Source of the DNA: Ruditapes philippinarum
Lineage: Eukaryota
DNA: 64,000 bases
Direction of reading: 5' to 3'
NCBI RefSeq assembly: GCF_026571515.1
Contig: NW_026857129.1
Span: forward strand, 1 to 64,000
The notes under the pieces were generated by a model. The model did not search any database. It was not told the origin of the DNA and saw nothing but the letters and a program-made list of their open reading frames with translations. Shown here one piece after another: positions 1-64,000 of this stretch. The position numbers and the translations under genes were made by a program. Positions within the stretch are counted from its first letter, which is position 1, and each line of letters begins with the position of its first letter.

Positions 1-1636
1 AAAAAAACTCTTCTATTCCAATATCAAATTCAAATTTACACATGTGGTGAGTCTGCGTTAGAAAACTGTTAACCAATACATGTATTAGGTCTATTGTTGC
101 AACGAATATTTGGATTACAATATCACTGCTAAACATGTAGCTCAAAGTGCAGTCGCGCTATTGGGTCTCCTTATAGGCAAAATTTAAAAATTCAGTGGGG
201 TTTGCATTTTAATGTTTATACGAAATTGTATTATACATGTGTTGTACCTGTATAACATATGGAGCTTCTATTTTGGGGTACAAAATCTATTATATAGTTG
301 TAAATTAATAGTATTCATAACAGAGCTATGAGGTATTTCCTAGGCACGGTAAATACACACCAAATGCTGCTGTATATGGTGAAACAGGTTGGAATCCAAT
401 TATTGTTGAGCAATGGAAAGCAGTGGGTTAACCACTGGCACAGAAACTCTTTGTCTTAGAGAAAGTAGAATGAATAAGAAAATTTTCAACTGGGCTTTTA
501 ACAAAAAGGGAAAAATTTGTAAAAAACTGGTGCTATATTGTTGAAAACTTTTTATTGTCATTCGGACTTGATGTTTATCAATGTGTTCATTTCCGTTTAA
601 TCGCAAAAGTATGGTTGATGATTTAACTAAAGCTTTGGTTGATGTTCATATCGCTCAGTGGACAGCGGATATTTCCAGGGAAAACAGTAGCAATGGTTCC
701 CCGGGAGAAATAAACTTCGTAATACCAGGCATTTTTCAAAAAGAGTATGTGACAGAGAAATATTGTGTCGTTTATTAATTCCTGTTTCTAACAGGTCAGC
801 TTTGTCTAAATTCCGTTGCGGAGTTGCACCTATCCGTCTTGAAACTGGTCGATATGAACACTTACCTGAACATGAAAGGATATTCACTTTGTCTAAATGG
901 TATTTGAAAATGAAATGCATGTAATAATGGAATTGTTCTATGTATGACAACTTCAGGAAACCATTGTTAGATTATGCCAACTATACTTGTGACTTATTTA
1001 CTACAATGTCAAAACATGAAAAAGTTTATGTACTTATTTGCCCCACCAGGACACTCATAGGATAAAATTGCTGTCGCAAAAAACCTGCTGTGAGATTCTC
1101 TTAAATATAGAAAACAACTTGATATATATAGTAAGAAATACTAATTAAATTTGTAACACCACCACTATTGTTTAACTATAAAATAGCACAACTCTAACAA
1201 GTTTTTAATGGTTTTATTTGTTAATACAAGTACAATTTAAAGATGTTTATAAGCTAACTGGAATTTATTATTTTAAAGAATTTTAATCATCTTGTAATTA
1301 GGATAAATACATCATAAGTACAAAATTTTAACTGTTTGATATGGGGTTTTAGTAATTAGTATTTTTACAAGCTTCATTTTTTACAATATATATAAATTTA
1401 TTTTTACAGGTACTCTGAAAAAAAAAAAACAAAAAAAAAAAAACAACAAAAACATTTTTTACTTTTAGCCACTTTTGTAACTTGATTTTAGTAGCAAGTA
1501 GATTTCTTTTATGTGTGAATGATTTTCTTGTCTCTTGTAATTCTTATATAGAATGGCTGTGTACATGTCTTATGATATTTTATGTTTGTAATATGTTATA
1601 TGTACATAGATGAGACCCAAATAAACAAATATATAT
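1..1636 (+). mobile_element. 3' fragment of a decayed CR1/L2-group LINE (ORF2 C-terminus + 3' UTR)
   Basis: Frameshifted remnants RYFLG..KYTPNAAVYGETGW and FRCGVAPIRLETGRYE match the LINE at 30537-36656; ends ...gatgagacccaaataaa. Confidence 0.82.
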
Positions 1637-2218
1637 AACATTTTAATTTCGACGAAAAGTCCTTATTCTAAAAAAAGGAAAATAGACACAAAATAGAATA
1701 ATGTGATAAACATTGTTGCAGGACAAAAGGGAAATTAAGTATATTAAAATCAAGACACAATGACCAATGATAACTGACCATTATATGACATGATTCGGGA
1801 AACGATTACTTTAGATAAGTTAGCAACAAACTTCCAGCGAAACCATTAAGATTAATTATTGTAACATCTTTTCTGTGACTGCATACAAAGTGTTTAAATT
1901 GTATTGCTTTGGAAAATTAGTTAAATGGCCACTATTATTTACAAATGATATGCCAGATAATGTTAATGATTTTAATGCTTTCATTTCAAGGATTTGGAGT
2001 TCATGAACATTTCAAAATACTTTCAAACCATTCCTTTGAGAAAAAAGGCGGATATAATATATTGACTTGCTTTTTGTCAGCAAGTAAAATCCAATTCAAA
2101 GGAGACATTACAACTTAATAATTCTGTCATAATCAGTTTTATTGTACTTTTGAAAATATTGATCAAAACATTCCTTGATCATTATAACCACATTGTACAT
2201 TCACCTCCCTTGTTCGCA

Positions 2219-2232
2219 CACACGCGTACGCG

Positions 2233-2278
<46 letters not shown>

Positions 2279-2306
2279 ACACACACAACACACACACACC
2301 ACACAC
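2219..2306. repeat. (CG)n/(CA)n microsatellite
   Basis: Seen directly. Confidence 0.95.
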
Positions 2307-2378
2307 GTTATGTTACCTCTAAAGTTTTAAATATAATTAAAATAATTAAAATAAATTCACATCTTTTCACCATTGTAG

Positions 2379-2482
2379 CTGTTGACGATTTAGTCAACGA
2401 AGAACATGAAGGGGAATTTGAAAACATCAGCTTTGAAAGGGCGACGGAGACTTCAGTACCAAAAGAATGGCTTTTCCAACTG
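2379..2482 (+). CDS. PARP14-like exon (phase 1-0), probable C-terminal half of an upstream RRM
   Basis: cattgtag|CT GTT GAC ... CAA CTG|gtaagc; encodes AVDDLVNEEHEGEFENISFERATETSVPKEWLFQL. Confidence 0.7.
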
Positions 2483-5400
2483 GTAAGCAATAAAATAGAT
2501 TCTTAATTTAGAACTCACCTTCATTTGACTATTCTTTCATATATATATTTGAAATATAACACATTAAAATACATAATTAGATTGTGTTTATTTATATGCG
2601 ATACTTTTTTGTATCATTTTCAGAATGATAACCTCGGTTTGGATGAATATGAGAGTCAACACGATGGTTCAAGAGCTGAAAAAAAGGCAGGTTGGTATCA
2701 AAATAAGAGGTACTGACTTTCCAAGTGAATTCACAATACAATCGGCTTATATGCCATTGAAAGTTAAAGTAAAATTAATAAACGATTAAATGAACGAGTT
2801 GTCTATTGCCTATTGGGTAAAACGGCAACATTTTTCAGTTAAATATTTAGGCGCTTTTAGAAAATTTACCCCCTTAACTGATTTACATTGCAGAATGTTT
2901 GAATATGTTTCCCATATTTTGAAGTATTCAATTTGTTAATATGGTCTTCGCAATATTCTATACGTACTAAGGACAATATACCCTGAAATAATCGGATCAT
3001 TTGATTTTCACAATATATTGTATATTATTGTCAGTGTATGTAAGTGTTTTTTCAAACACAACGGGAATTATTAATGACACTTATTTATTGGCAAGTTATG
3101 TACCGTTGGAATCTGTATTATACTGTATATTAATTATTGACAAATACTGTGAAACGAAATAGAGCAAGTTTTTCGGACGAAGTCCGTCTGTTATAAGTTT
3201 GACTTCCTGTAAAATAAAAAGGACAGAATATAAGACGAATTTTATTGGTCATTTTACAATCACAAACCGAAATTGGTGAATCTCTTTGGTCATTCTAAAA
3301 AAATATGTAAAGGACAATTCTAACAATTCTAAAATTAATGTAAAGGATAGTTCTTACCATTCTAAAATAAAATTTTATGGATAGATAGATAGATAGATTC
3401 TTTATTTCCTCCAGTTATGAAGAGCAGAACATACATTATATACAAAGATACATCATGTACAATAATTTCTTAACACTAATAAATTAGGTTAACAACAAGA
3501 GATATTATACAAAATAATACGGTGACTATTACAATATTACAAGCATATATATATATATTGTTATGTAAAGTTTTCAAGTTTATCCATTTAAAGAAAAACC
3601 AGTCTTTGTCCCGAAAACGAAAAAGACAAGAATGGTTGATGGATATTACCAACGGCACAAAATTTACTGTTGTTATAAGTCATTGCCACTCATATAATTT
3701 AAGAAACCAAACAGTCATGTCGAAATAAAAATAATACGTTAATGACCAATGCCTTAGGATGCATTTGATGTGATAATTAGATAGTAGCAAATTTCTTTTA
3801 CGAGCATGAGACAGAAAATTTTGTTATAAGTATGACCAAGAGTATATTAAAATAAAATTGGATTATTTATGATGAAATGTAAGGGATAGTTTTGCCACCA
3901 TAAAATAAAATGTAGAGCATATTTCTAAAATAAAATTTAAAGGAATGAGAATATTTGTTTTATTTTTAGTTAGATTTGTAAATGATTACATGGTTACAAA
4001 ATTTATAAATTCAAACGTAAAACAAGTAAAAGTGACAAATTAAATAGAAGTTGCTCTTCTTAAAAAAATCATCAATTTTATGTGTATCTTATTTCTTCAT
4101 AGTGAAAATGTTTGTAAATATTAGTTCATATTTCTTTCATGAGGCGAACGGTAATCAAATACTTTTTATCATCGTCGTGACTACAATATACAATGTATTA
4201 AACAGATATGTAAAATGACTGCATTAGAAATTTTTATCAACCCCAACTATGCTAATTCATAAGACAAGATAGATCTACTCGTATATACCCAAACCTGAAA
4301 CTTATCCTATGAATACTATTTTATCCTATGAATTACCTCCCTTGGTTTAAAAAAATAATTGGTAGAATTTTTTTAACTGACGTCATTTAAACTAAAGGGC
4401 AGCAATCCTTATGATTTGTACTAACCATTTTTCCACAGTTATTCCATTTATATGTAATAAACTTAAAATAGTATATATACTAAGTGATTGTTTGCTTTTC
4501 ACAGGTGCTTAAATGAATAATTTGTTAGATACAATATAATAAAGAGTTTATTTGAAATGTTTTAGATTTAGATCTCCATTTTATTGGAGGATGATATACC
4601 TAAAAATAAATGTTCGTGATTGATATTTTGACAATATCAAAATTAAAACATGTTTACTGTAATCTAAAAACTATTATGGTGTTTACTGAAAAATATATAT
4701 TTGCAGTTTTAAGTAGATGAACATCATCAATAGTCATTCTGAGAATGTATTAGTAAAATATACTTCATTATAAGTAGAATCTAAACATGTATAACGAATG
4801 AAGTATTTTTAGTCTTAGAATATGCATTTGTATACTTAATAAAACTAGTCATATTCAAGATAACATATGAGGATTGATCACAAAGTTCTTGGCCCGATGT
4901 ACTTTCGATAGTCAGAGAACCCAACTAATGGCATTAATTTTCAATATAATCGCCCTCTACATCAATGCACTTTGCCCACCTGTGCTCCAACTACTTTAAC
5001 CCTAAAAAAGTAGAACCCTCTATTTTGGTCTTCAAAGAACTCATTGACCGCCTCCATGATACCTTCATTGCTTCCAAAACGTCAACCACGAAGCTTGGTT
5101 TTTCAGTTTCGGAAAAGGGAAGAAGTCAGAGGGGGGGGGGGGCAAGTCCGGATAATATGAGTGATAGGGACGAATGTAAAAGTTGCAGTCAGTTGCAGCA
5201 GCCATCGCAATGTGTGGGATGTGTAAGCTGGCGCATTGTCGTGCAGGAGCAGAACGCCTTGAGTCAGTTTACCCCTTCCTTCTTTTACACGCGATTACTT
5301 GACGCAGACGTCTCATTTCGTCTGCATAATACGTACCGTTTATGGTACGACCTTGCTTAAGGAAATCAATCATGATTATCCCCTGACTATCCTAAAAAAA

Positions 5401-8400
5401 TGAAGCCATGATCTTCCCTGCTGATGGCACCCTCTTGAATTTCTTCGGTGGGGGTGCGCCAGGATGCTTCCACTGCATGCTTTTTTATTCTGGATAGAAG
5501 TGATGGACCCATGTTTCATCCTGAGTTACGATCCGGTAGATAAAGTCAGGTTCATCCTCGTAGCGAGACAAAAGATATCTTGAAATGTCAAGCCTGGTCC
5601 GTTTCTGATCGTCAGTCAACTATCTGAGGACTCATCTAGCGTAAACCTCTGACACGCCATAGACATCAGTCAGAATTGCCTGAACTGAACCAAAGCTTAT
5701 ACCCACTTTCCAAGCAACGCTTTGCAGGTCTCGCCTTCTGTCGCACATGACCAGATCGTGCACAGTTTCGGCAGTTTCATCGTTGGTGGCCTCATGTGGC
5801 CGCCCAGGCCGCTCATCATCTCCAATGCTCTCCCTGCCCTTCTTAAATTCACCAGCCAATTTTTTCACAGTGCTATAGGAGCGGGAATGGATTCCTTGGG
5901 TGACATCACTTTTCTTACAGAGGTACTTAATGACGGCTCTGATTTCAACTTTCTCAATTTGTTCTAAATGAAACACCCTTCTTCTGATCAAATTGTGTTT
6001 TATGTTACTTTATGTGAGTAAAACCGCGTGTAACTCGATCAGTAATCTTGAAAATCGGTATCGACGTATCGTGTGCAAATGTGAGTGAAGTGGCTTCAAG
6101 TAATTCGGGCCGAGAACTTTTTGATCATACCTCGTACACTACACTACACTTGAAGAAACTTATAAGTGTCTCAGTAGAAAATTGCAAATGTTTTTTAATA
6201 GTTTGAAAATTATATATACGAGTAATTACAAAAATGTACATTTGTGTATATAGATATATATAGGAATAAGAACAACTAGGCTGTTTATCATGCAACGGCC
6301 GTTTTCAGTTGGGAGACAGGTACGAGTTCTTTCCAGTGAACAGCTCAAATGTTCTTTTTTTTTAAGAGATAGCGCTTACTATGTATTAAATATTTTCCAA
6401 TCAATTAAATTTACATTATTTGAATCTTTTTGTCCGGCCGAAGGCCGCTCTGTTTTTCAGTTTCATTTTCTGTAAAATTTACAGGGAAAAACTGAATACA
6501 AGAAGAATTTTTATTGGTCATTTTAAAATAACATGAAATCTTGGAATCTCATTGGCCATTCTAAAGTAAAATGTAAAGAATAGTTCTTGTCATTCTAAAG
6601 TAGTTCTAAACGAAAATGTAAAAGGAAAATTTTAAAATAAAATGTACAAGATAGTTCTTTAACTTTCTAGTTAAATTACTCAGATATTTAGATTCTGTTT
6701 ACAATACATTTTATAGTGGGCAGCTTGTTTATTTTACGCAAGAACTTATGGATTTTATTTTACACAAGACTTGAGTTTTAAATTTCGTCCAATATAAGGA
6801 TAATAATATTGGAACTTATCAGGTACCCTTAGTTTATGATGTTCAGTAAGTGTCTTACATATTTTATGATTACTGATATGTTCAATTGATAAATGTTTAT
6901 AATTTTAATAAAGTTTTGCATATTATGTATTTATAGAAATAATTGCCTAACCGACCTCGCAAATGTTGGTGGAAAAAACTGAGTTTATTAGTTTGTTTAG
7001 AAACACACACATCTAAAAGTGTTCCAACTAACACATGCAAGTTAACCAGTTTTACTTCGGCCGAGTAATTTTTCTAGAGATATTTCTTGTTCCTAACCTT
7101 TGAGAAATGCAAACCTTCCCAGATGACCAAGACAGAAAATAGCAAAACCTGCTAAAACATGGGACGCCACAGCTTGTAAATTATTGTTCCCTTTTGATGA
7201 TATCAATTATTTATGGTAATGCGCTCATGTGAATGAACAGCATGTTCCACATAGCTCTACTTAAAAATAGTAAAAAATCTGTTTAAACCAAAACGCTACT
7301 ACATTATCTTAGACCCTCTTCTGTAATCGGACTATATGATCAATTAAAAGTGTATTTTTTAAACTCAGTTATAGTCAACTTCAAATAATAAATTATTTTA
7401 GATGTCTCAGGCACAAATGAAACACCGTTCACATTAAGAATACGAGGGCTGCCAGCAGATACAAATCAACAATACTTAGATTTGTATTTCAATGACGATG
7501 ACCTGTTCGGAGATTGTAAAATATGTAAAGTGTCCCTTGAAACAAACGAAACATCAGCTCTTATTTATCTAGAAAGCAAGGAAGGTAAGACAAATCTTAA
7601 ATATCGTTTATCATTGTGATTTGTTGTTAGCTGAATGAAATATTTGATTTAAATTTACAGTAAAAATACAATAATGAATCTAGATCATTTCACTGATGTT
7701 GTAGAGACAATAATAAGAAATGTGTAGAGTTTGCGCATCTCGTTGTATATCATGGTGACATTAAGTCCAACAGATACTGTAAAGTATGAAGGGCATCAAA
7801 CACATAAACTATCTTGGCACTTGTAGCAGCTAGCAAAGCAATCTTTGCTATTAGTTTTTCTTTCGTGGAGCAATCTTTGCTATTAGTTTTTTTTGTGGAT
7901 ATACAAGACTTAAATGGCTTGTTTTATAACTACTTCAGCATAGGGTGTCATCGTTAGTTATGATACACTCATTGAACTGAGAAGAAGTACAATAGATCCC
8001 CGCATTATTTACAAAAAAAACCCCAACAAAACAAACCATTTAAGGCCGGACATGGTGTATCTTAATGTTTCTGAAAATTAGAACATTAAACTGCTACAAA
8101 ATGGATGTGTTTGAATGATTGTTGGAAAAATATTTGGAGATAAGTTGACAGTACTAAACTATTTAGGTACGAAAATCCATATGATAGACATGAATAGAGA
8201 AATAAATAAAATAAAAATAAAAAATGAATATTTAAATAAATCTATTGTATGATATTGTCAATAAAATTTTAAGATGCTTCTTCAATCATCAGTTAATTTA
8301 TAGTTATTGTCATAGAGTACGCTATCAAAAAGTATAATAATTCTTAATCGTTTTTTGGATTTGCAAATCATTTAGCTAAATGTGTATCTGAATTATTGAG

Positions 8401-11400
8401 TATATTATGAGTTTTGGGTCAATTTAGATATTATTTTGTAACCCATATGTCAACTACATTGAGCGTTCTCATCACACTTTTGTTTGTATAAATATTCCTT
8501 TCAGAGATCGTTGATCTTTAACATTTAATAAAGAATTTCTATAGATTTAGAGAAAATCAAGGAAATGGCGCCACTAGATATGGACGGTACAATGGTGTCG
8601 GTTGAAGAGTATACAAGTGTTTGCAATGAAGAGCCAACATCCGTTCATCTGCACACCATTGAAGTCACAGGACCACCAAATTCCAGTATCATATCCGAAA
8701 GAAACAAATCACTTTTATCGATGTACTTCAAAAATTCGAGAAAATCGGAGGGAGGAAAGATTTCTGAAATAAAATTTGAGTCAAATAAGGCTTTAATTCA
8801 ATTCGAAACTGAAGAAGGTATTGTGAATAACTTAAGTACAAGTATAAGAAGAATGTTTCATAATTTTGAATCAAAGTAATTTTATTGCACATAAGTAGCA
8901 GAAAAGTATAAATGTAAATGGTTCCTTCTTTGTTTACATATACATCTGCATGTATGTATTGTTCAGTTTTATATAGAAAACCCCGCTAGATATTTTTCAA
9001 CCATGTCTGGATTGATTATCGTAATTAATTTTGAATGTTTTCAGTTGCTCAAAGAGTTGTTGAAAAAGAAAGCCATCGTTTAAGTGGTGTTGAATTGACG
9101 GTAAAATTGTACAACCCACCAATAGACAAAATCGTTGAAAGTGAGCACGAACAGACTTCAATAGTTTTATCAAATCTACCAGAATCGATTGACGCCCAGT
9201 ATATAGAACTCTTTTTTGACGATGAAGAAATATTTGGCGAAGGTTTAGAGGTATTGTTGGTAACATTTAATGACGATCATTCTTCTGCTATTGTGGAGTT
9301 TAAAGACAAAGACGGTAAGAATTCATTTAAGAATTTTTGCTTCACTTGTAACATTTTCCTTAACTTATAGTATCTTCACATAATATCTTATTTGCAAGGT
9401 TGCGTGAAATTATTTACCATTTTTGTTCCATTTAATGTATTTTTACGAAATAATTTTGTTTCGTTTCGTTGGGGTTTTAGACACTCTGACGCAGAAACGG
9501 ACTTTCCAGCTATACTGGAAGAGGATGATGAAAGGTGTTTTTTCCATGCTAGAGAGGGTACCTGACCACCTACCTTTCATAAGCTACCCGGATAACTTCC
9601 TCACATGATCGTGAATCAAAGTCCCTTGCGGGATTCGAACTCACAGTGGTGAGGGGCACGTGATTTGAAGTCACGACAAACTCGGCAAAGGACAGGTCTA
9701 AACGTAGAAAGACATGCCTGGTGTGTCAACTTAGACATGCTGCGTATGTTAATATGAAATTACCCTTGATGAAGTATTTTCCTATCTATGTTTAATTATG
9801 TACCCTTTGGTTTGTCAGTTTACAATTCACACAAACCTACTATTCTGTAAGAAATTTATGTACTTATTTGCCTTATTCAGCTACACATACCATTGCATAA
9901 TATCTAGAGTTGTTCAGGAAAATAAATCCATAATGATTTTAAAATTCCATTTTATTTAGTCCCGCCCCTTGTTTTTTCGTTTAGGGCACACGCATTGTTT
10001 TACTTGGGAATCATACGCCGTTTTTAATGGAATGTCACTTCCGTATCACTTTGAAGGTTCCATGATAACCGCCGTATAAAGTTATCTGCGGATGTTTCAA
10101 AATTCCAAATTTCACCATTTTATGTCAAATGTTGAATACTGCTTAAGCCGGTGATAGGAGGCGTGAACGCTAACTTGCACTTTACTATACCGTTCATGAA
10201 CAGCCCAATGAAACCGAGCCGGCAACATTTTCAATTTGTCGTTTTTTGCGTTCTTTGTGTTCTTTCAGGGTTATTTATTTCTCTTTATTTTATGTATTTT
10301 TACGCGTTGATTTTGGTGTTTTATATTCTACATTTCAAGTTTTGTTACTAAATGTATTCAACTTCAGTTGTAAGCAATATATCCTAAGCAAGGAATTATC
10401 TTTTTTAATTGTCAAAGCTGCAATAAAGGTACTGAATGGACCGTCTTTAAAAATGGAAGATCGTGAAATAAAAATACAAACCTATCTACCTGAAAAAGTG
10501 TGCAAGCCAATACGGAATGGTATAGAAGTTCATGGGCCACAACATATCGTCTCAGACACAAACATCAAAATGTTGAAAAAATATTTTGAAAGCCAGCGGT
10601 TTTCAGGTGGTAGTGAAATTATTGATTCTTCCATATGTCCTGGATTGGCATGTTTCACTTATGTGAGCGAAGAAGGTATTTATAATTGATCAAACAAGTG
10701 TTTATTTAAAATCTAAGTTGTATTGTTTGGAAATATTTACCAGAGACTGATTTAAGTTTCGAAATTTTTTTCGTTAGTTTTGGTAATTTATTACAATTAA
10801 TCTATGGATTGTAATGATAGTATATAGTTATGCATAATTACGACTCGATGTTCTTGTTGTAAGTAATGTTGGATTGCAATCGCGAAGTTGCAATTTCGAA
10901 TCCTCGATTAAGCATAAGTGAAGAAACAACATTTGTTTTGTTTCTGATGTCTTTTTCTTTATTTTTTATGTATTTGATGTATATAGGGTTTATACCTTCA
11001 AACTGGGAAGTTGCAAGTTCGAATGCTCGATTCGTTTCCGATGTCTAAACTATTTTGTTTTCAATAATATGCAGCATAAGTGGAAATAACAATCGTTTTA
11101 CTTCCTTGTAACTGAGGCTAGTGAGACAAGTGTTGTGGTTTTATCTTTTAAGTCATTTAAGTGTTGTAATTAAGGAAGTAACAACACTTTAGGGAAATTT
11201 TATATATGTTTATAATTATTATTCTTAAACAATTTTCAAACATCCAAGAATATGTTAAATATGTACTGCAAAATTTATTCGCATTATAAGTAATCAGTAA
11301 GATATATGCATTCATTTCTTACTGAAGAATTAGGTTTAGAATTTATCGAAAATAAATTTCTAATTACCTCCCTTTATCTACATGATATGTAAATTCGGCA

Positions 11401-14304
11401 ATAATTTTACAAATAATGCTCTTTAGAACTAATAATAACTAATAATAATGATAGATCTGCATTTGAACATCATATTTATGATATTAACCATAAACAAATG
11501 AGTTACAGGATCTTTCAGTTATGCATAAAGCATGCATACTGTTATGCCATATTGTAAATCCATATGATTTACTTCGAAGTCGGCTTAATACCGACAAAAG
11601 GCCATTGAACATTCAAATGTCTCAGGTCAATATTGCCAAACAAAAATACATTTGAAATGTTTAAAGTATTACTTTAGCTACTTTAATAATATGTTATTCG
11701 TAATGATAGTGTGAAAGCTGAAAGCATCTCGAATGAATTGTCATGTTTAAAAATATTACATGAATAAAAAACTATTGTTTACTGTTTAACAGTTGCCAGA
11801 AGAGTTGTAGATCGAAAACATACGTTTAAAAATCACCCACTTGACGTTAATTTGAGAGAAATGAATAAAGTTGACAAACAGGGTCTACATCCATCAGCAG
11901 ATAAGTCTCTCAACACAATAAATGTCCTAGGAATCCCAAAAGAAATTGACAAGGAGTACTTGATATATTTCTTTGAAAATCTAGATGATGACATAGAAGT
12001 GAAAGAATTATCACTTTGTGATAAAAGTAGAAGAGCTACTATTGAATTTTCAACTTTAAAAGGTATATCATTTTCAAAAATAAAAATGCTTTGCAACGAC
12101 ATAATTCTTTGTTGTATTGTGATGAAGTCTTCAAACTGGTACATGTGTAACTGTATGTGTGGTTATACCATTTACAATTAACTTTGACCCAAACAATTTG
12201 TTTCTCTATTGTCTACATATGTTTTCATCAATATTATTATAGTTATCTAATATCAAATTTATTTTCATCACATTGAATCGTTTTGTTTTATAAAATCGCT
12301 TATCAAATAATTAAAGAGTTTGTACTAATAAAAAAGTAATATTAAATAAAGTATCCCTTCAATCGCTTGTATATTGTTTTGCTAAAAATCTTGCGGCTTT
12401 TAATGAAACTTTTTACTTAAATGAATTTTTAACAATTCACATATCCTATCTAGCGGTACAAATAGTTATGGACAAAAAGCCTTTAAACATAAAAGGTACC
12501 GAATTGATAATTGAGCAATGGAAACCGATGAAAATGTGCACAATATCTGTACAAGGGCCAGATGATATTCAACAGTACATGGATAAACTGGAGCTTTATT
12601 TCAAAAACAGAAAATCGGGAGGAAACTCCAAAATAATTGACAGCTGGGTAGACATGGAAAAAGATGCAGCATTTTTCACTTACGAAGAAGAAGCCGGTAT
12701 ATGATTTAATTCAAATTTATTCTTACATTTTATTTCACTATTGTAAACTTTAACATCGGGGCCTGAGTTAACATTTGCTTAGTGGTTAAGGTCGCCAACT
12801 TAAAACCACTGTTGGTTTTAACCCCGTCAGAAAGTCGACATATGGCCTTTACAGTGTCGGTATATCATTGAAACAAAACCGAAAAAGAAATAATTCTTTT
12901 TATTTGATTTTAGTTATAAATACAAGATTGCATTTGAGAAAAATGCTATGCCACCGCATTAATACCTAAGCTCTAGGCCTTTTGGGCATTTACAAGAAGG
13001 TATTTTAAGTTTTTGAAGCCTTGTACCTTGTACCTACAGACAATAAGATGACCCCAGGGCTATAATTTGAACAATCTTGCTAGAGGTTCACTACACAATG
13101 TTTCATGCAAAATATCTAACCTCTAGCATTTGTCAATTGCTAGAAGAAATTTTTTTAAAGTTTTTATTATATACATATAACGAAAACCAATGACCCCCGG
13201 GGCAGGGCCGATTTTGACCCCAGGGCTATAATTTGAACAATCTGGGTAGAGGTCTACAACACAATGCCTTATGCTCTAGGCCTTTTGGGTCTTTACAAGT
13301 AGGTATTTAAAGTTTTTACTATATGTACATATAGTGAAAATCAATGACCCCCGGGCGGGGCCGATTTTGACCCTAGGGCTATATAATTTGAACAATCTTG
13401 GTAGAGGTCTACCAGGCAATGCCTTATGCAAAATATCTAAGCTCTAGGCTATTTGGGTCTTTACAATAAGGTATTTTAAGTTTTTACTATATGTACATAT
13501 AGTGAAAATCAATGACCCCGGGGCAGGGCCGATTTTGACCCCAGGGCTATAATTTGAACAATCTTGGTAGAGGTCTACCAGACAATGCCTTATGCAAAAT
13601 ATCTAAGCTCTAGGCCTTTTGGGTCTTTACAAGAAGATTTTTAAATTTATTCTTATAATTCCTTTTGGTTGCCATGGCAACCAGATTTCTGCATGGAATG
13701 AAATTCTTTGAACAACTTTGGAAGCCCTTCACCCAAGGATCAATCCTGCCAAGTTTGGTTGAAATTGGACTATTGGTTTTCACAAGAAGATTTTTTACGT
13801 TCACTATATAATCTATATAACAATGACCCGGGGCGGGGCCTATTTTGACCCCAGGGCTATAATTTGAACAATGTTGGTAGAGGTCTACCAGACAATGCCT
13901 TATGCAAAATATCTAAGCTCTAGGCTATTTGGGTCTTTACAATAAGGTATTTTAAGTTTTTACTATATGTACATATAGTGAAAATCAATGACCCCGGGGC
14001 GGGGCCAATTTTGACCCCAGGGCTATAATTTGAACAATCTTGGTAGAGGTCTACCAGAAAATAAATGCCATATGCAAAATATCTAAGCTCTATGCCTTTT
14101 GGATCTTTACAAGAAGATTTTTTAAATTTATTCTTATAATTCTTTTGGTTGCCATGGCAACCAAATTTCTGCATGGAATGAAATTCTTTGAACATCTTTG
14201 GAAGCTCTTCACCCAAGGATCAATCCTGCCAAGTTTGGTTGAAATTGGACTAGTGGTTTTTCACAAGAAGATTTTTAAGTTCACTATATAATCTATATAA
14301 CACA

Positions 14305-14368
<64 letters not shown>

Positions 14369-17300
14369 AATCGCTATATGCCACCGCATCGCAGATGCTG
14401 CGGTGGCATAATAATACGTCTTCGAAATATTTTTTTAGCTTCTTTTTTTCAATAAATGTTTTTTTCTAAACAAATGAAATAATTAAATTATCTGAATCAA
14501 AAATATATTCATGAATTTTATAAATTATGTAATGTAAACATTGCATCTAAAAGCAGATTTTGGATTATTTTTGCACGTCGTCAATAAAGATACAATTACA
14601 TAAAAACACTCACATGCATAAACTTTACACTTCATGACCAATTTTAAATTTCTGGCTTCATTAAAAATCATTTCTTACTGATGGAAGACAATTCTCTTCG
14701 TACCCGAAAAATGGACAGTATTACTGCCTGTAGTTTACCAAGATTTTATATCATGGAACCAGGCTAAAATTAAATCATGCATAAACACGTTATCTCCATC
14801 TAAAGGGGAACTGTTTAGCATTTGAACAAAACGCATCGGTGGAAGTGCTATTGCATTGTACTGTCATTAAACATCTGAATTTTAAAATATATCCATTTGT
14901 TGACTTTAGAAACTAAGAAACAAGTTCGTATTGAAGAAATTTAAAGTTTTGTATTTTGAGATAGTTTGGATAGTGCTATGCCGACATAGTTCTGGTTTCA
15001 AAAACTTAAATAGCCGCCTTTTATATAATAAAGCGAGCTCACACGTATGCTGATTTATTTTGGTAAAATTTTGTAACGGGTCTGATGCCTTTTATATACT
15101 ACGTTTATACTCAAATTTGATCGTTCGTCATTTGCTTATTAAAAGTTTTAATATATCAAGTAGTCGGGATAAAATTGAAAAATGTTCTAGGCATTGTAAT
15201 AAAACATTACGAGCAACACTGTCTATATATATACATAGTGTAAATATTTAATATTTAAATTTTAGTTGCAAAAAACGTAGTCCAAAAGGGGCAACACAGA
15301 TTGGGAAAACAAAAGTTGAACGTTCGTTTATGTACCGAAACGATGAGAAAAGATACTTCAAATGAACAAGATCAAGAGTTCTTTACTGAAATAAAACTTC
15401 AAAATTTACCAAAACAAGTGACAGAAACGCACCTGAAGGTATTTCTCGAGGGTCAAGATATGGCAGAAGAAATTGCAGAATTCAATGTTGTAAATGTGGA
15501 TCTTCGGCCTGGAAATGATTCTGCAATTATTGAATTGGACAATCCTGAAGGTATAAAATAAATATATAAGTATTTGGTAAATATGTTTAAACAATTGTTG
15601 TACATTTTCTGTTTAAATGGTACTAAATAGTTTCTACTGAAAAAAAAAATATAAAAAAATCTGATACGAGTTCACTAAACATTTCAGTTGCAAAACTTTT
15701 GTGTGAAAGACGCACACTTCATTTGAAAGATGTTGAAGTATCAGTGGAACGATTCATACCAAGGAAAGTTAATTCATGTACAATAGCAGTTTCTGGGTTG
15801 CCAAGAATTGATGAACAACTTGAACTTCTTGAAATGTACTTTAAAGGCAAGAGGTCAAAAGGCAATTCACAGATTGTTAATAAATGGGTAGACCAAAAAA
15901 GAAACGAAGCGTATTTTACTTACCAAAGTAAAGAAGGTTTGTTATTTCTACTAATTGACAGTAAGACATCATGGGAGCAAATTATATTTGTTTGCAATTT
16001 TAATTTAATAGTTTATATTTTGATTACATGCGATTTAATTAAATATATTGTATCATATCAAACATTTGTTTTAACGCGCCCAAACAGCATAATAAGCTTT
16101 TTTTAATTTGAAGTATGAAAGAGCAATGTAGCTCTAAAAGAGTGTAGACAGATAATGTTTCATGCATCTTTAAATAATAAATGCGTCGCATTTACGGGGT
16201 AATTGATTATATGTAGCTACACATTTATGTCAAATATTTTTAATCGTTTTTGATTGTAGTTGCTGAACGGGTTGCTGCCAAAACAGATCATGTGTTTGAC
16301 CGACATACTTTGAACGTTTCTCTGTTTACGGAAGACAACATGAGTCATGATTTAACGAAAAAAATACGTGTTTCAAAACTACCAGATGATATTACAGAAA
16401 TGTACTTACAGACGCTTTTTGAACAACAAGAAATGCCATTTGACTTCAATGTTGTCAGCGTTATATTGGATTCCAAAGAAGCTTCTGCAATTATAGAGTT
16501 TGATTGTCCCGAAGGTGAATTTTTAATACATACACGATAACTGCACGCAACTAATAAAGCTATATTTTAATTTTGATACTATAAAGTATACATTTTTTTC
16601 AAAGCATAAAGACTGTTGTACCGCTGTTGTCATACTAGTTTTCCATTTTGTTGATATTATAATTCAGGTGTAAATAAAAACTATCGATTAATTCTACTTT
16701 GGTTTGACATGGTGCAGGCGGTCTTGAGATATGTATAAAAAGGCCGGTCAGATAGGAGAGTTTCATTTCAGTCTGAGCACACAAAGGCCCTCGACGTAGT
16801 AAGATCATACCAGTTGAGAAACAATCAGTAAATTATCTTCTCTGTTCATTGCTACCGGAATTTTAGGAGCTTTTTATCTCTGCATACATGTTCATTCTGG
16901 ATATGCTAAAACTATATTTTCGAGGGCTACACCAGTGAATATTTTGTCGTGGATGCCCGGCCAGAGTTAACAATAAAAAAATTTGCCGTGGCAGCAACCT
17001 TGCGGATAAGATACGAAATAGGTTGTAATTAATCAATGTAAACGCTATTAAACGTGGAAGTGGTCTATATGAATCGTGACAGACGAAATGGTCCTTTACA
17101 AAACTTGTAAATGGTCCATATTTGGACAGGAATGATATAATATTTTCCGGAACGTGAAGTTTTTTTTATCAGTTTTGTACATTGTGCGCCATTTCTGCAC
17201 GATCCTTACTTCAAACGTAGATGGTTGATAGCAGGCCCTTTCTTAACGTTTCAACTACCGTATACGACGGTGTTTACCATTTTGCAGGTGGTTTATCGTA

Positions 17301-20300
17301 CGCTGAGTTCTTCTACGATCTGGCCAGGTGTGAGAAGTTAAACTGTTTATAAAGAGGCTAAGCCCGACAGGAGATCTTCTCCCGCTCCATCACTAACATT
17401 ACTAACGTTATTTTGCATTAAAACTTAAGACCCGAAGTTCTTTGCATCGGTAATCATAATTACAAAATTACATAAAATGTTTGTTGAGACTTGTTTCTGT
17501 TAACTGACTAGAAAAATTCATAGTTCAGTTGTTTGAAAAGTAACAAGCCGTCTTATTATGATATCACAGGGTTTAGGTCGGTTTATCAAGAAAATTGTAG
17601 CAGAATAAATATATGTGGTATGTCGATGTGGCAGGGTGATTCTTTCTTCATCATGAATATTCTTTTGTTATTCAGTGCGTGTGAATTTAACTATGATAGA
17701 AACATCTCACTGTGGAATCTTGCGGCGTTAATTGTCGTAAATACATGAAGCAGTGTCGAAAGAGACACGTGATCTTACAAATAAATTTCAGCGTATTTAC
17801 AAGTAAATAATCCAAAATTATCACACTATCCTACTGTGATACTATGTTGTTAAGGTTGTACGAATTGAAACATGACTAAGTGTTATTTTGGGTGTTTTAA
17901 AAACAATTTCAATTCCAATATAATACAGTTTTGAACTAGAATACTGCTTATACTGAAGTTAAAGGGATGAAATACCTTGCACTTTTCATCAATCTTATGA
18001 ATTTTATGGCAAGTTTTGCCAATTTCTTGGAATAGCTTTAAAAGGTTAAATGAAAAGTAAACCTAAAATACGACAAATAAATGTTCAGTTCAATCTGTGC
18101 TTAAGACAATTAATATTGCGATGTTCGATATAATGATATACTAGTGTAATTTAATAACTAATATTACCAACAATAACCAGAGACAGTTTTGAATAATGTT
18201 AAGTCTTTCAACATTTCCTAATTTGGAAAGTTTTAAGGTGCCGTTAGAAGTTATATGATTGTATTTACTTTTCTTAAAAAAGCATGAGCATAGTTATCAA
18301 GGTTTATTATTGTATAGGTCCCTTTGCTTCTTACTTCATATTCTGTAGTGTGATTTCCTTATTTTATTCTTGAAGTTTGCAATGTTATAACGATATCATA
18401 GATCAATGCATTTGATTGTTTCAGCTGTTTCCTTCATGCTGACGAGGAAGCCAATTACGATAAAAGGAAAAGAAATTGAAATTAAATATTACGTGGAACA
18501 ATGCAGCAGTTTATGTTCAATAGAGGTCACAGGAATTCCAAACATTGAAGACCATCTTGCCAAACTATTTCAGTACTTCAATAACAGTCATAAGTCAAGA
18601 GGAGGGAAAATTGTTGAATATTATGCTGAACCAAATTCAAACAAGGCATACTTTACATTTGAAAGTGGGACAGGTAAGGCGCAGAAAAAACGATTACTTC
18701 ATAGTAATAATATATATCTTAGTATTTTTATTGGCACTTTTTGAAATAAGTTTGTTTTTTATAAAGGATTATTAAGGTACAAAAGCAATGACTATATTTA
18801 TTTACATGATATACAATGAATCTAAATGGACGTAGTGTTTTTTTTTAAATATAAAACGAAATTTCATGCAAAATGGCAAAGATCATAAGATAATCAATGC
18901 AAAGTAATGTTGCTTCCTTTCCTATACATCAATAATCATTTGGCCTCAAAACTTGTTTTTCAGAGCTAGAATATATCTGACTATATAAATATATGTAACT
19001 AAACTAAGTGTGTCGTCTTTTTGTTTAAAACAAGTTGCTGAGAGAGTTTTACTTAAGGACCACTCACAAGTTTGGAAGGGAATACAACTGTCATTAGTTC
19101 GTAATAATAAACACGAAGAGGATGAAGTCCCTTCAAACATGATAAGGGTATCTGGTATTAGAAGGGTGGCAAGAGAAACACTCAAGTATTATTTCGAAAA
19201 TAAATTGGCATCCGGTGGCGGAAGCATTGCAGCTATTGAAGCTGATCAAGAAGATGAAGACGTGATTTACATTCAGTTTTCTGAAAAAGAAGGTAGGTAA
19301 AGATAAGTTCATATTTAAAATGTTTCTTGCAGTTATCATAATTTCGCACATCTTTTTGTAAATTTCGTAAATTGTAAGTATGCCTTAAAATAAATTGAAA
19401 TACCATAAAAAACAACAAACAACAACAACAACAACAACAACAGTAGATTAAAACATAAACAACACTTCGATAACGACTTCTGTATTCAACTGATATTAAA
19501 ATAGAAGGACATTTATAGAAATTATACACAGCTTAATTCATGTCACTATTTTTTCAAAAAAATTATGATTATGTTAACAATAAACACCATTGACCATGTA
19601 TAGTTATTACCATTATGCACATAAGTTGCTGAGTGTGTTGCTGGAAGAAGTCACGAAGTCGAGGGACAAACTATCAAAACACGTATCTATAAATCACCAC
19701 CTTATTACGATACAAAGGTTTTGGTAAAAGGAATCGCTTTGACAACTACAAAGGACAGTATTTTCAATTTCTTAGAGGCAAAAACAGGAATAAAAGTGTT
19801 ACAAATTGCTTTTAGTGAAGAGGACGACAATGTTATTGTTGTGACAATGGAGAAACCGCCAGGTTGTATATTTTTTCTGATTTAAAAGCGTAAGAATATC
19901 TAGTTATCAATAAAAAAACAGTCATAATACGAGTAAGAGGGGTGATCGGAAAGTTCATAGGAATTTCATACAGCGTCATTATTATTGGCGTCCGCGCCGA
20001 AGCGCGACGCCCCTTATGGAATGAAATCAGATTTTGTGAAAGGGCAATGGCAACTTCTCGGGCCTTTAAGTCTGGCATAATAGACGACCATTCCGGTTTG
20101 TATGAGGGTGTTTGATTATTAAAAATGAAATGTCGCGATATGTACAATAAATAGCGAACTTGAGAATTTCGCAATGCAAACATATTCAAATGAAATAGTC
20201 TTTTTCTGTAAATTAATCGCGCTCTTCGGGTTTTTTTTATTAATCATTTTGTAGTACACTGTGGGTTATTATGTATGTTATTGTTGTACATGTATCCGAA

Positions 20301-23300
20301 AGCTATAAATAGAATGATGACCTTAACATTGTGAAAGTCAGCAAATCTATTTATAGAAGCAGTTTTAGTTTAAGCTGTAGTATTCTATAAAACCTATTTG
20401 CTGTTCAAGTCTCTTTTTCTAAAATCGACCCTGATTTCCCTATTGATTTTGACTGCTAATTTCTATGTTCCAAAGAAATGTCAAACGAACTTGAAATTCC
20501 ATCAAATCACCAATATTAATGATAATATCCAAAAATACCCCCTATATAGTATAAATAAACTTATACCATATGGGGAGTATATTTTGGATATCGTTGATCG
20601 GTATATTTTGGATATTATCGACAATATTGATAAAATTTCAAGTTCATGTGGAAAAAATAACTAGTAAAATTCTAATCTCTAGCATGCCTACCAAAGTTAA
20701 TAATGAATCCACCCATTCATAAATGATATACACTTCCGGTAAAAACCAATTAACCATTGAAAAGTTTATAAGAATTTCTTGTCATTATATGTCTACTAGT
20801 TCATCTTCACTTGCTGTTTTTCTTCCTTGGACACCCTTTAATGCTTGCATCAATGCTTTTCTTGTTTGTCGCATTAATATGAAACTTTAAATAAAAGTTG
20901 ATTAGCCTTTTTCACAAGCATACATTTGCACAAAATAGAAATTTAAATAATTTCTCTCAGTAAACGCGCATCAGCAACCCTTGAGCATATAAAAACAACC
21001 ATTTTTCTACTTCTTGAATTGATTATCAGCATGTTTGGAGGCATTCCCTTAAAGATATACTATGGTCAAATTTGTTATTAGAAAATATAGATAATTGCTA
21101 CACAATCTCTTTATTTGTATAAAAAATCAACCGTACAGTTCATATTTAGGTTCTTTAGAATTTGAAGTTTCCCGGACATCAAAGCAATATACGATTGATG
21201 CGGCTCGGGAACGCCAACGAGCTGCGTTTGTATTAGCGAATTGTTGTTTCGTCATAAGACAGTGACTGGTTTAGCGATACATACACAAAATGGTTATCGA
21301 GACATACATCGTTCATTCATCTCCAAAGTGCGCATGCATTTCTGATGTAATTATGACGTCCTTTGTTTAAGACTATATTTGCTCCGGGATCACCAAACTT
21401 TTTTAATTATTAGCAATAGCTTGTAAGCTCATCTGAACTATCTCAGGGTGAGCTTTTAGGGTCGTTGAATGTCCGTCGACCATCGTCTGTTGTCTGTCGT
21501 CCGTCCATATTTGTTCGTCAACACTTTAGTGGTCACAAATGTGCCTCAATCATCATCAAACTTTGTCAGGATGCTCGGCTAGGTAATTGCTCGGATGATT
21601 TCGAACATGGGTAATTTTAGATGAAAAACTAGGTCATAGGAGAATACTGTTAAAACTCTAGTGGGTACTATTTTATCTAAATATCTTTGAAATTGGTCTG
21701 AAAGTTTGTTTTGTCAAGTTTGAATATGGGTCACCTGGGGTCAAAAACTACGTCACACTGCCCAAATATGGAAAAACGTTTTTAACACTATAGTGGTCAC
21801 ATTTTTGACTCAAATGTCATCAAACTTAATCAGGGGGCTAATCTAGTTAATTTCTTGGATGAGTTCGAACATGGTTAATCTCTGGTGAAAACCTAGGTCA
21901 CAGGAACTAGAAATAGGAAAAGCTTGTCAACACTCTATTTTAGAGTGGCTTCTGTATTGATCTAAATATCCTGGAAATTGGCCTGAAAGTTGTTTTGGTG
22001 ATTTCTAGGTCAAGTTCGAATATGTGTACCTGTGGTCAAAAACTGCCCAAATATGGAAAAACCTTGTTTACACTGTAGTGTTTACATTTTTGCATCAATC
22101 ATCAACAACCTTTGTTATGTTTCTTGTCCAGGTTATTGCTTGGACGAGTTTGAACATGGGTCATTTTGGATTAAAAACTAGGTCACAGGAGCTAAAATCA
22201 ATAAAACTTGTCAACACTCTAGTGGCTATTGTTTTGATCCAAATATCCTTAAAAATGGTCTGAAAGTTTGTTTTGTCAAGTTCGAATATGGGTCACCTGG
22301 GGTCAAAAACAAGGTCACACTTCAGAAATATGGAAAACTTTGCTAACACTCTAGTGGTCACATTTTGACTCAATTGTTATCAATTTTGTTCATGATGCTT
22401 GTTTATCAATTATTCAGAGGAGTTGGGACATGGGTAATCTCTGGTGAAAAACTAAGTCACACAATCTTAAAATAGAAAACATTGTTAACTCTTTAGTGGC
22501 TACTATTGTTATCAAAATATCCTGGGAATTGGTGTGCACGTTTTTAGCTCACCTGTCACAAAGTGACATGGTAAGCTTTTGTGATCGCTTTTCGTCCGGC
22601 GTCCGTCCGTAAACTTTTAATTTAAACGACCTCTCCTCATAAACCACTAAGCCAATTTCATCCAAACTTCACAGGAATGTTCCTTTGGTAGTCAACTTTA
22701 AAAATTGTTCAAGGAATTTAATTCCAAGCAGAACTCTGGATGCTATGGCAACAGAAAGAAAAAACTTAAAATATCTTCTTTCGGAAATCCGTAAGAACTA
22801 GAGCTTAAATATTTGGCATGAAACATTAACTAGTCAGCGTCTACCAAGTTTTTTGAAATAAATGCCCTGTTGTCAAAATTGGCCCCGCCCGGCCGGGGGC
22901 CATTGATTATCCTTATTTGTATTTTACAGTACACGCATAAAGTAAAAACTTAAGAAATCTTCTTTTAAAAAACTTAAATAGCAAGAGCTTAGCCATTAAG
23001 CATGAAACATCTTCTAGTGGTTGTTTATCAAGTTTGTTCAAATAAAAGCCCTGGGGTCAAAATTTGCCCCACCCCAGGGGGTCATTGTTTTCCCTTTATG
23101 TATAAATTAAAAACTTAAAAATCTTCTTTTAAAAAACCTTTAGAGCTAGAGCTAGGATATAAAACATGAAAAATCTGCTAATTGGTGTCTACCATTTTTG
23201 TTCAAATAAGGGCCCTGGGGTTAAAATTGGCACCGCCCCGGGGATCATTGATTTTCCCTATATACATATAGTAAAAACTTTAAAAAATCTTCTGTTAAAA

Positions 23301-26300
23301 AACCCAAAGAGGTAGAGTTTAGATATTAAACATGAAGTATCTTTCAGTGAGTGTCTACCAAGTTTGTTCAAATAAAAGCCCTGGGAACAAAATTGGTCCC
23401 GCCCTGAGGGGGGGGGGGAATCATTGTTTTTCAATATATGTGTATAGTAAAAACTAAAAAATCTTCTTAGAGCTAGAGCTTCGACATTTATCATGAAACA
23501 TCTTCAAATGAGTGACTACCAACTTTGTTCAAATGAAAGCCCCTGGGTTAAAATTGACCCCGCCCCGGGGGCCTATATACAGGTGAGCGATTTCAGGGCC
23601 ATCATGGCCATCTGGTTTGATGATTTCTAGGTCAAGTTCGAATATGGGTCACCTGGGGTCAAACACTAGGTCACACTGCCCAAATATGGAAAACCGTGTT
23701 AACATTTTTGACACTATTGTCATCAACCTTTGTCAGGATGCTTGTCTACTTAATAGTTCGGAGTGTTCAATGAGTCAGGTGACCGATCAACGGCCGTCTT
23801 GGCCCTCTTGTGACTGTTGAATGTATTTAAATAATGTGCAAAAAGATTTATATGATAACATGGTAGTAACAGATTTCTTTATCATTTTTAGTGTTAGTCT
23901 TCAAACGTCTTGATCGCCCATTGTTATTGTTATCTCCCGATTGTTATTCCCCGCCGAAAAAGCTAGCGGGAATATGGCGATATTACCCATCCTCTACAGT
24001 TCCGTCCGTCCTGCTTATTTGTCCGGAGCAAGACCCGAAAAAAAACACTTGAGAAATCAACTGGAAAGTTGTTAAAGATAGCGCCAAAGTTTTGAAGATA
24101 TCATCTTGAAACTACATAAGTATACTTTATTCGGGAGGAGTTCAGTGAACCTACTGTTCATGTTCTTAGTTACTACTCGTCAGGAATATACTTTAACTAA
24201 AAACTATTTGAGATATAAAACTGAAATTTCCTGAGTGCATGTCGTTATTATTTTGCGTATGTTATTTTCATGCTTACTTTTTGTCAAAACTACGTTTATT
24301 TGGCAAGTATTCGAAGTATCACCGGTTGAAAAATCTCATTTAAGAGGAGTGCAGTGCATACAAATAACATCATTATCTGAGTCGTTGCTTTCTTAGTTTT
24401 TATGTTTTCGTTTTTCCTTCCACTTTTTGCCCATAGCATTATCTCTCTCCAATTGATATGCTTCTTCGGAGTAAAACTTCAAAGTTATCGAGACATATCA
24501 TTGAAAATATACACAGTTGTAGATACTAGAAAGAGGAAAGATGTGATTAAAGTTCCATAACCCTACTTTGCTTAGTTTATGTAATATCTGCCTTTATAAT
24601 ACTGAATAATGTTTGTCCAGAGAACACCTTCAAAATTTTTGAATGACTTTCATTGGAACTTCAAACAGTGATAGATGCCAACGAAATCTTTCCATACTTA
24701 ATTTATCTCTATTGATATGTTAAATCTTAAAAAACATTTAATTATATCCCCGACAAACGAAGTTTGAGGGTGTATACTGAAGCCAGCTGGTGGTCGGTTG
24801 GTCCGTGGCCGATTTTTTGTCCGGGACATAACCCAGAATGTACAAGAAATATTATCATCTTCAAATTTGGTGTAGATATATTTTAATGAATAGAAGTGCA
24901 GTGCAAAGTAACCGTAACCCTCCCTTATTTAATTTTGGAGTGATTGCTCTTAGTTTATTTTAAACTGGAAATAACTTGAGAACTTAAAAAGGTATCAACT
25001 TAAAACTTTGTAGTTATATAGATATCATTAAGTACAAGTGCATTGCATAAAAACTGTAATACTCCCCTTCCCAATTTTGGAGTTATTGCCCTTTGTTCAT
25101 TTTTACACTTGAAACTTTGTCCGGCACATAACTTGAGAATAATAAAAATCTTAAAACTTTGTAGGTAGATATATCTCACTGAGAAGAATTGCAGTGCATA
25201 AAATAAGTAACCCTTCCTTCCCTAATTTTGAAGTTGTTGTCCTTTGTTCATTTTCAGCTCGACTTCTTTTCAGCTCGACTTCTTTAAAAAAAATCTTACA
25301 ATCATGTCGCCATTGCCTTAACATCCCTTTCCGTCCGCGAACTTGTACCTTGATCATAACTTTTTAAGTTCTTGGTGTATTGTCTCCATACTTGCAACAA
25401 CATCCCTTGGGAAAAGACAACCAAGGAGACCAGACTACATTATCTTATTGATGTAGGACAAAATATCTAAAAACATTTGAAACAAGGGCCAGTTGAACCG
25501 GGTGATGCTTATCAAATAGGTTTCGGACACAAAGAAACTATCATAGAGTGCCCTAGATTCGTCCCTGCCCTTCGTTTTCCCCATTTTCGTTTTTAACATA
25601 GTCTCGCCAGTTTGTGCTGGTGCTCGTTACTTACCTTGGGAAATTATTTTACGCACTTCGTGCTATCTGTCCAATGAAACTGAAGATGAAAAATTTGAAA
25701 AAAAAAAACAACAGGTTGTTGTCAGCTTTTATTATCAAAAAGTATTGGATTGTGTAAAACTTTACCTTGTTCACTGTGTATTTATACATAAACTCCAAAT
25801 TTTATAACAAAAAAGCCAACTTTTAAATGGAGTTTCCCTCCGTCTGTTTTTGTAAATATTTATGAATGAATGTATCGTGACTTCCTACACAAGATAATCT
25901 TTTATATGGTCAAGTAAGAAAAATATATTCTTGTCCTCATTAGTCTAATTTCTCTCTCTTTTTTCTTCATCAGAAATATTTTCAAAGAATTCGTCAAAAA
26001 TACAGACATTACTCTGATAAATCACTTAATATTACATACAAACATATAAAAAAACATGGCATGTCTGTTAAAAAGCCAGCAAAAATTTATGGAATCCCTG
26101 TAACTACAATTTGAGATCGAGTGCTTTGTAAAGTTGAATATAACAAAGATGTGTTTGAAAAAGCCCCGTTATTTGACAATAATAAAGAATACAAATTGGT
26201 CAAACATTTTAAGGAAATGTCATTATATGGCTATGACTATAGCCGCCAAGAGTGTTAATACTTTGCCACTGACTATGCCAACCAGTCGGGTAGGAGAAGT

Positions 26301-29300
26301 AAAGATCATCCACTATCCATGAAATGGATAAGAAGTTTTTAAAAAAGATGGCATCAAGTGCCTTGATCTTAGAGGTCTTGAACATGTCCATGCCAAAATG
26401 TGCCATGAAAATGTTATTTCAGAGTACTTTTGCCAATGGCAAAACAACTTTGAAAGACAATGATCTACTTGACAAACACCATCCATAATGTAGATGAGAA
26501 TAGTATAAGTGATAACCACCTTCTGTAGTAGCTGATTCTTCTTACTGCCCACCAGCAATTACATCTGGCAAAGGGAAAACAATCACTGTCATTGGTGGAT
26601 GCAGTGCTAGTTGCATCCAAATCCACCATTGTTTGTATTTCTCGGATCTATTAATTTTGCCACCACCTACTTCCCATATTTTACAGCCTCTAGATGTCTC
26701 ATATTAAGGCCCATTTCAGAGAATGTATACTTTTCAATGCCATAAACTTTTGAGGCAGACAGTTTCAATTATAACAAGGTATAATATTTGTGAAATGAGT
26801 TGTTGTGTCTATCGTTAAGTCTTATCTACTGAAAATGTACAGTCTGGTTTCAAACGCAGTGGTAAATATCCACTAGACCCCTGTGCTATAAGTTCTGAAT
26901 ATATTTTACCAGCTGAAGTGAATTAAAATACCTCACAGTCTGACAATGACAATCAACAGTTGAAGGTGGAATCAGCACAGAAACCAGAGAAACTAAGAAA
27001 CAATGATTCAAAACCCAAAAATACAATGAGCAACATTGTGTCTGGAAAAGCTGATACAAACAAAGTACTAGATGAAATAAAAGAGCATGAATGTGGTCAA
27101 AAGAAAACTGAAATAAAAACAAAACAAAACAAAGCAAACAACAAACAACCCCCCGAAAAACAGACACTGACAGTAAAGTAAAAAAAGGAAAACAGGTTAC
27201 TTAAGAAAAAAAAACAAGTATCACCAATGTAGAACCCCAAGCTGGTCCATCACATTTTTATTTAATTTCAGACTGTAGTGAGATGTTGACTCTCTACAGG
27301 AATAATGCTGTGTCTGTCAGAGATATACTCCTGCAGACGTGGAAAACAGTGTCAATAGGTTTTGTTTAGTGGGCACAATGTGATGGACATAGAAATGGTT
27401 TTTCATGTAAACATCGGGTCCATCTAATTTGTTTTACTCAAATATGAATTCTCAGAACAAGAGATATATTCTTCTGTAAACAATGCATCAAAATGGCCTA
27501 AATGCTAACCTTTAGCGACAATGAACTTTTTAACTGTAAAGTGTTAAAACAGTTTTATTACTGTTCTATATAATAAACGTTTTCTGTTTTTCGTTGAAAC
27601 GAACTGTTTATTACGACTGCCTAATTGACTATAACTGTGTATCACGTGGTGTGACGCCATCACATTTTGCGAGGTGTCGAACGTAGGCACACAAAGATGT
27701 ACACTATTTTGTATACATGCTTTGTTTACGATTCATCCTTATTAAAGATTGAAATAAATGAGTACTGTTACCGGTAATTATTTATTTCCTTTTATACATT
27801 AAGTTTAATTTTTTAGCGCTGTATGATCTTAGGGGGACGAATGATGGACAGGCGAGAATCTTTCTTATTGATTCTCACAGTGTAAAAGTGAACAAGGACA
27901 ATAACTCTAATATAAGGCAAGACAGAGTTACAGTTTTTTTTTTGCATTGCACAAAGTTCTATTTACATACAAAAAGAGTTAACAAGGTTTCCAATATTTA
28001 GTGTAACCTAGTATTTGACCTCAGGTGGCCCATATTAGAACTTGACCAAAAAATTACAATTACTTTGAGAGTAATTGATTGATAATTGATTACATTCAAT
28101 GTAAAGTAGAATATCTACTTAAGACTACCCCTGAATTTAGACCACCCCTTAATAAAACTATTTTTACAAGGTTCTTTATATCAATGTTTACATGATTAAG
28201 AATTAAGAACAACCGTTTATCCGCTTTTTAGACCACCTGATTCAGTCCAAATTTTTTGCTTTATTCTGAATTTGACCTAACTATTGAGATAACTGGTATT
28301 AACGTCAACACCTATCTAGATCTTAAAGTTCTTAAGCTTTGCATGACACTTAATTTCACAAGGTGTGAAAAACTGTTATTTTTGGGTTATTGTATGAAAT
28401 AAGGTGAGAAGGTAAATTTTGAGTGGTTAAATGTTGCTTTCAGCAAATTTATTTTGTGAAGAATTAATTTTTATTTGATTGGTGATATGTGTACATTATA
28501 TAATAATTGATATTGAAATATGACCAAAAAGAATTCAACGTTAAATTTCTTCAGAAATTTGTTTTCCTCTCATCAGATATCAAAGAATACTCTTATAGAG
28601 TCTTTCATATTGTATTTGTAGCTTAAGATACATGCTGTTTTTTTCCATACAAAATGACTTAAACAGACCATGGTCATAAAGTATGTAAGGAATGATAAGA
28701 AAATTCACAATTAAGACCACCCCACAATTAAGACCACTTTGGTTCCTGCCCAGATGATGGTCTTAATGAAGGGCTTTTACTGTATAAATGTGAAATAAAA
28801 GTAAAATGGTATCATGTTAAAATAAAGGAATCCTTTGAATTAAATAAGTTTCCAGTTAAATCTGAAAGTTATCAATGTCAAACAATTTTTAATTATAATT
28901 TCTGACTGAATTTTATTTGTAATTGATTAATTTCAATTAAATTAATAAATTTTGGGCAAGGTTATCAATTACATGATGATAACAGTGTAATCATGTAATC
29001 GATTAAAAATCAATGATTACAGTTAATTATTACCCCAGGTCTGATTGATATCAAATTTCAATTAAGGATCAGAAATACACCCCTTGTCAAAATTTCAAGT
29101 ATGTACATAAAAAACGAAGAACTAGGTCAAACGATATCATTAATATCAAAAGTAGGTCAGTCGAGATCAAAATTCAATTCGGCATCAGAAATTACATTCC
29201 TGGTTCAAATGTAATGTTCTGTACATCAAAACACAAGAAAGAATAGGCCAAATAGTTTAAAAATATCAATTACAGCTAAATTGCTATCAAAATTAAGTTA

Positions 29301-32300
29301 CACACATGAAACAGATATCAGGTTCAAAATGAAAAAATATGACAATTTTTAACAAAATTCAATAAAAGAAAAATTGAGCATAAAACTCATCTTTGTAAGT
29401 AAGGTACAAGAAACAAATGCAATCTTTCTTTAGGCCTAATTTATTATTCAAGTTATATTCTCTTAACTGACCTGCAACTGACCCTGCAGAAAGATTTATA
29501 CTATGATGCAATAATGTCCAAAATCTAGAGCGGAAGTTGATATGATATTTTTGTTACAAGTAATTATGGTTTTATGCTACATACCAAATATCTTATTTTC
29601 ATGGCAAAAGATTTTTATATTTCATAATTTCCGTAGAGAGGAGATTTTTTAAGTTTATACTATATGTACATAATGAAAATTAAATACTTAAGGGGCGGGG
29701 TCAATTTTGACCCCAGGGCTAAAATTTGAAGTCTACTAAACAATATTTCATGCGTTATATATCTAACTTCTAGCCTTTGTCAAAACAGAAAACATGATTT
29801 TTAAGTTTTTAATATATACATATAAGGTAAATCAATGACCCCCTGGGAAGAGGCTAATTTTGACCCCGAGGCTGTAATTTGAGTTTTATAAGATGATGTT
29901 AACACAAAATATCTAAGCTCTAGGCATTGCACTTTCAGAGGAGTAGATTTTTTAAGATTTTACAATATGTATATAATGAAAATAAAAAATCTCCGGGACG
30001 GGGCCTTTTTTGACCCAATGCTATAATTTGATTTTCTTTTGTAAAGTTTCCTTAGATGATGCTACATACAAACTATCTAAGCACTAGGCCTTGCACCCCT
30101 AGGGCAAGGCCAATTTTGACCCCAGGGATAACATTTGAGCATTTTTTTAGAGTTTTATGAAACAATGCTACACACAAAATATCTAATTTCTGGAAACAAA
30201 GTGATACCTCGGAAGCATTTATCACAACAAAATAACATAAGAATTGCAGACTCGGTTTGATTGAGTTTGTACCTGAGGGCTTGCACTTTCAGAGAAAGTT
30301 CAATTGAGCAGAACCACTTGAACAATTTTAGTAAAGATTCATGCTATAAGCATCCAAGGAAAATTTCATAAATTTTGCACCGTGGTTTCTGAGAAAGGTC
30401 ATTTGTATAAAAAGTTGACGTCGGATGCACCGACGCACTGACGGTCGCCGGACAAATTGTGATCACAAAAGCTGACATTGAGCGCTTTTTGCTCAGATGA
30501 GCTAAAAAAGGACAATACCTTCAAAATAGGCAAGACTTCAATTTCAATTCAAATAGTTTATTTACGTCTCATCACATGTACAACACATATATCACAATCA
30601 AAATAGATAAAACTGGTATAAGTACATATTCCATTCAATATAGAATTATATGAGACGTGTAAGCAAAGCTTACGTCTATAGGTAAATATAGTAAAAGATC
30701 ATATTTACATACTTAAATGATTAGATCTATACACACTTATAATAAAAGAATTGGGAATGCTGTGAATCTATTATTTTTAAGCTTTCATAGTCCTACTAAT
30801 GTGTCTAAAAGTCTATATATAAATTAAAACAATTCACTAGTCTGATGTACAACAGTTGTAATGAAAGTTAAGAGAAATAAAACTAAAACTCCGCGAGTCG
30901 GATGTGTCGCCTTGTGAACAATATAGTTTAGGAGAAATGGCCACGACAAAAATGAAATTTGAAAATCAACAAAGGGCAATAACTCAAAAAATAAGAAATG
31001 CAGAGCAGCAGTTTCTGTGCACTGCACTTCTTATCAATAAGATCTATCATCCTATTAAGTTTCAAGTCTAAAGCTTTTTGGTTTATGAGAAATGGCCTGG
31101 ACAAAAATAAAGTATGAAAATTAACAAAGGGCAATAACTCAAAAAATAAGAAATGCAGACAACCAATTCTTGGGCACTGCACTTCTTCTTAATGAGATCT
31201 ATCACCCTATGAAGTTTCATGTCCATAGCTTTTATTCAGGAGAAATGGCCCGGACAAAAATAAAGTATGAAAATTAACAAAGAGCAATAACTCAAAAATA
31301 AGAAATGCAGAGTACCAGTTCTTGTGCACTGCACTTTTTCTGAATGAGATCTATCATCCTATGAAGTTTCAAGTCCATAAATTTCATACTTTAGCAGAAA
31401 TGGCCAGGACAAAAATAAAGTATGAAAATTAATAAAGGGCAATAACTCAAAAAATAAGAAGTGCAGAGTACCGGTTCTTGTGCACTGCACTTTGGGTCAT
31501 TATAAGAAGCATGCATACCAAGTTTGAAGTCAATCCAACTTATAATGACTGACTTATGCTCCGGACAAGCTTAAGGGGACGCCGACGCCGACAACGACGC
31601 CGACACCGCCGACAAAAGTAACCCCTATATGTCGCCCTTTTCAAGGCGAAACAAAATCTAAAATGTATAATAATGAAATGAATTCTATCTGTAAGATTCG
31701 CAACACTCTATCTTAAAATACCTACTTAATAAAAGGAATAGTGACCTACAATAAAGTTAAAGACGTCTATGTTTTAAAATATTAAAGCATGCTTTGGCTG
31801 TAAACTTAGTCATACATGGATTACCAAAAACGTTATACATTTTCTCCACATCAGTTGTCAAAATTATTAACAGTTGTTCTTGCAGATTCAAATAGGTCTT
31901 TCCTGAATTGTAAATAGAGTCGACAGTGTAACATAACATGTATCTCATCTTCTACGGTATCAGTACAGTTAAAACAAGTTCTTTCATGTACTAACAGATT
32001 TTCATACCTTCCCGTTTCCAATCTTATCGGTGCAACACCGCATCTAAATAATGTCATATCTCTTCGATAATGAAAAGGCAAATGTTGTTTTACATAAGTT
32101 TCAGTTTCAAAATCATTCTTGAACATTCTATATGTTCTTAGCTTATTTCTACCATTTCCTGATATTGATGACACACGCTCTAATGATTGTTTCCATTTAT
32201 TAACTTCTACATCTTTTCCTCAATTTTTGTTACAATTTCTTTAGTATGCACTTGATTTGTGTAAAAATAAATCTGGTCTTCAAAATTAATATTTTGCAAC

Positions 32301-35300
32301 ATTTCAGTAATTCGAAAAAACTATTCTTACACCTAATACTAGCTACTGATCTTGACCAATTAAAGACTTTTTATTCAATCTTGAGTCATGCATATTTAAC
32401 ATTCTACAGTGTTGTCTTATAACAGCGCCCCATTGCTGAACTATCAGTGGCTTCCAGCCCATCTCACCTAGGACTGCTGAATTTGGGGTGTATTTACTTA
32501 CCCCTAGAAAATAACGCATTGCCCTATTATGGATAGCATTTATACACGAATATGACTTATCTCCCCATATCGGGGCTGCATAGCTAATAACAGGCCTGAC
32601 AATAGAATCATAAAGTTTTGTAAAGGTAGAGAACTGAAAGCCACCAAAAGTTTTACATTTGGAAATAATAAGACCATGTGCTCTTCCTGCAGAGAGAGCT
32701 ACATTCTTAGCAATTTCAGCAAAATTCAAAAATTCATTTAAATAACACCAAGATACTTATAACTATGTGCAACAGGTATCAGTGTCGAACCTATACTAAA
32801 AACATGATTTGTTAAGACACAACTATTTGTTCTGAAATGAACTACATTTGATTTATCCCCATTATCACTCATTTTATTATTAATACACCAGACACTGAGA
32901 ATGTCAAGCAAACTTTGTTAATCCCTAGCAGATTCAGCAATAAGCACAACGTCGTCTGCTTATAGTAAAATATTGATGATATCATCATTGAATTTAACTC
33001 CTATACCTGATTCTTTAATAACCGTAACTAAGTCATTGATATAAAAATTAAATAAAATTGGCGACTAAGGACAGCCTTGTTTAAGACCACATTTGACTTC
33101 AAACCACCGAGAATCAAACCTATTTAGTCTTATGCAACATTTAACATCTTTATAAAGCGACATAACCGCTTGAAAAAGTTTGCCTTGCTGTCCATATTTT
33201 TCTATTTTCGTCCACAACAAATGTCTTAGGATAAAGTCATATGCTTTTCTAAAATCTATAAATGCTGTAAATGTACTTTTTAAAAAAAGTTTTCTTGTTT
33301 CTATGATATTGGTTAATGTTTGTACATGGTCAATAGTACTTTTACCTTTTATAAACCCATTCTGCTCATCATGAATAATTTCATTTGATATACACCATTT
33401 CTTTATACGTTCATTTTATACACTACAGTAAATTTTATAAATGGAAGGAGCTAAAGTGATACCTCTGTATGATAGAGGATCTCTAGGGTCAGATGTTGAT
33501 GATTTTGGAACTGGTGTTATAATTCCTTTGGACCAGGCAGATGGTACCTTTCCTGTCTTATAACTGTTACAGTAATTGAAAACATTTACAAGCGTATAAA
33601 GGGCCGAATTATTTTTTTAAAAGCTCTGCAGGTATATTGTCAAAACCTGGCGATTTACCCGATTTAGCTCGTAAAATTGCTTGATGAGTTTCCGCAATTG
33701 ATATATTTTCGTCATCAACATCTATCCTATTGAGATTGGCGTCTATCAATGGCATTACATAAGAGGCGTCATTTTCATCATTTGTGTTCAAGAGACCAGA
33801 ATAGTCATGTGCCTATTTATCTAATACTTGACCAGCATTTTTGTTAATGGAACCATCAGGCCTAACTACTTCAAAAGGTATCTTATTCATTCTTTCATTT
33901 CCAATTCCTATCTTACCAATTTCTTTCCAACAATCATTTGTGTTCTTATCAATAAGATCATGAATTTTATTCTGGGCATGAGATACATAGCTTCTCTTAG
34001 TCGGTTGGACACAACGGTCAAAAAGCCTTCTCTTTTCAACATACCGGTATTGTTGTTTAAACTTTTTCTTTTCATGTGAAGTAGATTTCAACCATGATTT
34101 TTCAGATTTACTCATATCAGACCACAAAATAGAGAATTCATTAGTCCACCACGGCTTACTGGTTCGTAAGTTTTTATATGTGCGCCTGGATGTGGTGAAT
34201 TTAACACATTTATGTTGTAACTTCTCTGTCATTTCTGCATTAAATATTTCAACTAAATTTTCATAAGCTAAATCAAGTTTTGTTTGAGAATTATTAACAG
34301 TGTCTAAAGAAATAACCAATTCATTTAACTTTTGTACAACAACATTTCCTGATAAAAAATCATCAAGGACATTTTTTGTATCATAGATAATTTTATTTAA
34401 TGTAATGTTTTCTTCCGTACAACCATCATCATATGATTCACTACTAATGTTTAATGACAAAATCTACACATGATGCTCCTTGTGGACCAATAAATGTAAA
34501 ATCATTGTTAATAGAATTTCTTCCATTTAAAATGCAAAAATTTATATCTTCTAAACAATCAGTTAAAACATTACCATAACTGTGAAGAGTTAAATCTAAA
34601 ACATCTCGTTCTGGGATATCATCAATCCCTGGTATATAGTCAAGGTTGTCTGAGCAACGACTGTTAAAATCCCCACAAATATACATGAGAGACATATCAC
34701 ATCACGCTGATAAGTGTGTACTTGTCACATTATATTTTCTTAAAAATCATACACATCAATTTGCCTTGTAGAATTTTGGGGAGGTAAGTAACAAACACAT
34801 ATACCTTTCTTAACCGTAACATCATTTTTATATGCTAATTTCAACCATAAAATTCCCTCAAAATTATTATCTAAAATTTCACAATTAAAATCAGTTAAAA
34901 TTGAATTCTTTATAAGAAAGCCAACACCACCTGAGCCGGTTTTAGATTTCTTATGAAGATTTTTTCTATTCTGACCAAACCAATTATAGCCATCAATACA
35001 TAATTATGTTTTCATTATTTTTAAATGAGTCTCAGCCAAGCCAATGATATCACAATTACAGAAATTTATACAAGTTTCTCTTAATTTATAACTAGCTGAT
35101 GCTTTATTAATGTTCCAGCCTCTAATATTCCAAAAGCTGCATGCTTACTCCTAGTGTTTCCTACCATGTCCTTGTGCTTGTCTGCAGTCATTGCCATTAG
35201 CTTGCCTGTATGAGTTTTGTTGTCTTTTAAAAGAATGCCTTTTGCTATTATCATGGTCGTTGTTATGACGATTGTTATGGCTACCTCTTTCTTTTCTACT

Positions 35301-38300
35301 TTCATAATATGTTTTCACATTGTATCTATTGTTTCGCTCACTTTCACCATTCCTATCATGGTTGTTTCTGTCATTTTCCCTCACACTATCACGATGAGAT
35401 TTCACAGTGACTCTGGAACCACGTATATTTAGATTTTGGAAATTGACACTTTTCATACTATCAATGATTTTTTAAGGTTGTTTGCATGTGTTCTTTCCTC
35501 TTTACTTTGGTCACCATGAATGCACACTTTAGAATACTGACTATGATTTCTAAGAGAACTTTTTACCTTCATAACAGATGACTTATCTTCACTGCACGAC
35601 ATGCGTGCCACTATCACTCTGGGTCCTGAACTTCTACCACCATCTGACACTCCTTTCCTTTCAGCTAGAACTGCCTTCACCGGGAGTTTTAAACCATTCT
35701 TAAAAATGTTATTAACTGTCTGAATCGTGTCCTCACTAGTCGTTTTATGTACATTGCGCAAAACATGTTTAGCCGATTTATCAATGTAGCTGTAATTTTG
35801 TTCCCTGCAGACCCGCAAGTGTAGTCTTGACATCACCAATGGCCTGTTTATTGTCTTCGATTGAGCTCTTTTCCTCTAACTAAATATCTTTTGTACTGTC
35901 TTCAACATACTGTTTCAATTTTGACATTTCTTTATGAAACCGCTTATCAATATTGTTAGCAGTTTTCTGTTCGGAGTCCTTAATTTTCTGATTAACACTT
36001 TTCTCTACAGTATCTATTCGTTTATGCACTGATTCTATCATACTACGAATATCAGTGTTAATGCGGTGCATATTTACAGACATTAGTTTCATATCACATG
36101 TCATGTTAAAAATCATTTTAGCAAGATCTGGTATTTGTAAATTCTCAAAATCTGGTTTTTCTGGCTCCTTACCGTTTATTTCAGCAACAACAACAACTTC
36201 AGTCTTTTCAATGTGTGAATTCACCTTTTTCTTTTTCACTTGCGGTGTAGGTTCATCAATATTTAAAATAATATCATCTGGTAAGGAATTGTTCCTTTTC
36301 CTTTTAACTGGTGTAGACACAACACTCACTTGTGACGACATGACTTCTGTGACATATTTATCACTGTCAGTGAACTGGCATGGTAAGAAAATATCACTTA
36401 ACTTGTCCGTAGTAGTTATAGACATTTTCAGTTATTAAAATCAATTATAATGCCTCCAAATTCAAAATTTCTTTACCACGAAAACTGATGACAAAACTTT
36501 AGAACCGGTGCAGCAGGTACAAATAGGCCCGACAAAATCATCCGCCTCACCTGTCCAAAATATTTACCAAATTTTGGACTGTGTAACCGAATATAGCCAC
36601 TAATACTCTGCACAAATGTTCAATAACTGTCTAAGTTCCTTTAGCTATCAAGACACCAAGACAGAGTAACGGTTCTTTTTACACTGCACATTTACCAAAT
36701 AAATGTATCTACCCGAGAACTTATATGTTGATATCTCTTATAGTTTCAGGGTTAAGTTCCGGACAATTTATCACAGAGTAAAAATGTAAAAATGAACAAA
36801 AGGCAAATTACTCCAAAATTAGGCAAAGCAGAATCACAGTTCTTTTGCACTGTACTTTTACTCAGTGCGCTCTATCTACTTAATAGTTTCTTGTTGATAC
36901 CTTTTGTAGTTTCAGGGTTATATCCTGGACTAGACAAAGGGACAACGGACATGCCAAGATTTTGGGTTTTTGTGCTTTTTACCAATATAATGACTCGTGT
37001 CTTCTTTACTAAATATGTTAATATCATGTTTGGTATGATAACTTTAGGTGGCGAATTGCTCACTTAGGTCAAGGTTACCAGACAAAATGAAAAAAATGTT
37101 TTTTTTTACAATTTTGCTAATGAAGCCTGTATTAATTGACTGATGACTTTTTTATTTGGTTGGTAGATTTCTTGTGTTGGCCTCTCACTTAGGATACAGT
37201 TACTGGGGTCCAGGCCACTGGTGTATAAAATTTTATACAAAAATCTAGACGACCAGTTTTTTGGTATCATTTTCTCTATTAATAAAATGCACTTTGCACA
37301 AATGGCAATGGTGAAGGTCTTCTGAATGCCGCCCCACGATACCAATACCAGGTTATTCGTACTGAATTTCAAGACCATCACCCGAATGACTTTGGCCAAG
37401 GACAACGTTCCTTGCATGTACGTAGGTGGACAAAACCATTTTGCATAAGCACCGCATCCGTGTCCCACTTTGGCCAGCCAAAAGTGCTGATTTATATAAA
37501 TATATTATTGAAAATAAATTTGTCGTACCTACGAAAGGGCAAAGTAAAGACACGTCGGCAACTTTTAACTTTGAATGACTCGGCAACGTTAGTCATTCAA
37601 TTTTCGGACCATATTCCATATTAAAAATACGCCATATCCATGTGTATCCCAAGAGCCCACTGTAAGGCAGTAATGCAGCTAGATGAGGTCGGTAACACGG
37701 TAGTTCATAGAATTAACTCAGATCCGTTTTTATTTTTTACTCTGTTGGTGATAGTGACTATTGTACACAAATTCGCCTCCGTGGTCGTGGGATTAGAGTC
37801 GATGACTTCTAATCCAGTTACCTCTCTGGCGTGGGTTCGATTCCCTGAAGATGCTTTGGTAGTTTAGCACGGAGGAAGGTAATCTAGTACTGGTGTTACT
37901 CTCCAGGAACGATGGTTAGGAAACTACCCGCCTATATGACTGAAATATGTTTGGAAAAGGCGTAAAATGAAACAAACAAACAAACAAACAAACAAACAAA
38001 ACCACAAATTAGCATAAAATTGCATGATCAGGGGCGTTGCTAGACCGAAATTGATGTTACGCACAGTTTCGCGGGGGGTTAAGGGGGCCGTTATAGCCCC
38101 CTTTGCAGTCCAAAAAATTTAAATTTAATATTTAATAGATTATGCAATAAGATTTGTGTTAATATGCGCCGTGATTTACAGTACTATATAATTGCTTGAT
38201 CGTATAACAATATTTCAAGGAGTCTTTGATGAACGTTATACGTTTTAAGGATATACATTGCATGAATTTACCAGCAGATAAATATCGCTGTCACTTAATC

Positions 38301-41300
38301 AGCAAATAAAAGTGACATACGGCGATTTTTACGTCGTGCAAAAGTATCTACCACAACGTCAGCCTGAATCCCCCTGTCTCTGTGAATTTGCAAAAGTCCT
38401 AAGCCCGAGAGACGACCAGTGGTCATTGTTGACCGCAAGAACGTCTTCAGCCTTCTCATGCTGCTAAATGAACGTTCAGCGCTAGCGGTAGACACTGGCA
38501 TTGCCAGGTGCAAATGGAGGCACCTGTTAACATTTGGTTACAGCTCTGTCGGTAAATCCTGTAGCACAGATTCTATTGTTGACGGAGCCTGCAACATCGA
38601 AGATTCGCACCGTGTCTCCCAGCATCCACATTTGCACAAAAAGGTTTTCCCGATCGTCCACCAAATCCTCTTGTACGATAGAATAAATTTCATCCATCCG
38701 TTGACAGTCCAAGTCGACTACCCTGTCTGGCAAGAGAAACTATCCATCGTATCCATCGTTATTCTGAAGAAGGCGATTTTCTATCTTGGAAACAAGGTGA
38801 TCCACCAATGGCAGATACATGTTGATCCGCCAGTACTCTAATGGAGTTTGAGAGGGTGCATTAGGGCGATTTTCCCAGTGCTTAATTTATTTATTTATTT
38901 ATGGGCGAGCGTTTTCATTAGTATCATTTCATCAATTTTTAAATTTACAGAAATTAATGCCTTTTCTTCTTATTTTAGATTTTTGTTTCTCAATTTACGA
39001 ATCGTTACGAACTAAAAACTAAGATGTTATCAGTTACAACGCAGTCATGACTGTCATCTTTGCTCAATGTTCGCGTAGCAGTCAAACGTCTGCATGATAT
39101 CATCTTCGCACGTGGTTCTGTTTCTAGCGCCACAATGAATCGCTTGGAAGTGACTGTCATTTACTTATAAAACATAATACAAGAAAACTTATTTGTTTTG
39201 AGCGAATATGCATATATCACACGGAAAATTGTGCTACGCTTTTGTTGCAATTGTTCATATCTCAACCTGGTATATAGCATATTCATTCAATCATAATAAG
39301 CATATATCATCTAATTCTATGCAATTTGGTTCCACTGTGTATAAGCAGTAAATATTCATATATATTCGTGTTAGTTCTTTACTGAATTTATTTAACGAGT
39401 TGAATAAAATAATATTTTGCTCCCGAGACATAATATTATTTTTTTTCAACTCGTTCAATAAGAATATATTCAGTATTTGAATAAAACAATGTTTTCCTCG
39501 CAAGAGGCTCGCTTAATATGATTTTATTCAACTTGTTCAATAATTTCAGTATTGAACTTACACTAATTCATTATCCTCTACTTATCACATAATCGTGTTG
39601 ATTTTAAAATTTGATTTTTTTTTCATTGACGCGACTAAAGTGTTAAAGTGTGATAGAATGACGTTATGGTTATAATGCTACTTTACATGTCATGAAAAAC
39701 AAGAGACGTTATGTGATTTATTTAATAATTTTATGATATGTTATTTTGTATGTTTATGACCATATTCAACGCATATTTACTTTATGCCTATACATGTGTT
39801 GAACTAAAAGAGATATACAAATATATATTTTTAAACTTACACAATAATGAATAAAAGAACTCAATATACTGTAATGTTTATCTGTACCTAAGAACAATAG
39901 CCATTTGCTTCATGGTCGCTGCATCTGTGGCCTTGTCGAATGGAGCGACGTTGCATGCCTCCACAATTGTTTTACTGATGATCTCGCCACATATAGAGAT
40001 TAACTCGTTTTGGATTTTTGGCGAGGTGTATTTCGTACGAGGATTGCCGTTTTCAAGGTGGTCTCGTAAGACTGTAATATGCTTTGCCTGAGGTTGAAGA
40101 ATAGCGGCGAAGTTACTCCTGTCGTCTTGGTGACCCCGAATCGCAATATTCTGCCTTCCGCACAATATCAAAGTGTCCACAATAGCAACTAATATTTTCC
40201 GGTTTTTCTCAACGGTCTGTTCATGTGCGCTCGATAGACTGCATACTATGTCCTTTTTGTCTCCGGTTATCACAGAAATAAAGTTGTGGGCAGCCTCGCA
40301 GGATTCTCTATGCAATTTTGAAACTGCATGAGCTTGAATGGTTTTTCCGATGTTGCTGGGGTCGACTAGAGGGACAGTTGCGAGTGATTTTTGTTTAGAG
40401 ATTTCACCTTTACCACTGAATAAACAAGATTGCATTTGAGAAAAATGCTATGCCACCGCATTAATACAACACTAAATAGTAGTGTAGGAACAGATTTTTT
40501 TTGTTTCTATACAATTGAAGATTGTCATAATGCATAGATCCCTGACCTATCTAATTCTTATTATCAGATTAGTGGTTAAATCTATTGTTAATCCAATAAA
40601 AGATCAGAGTAGGAATATATCAATGCACTTGAGTCTAGTGAATTTGGTGGTGAAGGTCATATTTCACACAGCCTAAATTTCATGACTACATCAAAGGACA
40701 ACACAGTAAGACACTTTGTCAAAATCTAGGTCAGCTGATATCAAAGTTCACTTTACATCTTAATCTGTGCACATGGTTCAAATTTCATAGCTGTACATCA
40801 AAGGACAAGAAAGTAGGTCACATCATCAAAATCTAGGTCACCTGATATCAAAGTTCAATTTTACAACTAAAACTGTGCACATGGTCAAAATTTCATTGCT
40901 GTACATCAAAGGACAAGAAAGTAGGTCACTGTCCCCTTGTGCAAGGAAAAATTGTGACCCAAGGGTTTAATTCAAAACAATCTTGAGACATGTCCACCAA
41001 ACAACATCAAATATCTAAGCTGAAGCTTTCTCCCATTCAGTAAACATTTGTTTTATTTTCTTTTTTACTATGTGTACATAATGAGAATAACTGCCCCTGG
41101 GCAGGGCCAATTTTGACACCAGGGGAAAAATTTGAACAACTTTGGTAGAGGACCCATAGATGATATTATATAATATAGCAAACATCACAGATCTATGCCT
41201 TGTACCTTCAGACAAAATATTTTTTTAATTTTTTTACTATATGTTCATAATAAAAATCAATGACCCCCCGGGGCGGAACCAATTTTGACCCCAGGGCAAT

Positions 41301-44300
41301 AATTTGAATAATCTTGATAAAGGTTCACTTCGCAAAGTCACATGCCATATACTTAACCTCTAGTCAAATATCAAAGCTCTAAGCCATGTACCTTCAGACA
41401 TTAAGATTTTTTAATTTTTCACTAAATGTACATATTGAAAATCAATGACCCCTGGGGTTTGGGCCAATTTTGACCCCAGGGCTGTAATTTGTACAATCAT
41501 GCTAGAGGTTCACTACACAATGTTTCATACAAAATATCTTAACACTAGCCTTTGTAAATTTAGAGATGATTTTTTAATTTTTTACTATATACATATATGG
41601 AAAACCTATGGCCCCCGTGCAGGGCTAATTTTGACACTAGAGGCAAAATTTGAACAAATTTGGTAGAGTACCTATAGATGATATCATTTTACAAATATTA
41701 AAGCTCTAAGCCTTGTACCTTTTTCTATATTTATATATTGAAAATCAATGACCCCCGGGGCGGGGGCAATTTTGACCCCAGGGCTATAATTTGAACAATC
41801 TTGCTAGAGGTTCACTTCACAATATTTGATTCAAAATATCTAACCTCTAGCATTTGTCAATTGATAGAAGAAATTTTTTAAAAGTTTTTACTATAAGTTT
41901 TACTTCACTTCAGTGTTGTTATATTTTCTGGTCCTTCGGGATCATTGATGCCAACACTATAAAGTGTTGAGAATTGAGTACCGCTCAAGCCGGTGCTAGG
42001 GGGCGTGAGGGATGTTGCACTTATTCATTATCCCTCATGTACAGACTCAATCAAACCGAGTCTGCAATTCTTATGTTATTTTGTTGTGATTAATGCTTCC
42101 GAGGGATCACTTTGTTTCCAGAATTTTTTACTACATACATACATAAGGAAAACCAATGACCAACGGGGCGGGCCGATTTTGACCCCAGAGCTATAATTTG
42201 AACAATCTCGGTAGATGTCTACCAGACAATGCCTTATGCAAAGTATCTAAGCTCTAGGCCTTTTAGGTCTTTACAAGAAGGTATTTGAAGTTTTTACTAT
42301 ATGTACATATATTGAAAATCAATGACCCCCGGGGTTGGGCCGATTTTGACCCCAGGGCTATAATAATTTGAACAATCTTGGTAAGGGTCTACTAGACAAT
42401 GCCTTTTGCAAAATATCTAAGCTCTAGGCCTTTTGGGTCTTTACAAGAAGGTATTTTAATTTTTATGTAAAGGGAACTATAGGCCTAGCGATACTTTTTA
42501 ACTAACAGAGATAGGTCAAAAACATTTGTACTTAAATACAAACAACTAGATTCTAGACCTAGCTCTAATCTAGTTAATCAATCACAAAAGGTTAATAAAT
42601 ATAAGCCCCATACTTGCTCGGAAATGCGTAATGATGAACAGAGTCCCATTTTGCGTTTAGAAGATGGGTCTTTTCGTTAGCGTCTAGTGACTGCTTCAAG
42701 AAAACATCTCCGTAACAAGGGTCACAACATTTATCGCTCGCCATTTTAAAAAATAAGCGCGCTATGTAACGTTTTAAGGGGAATATCATTGATATTTTGT
42801 TCACATTTGCTTCAACTATTACCCTGTAAGCCATTAGTCTGCACACAGCAATACATGTATTAGAATAATACTTTAACCATCTTTGGGTTTCCATTTTATC
42901 TGTTTGCAAGTTTTACTCTTTTTTTATGTACAGGATTAATCATGTAATAATGTTTATAACTTTCTATATAAGAATTGATATCTAAAGATATACCTGACAT
43001 AAAATTGTAAAATCTATTGAAATAAGTAGTAAGAAGTTACAGATTAATGGCATAATATGATATACTTATAATCTTAAAAGAAGCTGTCCAAGGCTTTTGA
43101 CCGTGGGGAAGGTATGCAATAAATATCTATCATTGTAACAAACAAGTTGTATGATCTCTGTATCTTTAAATCGTGAATCTATAAATCGTTCATCAATATA
43201 TATTGATTTACAAGCAAGAAACAATATAAGATAAACCGTCAAACACCAGCGGACTTGGAAGCAATATGGATACTTTACTAGCACTTGTAAATATGCTACT
43301 CAACTTTTACTAAGCACCATAAGTTTTTTTTATTATCACAAGTATAAAACATATTTCTTTTCAATTTTTGATAATTCCTATTTAGCAATGTTTTGAGATA
43401 GTCCCTTGACATGACTCCTTGTTGACTTATCCATTACAACTTGTATTGGTAGCATAAAAAGCATGCACCCCCATATTTTCATGTTTTTGATGGGGTGTAC
43501 AATCATATGACTTTTGTTATACTGCGACATTACCGGTTAAATGTCATTGAATGGCTTACATTTCTTACATCTGTCACTTTGATAAGGCGAATGCTAACAT
43601 AAGGCGGTATTTGAGAGAAGTAGAAGTATGGAGGGCTGTAGGGATGGTTCAGCTTGGGGCACCTTCCGCCAGGTAGGTGCGGCGCTCGGTGTACACCACA
43701 TAGTCTTTACCAGAGCCTGTGAGATATACTGGCTACATGGTGCACCCGCTAGGAGGCATGCTGGAGGCAGGCAAAGGGTCGCAACGCCAGCTCAGGACCG
43801 GTTTATGGTTGTTAAGCCACGTCGAGAAATGTTTTCGACAGCAACTTCTTTTCGAAATGACATTGCTTATGCTGCGGAGGTCCGTGTTTCCAAGCAAACG
43901 GTACGTATAAGGCTGCATGAAGGTGATTAGTGTCTAGAAGACTTTGCATACGTATCCCCTTGACGCATCGACATACAAAGTCCCGTTTGGAATGGACCAT
44001 GGAACATTCACGATGGACCATGCACACTGGAGACTCGTTCAGTTCACTTATGAGTACAGGTTCTGCCTAGACTTCGCAGATCAGCGTGCCACAGTCTGGA
44101 GAAGACAAGGTGAACAGTTTCATGCTGCAAATATTGCATGACCGCTACGGAGGTGGGTCAGTTGGTGTGGGGAGGTGGCATCAGTTTTGATGGACGACCT
44201 TGCTGTGCTAGAAAGAGACACATTGACAGGTCAGCGCTACATAGACGACGTGTTAGACTACCAGGTTAGGCTGTATGCTGGAGCAGTCAGTCTGCGATCA

Positions 44301-47300
44301 CTTTATTTCAATGGACGATAATGCTCACCTTAAAGGACCAGGGCGGTCCAGGACTACCTAGCGAGGGAGTCTATTGAGCGCATGGACTGGCCAGCTCGCT
44401 CACCTGACTTAAATCCAATAGAACACATGTGATATGTGCTGCAGGTTAGAATTTCAACTCGTCAGCTGCAATCCAGCTTGGAGCTATGTTGGTCCAAAAT
44501 TGGGCAGCCATACCCGTTAGAACGATCAGATACCTAATCGAGAGTATGAGAAGATGCTGCCCAGCTGTCCTTGATAGCCACACACACGGTACTAAGTATA
44601 AAACTTAAAAAAACACCAGAAGGAAATAACAACAAAGTAACAATTAAACAAATTTGAAAAACACGCTGCATGTTCTGAAAACTTCAAAGTGGGGAGGGGG
44701 GGTCATCCTCTTCTTTAGCACAAAATCAATGTAAAATTAATTTATAGGGATAAAGTCGTCCTTCAGCTGAATTGATAAAAAAGTAAATCAAAATTTAAAC
44801 CTTTCGCACTGATTTTAATTTGTTTGTTTGTTTGTTTGTTTCATTTTACGCCTTTTTCAACAGTATTTCAGTCATATAGGCGGGTAGTTTCCTAACCATC
44901 GTTCCTGGAGAGTTACACCAGTACTAGACAACCTTCCTCCGCGCTAAACTACCAAAGCATCTCCCGGGGATCGAACCCACGCCAGAGAGGTAACTGGATT
45001 AGAAGTCATCGACTCTAACCCCTCGACCACGGAGGCGGTGCACTGATTTTAAAAAATTAAAGTCAAAGAATGGTCACACTGAAATATATGGTGCTTAGCA
45101 AAAGTTGAGTAGTATATAAACAATCCAATCATCGTTATCATCGTAGTAAAAGTTATAGACGCCTTAAAGGAAGGCATAGTAGCAAGAAAAACACATACAA
45201 AGGTCCAATGCAGCAAGAAATTATATTTAAACAATTCAGACCGAAATGCCTTAAGAACGGTCCGTCATAGAGTGTTCCACTTGATCCGGTCTGTCAGAAG
45301 CAACCAAAATAGGAAAGCAACAAAATAACATGAAGTTTGCTGACCCGGTTAGTGTCTGTACATGAGGGATAATAAAAGTGCAACATCACTCACGCCCATC
45401 TAGCGCATGGTATTCAATTTAACAAAGTCAAGCAATTCAAAGCAACGACTTTAGAGCAATAATCCAGAAAGACAGGACTTGCAACAGGATTGAGTCAAAT
45501 ATGAATCAGGAATTCAGGGGTCTATTTTTCTTTAATTCGTTTTCATTGAATTGAACGTTGATTACCTAAAAACTTACACTCAGTACATTGTCCTTCATTA
45601 TATGTTATATTATATACAGTACCTTTCTGTAAAATGAATGACATGTTATAGATAATTGTCCGAAAGTAAATTCAAACTTTCTTCTTAAATTGCAGACTTC
45701 ACAAAGTTTAAAGAGGCATGCCGACTTAACACTTTGGAAGGTGCAAGGCTCACGATTGATAAAATACCTATATCTAGCTGTATTTATCTTGCAAACATTT
45801 CTCCTGAAATAACAGAAGATACTCTGAGATATTACTTTGAAAGCAAATTTGGAGAAAAGGGAAAAGTTGATAAAGTACTTTTGACCAAATCAGAGGGAAT
45901 TTGTCTAGTTTATTTTGAAAATTACAAAGGTAACACAAAAATTCTCAAATGTTAAACTGTATAAAAATCGGTGAATAACACAAGTAAAAGCAATGCATAC
46001 TGTATTACATACTTATTATAATAATAATCCATATTGCTTTTGCCTTCGTCGTCTCCGTTTGTCTGTCCACTCGCATTTAAAGTGTCCGGGTTTCACATGT
46101 CAATTTGCTTGTGGGATTTTGACGAAACTTCACAGGGGTGATCAATACAATACCTAGTTGTGCATATTGTCGACAAGTTCCACTTCCCTGTACAAAATAG
46201 CTGCCAGAGTTAGAAATAGAAAATCAATGATGGCTGTGACAGGTAAATTGCCTGGCGGGATTCCTCTGAAACTTCACAGGAGTGTTGAGTACCAACCCTT
46301 GTTATGCGTATCTCTGGAACGTTCCTCTTCGCTGCAGAAAATGGCCACTAAAGCTAACAACAGAAAAATATTGTCTGACTGTCACAGGTCAAGCTGCTGG
46401 AACCCTACGGGGTTGATCTGTACCAGTCTTAGGTGTGCTGTAGTCAGCATTTTCCGCTTCACTGCACAAAATTGCAACAAGTGATAAATATTTGAAAAAC
46501 CTTGACAAGCTTTCACAGGTCAAACTGCTTGGGAGACTTCGACGAATATTATACTAGCGTGATCAGTACAAACCCTTGTTGTGCATATCGCCGGCACACA
46601 ATTGTTGCTAGATTTGAAAATAGAAAATCCATGCCCTTCTTTCACAGGTGAAAATGCTTGCGGCATTTCGACGAAACTTCATAAGAGCTGTCAGTATAAA
46701 CCTTCGTGTGCAGATGTTCATCACCTTCTGCTTCGCTGCAAAAAATGGCCACCAGAGCTAAAGACAAAAATCCTTAAAAAGGGCTTAAAAAAGAAAAATC
46801 TTATCGGGTTGTCACAGGTTAAATTGTCGGCAGGATATTGGCAAAACTTCACGGGAGTTATCAGTACCAATCCATTGTATGCATATTGCTGGCATGTTCT
46901 GATTTACTACACAAATCGACTACCAGTTATAATGACGGCAATCCTTATCTGTATTTTACTGCGGGTGGGATTTTGGCAATATTTCACACAACCATTGCCG
47001 TGCATATCGCTAGCATGTTTTGCTTAGCTGCAAGAATTGACTGCCCGAGCTAAGACTAGAAAAATCCTGTCCGGCTTTGACAAGTAAAACTTCTGGTTGC
47101 ATTTTCATGCCGCTGTTCTATCCTTCGAGTACATACGTGGGAGACATTTATTATTTTTTGAGAAAAAAGCATTTAAGTTGTTTTTCAAATTATAAATAAG
47201 CGTTAAAAAAATAATATTATGACATTTACAAACAGCAAAATTGAAAACAGAAACGTAATAGTCTGACAATAAGTTTTAAATTATTTGTTTATATATGACG

Positions 47301-50300
47301 CAAAGNNNNNNNNNNNNNNNNNNNNNNNNNNNNNNNNNNNNNNNNNNNNNNNNNNNNNNNNNNNNNNNNNNNNNNNNNNNNNNNNNNNNNNNNNNNNNNN
47401 NNNNNNNNNNNNNNNNNNNNNNNNNNNNNNNNNNNNNNNNNNNNNNNNNNNNNNNNNNNNNNNNNNNNNNNNNNNNNNNNNNNNNNNNNNNNNNNNNNNN
47501 NNNNNNNNNNNNNNNNNNATATTTTCAGTTGTCAATAGTGTTTTGGAAATGAAACATACTCTCGGAGGCAGAGAACTAAAAGTAAGCTGTTACCAAAACC
47601 TACTAAAGGGAACTGAAGAAACACATGAAAGAGTTCTTAAAGTGCCTAACCCGATTGACTTGTCAAATACTGCACCAGAAATAATACAATTTTGCCATAC
47701 CGTACCCTTTTATAGAACGAAATTTGAAAAAGAAATGTCAGAAGTGTATGCAAATATAGTGTGGCCAAAGAAACCAGCAGATAAAACATTTATAACGTGT
47801 ACGCTTGATTTATCCGTCCGTGGTTGCTTTAAACATGCCAAGACATGGCAAGAACGAGTTGAGAAGAAAATTACCATATTATTGGCAGATCTGTCCTTTA
47901 CACAAATTGACGTTCATACATATATTTGGGAAAAACTTATTGGTTATGTGCGAACAATTTCAGTTGACAAACCACAAGATGTGCAAATATATCAGATCAA
48001 AGAAAAAAATGTCATTAATATAGTAGGGAGAAAAGAAGTTGCAGAAGAAGTAAAACAAAAAGTTTTATGTGAAAATGAAAAGCTCGAGCAGGAATATGAG
48101 AAAGACCGACAGAAAGTTAGGGAATATATGCGAGGATTTCAGCCAATTGAGGTCAGACTTATGAACGTTACAAATACAGCTCAAGTAATACAACAACATT
48201 TTGATGACTTAACCATAGAAATCGACGATGAAGAAAACGCTATAATATTTGAGGGTCCCTTGCATTCCGTCAAGGATGCTCAAATAAAATTTTATGAGAT
48301 GAAAAACAATTTTGGGCGGAAAGAAGTTGAGTTATTTTCAGACATGTTAATTTCAATGTATCAGTCAAAAGAGGCTGTTAGTTTCATCCAAAATCTTCTT
48401 CAAGAAAGTGGCTTACAAGCCTTGTGGGAAATCAGGAATTCTTCCCTTATAGTATGTTGCACACAGAACAAGATGCTCGAAAAATGTGCTGAAATTATTT
48501 TAACAAGCCTTGCAGAAGAACGAATTGAATATAATGCTGAATCTGTTCCTGATATGAAGGCCGACAGTTGGCGAAGAACACAAGACAATTTACGTATCAG
48601 TTATAAGGGGAACGTAGAATTTAGTACTGAAGAAAATATAGTTATTGTCTGTGCAACTAAGGATATACTTGCGACAGTCATTTCAGAAGTAAATAGGTTT
48701 ATAGATTCAAAAACGATACTGTCAAAGTTCTTTTCTTTTCCGAAAGATGTAATAAGGTTAATTGAAAAGCATCATAAATCAGACATAACTGCTATAACAC
48801 TAGAACTCAGTGCATACCATGTTGAAATATTAATGGCCGAAAATTACAGTGGCATGCAAGTGCATGGGTTAGTCCTTGGAGTAGAAAAAGCATCTATGCA
48901 GTTACAAAAATTGTGCAACAGAGTAAAGAAAAGAAAACACACCATCAGAAAACCTGGTGTTGCTGATTACATTGGAAAAGCTAAGGGGAAAGACAACATA
49001 AATACGGTTGAGACAGTTTTGAAATGTATTGTTTCGATTGAGGGAGGTGACCAGGGTAATAAAGAAGTTGGAGAGAAACGTGTTGCCGCCGAATGTACTT
49101 TTCTGGATGGCAGAGTGTTATTTGCATTTGTCGGCGATATGACGGAGCTTGAAGTTGATATGATTATCAATCCAGATGATGAAAAAATACATTTCCATGG
49201 TGGCCTTGGAAGAGCCATAATTTCTAAAGGTACAAACGTTATTTTTTAACTCTTATTCAATAATATTTAATATAAATCGCGCTAAATACAAAAAAATACA
49301 AAATCATATGTGGATGCTAGTTATAAGTAGGTTATCATTTTGATTACAAGTACATTGCAAGTTGGCCAAAAGTAACCGCACAAGCTTATTTTAGAAATTA
49401 AAGAAACAATAGCTCAAAATTATAGTTTACTTCTTTAAACCGAACACCTGTGGAAATGTTTAAAAGAATTTGGATTTTGGATGTTTCCGGAACTCAAAAG
49501 CTCAGAAAAATCTAAACAAGTATCATAATTAAACATAAGTTGTTTATGTAAGTCATGCTGAAAAACATAGTCGATAAATTTAATAAAATATCAAAATATG
49601 AAATTCCTTAAAATGTTTATGAAATTTTATTATCACCAATATTTGACTTTGTTTATACATAAGCATAAAGAAAATTATCAAACTTTATCCTTAAAGATAT
49701 TTAATAGAGTTCCAACTATTAACCTGTATTTTTTCACAAAATGTTTTTTTTTCTTTAATCGAGGGGTTGACATACTTGACAGGCTGTGACTGTAAAAGGT
49801 TTTAGATTAATTAGTCACTGCTATTTAGAAGGCAAAGATATTTTGTAAGTGCGATTATATCAAATTCTTTTATGGAAGTAGATTTAAATTGATAAAAAAA
49901 CATACAAAAAAGCAAATTTTTACCAGAAAAAAGGTTATGAATTTAGAAGTTGGCATAATTTACAGTTAAAACTTTTATGACAGTGAAAATTGATCGAATT
50001 TCAGATTTTTCTAAATATCCGGGAGTTACACTGTAAAAATGTTAATCTTATTACCACAACAAGTAATACCATAAGGATAACAAGCTATGTATGATAAAGA
50101 ATTGATATGACTTTAAATGTTTGAAATTAATAGTTGTTACTCTACTCACTCTTTTCAAAAGCTGCCATCTAAATCATTGAGATATTCTTTTTCAGAGTAT
50201 GTCAAATTATTTGAAAGCGTGTATTTGTTGATCCTATAAAACTTTTACTCTGATTGTATGTAATCTTGAATGTTTAAGCTATTTGCTTACAAATTTAGCA

Positions 50301-53300
50301 TTATGTAGCCGCTAAAAATAGCATGTACACGCCAATAAATGTTATGTATATTCAACACTTTTCCTTTGAATATAGGATATTTTAGATACATTGATAATTT
50401 ACAAAAAAGACATAAAAATAATTTTACCAAAGTGTGATTCGAATTAATAGTCCTAAATAACATACATTTTGCTTTAATTTGTTTTATCTAAATATTCTTC
50501 AAAGTGAATGAATTACATTAGAAACAGTTAATTGAAGGAAAACTTTTATTCTAATGTTGGGCCTGTAATTCTATTGATCTTGCAGCAAACTATGTGATGT
50601 CCTTACAAATTTATACGCAGTTTAACTCGGTTGTATTGAATTATTAACAACAGAATTAATTTGAACAATTTACATGAAATAAATCATTTCTAACATTTGT
50701 TTTTAATCTTATAATTTTTTGAAGGTGGTGCAAGTATAAAAAAAGAATGTGAAGACTTTATCAAAGAAAATGGGGATCTGGCAGTTGATGATGTTTTTGT
50801 AAGCGAGGGAGGAAATTTGAACGCAAAGTATGTAAGTCATATATTAAGCCATGAATGGAGAAAAGGAACCGGCAACCAAATAAAAACATTAGGTGATTCC
50901 GTTTTTAACTGTTTGACAGAGGCCACGAAACGGAGGTTAAGTTCTATAGCAATACCTGCCATTGGTTGCGGTGTGAACGGGTACGTATTTTGTATCATGT
51001 AATTGTTTAAAATTTAATTTAATCAAATGAGTTTCCTATTACGTGTATTTCATTTTTTCCAATCATAGTACTTTTCGTATTACGTATCCCACCAAGGGAG
51101 TAAAACAAAATAAATCAAAAAAAGCAATTGCCCATTTAATATAAAAAAAACAAAACAAATCTACTATTTATATATGATACTATGAACAAGATTATAAATC
51201 AAATGGGCATAAATTATCATCTGAGAATTCGTCCTTTCAAAATGTTTTAAAAGCCTTATAGGGGCGGGGGTATTTTAAATATATTCATGTATGTTATGGG
51301 GAATTATCAACTTGAGTATGAATTGATCAAAATCAGTTAATAATTTGCCTTTCTAGAGTGCTGTAACAGTCTATAAGTTGCGGACCAAAATAAAGGCGGC
51401 CTTCTTAATGATTTTCAGGTTTCCACCTGACATCGCAACAGAAACTATCATAAGATCTGTCAAACAATTTTTCTTAGAAGTGCAGCATAGTCCTGTTACG
51501 GAAGTTTATGTGTGTGATTATGATGAGAAAAAGGTTCAATGTTTCACGAATGCTCTATGTTCCGAATTTGGGCGTGACAAAGTGTCAACTTTTAGCAGAG
51601 ATCCTCAGCCTCTCATTGGAAATATGAATAAAAACTCCGTGAACATGACGGGAAAGAAGAAATCTTCGAAATCGAAGATTTCAAAAACCAAAGGTAAATT
51701 TCCAACTGCATTTTGGTGATTTTTTAATGGACCTGTATATTTTGGTATTGTTCACGGCCGCATTTTGTGAACATCTCTTTCACTTGGCGATATTTCTATA
51801 AAAATCCTACCATATTGACAGACACTTTACTTCGTTTGATAAAATTTATTGTTTTTTCTCAATGGTTATTTGATTAAGCGAAACAAAACAAATAGAACGT
51901 TTGTTCTTGATTGATAATTATCTTTTTGATTTTTTTTGCATAATTGTTCATATAAGCTATTTGCATAAAAACTGATACAAATGCAAAAAATAAACCTGTA
52001 ATATTTTAGATGCCGATGTCGAAATACCGATATTGAAGATTTTAAATGGAGTTCAAATAGGAAAATTGAAAGTCAAGATTGTTAAAGGAGAAATTTCGTC
52101 AGAAAAGGTTTGAAAAAGAAAATATGTAACGAATCTACATATTTGTACAACGACTTCTTTACTGTGCAATTAGAGATAACATCTGTTCATTTTGAACTAA
52201 ATTTTCTCTAGATCATTTAATTTTTACACGCACAAAAATTTACAGGTGTATGCACCTGGTCATTCATCCGTGTTCTTAGGTCTGTAAGCAGTTTATGTGT
52301 GCAGTCTGAATATTTCGAATCGGTAGAAGTAAAATGAATTTACTTGGCAGGTATGAGACAATATGCATAACGTAGTTTTGTATCATTTTATTAATTTTGG
52401 TCCACTCAGTATCTTTTGAATCGATTGAAAAATAAAGTTCTTGGCAGAATTATCATTTATAATTAAACACTGTGTAAAACACAGGTTCATGCTACCTGAT
52501 GTCCAAATTGGTCCACCCCAGGCATTAGTGATTTATATACACTTATATAGTAATCCTTTATTGTATGAAACTACAATGTCTAGAGCTAAGGTATTTATCT
52601 TATATCATTGCTTTATTGATCCTTACAAAAATGATATGAATCATGCGTCGTTGTTCAAAATGGCCCCGTCCAAGAAGTCACTTGATTTATATAGACTTAA
52701 AAAGAAAACACATCTGAGAATTTTGTGAAACTACGATGTCCAGAGCTGACATAATTGGCATGTCACATCATTTTGAGCATCCGATGTCACTTAATTAATA
52801 CATTTTTGGTGAAACTACAATGCCTAGAGTATAGATATTTGACATCTAGCATTGTCTAGTTGGCCACTACAAAACTGGTATTAATCATGCCCTTTGGATC
52901 AATGTTGATAGGGTCTTGTATGAGAAAATACATCTCAGTCTTATTTTGTGAAATTCCAAGGCCAAGAGCTAAGACATTTAGCATTAACTTAATCTTTGAA
53001 CGCCTGAAAAATTGATATAAATCATACCCTAAGCGTTGAAGTTGGTCAACGACAGGGTCTTTTTATTATAGGAAACACATAAATGTCTTACTAAGAGAAA
53101 TTACATAGCCCAGAGCTTTGGCATGTAGCATCAATTTGTAGGTTTCTTCAAAAGGAATATTTATCTTGAACCTCAGGTCCCTTGCTTCTACTAATGTATA
53201 GGAAAATACATCTTATTTTTGTGGATAAATACTATGCCTGTGTATTTAGCATATAGCATGTATTTGTATAGACCTTTATAAAAGTTTTTATGAATCATGA

Positions 53301-56300
53301 AATTAGAGTAACAATGCCTTTGTCTTGGTGGTCATGAAGTATCATATGGATAATTAACTGAGGATAAAACATTTTTTCAGACATGTTTCTTGATTGTGTA
53401 TTTACCCTAAATAAGAGATTATTTTTCTTCACTTAAAAAAAATTAACTTTTGTGCGCATATTGTCTCGTCTTTGCGGTTCTCTTGTTCTTGTTCTTATCA
53501 GATTATCCTGAACTTATGTTTGATATTCATGTCGAAATTATATTTATATATTTCCTTACATTGCTATAGTATTTCAAAAAGTGAATGGTGATGTATTTAA
53601 TATTTTTAGTAGAAGTACTACTACTTATACTATGGGCAATACGTTTTCCTGTTATCATGTTAAATAAATAAATTTTTAAGATTAAATCTGACAAATTTTA
53701 ATGAAACTACTTAATAACCGAAAACATTTATAATATTGACATACAAAGCTATTGTTTAAAAGAATAATTCTATTTTTTAAACTTGAGCAAACAAAGTTAT
53801 TGAAAATAACATGTACAAAGGCTTTTGAAAATCAAAAAATTTTTAGTACTTGTGATATAGTTTTAACGACTTATTTTCCCAACAATTTTTATAAACATAC
53901 TGCAGGTTAATGTGATTGTAAACTCAACATCAAGTGATTTGACCCTAGCAAACGGAGCTGTGTCTATCTCGTTACTGAATGTGGCTGGTAAAAAAATGCA
54001 GGAAGAGGTCCGTTCAAAATATCCAAATGGTCTAAATAATATTAATATAGCTATAACATCGGGTTACAAACTCAAGTGTAAGCACGTTTATCACACTGCT
54101 TTGGACCAGTTCGATGCCAACAAGGAAATGGAGTGTAGAAAGGTAAAACCGCCTTTCAACATATCTTATCTATTCTTTTAGATTGAGCTGTTAGTGTTTT
54201 TTATGCCACCGCAGCATCTGCGATTCACCTGTGTGTTTGTGTGTGTGTGTTCTATAGATTATATAGTGAACTTAAAAAATCTTCTTGTGAAAAATAGTAG
54301 TCCAATTTCAACCAAATTTGGCAGGATTGATCCTTGGGTAAAGGGCTTCCAAAGTTGTTCAAAAGAAATTCATTCCATGCAGAAATCTGGTTGCCATGGC
54401 AACCAAAAGGAATTATAAGAAAATTAAAAAAAAATCTTCTTGTAAAGACCCAAAAGGCCTAGAGCTTAGATATTTTGCATAAGGCATTGTCTGGTAAACC
54501 TCTACCAATATTGTTCAAATTATAGCCCTGGGTTCAAAATTGGCCCTGCCCCGGGGGTCATTCATTTTCACTATATGTACATATAGTAAAAACTTAAAGT
54601 ACCTTCTTGTAAAGACCTATAGCTTAGATATTTTGCATAAGGCATTGTCTTGTAGACCCTTACCAAGATTGTTCAAATTATAGCCCTGGAGTCAAGATCG
54701 GCCCCGCCCCGAAGGTCATTGGTACATATAGTAAAAACTTAAAATAACTTTTTGTAAAGACCCAAAAGGCCTAGAGCTTAGATAATTCGCATAAGGCATT
54801 GTCTGGTAGACATCTACCCAGATTGTTCAAATTATAGCCCTGGGGTCAAAATCGGCACCGCCCCTGGGGTCATTGGTTTTCCTTATATGTATATGGTAAA
54901 AACTAATAGTAAAAGTTTAAAAAAAATTCTTATAGCAATTGACAAATGCTAGAGTTTAGATATTTTGCATGAAACATTGTGTAGTTAACCTCTAGCAAGA
55001 TTGTTCAAATTATAGCCCTGGGGTCAAAATTGCCCCCGCCTCGGGGGTCATTGATTTTCAATATATACATATAGTAAAAAATCGAAAAATCTTATTGTCT
55101 GAAGGAACAATGCTTAGAGCTTTAATATTTGTTAAATGATATCATCTATAGGTACTCTACCAAAGTTGTTCAAATTTTGCCTCTAGTGTTAAAATTAGCC
55201 CTGCCCCGGGGCCATAGGTTTTCCTTATATGTATATCGTAAAACTTGAAAAATTATTTTCTCTAAATTTACAAAGGCTAGAGTATATTTTGCATGAAACA
55301 TTGTGTAGTGAACCTCTAGCAAGATTGTACAAATTAAAGCCCTGGGGTCAAAATTGGCCCCAACCCCATGGGTCATTGATTTTCACTATGTACATATAGT
55401 AAAAAAAATCTTTATGTCTGAAGGTACAAGGCTTACAGCTTTGATATTTGGTATATAATATAATCTACGGGTCCTCTACTAAAGTTGTTTTAATTATGCC
55501 CCTAGTTTTAAAATTGCCCTGCCCCAGAGTCGATAGTTTTCCTTATATGTATAAAGTAAAAACTTGAAGAACTTCTTCTCTGGATTGACAGAGGTTAAAT
55601 ATATGACATGAGACTTTGCGAAGTGAACCTTAACCAAGATTGTTCAAATTATAGCCCTGGGGTTAAAATTGGTTTCATTGATTTTCATTATGTACATATA
55701 GAAAAAAATATTTTTGTCTGAAGGTACAGGTCATAGAGCTTGATGATTGCTATATAATATCAACTGTATGTCCTCTTCCAAAGTTGTTAAAATTTTTCGC
55801 CTGGTGTCAAAACTGGCCCTGCCCGGGGGCAGTGATTCTCATTATGTACACATAGTAAAAACAGAAAATAAAACAAATGTTTTCTGAATAGGAGAAAGCT
55901 GCAGCTTAGATATTTGACATGAAGTGTTGTTTGGTGGACCTGTAACGAGATTGTTTTGAATTAAACCCTTGGGTCAAAATTTTGCCTTGTCCAAAGGGAC
56001 AGTGACCTACTTTCTTGTCCTTTGATGTACAGCAATGAAATTTGACCGTGTGCACAGTTTTATTTGTAAAATTGAACTTTGATATCAGGTGACCTAGATT
56101 TTGATGATGTTACCTACTTTCTTGTCCTTTGATGTACAGTTATGAAATTTGAACCATGTGCACAGATTAAGATGTAAATTGAACTTTGATATTTTTTACA
56201 AAGTGTCTTACTGTGTAGTCATGAAATTTAGGCTGTGTGAAATATGACCTTCACCAACAAATTCACTAGACTCAAGTGCATTGATATATTCATACTCTGA

Positions 56301-59300
56301 TCTTTTATTGGATTAACAATAGATTTAACCACTTATCTGATAATAAGAATTAGATAGGTCAGGGATATATGCATTATGACAATCTTCAATTGTATAGAAA
56401 CAAAAAAATAATATGTTCCTACACTACTATTTAGTATTGTATTAATGCGGTGGCATAGCATTTTGCTCAAATGCAATCTTGTTTCTCTTTAATTTTATTT
56501 TTAATTTAATGAAACGATACATTTATTGACCTTAAAACTTAACACGATGTAAAAACTGTACATAATTAAATTAAAAAATGATAAACATGCATCCATGCAT
56601 AAGATTATATGTGCATAAAATTACGAATATATTTGAAGCGCCTGTTTGACCTTATCTCTGAGTGTCTCGAGGAAGCTGATAATCAAGGAAACTCGAGCAT
56701 AGCTTTGCCAGCTTTTGGAACAGGACAGCTTGATTATCCTCAAGATGTAGTTGCGGAGGAAATGTATAAAGCAGTAATTACCTTCGGAAGAACAGGATTA
56801 AAAAAGAAATTACACGACGTGCGCTTCGTTTTGTACTACAAAGATGATACATGTATTCAGGTATGATGGTCAGTCTTTTGAAAAATAATAAGAGTACAAG
56901 AAGTGACAGAAATGAGTTATTTTAGGTTTTATGCAATTTTATAATGGGATGTTAAAAGCGTAAAAAATATGTTCCTTGTTTGCATCGCATTACTTTTTTA
57001 ATCAAATTTTATATAGACTACCTTAACAAGTTTAAAATATGCGAGAACAAGATCATATGGCAGAAGAACGTGATAGAAGTTGGACATAAACAGTTTCTCT
57101 GATAAACAGACTCAACACACTAAGTCTGAAATTTACATACAATATTGCTTTTCTGTCCCCACCCTCACCAAAAAAAAAACAAAAAACAAAACAAAACAAA
57201 AAACAAAACAAAAAAACAACAAAAACAAATAAAGCAACAAAAAACATTTAAGTGTTTGTGTGGAATGTAAATGCCAATACCTTAAATATTTGGAATGTAG
57301 CATTGCTTACCTGACCTCCACATAAATCATAACACAGGTGGTAAAGATCGGCCCCACTCTGGGGTCACTTCACTTATGTAGACTTATAAAATTAAAAATT
57401 GAGTACAACTCGAGCAAATGATGAGGGGTAAGTGGGGCGGGGAGTGAAGGATGTTGCATTTTTTCATTATCCCTTAATATGTATAGACTCAATTAAACCA
57501 AGTCTGCAATTTTCATGTAATCTATTGTAATTAATGCTTCCGAGGGATACACTTTATTCAGATTTTTATAAACATCTCTTTCATTTTTTAATTCTTTAAC
57601 TATAAAAGCCGAGAACTATTTGTATGTAGCATTAATTAGTAGTCTTTTAAAAAAGGTATAAGTTATTGACCCTAATTTAGATACATATGCCATATTGCTT
57701 TCGAGGTATCTCCCCTTTCCCGTATTCTAAGATTCTAAGATTAAGAGAAAAGAAAAACGATTTCGGTATGGGTACATTTATTAACTTGAAATTTTCCAAA
57801 TTCCAACAAGTATTTTGCAAATCCTCTTACTACAATGTCTAAAAAGGCATGTTTGATAGTCCAACTGATTGATTTGAGCTACATTTGTAGCTGAATAGAT
57901 TGCCCTTATAGTTATTTGATATATTGAAAATTATGATTACGTATTTATCAAATACCCAACTTGAAATGAACACTAGAATGGACAATCAATAGTTATGTAC
58001 AACGGCTGTACACGTACCAATACATACCTGTGTGTCTTGTTGTGTGTATATAAACTCAATTTAAATACTTGTTTCTTTGTTTTCTTAGGTGTTTAAGCTA
58101 TAATTTAAAAGAATGTACATATACTATCTAGTATTATTAGGTGGATATAATCTGACCTTTGGTTGTTAATATTTGCATTGATACTTCTTATTACCTAGTT
58201 AAGACAATTTACAAAACGCGTTTTAATATGCATACCCTCGCGAATTATTATCCCCCGCCGAAAAGGCGGCGGGGGATATAGAAATAGTCTCCGTCCGTCT
58301 GTCCTTCCCTCCGTTTGTCCGCTCTCACGGGACAGTAATAATGTGGCTAGAGGGACAATATGTAACTGTTCTTTCTCTTTGATGTAATTCATTTCGTAAT
58401 GCTTTTATGTGGCTATTTTCTTTTGTGTGGCTAAAAAGAACAATAGTGAGAACAATAGAGTAGCCACATTATTACTGTCCCGTTAGAACGTCCGTCCTTC
58501 CGTCCGTCGGTCATTTCGTCCCACATTTTTGTCCGGAGCATATCTCAAAAACGTTTTTGAGGTATCAACTTGAAACTTCATAGGTGGATAGACCATATTG
58601 ATGAATAGTGCAGTGCACACGAATGATAACCCTAGCCTGCATAATTTTTCAGTTACTAGTATTGCCCTTTTTAATTTTTCAAACTTAATGTTTGTCCAGA
58701 GCATAACTCAAAAGCCTTTGAGATATCAACATAAAACTTCATAGGTGGATAGATCGTACTCAAGAGGTATGCAGTGCGCAATATGATAACTCTACCTCTC
58801 AAAATTTATGAGTTATTGCATTTTGTTATTTTTCCTACTTAATTTTTACCCGAGTGGAGCATATCTCAAAAAAGTGTTTGATGTATCAACTTGAAACTTC
58901 ATAGGTGGATAGACCATATTGATGAGAAATGCAGTGAACAAGAATGATAACCCTAACCTGCATAATTTTTCAGTTATTGCCCTTTATAATTTTTCAAACT
59001 TAATGTTTGTCCAGAGCATAACACAAAAGCCTTTGAGATATCAACATAAAACTTCATAGGTGTATAGATCTCACTTAAGAGGTATGCAGTGCGCAATATG
59101 ATAACTCTACCCTTCATATTTTTGGAGTTATTGCACTTTGTTATTTTTCATACTTAATGTTTACCTGAGTGGAGCATAACTCAAAAAGTCTATGATATGT
59201 CAACATGAAACTCCATTGGTTGATAGATCTTATTAATGAGAAATGCTCTGCGCAAGAATGATAACTCTACCCTTTATTATTTTTGAGTTATTGCCCTTTT

Positions 59301-61242
59301 TTATTTTTCATACTCAAGTTTTGTCCAGAGCATAACTGAAAAAGCCTTTGAGATATTAACATGAAACTTCATAGGTGGATAGATCATATTTAGGAGTGCA
59401 GTGCGCAAGAAAGATAACTCTACCCTGCATAATTTTTCAGCTATTGCCCTTTGTTATTTTTCATGCTTAATTTTTCACCTGAGTGGAGCAAAACTCAAAA
59501 GTCTCTGAGATGTATACATGAAACTGCATAGGTGGATAGATCTTATTGAATAGGAATGCTGTGCACAAGAATGATAACTCTACCCTTTATCATTTTTGAG
59601 TTATTGCTTTTTGTTATTTTTCATACATTTTGTCCGTAGCTTTTCTCAAAAAATGGTAGAGGTATCAGCTTGAAACTTCATAGGTGGATAAATCTCATTG
59701 CGGAGGAGCGCCGCACACAAGAATGATAACCTACCCTGTATTATTTTTAAATTTTTGCCCTTTGTTATTTTCAGCCATCAGTATTCATATATGTTTCAAA
59801 TCAGTAATCACTTCAGCCATCAGTTTTCATTACCAAAATACCTCCTTAAATTGAATCATTCTGCTCTACTACATATACTAAGTACATTCTAGCTTCCAAT
59901 GAGCAAACACATTCGGCGGGGGATGGCCATGTTAATGGCCATGTTAACATGGCTATTGTTTCCACTGGATGACTGGCTGATAACTGGCATTAATTGGAAT
60001 AAAGACGTCTTTGTATACTTTACCCTCTTGTCGTTGTATAGATATCTCCATATACATGTATAATAAAGTCAGTAATTTTAAAAATGTGATATCAATTAAC
60101 TTTTAAAAGAGGTATCTCCATTAACCTTATTTATTAACTTGTAAATTTCAAAAGATACATTCATTATTATTAAAATATTTTATTTAAGGCATTTGAAAAT
60201 GAAGAGTCAAAGATACTTCGCAATGGAATATCAGCTAAAAAGGGAGGTAATTTCAGTCAAAATATATTATGTTTTCCTAAATTAATATTATAATTTTTTA
60301 TTTGTCTGATATTTAGTTCGAGATTGCTGAGATTATGAATAGGTTCAACTGAGTGTAATTCATCACACCATAAGCGTATATCATTGTTTTGACGAATGGT
60401 ATTTTCTGTTATTCGTATTGTAAGCTAATAAATAACGAGTAATTGTGACACTGAATTATACAGTGCGGATAACGAAACAATGGAACTTTTTTCTTCTCAC
60501 AAAAACATATATGATAAGTGTTTAAAAACAGCTAATATTAATATAAGATAATTTCAGATGATTTTGAAGACACGTGCTATGAATTACCGTCAAATGACAG
60601 CGAATCTATCACACGTATGTTCGGAAGGGTCACACTTACTGTAAAACTTGGTGATTTACTGGCAGAGAAGGCACACTGTATCGTTAACAGCACCAATGTA
60701 GATTTGGATTTGTCTGTTGGTATGACAGTACTAGTATTTGTTTTTAAATTTTGATTAAATACATTTATGAGATGTAAAGATAAATAAAGATGTATTAAAA
60801 TACAATTGACACCGTCACAACATTTATATTACTTTTTTTCAAGGTATGAATTGCATAATCAGGGAAGGTTCTTGTTTCTTCTATGCACAATATCTCTTCC
60901 AGAGCGTTTTTATTAATGATCATCATAAATCATTTTGATAATGATCCCATTTGATATTTAATTTTCCTTCAATATATTCTGTTTGCTTAGGTGCCATTTG
61001 TTTGAAGATTGAAGAATTATTCACGAAAGTTGTGTATATTGACTGACATATTTTTTTTCGATTAAAAATAATTTTTTTGTTATTGTGATTCAAAAGTGAC
61101 ATACTATTCATTCCTGTCACGTGAACATTTATATATTTGTTATTTAATGTAATGAAATGGAAGTTTTTGTTTTTAGGTGCCGTATCAAAAGTTATTTTAC
61201 AACAAGGGGGTCAGATGTTGCAAGCAGAGCTTGATCGAAAAA
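2379..61242 (+). CDS. PARP14: PARP14-like macro-PARP gene, partial (24 exons: >=13 RRM/NID-like domains, KH-like region, macrodomains 1, 2 and start of 3); 5' and 3' ends outside window
   Basis: 24 exons joined by hand at GT-AG sites with consistent phases give a 2170-codon frame. The order RRMs - KH-like region - macro x3 is the PARP14 architecture. The symbol means PARP14-like; orthology is untested and the catalytic domain is not visible. Confidence 0.88.
2624..2690 (+). CDS. PARP14-like exon (phase 0-1), acidic linker
   Basis: ttttcag|AAT GAT ... GCA G|gttggt; NDNLGLDEYESQHDGSRAEKKA; phases match both neighbours. Confidence 0.7.
3379..3850 (-). mobile_element. Probable retroposon 3' end with (TATC)n tail
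   Basis: (GATA)n followed by ttctttatt (AATAAA on the - strand), interrupting a local ttctaaaataaaa repeat; far boundary approximate. Confidence 0.35.
4868..6134 (-). mobile_element. Mariner DNA transposon, near full length, transposase inactivated
   Basis: ~30-bp TIRs (tgaggattgatcacaaagttcttggcccga / tcgggccgagaactttttgatcatacctcg) flanked by TA. The - strand reads EIRAVIKYL...EFKKGRESIGDDERPGRP, with a stop at the WVP motif and frameshifts. Confidence 0.92.
7402..7584 (+). CDS. PARP14-like RRM exon, type B (acidic), phase 1-1
   Basis: ttttag|AT GTC ... GAA G|gtaaga; TLRIRGLPADTNQQYLDLYFNDDDLFGDCKICKVSLETNETSALIYLESKE; absent from the ORF track. Confidence 0.85.
8545..8817 (+). CDS. PARP14-like RRM exon, type A, phase 1-1
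   Basis: ctatag|AT TTA ... GAA G|gtattg; IEVTGP...LSMYFKNSRKSEGGKI...ALIQFETEE. Confidence 0.88.
9045..9314 (+). CDS. PARP14-like RRM exon, type B, phase 1-1
   Basis: tttcag|TT GCT ... GAC G|gtaaga; VAQRVVEKESHRL...IVLSNLP...YIELFFDDEEIFGE...AIVEFKDKD. Confidence 0.9.
9460..9695 (-). mobile_element. tRNA-derived SINE, decayed
   Basis: On the - strand: gacttcaaatcacgtgcccctcaccactgtgagttcgaatccc (B box), followed by a body; boundaries approximate. Confidence 0.65.
10418..10675 (+). CDS. PARP14-like RRM exon, type A, phase 1-1
   Basis: gtcaaag|CT GCA ... GAA G|gtattt; IEVHGP...KYFESQRFSGGSEI...ACFTYVSEE. Confidence 0.85.
11793..12062 (+). CDS. PARP14-like RRM exon, type B, phase 1-1
   Basis: taacag|TT GCC ... 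AAA G|gtatat; VARRVVDRKHTF...INVLGIP...YLIYFFENLDDDIE...ATIEF. Confidence 0.88.
12454..12696 (+). CDS. PARP14-like RRM exon, type A, phase 1-1
   Basis: atctag|CG GTA ... GCC G|gtatat; ISVQGP...KLELYFKNRKSGGNSKI...AFFTYEEE. Confidence 0.88.
12922..14411 (+). mobile_element. HINE family X, copy 1, internally deleted, with ~165-bp tandem array and (CA)n
   Basis: Starts acaagattgcatttgagaaaaatgctatgccaccgca; ends in the hairpin tatgccaccgca-tcgcagatgc-tgcggtggcata; array unit aatgaccccggggcggggccgattttgaccccagggctataatttgaacaa... Confidence 0.85.
15266..15550 (+). CDS. PARP14-like RRM exon, type B, phase 1-1
   Basis: ttttag|TT GCA ... GAA G|gtataa; IKLQNLP...HLKVFLEGQDMAEE...SAIIELDNPE. Confidence 0.88.
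15688..15936 (+). CDS. PARP14-like RRM exon, type A, phase 1-1
   Basis: tttcag|TT GCA ... GAA G|gtttgt; IAVSGLP...LLEMYFKGKRSKGNSQI...AYFTYQSKE. Confidence 0.88.
16260..16514 (+). CDS. PARP14-like RRM exon, type B, phase 1-1
   Basis: ttgtag|TT GCT ... GAA G|gtgaat; IRVSKLP...YLQTLFEQQEMPFD...SAIIEFDCPE. Confidence 0.88.
18425..18673 (+). CDS. PARP14-like RRM exon, type A, phase 1-1
   Basis: tttcag|CT GTT ... ACA G|gtaagg; IEVTGIP...LFQYFNNSHKSRGGKI...AYFTFES. Confidence 0.88.
19035..19292 (+). CDS. PARP14-like RRM exon (PARP14 RRM1/NID-like), phase 1-1
   Basis: aacaag|TT GCT ... GAA G|gtaggt; IRVSGI...LKYYFENKLASGGGSI...IYIQFSEKE. Confidence 0.88.
19412..19443. repeat. (CAA)n microsatellite
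   Basis: Seen directly. Confidence 0.9.
19626..19862 (+). CDS. PARP14-like RRM exon (RRM2-like), phase 1-1
   Basis: cataag|TT GCT ... CCA G|gttgta; VAECVAGRSHEVEG...KVLVKGIALTTTKDSIFNFLEAKTG...VIVVTMEKPP; absent from the ORF track. Confidence 0.85.
21424..23811. mobile_element. HINE with alternating ~120-150-bp units, split by a nested HINE
   Basis: Terminus agctcatctga..cagggtgagct, then a GTCC/GTC microsatellite; far end caggtgaccgat..ggccgtcttggccctcttgt; the array resumes at 23620 after the insert. Confidence 0.8.
22543..23616. mobile_element. Nested HINE with ~165-bp tandem array
   Basis: tttagctcacctgtcacaaagtgacatggtaagct hairpin, GTCC repeats, end caggtgagcgatttcagggccatcatggcc; inserted in a T-run. 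Confidence 0.82.
23944..25260. mobile_element. Two older HINE-like relics with ~150-bp arrays
   Basis: Termini ttattccccgccgaaaaagctagcgggaata (23944) and tatccccgacaaacgaagtttgagggtgtata (24745); decayed units gtgcagtgca...gagttattgcccttt. Confidence 0.6.
25547..27862 (+). mobile_element. pogo/Tigger-like DDE_1 transposon relic with C-terminal PHD-like finger
   Basis: Remnants GMSVKKPAKIYGIPVTTI*DRV (psq HTH), TSHILQPLDV (DDE_1), SGFKRSG.YP and CCVC...WAQCD...CKHRVH; degenerate inverted ends. Confidence 0.72.
28104..28782. mobile_element. TA-flanked MITE (Tc1/pogo type), nested in a second MITE relic that ends ccccaggtctg at ~29043
   Basis: Ends ta|aagtagaa..ttaagactacc and ggtcttaatgaagggcttttactg|ta; internal taagaccacc repeats. 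Confidence 0.6.
29044..30505. mobile_element. HINE with decayed ~165-bp array
   Basis: Array units ttttgaccccagg; GACG microsatellite; terminus agctgacattgagc..gctcagatgagctaaaa; its left part probably lies at ~27970-28050. Confidence 0.7.
30537..36656 (-). mobile_element. Full-length decayed CR1/L2-group (CR1-Zenon-like) LINE: ORF1 + APE endonuclease/RT ORF2
   Basis: ORF1 starts at 36425 (coiled coil + RRM-like). APE motifs GLAETHL, GGVGFL, GDFNSR. RT motifs KSPGFDNI, YRGITL, DFRKAYD, GLKQG, *ADD (stop at 32960-32962). TSD caagac at 30531-30536 and 36657-36662; (TTGAA)-like tail. Confidence 0.92.
30881..31655. mobile_element. HINE with ~154-bp x4 array inserted in the LINE 3' UTR
   Basis: atgtgtcgcc subterminal motif; terminal hairpin gtcgcccttttcaaggcga; (GACGCC)n; units start at ~30944, 31099, 31252, 31407. 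Confidence 0.82.
37774..38002 (+). mobile_element. tRNA-derived SINE with (AAAC)n tail
   Basis: A-box-like tggtcgtggg, B box gggttcgattccc, TSD cacaaatt (37766-37773 / 38003-38010). Confidence 0.88.
39355..39585. mobile_element. Palindromic MITE-like relic inside the hAT element
   Basis: actgaatttatttaacgagttgaataaaat (39381) is inverted against attttattcaacttgttcaataatttcagt (39521). Confidence 0.55.
40423..42465 (+). mobile_element. HINE family X, copy 2 (3'-truncated), inserted in the hAT transposase
   Basis: Same 5' terminus as 12922; near-identical to the reverse complement of 55000-56483. Confidence 0.88.
43445..44725 (+). mobile_element. Tc1-like transposon, transposase pseudogene
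   Basis: WRLVQFTYEYRFCL (FTDESRF motif with D>Y), MDDNA, MDWPARSPDLNPIEH; multiple frameshifts; TIRs degenerate. Confidence 0.85.
44819..45039 (-). mobile_element. tRNA-derived SINE, same family as 37774, inverted
   Basis: Reverse-complement match over its full length; 13-bp TSD gcactgattttaa (44806-44818 / 45040-45052). Confidence 0.9.
45696..45929 (+). CDS. PARP14-like RRM exon (RRM3-like), phase 1-1
   Basis: ttgcag|AC TTC ... AAA G|gtaaca; DFTKFKEAC...IYLANISPEITEDTLRYYFESKFG...CLVYFENYK. Confidence 0.88.
46035..47180. mobile_element. HINE-like element with decayed ~135-bp tandem array
   Basis: GTC/GTCT microsatellite at the start; recurring aaacttcacagg.gt(g/t)atcagtac.aaccc and cacaggt(c/g)aaa units. 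Confidence 0.65.
47306..47518. other. Assembly gap (213 N)
   Basis: Run of N ending 10 nt before the large exon. Confidence 0.99.
47529..49229 (+). CDS. PARP14-like large exon (1701 nt): end of last RRM, KH-like repeats, start of macrodomain 1
   Basis: tttcag|TT GTC ... AAA G|gtacaa; 567 open codons. KH-like IxxG...V..A segments (GRKEVAEEV, GPLHSVKDA, GLVLGVEKA), then KPGV, then GDMTELEVDMIINPDD...GGLGRAI. Confidence 0.92.
50725..50980 (+). CDS. PARP14-like exon, macrodomain 1 core (phase 1-2)
   Basis: ttgaag|GT GGT ... AAC GG|gtacgt; GGASIKKECEDFIKENG...GGNLNAKYVSH...SIAIPAIGCGVNG. Confidence 0.9.
51419..51693 (+). CDS. PARP14-like exon, macrodomain 1 C-terminus and linker (phase 2-1)
   Basis: tttcag|G TTT CCA ... 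AAA G|gtaaat; FPPDIATETIIRSVKQFF...VTEVYVCDYD. Confidence 0.9.
52010..52107 (+). CDS. PARP14-like exon, macrodomain 2 N-terminus (phase 1-0)
   Basis: ttttag|AT GCC ... GAA AAG|gtttga; GVQIGKLKVKIVKGEISSEK. Confidence 0.82.
52480..53340. repeat. Highly decayed HINE-type tandem array
   Basis: Recurring gaaactacaatg.c.agagct and atcatgc motifs. Confidence 0.55.
53906..54142 (+). CDS. PARP14-like exon, macrodomain 2 (phase 0-0)
   Basis: ctgcag|GTT AAT ... AGA AAG|gtaaaa; VNVIVNSTSSDLTLANGAVS...TSGYKLKCKHVYH. Confidence 0.9.
54200..56483 (-). mobile_element. HINE family X, copy 3, near full length, inverted
   Basis: Begins ttatgccaccgcagcatctgcgattcacc(tg)n; ends tgcggtggcatagcattttgctcaaatgcaatcttgtt. 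Confidence 0.9.
56639..56860 (+). CDS. PARP14-like exon, macrodomain 2 C-terminus (phase 0-0)
   Basis: ttgaag|CGC CTG ... ATT CAG|gtatga; ECLEEAD...SIALPAFGTGQLDYP...LHDVRFVLY. Confidence 0.9.
58245..59960. mobile_element. HINE with ~157-bp x8 array
   Basis: Hairpin atcccccgccgaaaaggcggcggggga; GTCC microsatellite; far end cggcgggggatggccatgttaa..catggctattgtt. Confidence 0.85.
58321..58489. mobile_element. 169-bp MITE inserted in the HINE microsatellite
   Basis: ~29-bp TIRs gctctcacgggacagtaataatgtggcta / tagccacattattactgtcccgttagaac; gtcc on both sides. Confidence 0.8.
60189..60246 (+). CDS. PARP14-like exon, macro 2-3 linker (phase 0-1)
   Basis: tttaag|GCA TTT ... GGA G|gtaatt; AFENEESKILRNGISAKKG; bridges the phases of its neighbours. 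Confidence 0.75.
60558..60719 (+). CDS. PARP14-like exon, macrodomain 3 N-terminus (phase 1-1)
   Basis: tttcag|AT GAT ... GTT G|gtatga; FGRVTLTVKLGDLLAEKAHCIVNSTNVDLDLSV. Confidence 0.87.
61177..61242 (+). CDS. PARP14-like exon, macrodomain 3 (phase 1-1); last exon visible
   Basis: ttttag|GT GCC ... AAA A|gtacgt; GAVSKVILQQGGQMLQAELDRK. Confidence 0.83.
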
Positions 61243-61694
61243 GTACGTTTTATTCATCAATCTTTAGAAATAATTAATTCCTTATTTATTTGCCAAACAA
61301 AACTATTTCTTTCAAAAATATAATAAGTATATCATTAGTTAAAAAGATTTTGACAGGCTATACAGTCCTATTTAAACAACAGTTGACAAATATAACTCGA
61401 GCCGGCAGTTTATATACGGCCATAAAACCCATCAAGAATCTTTATTCATAACGAGTTTATAATACCGCAAACTTGCTGTCCAGTATGTAAATATGAATTG
61501 ACAGAAGTCGTGTTTATAGGTTATATAAACATGAGCGCAGTATCATATTTACTTTTGTAAAATATTTTGAGCTCGAGGGGATTTCTTAAATTAAGATCGT
61601 ATAATGCGCAACTTAACGTGCATAAAGACAACAGTTCCTTTGTTCTTGATGACATTATGTTGATAAAACGTAATTTCTGTGTATGGTCGTATCT

Positions 61695-62005
61695 TTAGCC
61701 AGCTTGCATAGCTAAATCGGTTAGAGCGCAAGACTTGTAATCTCGGAATTGTGGGTTCGATTCCCGGGCTGGCCAACTAAAATTACTAATCAGTATTTCG
61801 GATGAGACTTTAAATCGAGGTCCCGTGTATGGGTGCTTAAACACTTGGCGCGCTAAAGAACCAGGAGAAGCTTCTGAAATTGGGGCGTTTTTCTGTATCT
61901 GAAACTTCACTATCCTCCAAAATTTAAAATGACTAATACTCTTCTGGAGGACACGCCCATATGTGCAACCGATGGCGAGTATAAATAAACGCAAACACAC
62001 ACACC
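61695..62005 (+). mobile_element. tRNA(Thr-like)-derived SINE with Deu/Nin-like core and (AC)n tail
   Basis: A box tagctaaatcgg, B box gggttcgattccc, core ttcggatgagactttaaatcgaggtcccgt, TSD ggtcgtatct (61685-61694 / 62006-62015). Confidence 0.85.
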
Positions 62006-63127
62006 GGTCGTATCTATGCATGTGATACATGTAGTATTACAGTAAATTAATATATACTCTACTATATATAGTAAAAAAACTGCCTATGATTTCAATTGAT
62101 TATGACAATCGCAACTTTTCGGCCATTCCGTCAGTCTTCGGCTAAAAACCTCTGAATACACAGAACGGATACGTTATTTCGGTCTAACCTACGCTAAGAA
62201 ACTAAACATGTAAACAAATGGTAATGTTATGCTAGGAGTTGTTGACGTTAATTTTCCAATATATCATGTAAATGTCCACCTGAATTAAACAAATTCATAG
62301 ATATAAAAGACAGCAATACATTATCTATATAATTATAATCATGGTTGTAGGAACCGAAAATACAAAATGCCAACCTGTTGATTTTAAGTCGCATTTGTTT
62401 AAAATTGTACATCAGTGGGCATATTTAAATTTAAATAGGTTGTCAGACATATTTTCAATCTTAATTGTACCGAAACAACTCGAAGAATACACTCTCTGTT
62501 TACATTTGAAATCACGTGGTAGAACTACTTTCGATCCGTTTTAACTCCGAGGTTATTATAGATAATTACCGAGGAAGTTCCGATTGGAGTACGTGCTTAA
62601 TCTGAAACAATAAAGTCACACGTTATGTCATGAAAACAATTAACTTAAAAAGTGAAAGTAAGTTTTACGCACGAATCGCTGAAATTTATACTGAGAACTT
62701 AAGCGTATTTTGTACAAACACAATTTTGCTGCAATTAACGAAAACAATACTAAAAATTTATTCCGAGAAAACTTTATTCATATAAGCAAACACATAAGAG
62801 AGCAACTCTATAGAAGTAAGGGAGGCAACTGTAGAACTAACTGTAAAGTAGAAATCTGCAATCTGCAAAAAATGTTACCGTTATATCTATCAAGTGTATT
62901 AAAGACATTAATACACATTATATATTCTGTCGTGTATTAATCTCTTAGTAAATACATGTATGTGATAAAAGCAAAACTCTTATTTTTTAAGTAATTAATA
63001 TCAAGTTATTATAACATTCAAAACCGTAAGTTGATTATCGCCCCGCACAATGAAACGTCTACTTAAACAGTGGCTCTTTCACATTTCGGTGATCTGTTTA
63101 AATTAGAGCCCTCGGCACTTCCGTTGT

Positions 63128-63679
63128 AGAGCCATCGACCAAAATAAAGCTGAAAAAGGTGAACACAGTTTCTAAAAATATCCGATGTAAAGAACATGCT
63201 TGCTTTTCAAAAATCGAAGAATGCTATGCAAAGTAGAATATTTTTCTCATCATTTCGGATGCAATTTCGATACTAAATACCCCAAATTGACTTTGCTTGA
63301 ATTTTTTACCAAATATCAGCTCGTGTGTTTTCTTTCGCGAAAAGACACATCTTGAGTGATTTCTCAACCATAAAGTTAATTTTGGCCCACATAATCTTGC
63401 ATGTACCAATGTGCTACTTCACCTTTGGCTCAACACATAAAATATTTCAAAGATATTTGTTAGAAATGAGATACTTTCATTTATTTAAATGTGATCCAGC
63501 CATCGACACGGTACTGGCGCCATCGGCAATGTGAAAGAGTCCTAGCAAATGTGATGGAGCCGATATGATGAGAAAAATATTCTACAAGGCATAGCATATT
63601 TCGATTTTTGAAAAAACAAGCATGTTCTTTTAAATTGGATATTTTTAGAAACTTTGTTTACGGTTTGGTCGATGGCTCT
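63128..63679. mobile_element. Foldback/MITE-like element with ~125-bp inverted arms
   Basis: agagccatcgaccaaa..ttctaaaaatatcc..gaatatttttctcatcat (63128-63258) is inverted at 63560-63679. Confidence 0.72.
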
Positions 63680-64000
63680 GTTTAGTAGGCGTGAATGACG
63701 GAGGGCATTATTCATTTCAGGACCGTAAACCACTTTCTGGCCCGTCGATGACGTGTACTAATGTCTTTAATACACTTGATAGATATTATAGGGGCATTTA
63801 AAAAAACCCCAAAAAGCCTTCAAATTGATATTCCCTTCATTGAAATTCTTTTTCATTGTAAATTTCTAATATACAGTAACTTATACAGAGTTGCTTGTAC
63901 ATACACAGTCCACTAGAATCCAGGAGCACGTTTCACTTTCTTGGAATGAAATTGCCGTATTTTTATTCTTGAAATTATAGTAAGACTGTATTTGTACATT

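Follow-up and report, generated by a model that had tools for sequence, protein, structure and literature searches.

A Conserved Phase-1 Intron Cuts the RRM Domains of a PARP14-Like Gene Carrying a Thirteen-RRM Array in Ruditapes philippinarum

Gene and Exon Organisation

The stretch of Ruditapes philippinarum DNA analysed here (the window; 64,000 nt) codes for a PARP14-like protein of 2,770 aa (XP_060594497.1, hereafter P0001), which is already named PARP14-like by NCBI. The gene is that of a PARP14-family immune enzyme with thirteen copies of one small domain, the RRM. In P0001, N-terminal PARP14-type RRMs (Pfam RRM_PARP14_1 and RRM_PARP14_3) are followed by KH domains (KH_PARP14_1 and KH_PARP14_8) and by three stretches matching Pfam Macro, with the macro exons inside the window. 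The WWE and the C-terminal PARP domain lie in the NCBI model beyond the window; the PARP match is strong (E 8.8e-20), while the WWE match is weak (20.1 bits against a cut-off of 21.1) in P0001 and above the cut-off in P0002, a second R. philippinarum copy (allele or paralog). Pfam NID also matches P0001. The resulting domain order (RRM-KH-3 macro-KH-WWE-PARP) is common to PARP14, the human form of which is described in the available text of a review as a macrodomain mono-ADP-ribosyltransferase with 3 RRM, 8 KH and 3 macro domains, WWE and ART, its RRMs being called largely uncharacterised there (PMC13224862). Unlike human PARP14 with its 3 RRMs, the clam protein harbours 13 together with one degenerate N-terminal RRM-like unit (residues 8-93; weak RRM match, 8 bits), and ten of the 13 switch in turn between two venerid types, designated A and B.

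Exon limits were set from AG/GT sites and open frames, all features lie on the forward strand, and the translations of all exons were found in order within P0001. Two upstream exons, delimited by AG/GT sites and translated in P0001, hold the end of the degenerate N-terminal unit (2379..2482, phase 1-0) and a linker (2624..2690, phase 0-1). The array proper opens with E1 (7402..7584, 183 nt), the front of RRM1 (strands 1-3, acidic type B). Thereafter each exon holds the back of one RRM and the front of the next, as the first-pass annotation had described from 8545 onward. The fronts are of type A in E2 (RRM2; 8545..8817, 273 nt), E4 (RRM4; 10418..10675, 258 nt), E6 (RRM6; 12454..12696, 243 nt), E8 (RRM8; 15688..15936, 249 nt) and E10 (RRM10; 18425..18673, 249 nt), and of type B in E3 (RRM3; 9045..9314, 270 nt), E5 (RRM5; 11793..12062, 270 nt), E7 (RRM7; 15266..15550, 285 nt) and E9 (RRM9; 16260..16514, 255 nt). 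E11 (19035..19292, 258 nt; RRM10 back, RRM11 front) stands outside the alternating block, and E12 (19626..19862, 237 nt) joins the back of RRM11 to the front of RRM12, which clusters with the second-last RRM of the Potamilus and Mytilus relatives. A 25.8 kb intron containing decayed mobile elements but no hidden RRM exon (19863..45695) separates E12 from E13 (45696..45929, 234 nt), which holds the back of RRM12 and the front of RRM13, the last RRM. The KH exon E14 (47529..49229, 1,701 nt, phase 1-1), 100% identical to P0001, encodes the back of RRM13, the KH region and the start of macrodomain 1, and seven more coding pieces of the macrodomain region (50721..61265, limits approximate) were located by tblastn of P0001 on the window and by Pfam Macro. 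Joined, E1-E14 give 1,654 stop-free codons; all introns are GT-AG and the shortest measures 137 nt. No extra or alternative RRM exon was found in the six frames of the window, of which a 213-base N gap (47306-47518) is unread.

Position and Conservation of the Intron

All 13 RRM exons (183-285 nt) are multiples of three with phase 1-1, in agreement with the first-pass annotation, and E14 is likewise. That annotation had further placed the intron just after the third strand, at a motif F/Y-x-x-x-E|G. The position held: the exon profile ends right past RNP1/strand 3 of the hnRNP A1 RRM, and in an AlphaFold model of the last three RRMs of the paralog P0003 (pLDDT 83), residue 56, which corresponds to the intron site, lies past strand E46-51, within the opening turn of helix H54-61. 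The motif proved to be a tendency, with F/Y present in 10 and the final E in 7 of the 13 exons, and its trailing G arises only when the donor is translated as a GGT codon; splicing gives V, D or A at this residue. A Foldseek search with the P0003 RRM model returned generic multi-RRM proteins, confirming the fold only, and a PDB sequence search with a single RRM exon gave no match. The shared phase is beyond chance, at roughly (1/3)^14 for independent introns; these, however, derive by copying from a single ancestral intron and are therefore not independent.

The same intron was traced in metagenome contigs. The scan covered 37 of the 64 parts of the collection and used a closer alignment in place of the 13-exon profile, which is too diverged for locus scanning; units below 12 bits were dropped and two read-through contigs (L001 and L002) were set aside. 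One alignment search gave just 3 proteins. Across 21 divergent loci (in 7 locus groups, with 26 distinct clusters of units), 53 of 54 RRM units have a phase-1 donor GT at one common column (background GT 0.063), and the acceptor AG is present in 30 of 30 cases; the length in multiples of three of the 29 full exons follows from their definition and is not counted as evidence. Contig L001, from which the conserved RRM intron is absent, matches contig L009 at 100% and 99.9%. Since the donor recurs at one column in nearly every unit, the phase-1 intron after strand 3 of PARP14-type RRMs is, judged by sequence comparison, an old family-wide trait, and any exon lying between two such introns is consequently symmetric and off the domain register. 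A limited literature search yielded no published description of a phase-1 intron letting invertebrate PARP14 RRM arrays stretch, and nothing usable on the exon structure of PARP14 or IFP35.

RRM Types and Growth of the Array

The alternation of two RRM types noted at first reading is well founded: B and A form separate clades (UFBoot 91 and 98), and each is marked by a distinctive front and a distinctive back half, the type being assigned correctly from either half alone in 44 of 44 domains. B units are acidic (net charge -2 to -12), while A units are near-neutral (-2 to +2) and keep a basic loop. The canonical RNA-stacking aromatics were scored at the motif positions RNP2-2, RNP1-3 and RNP1-5, with the columns checked against hnRNP A1; they occur in 1, 0 and 4 of the 13 RRMs, respectively, and no RRM carries more than one of the three. 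Furthermore, the exon profile matches NMI (PDB 21NH, E 3.9e-05) and, along with the Pfam NID match, links the clam RRMs to the NID domains of NMI/IFP35. According to the accessible part of PMC13196095, the true NID fold runs across the boundary between two annotated NIDs, pairing the second half of the first with the first half of the second; it is RRM-like and oligomerises, with negative EMSA. However, NMI and IFP35 are small proteins without a PARP domain, and the NID domain-swap hinge, as far as that text describes it, lies between strands 2 and 3 and not at the clam intron site.

Arrays among the relatives span 2-15 RRM units, with 13 in P0001 and P0002, 11 in the Ruditapes paralog P0003 and in Mercenaria P0004 and P0008, 6 in Potamilus, 4 in Mytilus and 3 in a rodent. 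At least six units are present in 38 of 150 representative proteins, and 13 of these 38 include two copies with 80% identity or more, at a spacing of 1, 2 or 3. The long-array relatives (Lingula, Patella, Branchiostoma, Biomphalaria, Haliotis and Mercenaria; 7-15 units) share the repeat unit and, where full-length, the downstream domains. Several hold young near-identical copies (Lingula, Patella caerulea and Branchiostoma), although 100%-identical copies may be assembly artefacts. In contrast, the best unit pair of the clam array is 43% identical at the protein level, no nucleotide similarity is detectable among its 13 exons, and P0002, 82% identical to P0001 across the array, likewise carries these 13 units in unchanged order. 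On this divergence, together with the second copy holding the same units, the clam array is old. Symmetry itself is an expected filter on exon duplication, as in the available text of PMC3632108, where a symmetric phase is common to 108 of 118 closely similar adjacent human exons; the clam unit differs from the exons described there in straddling two folded domains instead of forming one module or a disordered region.

Constitutive Versus Alternative Splicing

The first-pass annotation had read the phase pattern as a sign of possible combinatorial splicing, loosely like that of Dscam. Its premise is sound, as any exon skip would keep the frame (13 of 13 exons), and the array thus has the symmetry expected of cassettes; such symmetry is necessary but not diagnostic, since it is ancestral. 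The conclusion drawn from it was not supported, as the pattern is family-wide and also occurs in metagenome loci showing few RRM units, only one annotated model exists each for P0001 and P0002, the introns hold no spare exons, and words resembling docking or selector elements are wanting. In the part of PMC6071210 available, exactly one exon is chosen per cluster of Drosophila Dscam1 through docking/selector pairing. The clam gene shares with Dscam1 tandemly duplicated exons of similar length and a possible immune role, but the NCBI models of P0001 and P0002 take all 13 exons in series (an annotation-based observation), so that the architecture is not that of one exon per mRNA and the likeness to Dscam cassettes fails. 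Mutual exclusion by crowding or by frame was also discarded, given the intron lengths, the GT-AG sites and the exon lengths reported above. Exact words were compared within the 11 introns of E1-E12 of this gene: 10-mers with a reverse complement in at least two other introns numbered 5 against 6.2 +/- 3.4 simulated, 12-mers 0 against 0.07 simulated, and there was no excess of shared or complementary words.

The single annotated model may reflect thin RNA data. In four RNA runs (two studies; 4-12% of each) read over 14800-20200 (E7-E12), exon-bin depth never exceeded 0.34 per read direction, most values being 0, with no splice joint, and the reads were heaped on repeats within introns, at roughly 14800-15340 and 19870-20200. 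Of the 17 clusters looked up, 12 hold one member, and no RRM skip is seen in four of five multi-isoform genes, among them the Mercenaria gene that shares the A/B block. The fifth, from the abalone Haliotis rubra (XP_046555935-42), has annotated isoforms missing whole RRM exons: four of seven RefSeq isoforms (X3, X4, X5 and X6) lose one or two RRM units while staying in frame, and between them X1, X3, X4 and X6 show the four possible ways of including or omitting two RRM exons. The skipped exons are young, similar copies (86% identical), among which mis-mapping or haplotype differences could explain the skip isoforms, and X5 fuses two exons internally at a repeated segment, as would be expected of mis-mapping or of a haplotype carrying a deletion.

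Against this background, the array has probably been expanded at the DNA level through repeated tandem duplication of an ancestral exon that preserves the frame, and all of its exons are probably spliced in constitutively. Copying one, two or three symmetric exons would keep the frame and rebuild whole RRMs, which would account for the observed range of 2-15 units. Venerid clams would have copied exons two at a time, arriving at 4 or 5 B-A pairs ahead of three older RRMs. More tentatively, the extra non-canonical RRMs may add protein-protein valency instead of serving as spliced RNA sensors, with the acidic B units next to A units that are near-neutral and bear a basic loop; this suggestion draws on analogy with such a role reported for the RRMs of PARP10 and for the NID domains.

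Regulated omission of RRM-exon subsets, preferably by twos so that A/B halves stay matched, might instead give an immune PARP variable specificity or valency. The frame symmetry, the type-matched front and back halves and the abalone combinations, which fall at exactly such boundaries, speak for such skipping; yet the ancestral symmetry needs no splicing explanation, the clam gene has one model, most multi-isoform relatives (the Mercenaria A/B-block gene included) show no RRM skips, the abalone case fits mis-mapping or a deletion haplotype, and RRM donors match the U1 consensus (5-8 of 9) about as well as the other donors of the gene (5-7 of 9). Regulated skipping is therefore very doubtful, and mixing and matching of clam RRM exons by splicing looks unlikely. 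A gene mainly spliced whole could also undergo unregulated skipping at a few percent without a selected role; products lacking one or a few exons would escape nonsense decay since the frame is kept, and the exon lengths and the abalone annotations agree with this, but we consider it unlikely. A broader proposal, that the off-register exon of invertebrate PARP14 serves twice, as a genomic accordion for RRM number and as combinatorially skipped cassettes giving hybrid RRMs that tune an antiviral PARP (the abalone isoforms being the first visible case, with clam A/B pairs skipped by twos), is quite unlikely. The first-pass annotation had also supposed that unequal crossing-over could shift copy number, and array length does differ by whole exons among genes and species. 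Ongoing variation among clam haplotypes by this route, which the young copies of Lingula, Patella caerulea and Branchiostoma and the 13 versus 11 units of the clam paralogs would favour, is nevertheless highly improbable: a present-day event is unlikely as the exons share no detectable nucleotide similarity, their best protein-level match is low, P0002 keeps the same order, and 11 units are common to the Ruditapes paralog and two Mercenaria genes.

Significance for the PARP14 Family

The annotation of the gene and the expectation of symmetric exons in repeat arrays were already in place. The durable result is that one conserved phase-1 intron cuts PARP14-type RRMs, owing to which the RRM region of invertebrate PARP14 can stretch from 3 to about 15 units, growing by single exons, pairs or triplets depending on the lineage. 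Regulated skipping, if true, would constitute a new route to diversify an intracellular immune enzyme via hybrid domains. Natural arrays differing in length, along with the alternating acidic/neutral pattern, provide a handle on the role of the RRMs.

Gene structure and identity

Splice sites and open frames at 7402-49229 (+ strand) delineate thirteen short coding exons (E1-E13) and one long exon (E14, 1,701 nt) that carries the KH region. As the first-pass annotation had described, all thirteen short exons measure 183-285 nt, have lengths that are multiples of three and are in phase 1-1. Their borders are AG/GT, and E14 shares these borders, the divisibility by three and the phase. An assembly gap of 213 N (47306-47518) ends ten bases ahead of the E14 acceptor. 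All the exons are present, in the same order, in the NCBI model P0001 (XP_060594497.1, 2,770 aa, PARP14-like, Ruditapes philippinarum), which is 100% identical to E14 and has the layout of PARP14 (RRMs, KH domains, three macrodomains, a weak WWE and a PARP domain). The gene is PARP14-like, and its alternating RRM array is unusually long. The placement of the intron just after the third strand was likewise confirmed: the exon unit ends just past RNP1/strand 3 in an alignment with hnRNP A1, and in a predicted model that spans the final three RRMs of a Ruditapes paralog (P0003) the equivalent residue falls within helix 2, in its first turn. The earlier description is therefore correct save for its motif F/Y-x-x-x-E, which is a tendency and not a rule (F/Y in 10 and E in 7 of the 13 exons).

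The long intron between E12 and E13 harbours a decayed non-LTR retrotransposon (31850-36430, - strand; RVT_1 match at 33068-33415), which a fragment near 630-970 resembles. A decayed hAT-type transposase (38298-40447, - strand; Dimer_Tnp_hAT and DUF4371 matches) is also present. Across the window there are six tandem arrays (13342-14302, 21671-23404, 30927-31492, 41179-42465, 54428-55671 and 58525-59771), which repeat every 155-185 bases or so, or at multiples of that period, and probably belong to related families of satellite or MITE-like type.

The conserved phase-1 intron

With the final three RRMs as query, a scan of metagenome contigs (37 of 64 parts of the collection covered) yielded 23 loci at 31-48% identity. 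Across the 21 loci with introns, a phase-1 GT occupies the identical column in 53 of 54 RRM units (7 groups of loci and 26 distinct units; background GT frequency 0.063), the single exception having its GT two codons away from the profile's end, and AG stands at the matching place in all 30 units whose start is in view. One locus (L001) lacks the intron while its flanks match another (L009) at 100% and 99.9% on the two sides; therefore, the intron is real there. Human PARP14 presumably has a phase-1 intron at this position in each of its three RRMs (following c.187, c.598 and c.835), and a rodent protein with three RRMs is compatible with these positions at the protein level. As donor column and phase are the same across divergent loci, the phase symmetry is inherited, and the exon shape is ancestral in the family. 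Such symmetry must hold for any tandem exon copy to survive; duplicated human exons are likewise reported to be phase-symmetric (PMC3632108).

Growth of the RRM array

RRMs 1-10 of P0001 alternate between two types, B and A, which a tree of five venerid proteins resolves as separate clades (UFBoot 91 and 98). When front and back halves were classified separately, with only the other gene lineage as reference, each half gave the correct type in 44 of 44 domains (five proteins of two lineages, not independent); thus, B and A halves stayed matched. The arrays comprise 13 RRMs in P0001 and P0002 (the same 13 units) and 11 in P0003 and two Mercenaria genes, the venerid arrays examined differing in length by exactly one pair; counts outside venerids are 6 (Potamilus), 4 (Mytilus) and 3 (rodent). 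Metagenome locus L004 (444-2723) holds five RRM exons within 2.3 kb, an acidic, B-like exon leading and an A-like one following; the B-A order may predate venerid clams. P0002 (XP_060608587.1), a second copy in the species (allele or paralog), matches P0001 at 82% identity across the RRM array and at about 88-94% in the KH, macro and PARP regions. Identity between P0001 and P0002 is 81% in E1-E11 versus 91% in E12-E13 (Fisher p 0.0014).

With an E-value cut-off of 0.001, a profile of the 13 exons matched 1,897 representatives. Among the best 150, a choice favouring long arrays, proteins carry 2 to 15 units and 38 have six or more; in 13 of these 38, some unit pair spaced one, two or three units apart is at least 80% identical. 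Tandem units 97-100% identical, as singles, pairs or triplets, occur in Lingula (P0161, a two-unit block in repeat), Patella caerulea (P0022, where eight or nine single units resemble one another) and the long arrays of Branchiostoma belcheri (P0014) and Biomphalaria pfeifferi (P0037), and may reflect recent expansion or assembly error. The best unit pair of the clam array is 43% identical and no two of its 13 exons align as DNA; it is not in the young, near-identical state of other long arrays. The feature is real and is explained by the conserved, inherited intron plus tandem duplication: one phase-1 intron would give the symmetric exon shape, and tandem exon duplication on that frame would lengthen the array.

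Evidence on exon skipping

The first-pass annotation had taken phase symmetry as a possible mark of combinatorial splicing, loosely like Dscam cassettes; the symmetry is instead ancestral across metagenome loci. Combinatorial skipping of RRM exons in the clam gene is an improbable, minority reading, alive mainly through abalone annotation. Of the seven annotated Haliotis rubra isoforms (P0167, P0172, P0024, P0171, P0168, P0169 and P0170; XP_046555935-42), four are missing one or two whole RRM units with the frame kept, and between them isoforms X1, X3, X4 and X6 represent each of the four ways to include or omit two exons. However, those two exons are 86% identical to each other, and isoform X5 has two exons fused at an internal, repeated stretch. 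The pattern is one that mis-mapping of reads or a haplotype with a deletion would yield, but it may also reflect real skipping. As annotated, the clam gene is not a Dscam-type cluster. P0001 and P0002 have one annotated model each, the window's introns hold no spare RRM exons, intron words are in no excess (shared or complementary) and donor sites are ordinary. Further, 12 of the 17 clusters looked up have one member, and isoform differences in Mercenaria, Potamilus, Lingula and Patella vulgata concern ends, one residue or non-RRM segments. The indirect evidence leans against a splicing system in the clam gene.

E7-E12 (15266-19862) attracted almost zero reads in four RNA runs (X20-X23), which low or inducible expression could explain, as could absence from the animals sampled. 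RNA reads that originate elsewhere pile up in large numbers on intron repeats at 19980-20200 and 14800-15340; in runs X20 and X21, depth at 20049-20200 is about 1,000 per direction. Haliotis rubra isoforms X1 and X2 differ by 12 substitutions, all within residues 2489-2579 of the PARP domain, which suggests alternative duplicated last exons. Isoforms ending ahead of the PARP domain are annotated in Mercenaria (P0009, X3), Potamilus (P0006) and Patella vulgata (P0165, X4); in the annotation of relatives, this type is commoner than RRM skipping.

Possible role of the RRMs

Of the three canonical RNA-stacking aromatics, each of the 13 RRMs has at most one, and net charge is acidic in B units (-2 to -12) and near neutral in A units (-2 to +2). 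According to the respective reports, PARP10 RRMs form RNA-independent oligomers via a basic-acidic interface (PMC13710856), related NID domains oligomerise and are negative in EMSA (PMC13196095), and the RRMs of PARP14 are largely uncharacterised (PMC13224862). Given the few RNA-stacking aromatics, the B/A charges and the PARP10 and NID reports, the additional RRMs would most likely represent a gain in valency for protein assembly.

What the first reader, a model, noticed from the sequence alone, without database searches (positions are those of the whole stretch)
7402..45929. PARP14-like protein with an expanded array of at least 13 RRM/NID-like domains
Seen: 13 consecutive exons each carry an RRM core (I.V.GLP...L..YF...A.I.F), and the 2379 exon looks like the tail of a further upstream RRM. 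Known: vertebrate PARP14 has three N-terminal RRMs and is an interferon-induced antiviral mono-ADP-ribosyltransferase. The L..YF....SGG motif is shared with the oligomerising NID domains of IFI35/NMI. Inference: this is a lineage-specific, extended nucleic-acid-sensing or polymerising scaffold coupled to ADP-ribose reader domains, and a candidate undescribed invertebrate innate-immune receptor. I cannot tell whether this architecture is already in databases.
Basis: partly seen in the sequence, partly recalled or inferred. Interest (0 to 1): 0.8.

Follow-up and report, generated by a model that had tools for sequence, protein, structure and literature searches.

The report
Clam PARP14-like gene with 14 RRMs
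The stretch is the front part of one expressed, already annotated Manila clam PARP14-like gene whose protein starts with 14 RNA-recognition-type domains instead of the 3 seen in vertebrates, an unusual but not unique variant of a known immune-linked enzyme family.

Summary
Window 7402-45929 (+) holds 13 GT-AG exons. All are phase 1-1 and multiples of 3 in length. Each encodes alpha2-beta4 of one RRM plus beta1-beta3 of the next. With the upstream exon at 2378-2482 the protein has 14 RRMs.

The exon peptides are 100% identical to, and consecutive in, RefSeq XP_060594497.1, "PARP14-like", Ruditapes philippinarum, 2770 aa. Its order is 14 RRM, KH, 3 Macro, WWE, ART (H-Y-M). So the architecture is already in databases, but I found no paper describing it.

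RNA contigs join E7 to E12 exactly as modelled and run on 463 nt past the 19862 donor. I did not see the 19862>45696 join directly. It is supported by the RefSeq model, by a colinear paralogue whose equivalent intron is only 3.8 kb, and by a confident fold in which RRM12 is completed by E13.

The array is RRM0, then five old acidic/basic pairs, then a conserved trio. Long arrays (11-16) also occur in Lingula, Patella and amphioxus, through separate and mostly recent expansions. Most invertebrate homologues among the best-scoring, array-biased hits have 3-9.

The immune-receptor or nucleic-acid-sensor function is untested. RNP aromatic residues are mostly missing and the array is acidic. I favour a multivalent protein scaffold.

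The same scan noted the pair alternation (s1-811329) and RRM-GTPase fusions (s1-808212) elsewhere in this genome.

The parts
2378..2482 (+). Exon coding alpha2-beta4 tail of RRM0 (RefSeq protein residues 66-100)
   Evidence: Exact 8-mer walk of P0001 on the window. The head of RRM0 (residues 1-65) is absent from the contig.
2624..2689 (+). Short linker exon (P0001 residues 101-122)
   Evidence: Exact peptide match.
7402..7584 (+). E1: head of RRM1 (acidic type B)
   Evidence: Pfam RRM_PARP14_3 at 6e-4. AG/GT sites in phase 1. Equals P0001 124-183.
8545..8817 (+). E2: tail of RRM1 plus head of RRM2 (type A, YF.N..S.GG)
   Evidence: Pfam RRM_PARP14_1 at 1.6e-5. Equals P0001 185-274.
9045..9314 (+). 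E3: tail of RRM2 plus head of RRM3 (B)
   Evidence: Pfam RRM_PARP14_3 at 3.6e-8. Equals P0001 276-364.
10418..10675 (+). E4: tail of RRM3 plus head of RRM4 (A)
   Evidence: Pfam RRM_PARP14_1 at 0.14. Profile A1. Equals P0001 366-450.
11793..12062 (+). E5: tail of RRM4 plus head of RRM5 (B)
   Evidence: Pfam RRM_PARP14_3 at 5.6e-7. Equals P0001 452-540.
12454..12696 (+). E6: tail of RRM5 plus head of RRM6 (A)
   Evidence: Pfam RRM_PARP14_1 at 6.7e-4. Equals P0001 542-621.
15266..15550 (+). E7: tail of RRM6 plus head of RRM7 (B)
   Evidence: Pfam RRM_PARP14_3 at 2.3e-5. RNA contig joint 15550>15688.
15688..15936 (+). E8: tail of RRM7 plus head of RRM8 (A)
   Evidence: Only a weak generic RRM hit in Pfam. 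43% identical to RRM6. RNA joints on both sides.
16260..16514 (+). E9: tail of RRM8 plus head of RRM9 (B)
   Evidence: Pfam RRM_PARP14_3 at 4.5e-8. RNA joints.
18425..18673 (+). E10: tail of RRM9 plus head of RRM10 (A)
   Evidence: Pfam RRM_PARP14_1 at 2.5e-3. RNA joints.
19035..19292 (+). E11: tail of RRM10 plus head of RRM11 (first of the conserved trio; SGGG motif)
   Evidence: Pfam RRM_PARP14_3 at 2.7e-7 and RRM_PARP14_1 at 1e-3. RNA joints. AF2 RRM fold.
19626..19862 (+). E12: tail of RRM11 plus head of RRM12 (conserved 'TT...FLEA' penultimate RRM); weak donor G|GTTGTA
   Evidence: No Pfam hit for the exon alone. RNA contigs end their match exactly at 19862 and run on. Matches the family consensus. 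AF2 fold.
19863..45695 (.). Intron 12, 25.8 kb, swollen by transposon remains (hAT pieces at 38295-40435 on the minus strand)
   Evidence: Pfam Dimer_Tnp_hAT at 1e-6. The same intron in the paralogue is about 3.8 kb.
45696..45929 (+). E13: alpha2-beta4 of RRM12 plus head of RRM13 (RRM3 type, directly before KH1)
   Evidence: Pfam RRM_PARP14_3 at 8e-10 and RRM_1 at 2.9e-5. Equals P0001 1134-1210.
47306..47518 (.). Run of 213 N in intron 13, ending 10 bases before the E14 acceptor; left untouched
47529..49229 (+). E14: tail of RRM13, the KH domain stack, start of macrodomain 1
   Evidence: Acceptor ...ttttcag|tt read directly. Pfam KH_PARP14_1 at 1.9e-6. tblastn 99.6% to P0001 1209-1778.
50721..60721 (+). 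Six further exons inside the window: 50721-50984, 51420-51692, 52009-52110, 53903-54142, about 56636-56860, and 60557-60721. They cover macrodomains 1, 2 and the start of 3. The gene continues on the contig to the stop at 90542 (macro 3, KH8, WWE, ART).
   Evidence: Pfam Macro hits. tblastn of P0001 on the window and on L009-L011. PARP hit at contig 89582-89770.

Best explanation
What it is (shown). Window 2378-64000 is the 5' two-thirds of one protein-coding gene of the Manila clam, RefSeq XP_060594497.1 'PARP14-like'. The gene runs on along the contig to 90.5 kb. Its protein has 14 RRMs, a KH stack, three macrodomains, KH8, WWE and a PARP14/15-like mono-ADP-ribosyltransferase domain with an H-Y-M triad.

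The RRM region is built from symmetric phase-1 exons. Each encodes the back of one RRM and the front of the next. The order is:
- a divergent RRM0;
- five pairs of an acidic RRM3-type unit (pI 4.1-4.9) and a neutral-to-basic RRM1/NID-type unit (pI 6.6-8.8);
- the trio RRM11-13, which is conserved across PARP14-like proteins and packs against KH1.

How it arose (inferred from identities). A two-exon module was duplicated in tandem long ago in venerid clams; units are now only 9-48% identical. The whole gene was then duplicated (paralogue on contig C9042, dS about 0.17). All exons stay open in both copies. dN/dS is 0.26-0.33 for the trio's closing exons E12 and E13 and for E3 and E10. It is 0.41-0.44 for E1, E5 and E11, and 0.70-0.84 for E2, E4 and E6-E9.

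How it works (inference, about 45%). The conserved RRM12-13 plus KH stack is the family's partner- or nucleic-acid-binding core. The ten added units form a multivalent string of alternating charge. That string would raise avidity or drive self-assembly through protein contacts, as NID domains do in NMI/IFI35. This would concentrate the writer (ART), reader and eraser (macro) activities on targets during stress or infection. Canonical single-strand RNA binding by the added units is less likely, about 30%.
For: Gene identity and structure:
- All 13 exon peptides occur exactly and consecutively in P0001, with one junction residue between neighbours. The cluster look-up names the protein and gives a contig of 182066 bases, the length of this contig.
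- Pfam on P0001: RRM_PARP14_3 in 12 stretches (320 bits), RRM_PARP14_1 in 6, NID at 43 bits, KH_PARP14_1, KH_PARP14_8, Macro in 3 stretches, WWE, PARP.
- PDB sequence search: the catalytic domain matches human PARP14/15 at 1e-52 and the macrodomains match PARP14 MD1-3. Clam M aligns with human L in 'SLFVAF'.

Transcription and splicing:
- In two runs, coverage is exon-only. GT..AG joints link E7-E8-E9-E10-E11-E12 at my coordinates. One 2128-nt contig carries E7-E12 and a further 463 nt beyond 19862.

E12 and E13 belong together:
- The family consensus runs across the junction.
- AF2 of residues 994-1334 gives pLDDT 93 and pTM 0.80, with RRM12's alpha2-beta4 supplied by E13.
- The Foldseek top hits are all multi-RRM proteins.
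- The paralogue has the same 13 exons in the same order, at 73-91% amino-acid identity over the aligned exon codons, and a 3.8-kb intron at this position.

Unit types and evolution:
- Unit types, pI and identities. dN/dS.
- RNP positions are mostly non-aromatic and the array has net charge -56.
- Oyster PARP14 homologues are listed among antiviral or infection-responsive genes (PMC12803857, PMC9162580).
Against: - I did not see the 19862>45696 junction in reads. The single read-laying run could not hold both sides.
- Two 2026 raw RNA runs gave no reads on the exons, so expression in those samples is low.
- No binding, oligomerisation, enzymatic or induction data exist for this protein. The scaffold reading rests on missing RNP aromatics, charge and NID similarity only.
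- Non-canonical RRM-RNA contacts are known, so RNA binding is not excluded.
- dN/dS of 0.7-0.8 on single exons of about 85 codons is not distinguishable from neutrality exon by exon.
Confidence: 0.85

Rival explanations
1. The long RRM array is an extended nucleic-acid sensor. Many RRMs in line with eight KH domains track a long viral or cellular RNA or ssDNA and direct ADP-ribosylation to it, making the protein an invertebrate innate-immune receptor.
For: - Human PARP14's RRM-KH string has been proposed to track a long single-stranded nucleic acid (PMC10450202).
- The exon profile matches RNA-binding tandem RRMs such as hnRNP A1 UP1.
- The same RRM type occurs in database proteins next to CARD plus a DEAD helicase (P0071) and next to URGCP GTPases.
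- Type A units are neutral to basic, and RRM6, 8, 10 and 11 keep one aromatic RNP1 position.
Against: - RNP2 position 2 is aromatic only in RRM13. RNP1 position 3 is never aromatic. Type B units have none of the three aromatic positions.
- The array carries net charge -56 with pI 5.1.
- No RNA-binding or induction data exist for this gene.
Confidence: 0.3
2. There are two genes, not one: an RRM-only gene ending at E12 and a canonical PARP14 gene starting near E13. Automatic annotation wrongly fused them across the 25.8-kb gap.
For: - The intron is very long and full of transposon remains.
- The E12 donor GTTGTA is weak.
- RRM-only predicted proteins exist in other bivalves: Mya 761 aa, Argopecten 930 aa, Potamilus 717 aa.
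- I saw no read across this junction.
Against: - E12 ends in the middle of an RRM, with no stop codon in frame before the donor.
- An RNA contig stops matching exactly at 19862 and continues for 463 nt.
- E13 begins with the missing alpha2-beta4. The junction lies inside a domain conserved in 48 homologues and folds with pLDDT above 89.
- Both exons are in phase 1.
- The paralogue has the same two exons 3.8 kb apart.
Confidence: 0.04
3. The number of RRMs is not fixed. Because every RRM exon is a symmetric phase-1 cassette, alternative splicing yields isoforms with fewer RRMs, and 14 is only the maximum.
For: - All 13 exons are phase 1-1 and multiples of 3 in length.
- Haliotis rubra RefSeq isoforms of 2579, 2491 and 2403 aa carry 8, 7 and 6 RRMs. 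Patella vulgata isoforms differ by about 105-170 aa.
Against: - In the two clam runs with coverage, the listed joints connect only neighbouring exons E7-E12. No skipping joint is among the best supported, though 19 joints were not shown.
- Only one clam isoform is in the protein cluster.
Confidence: 0.25

Closest known systems
Human PARP14 (ARTD8/BAL2)
   Same: - Same order of KH stack, three macrodomains, WWE and C-terminal mono-ART domain.
- The catalytic domain matches at 1e-52 and MD1-3 match one to one.
- PARP14-specific Pfam families for RRM1, RRM3, KH1 and KH8 all match.
- The last RRMs pack on KH1, as described for the human model (PMC10450202).
   Different: - 14 RRMs instead of 3. 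Ten of them are alternating acidic/basic pairs.
- The triad is H-Y-M rather than H-Y-L.
- The RRM_PARP14_2 family does not score.
- WWE is just under its cut-off.
- Interferon does not exist as such in molluscs, and induction is untested.
NMI / IFI35 NID domains
   Same: Type A units share the YF...SGG head. Pfam NID is above its cut-off. The exon profile hits NMI chain 21nh_A at 3.9e-5.
   Different: NMI and IFI35 are small proteins with two NIDs and no enzyme domain. Their oligomerisation cannot be tested here.
Multi-RRM PARP14-like proteins of Lingula anatina, Patella vulgata/caerulea and Branchiostoma
   Same: 11-16 PARP14-type RRMs in front of KH, Macro and ART in Lingula and Patella. The Branchiostoma belcheri 13-stretch record is an RRM-only model of 1283 aa.
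   Different: Their arrays are mostly of one unit type and contain near-identical copies, up to 95-100% identical, so they are recent and independent expansions. The clam's units are at most 39% identical in exon register, and the strict pair alternation is shared only with Mercenaria.
PARP10 N-terminal triple RRM
   Same: Clade-3 mono-ART with N-terminal RRMs. PARP10 RRM 2dhx matches the exon profile at 2e-6.
   Different: PARP10 has no macrodomains, has three RRMs in one compact block, and is reported as vertebrate-only (PMC4245714).

Membership tests
PARP14 (macro-PARP, clade 3) | C-terminal ART domain closest to PARP14/15, with an H-Y-hydrophobic triad (no catalytic Glu) | tested here: met
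   Pfam PARP at 71.5 bits. PDB PARP14 and PARP15 catalytic domains match at 1e-52. LWHGT and YGVYFA are present, and M aligns with human L. The human triad itself is from my own knowledge.
PARP14 (macro-PARP, clade 3) | Three macrodomains in a row | tested here: met
   Pfam Macro in 3 stretches, 177 bits. Separate matches to PARP14 MD1 (3q6z), MD2 (3q71, 3vfq) and MD3 (4abk).
PARP14 (macro-PARP, clade 3) | WWE domain between the macrodomains and ART | tested here: inconclusive
   Pfam WWE at 20.1 bits against a cut-off of 21.1, E 8.5e-4, at residues 2508-2555.
PARP14 (macro-PARP, clade 3) | PARP14-type KH domains | tested here: met
   KH_PARP14_1 at 26.3 bits (cut-off 21) and KH_PARP14_8 at 33 bits (cut-off 27). 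KH1 fold in the AF2 model. The middle KH domains were not scored individually.
PARP14 (macro-PARP, clade 3) | N-terminal PARP14-type RRMs (three in vertebrates) | tested here: met
   The type is met: RRM_PARP14_3 at 320 bits and RRM_PARP14_1 at 150 bits. The number differs, 14 against 3.
PARP14 (macro-PARP, clade 3) | Induction by interferon or infection; mono-ADP-ribosylating activity | not tested
   The only evidence is indirect: oyster homologues are listed among infection-responsive genes.
RRM (RNA recognition motif) | beta1-alpha1-beta2-beta3-alpha2-beta4 fold | tested here: met
   The AF2 model of RRM11-13 has pLDDT 93. Foldseek probability is 1.00 to Prp24, raver1, SHARP and UP1. The other units are supported by profile only.
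RRM (RNA recognition motif) | Aromatic residues at RNP2 position 2 and RNP1 positions 3 and 5 | tested here: not met
   The aligned beta1 and beta3 strings show 0 of 3 in RRM0-5, 7, 9 and 12, and 1 of 3 in RRM6, 8, 10, 11 and 13.
RRM (RNA recognition motif) | Binding of RNA or ssDNA | not testable with these tools
   Needs recombinant protein.
NID (NMI/IFI35 domain) | Match to the NID profile or to an NMI structure sequence | tested here: met
   Pfam NID at 43.2 bits, cut-off 25. NMI chain 21nh_A at 3.9e-5.
NID (NMI/IFI35 domain) | NMI/IFI35 architecture (small protein, two NIDs, no enzyme domains) and homo- or hetero-oligomerisation | tested here: not met
   The architecture is that of a 2770-aa PARP. 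Oligomerisation is not testable here.

The most novel reading that the evidence does not exclude
The PARP14/NMI-type RRM exon is a shuffled, amplified cassette. Bivalves attach arrays of it to several classes of interferon-type effectors, namely macro-PARPs such as this gene and URGCP/VLIG-like giant GTPases. Other invertebrates attach it to a CARD-helicase (RIG-I-like) protein. On this reading the arrays act as a common recognition or polymerisation platform of an invertebrate antiviral system, and alternative use of the symmetric exons tunes their length.
Probability: 0.3. Interest if true: 0.65.

Novelty: new variant of a known kind. Interest (0 to 1): 0.4.

Why it matters
PARP14 is an actively studied interferon-induced writer, reader and eraser of mono-ADP-ribose. 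The function of its N-terminal RRMs is still unknown (PMC13224862).

Invertebrates that have multiplied just this part of the protein offer a natural experiment on what these RRMs do. They have done so independently and by different unit types. The clam version is the most useful kind of case: its 14 units are old, diverged, kept open in two paralogues and transcribed, so the array is maintained rather than an assembly artefact.

The same RRM type also sits in front of VLIG-like GTPases in this genome and next to a CARD-helicase in a database protein. That points to a shared adaptor role in innate-immune effectors. Binding, oligomerisation and challenge experiments in a farmed, disease-prone species could test this.

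It is not a new kind of system, and the protein is already in RefSeq.

Tried and rejected
I therefore could not name the species of P0014, P0020 and P0071, or fetch transcript contigs spanning E12-E13.
- The two raw-read RNA runs (X19, X21) had no reads on the exons, and the listed loose ends did not include the one at 19862.
- Pfam gave nothing at 1e-3 for the LINE-like and Tc1-like ORFs in intron 12. Only the hAT pieces scored.
- No CARD-helicase lies next to RRM exons in the clam genome.
- Mercenaria P0004 is only 36% identical and colinear, so it is not a clear one-to-one orthologue. I did not date the array with it.
- Seven literature searches found no paper on RRM-array expansion in invertebrate PARP14 or on RRM-VLIG fusions. 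The library lacks most subscription journals.
- I did not run the search for homologous proteins, which is costly, because no claim here rests on absence of relatives.
Whole-protein scans used the public record P0001 as the search returned it. The fold used one contiguous part of that record, typed in unchanged.
- I did not fold a pair module. That would have needed a third typed piece of the same protein.
- The N run at 47306-47518 was left as it is.

Full report
**Observation.** The window is AT-rich animal DNA; it is contig C5616:1-64000 of a 1.4-Gb assembly. On the + strand between 7402 and 45929 there are 13 open segments with AG acceptors and GT donors. All are in phase 1 at both ends and all have lengths divisible by 3. 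The exons are:
- E1 7402-7584
- E2 8545-8817
- E3 9045-9314
- E4 10418-10675
- E5 11793-12062
- E6 12454-12696
- E7 15266-15550
- E8 15688-15936
- E9 16260-16514
- E10 18425-18673
- E11 19035-19292
- E12 19626-19862
- E13 45696-45929

Scanned one exon at a time, 11 of the 13 match the Pfam families made for human PARP14 RRMs. RRM_PARP14_3 matches E1, E3, E5, E7, E9, E11 and E13. RRM_PARP14_1 matches E2, E4, E6 and E10. E8 and E12 are too divergent for an exon-level hit.

Each match covers only the first 50-55 positions of an 80-position model. Each exon begins with a conserved 'VAxRV...H.L.G..L.V' stretch. So an exon encodes alpha2-beta4 of one RRM, a linker, and beta1-alpha1-beta2-beta3 of the next. 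A profile of the 13 exon peptides hits solved tandem RRMs across exactly that register: hnRNP A1 UP1 at 3e-7, the PARP10 RRM at 2e-6, and an NMI chain at 3.9e-5.

**Identity.** Searching that profile against 1.8 billion representative proteins gave a top hit of 2770 aa with 14 matched stretches. The exact look-up names it XP_060594497.1, 'protein mono-ADP-ribosyltransferase PARP14-like [Ruditapes philippinarum]', on a contig of 182066 bases, which is the length of this contig.

All 13 exon peptides are found in it at 100% identity, in order, with a single junction residue between neighbours. That is what phase-1 split codons predict. All whole-protein work used this public record as the tool returned it.

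Residues 66-100 and 101-122 map to window 2378-2482 and 2624-2689. Residues 1-65, the head of a first RRM, are not on this contig, which starts inside the gene. The best matches elsewhere in the genome are 86% and 69% identical.

Downstream, E14 (47529-49229; acceptor read directly) carries the tail of RRM13, the KH stack and the start of macrodomain 1. Further exons in the window, and on the contig up to 90542, give macrodomains 1-3, KH8, WWE and the catalytic domain.

Pfam on the record gives RRM_PARP14_3 in 12 stretches, RRM_PARP14_1 in 6, NID, KH_PARP14_1, KH_PARP14_8, Macro in 3 stretches, WWE (just under its cut-off) and PARP. The catalytic domain matches human PARP14 and PARP15 structures at 1e-52, and each macrodomain matches its PARP14 counterpart. 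The clam residue aligned with human Leu in 'SLFVAF' is Met, so the triad is H-Y-M, a mono-transferase type.

**One gene or two.** I laid four public runs on 14000-19950 (5951 letters).
- Two runs kept as contigs show exon-only coverage and GT..AG joints at 15550>15688, 15936>16260, 16514>18425, 18673>19035 and 19292>19626. This is exactly my model.
- One 2128-nt contig holds E7-E12 without gaps, plus 131 nt before and 463 nt after 19862 that do not lie in the adjacent intron. The weak E12 donor (G|GTTGTA) is therefore used.
- Two raw-read RNA runs had no reads on the exons, so expression there is low.

I could not see which exon follows 19862. The evidence that it is E13 is indirect but consistent:
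- E12 stops in mid-domain. E13 starts with the missing alpha2-beta4 in the right phase.
- In an alignment with 48 homologues, the consensus of the penultimate RRM ('L..G....TT...L..FLEA ... DF......C....L.G..L....VP') runs straight across the junction.
- AlphaFold2 on residues 994-1334 with that alignment gives pLDDT 93.1 and pTM 0.80. It shows three complete RRMs and KH1, with the junction just before alpha2 of RRM12. Foldseek's best matches are all multi-RRM proteins.
- A paralogue on contig C9042 has the same 13 RRM exons in the same order, at 73-91% amino-acid identity over the aligned exon codons. Its E12 and E13 are 3.8 kb apart, against 25.8 kb here. The extra length in this gene is transposon debris, including hAT pieces.

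**Anatomy of the array.** In domain register:
- The odd units RRM1, 3, 5, 7 and 9 are acidic (pI 4.1-4.9, net charge -3 to -11) and of the RRM3 type.
- The even units RRM2, 4, 6, 8 and 10 are neutral to basic (pI 6.6-8.8). They carry the YF.N..SGG head and are of the RRM1/NID type.
- Identity is 27-48% within the even class, 22-33% within the odd class and 9-32% between classes (only the RRM2-RRM5 pair exceeds 25%).

RRM11-13 are the trio conserved across the family. RRM0 is divergent.

The duplications are old: no two exon units exceed 39% identity. Against the paralogue (dS about 0.17), every exon is open in both copies. Pooled dN/dS is 0.51 for the RRM exons and 0.26 for the macro exons. 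E12 and E13 of the trio, with E3 and E10, lie at 0.26-0.33. E1, E5 and E11 lie at 0.41-0.44. E2, E4 and E6-E9 lie at 0.70-0.84.

**Is 13 or more the normal invertebrate state?** No, but it is not unique either. Among the 150 best representatives, the full-length proteins (with macro and ART) carry mostly 3-6 RRMs, some 7-9, and a few 11-14. Named examples:

| RRMs | Species |
|---|---|
| 3 | Saccoglossus, Glandiceps, Dreissena, a Haliotis paralogue, a Branchiostoma paralogue |
| 4-6 | Mizuhopecten, Potamilus, Sinanodonta, Nucella, Patiria |
| 6-9 | Haliotis rubra, Biomphalaria, Branchiostoma |
| 11-16 | Patella vulgata and P. caerulea, Lingula, this clam |

In Lingula, Patella, Branchiostoma and Biomphalaria the arrays contain near-identical copies (up to 95-100%) and are dominated by one unit type. 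The alternating pair pattern appears only in Ruditapes and Mercenaria. Expansion has therefore happened several times independently.

Haliotis rubra isoforms of 2579, 2491 and 2403 aa have 8, 7 and 6 RRMs. This shows that the symmetric exons can act as cassettes. I saw no skipping in the clam.

Within the clam genome the exon profile finds at least 150 such exons on about 35 contigs. These include the 13-exon paralogue and four clusters of 7-9 on C12507.

**Function.** Shown: family membership, transcription, splicing of E7-E12, and maintenance of all exons.

Inferred: the conserved trio plus KH stack is the family's binding core. The human model has been proposed to track a long single-stranded nucleic acid (PMC10450202).

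For the ten added units I favour a multivalent protein-contact or self-assembly role over canonical RNA binding, for four reasons:
- RNP2 position 2 is aromatic only in RRM13.
- RNP1 position 3 is never aromatic. Position 5 is aromatic only in RRM6, 8, 10 and 11.
- The array has net charge -56.
- The type A units resemble NID domains.

An immune context is plausible. Human PARP14 is interferon-induced (PMC13224862), and oyster PARP14 homologues are listed among antiviral or infection-responsive genes. It is untested for this gene.

**Side finding.** The same RRM type stands just upstream, on the same strand, of URGCP/VLIG-type GTPase ORFs at a dozen clam loci. Contig C5063 was checked in detail. 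Database proteins combine six such RRMs with URGCP domains, or a CARD plus DEAD helicase with two or three such RRMs. Transcript continuity in the clam was not shown.

**Novelty.** The protein is in RefSeq, so the architecture is 'in databases'. In seven full-text searches I found no paper describing RRM-array expansion in invertebrate PARP14. A 2026 review of PARP14 structure and evolution does not mention invertebrates. It is a new variant of a known kind.

**Limits.** The N run at 47306-47518 was left untouched.

Noticed in passing
G000 contig C9042:224271-~312400 (+); loci L014-L018: A second, colinear PARP14-like gene with the same 13 RRM exons. Amino-acid identity is 73-91% per RRM exon over the aligned codons and dS is about 0.17. 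Its E12-E13 intron is only 3.8 kb, and a PARP hit lies at 312208.
   Followed up: yes
G000 contig C5063:64715-88291 (+), loci L019-L022; also C7283, C13123, C10879, C438, C3685, C4123, C990, C1499, C10571, C9634: Arrays of PARP14/NMI-type RRM exons lie just upstream, on the same strand, of very large ORFs with Pfam URGCP and URGCP_GTPase (VLIG-like GTPases). Here the RRM heads and tails are in separate exons. Splicing of the array to the GTPase was not shown.
   Followed up: partly
database proteins P0014, P0020, P0071 (species not retrievable): P0014 and P0020 are single models with six PARP14-type RRMs plus URGCP and URGCP_GTPase. P0071 is CARD_2 plus a DEAD/ResIII helicase plus two or three PARP14/NID-type RRMs, which is a RIG-I-like layout. 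No such linkage was seen in the clam genome.
   Followed up: partly
window 1-2377 and contig start: The contig begins inside the gene. The first coding exon of the RefSeq protein (residues 1-65, head of RRM0) is not on it. The nearest copies are on C4238 (86% identity) and C9042 (69%).
   Followed up: yes
window 14000-14420 (intron 6): An interspersed repeat next to a (CA)n run has very high depth in all four RNA runs, with 'goes back' joints and many variants. Similar ORF fragments recur in other introns (13280-13444, 41439-41663, 54194-55852). It is probably an abundant transcribed SINE- or MITE-like element.
   Followed up: no
window 38295-40435 (-), 31851-36425 (-), 43598-44318 (+): Transposon remains fill intron 12. 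The hAT dimerisation region scores 1e-6, and a DUF4371-like piece scores below its cut-off. LINE-like and Tc1-like ORFs got no Pfam hit at 1e-3.
   Followed up: partly
window 16423-16508 (E9): One contig of run X3 carries six base differences in E9 and a variant joint 16508>18423 with AAGA inserted. This is a second allele or a transcript of a close paralogue.
   Followed up: no
window 47306-47518: A run of 213 N ends 10 bases before the acceptor of the large KH exon. The polypyrimidine tract of that acceptor is therefore mostly unread. It was left as it is.
   Followed up: no
G000 genome-wide: There are at least 63 PARP catalytic-domain matches and at least 150 PARP14-type RRM exons. Macro-PARP and RRM-array genes form a large expanded family in this clam, including four clusters of 7-9 RRM exons on C12507.
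   Followed up: partly
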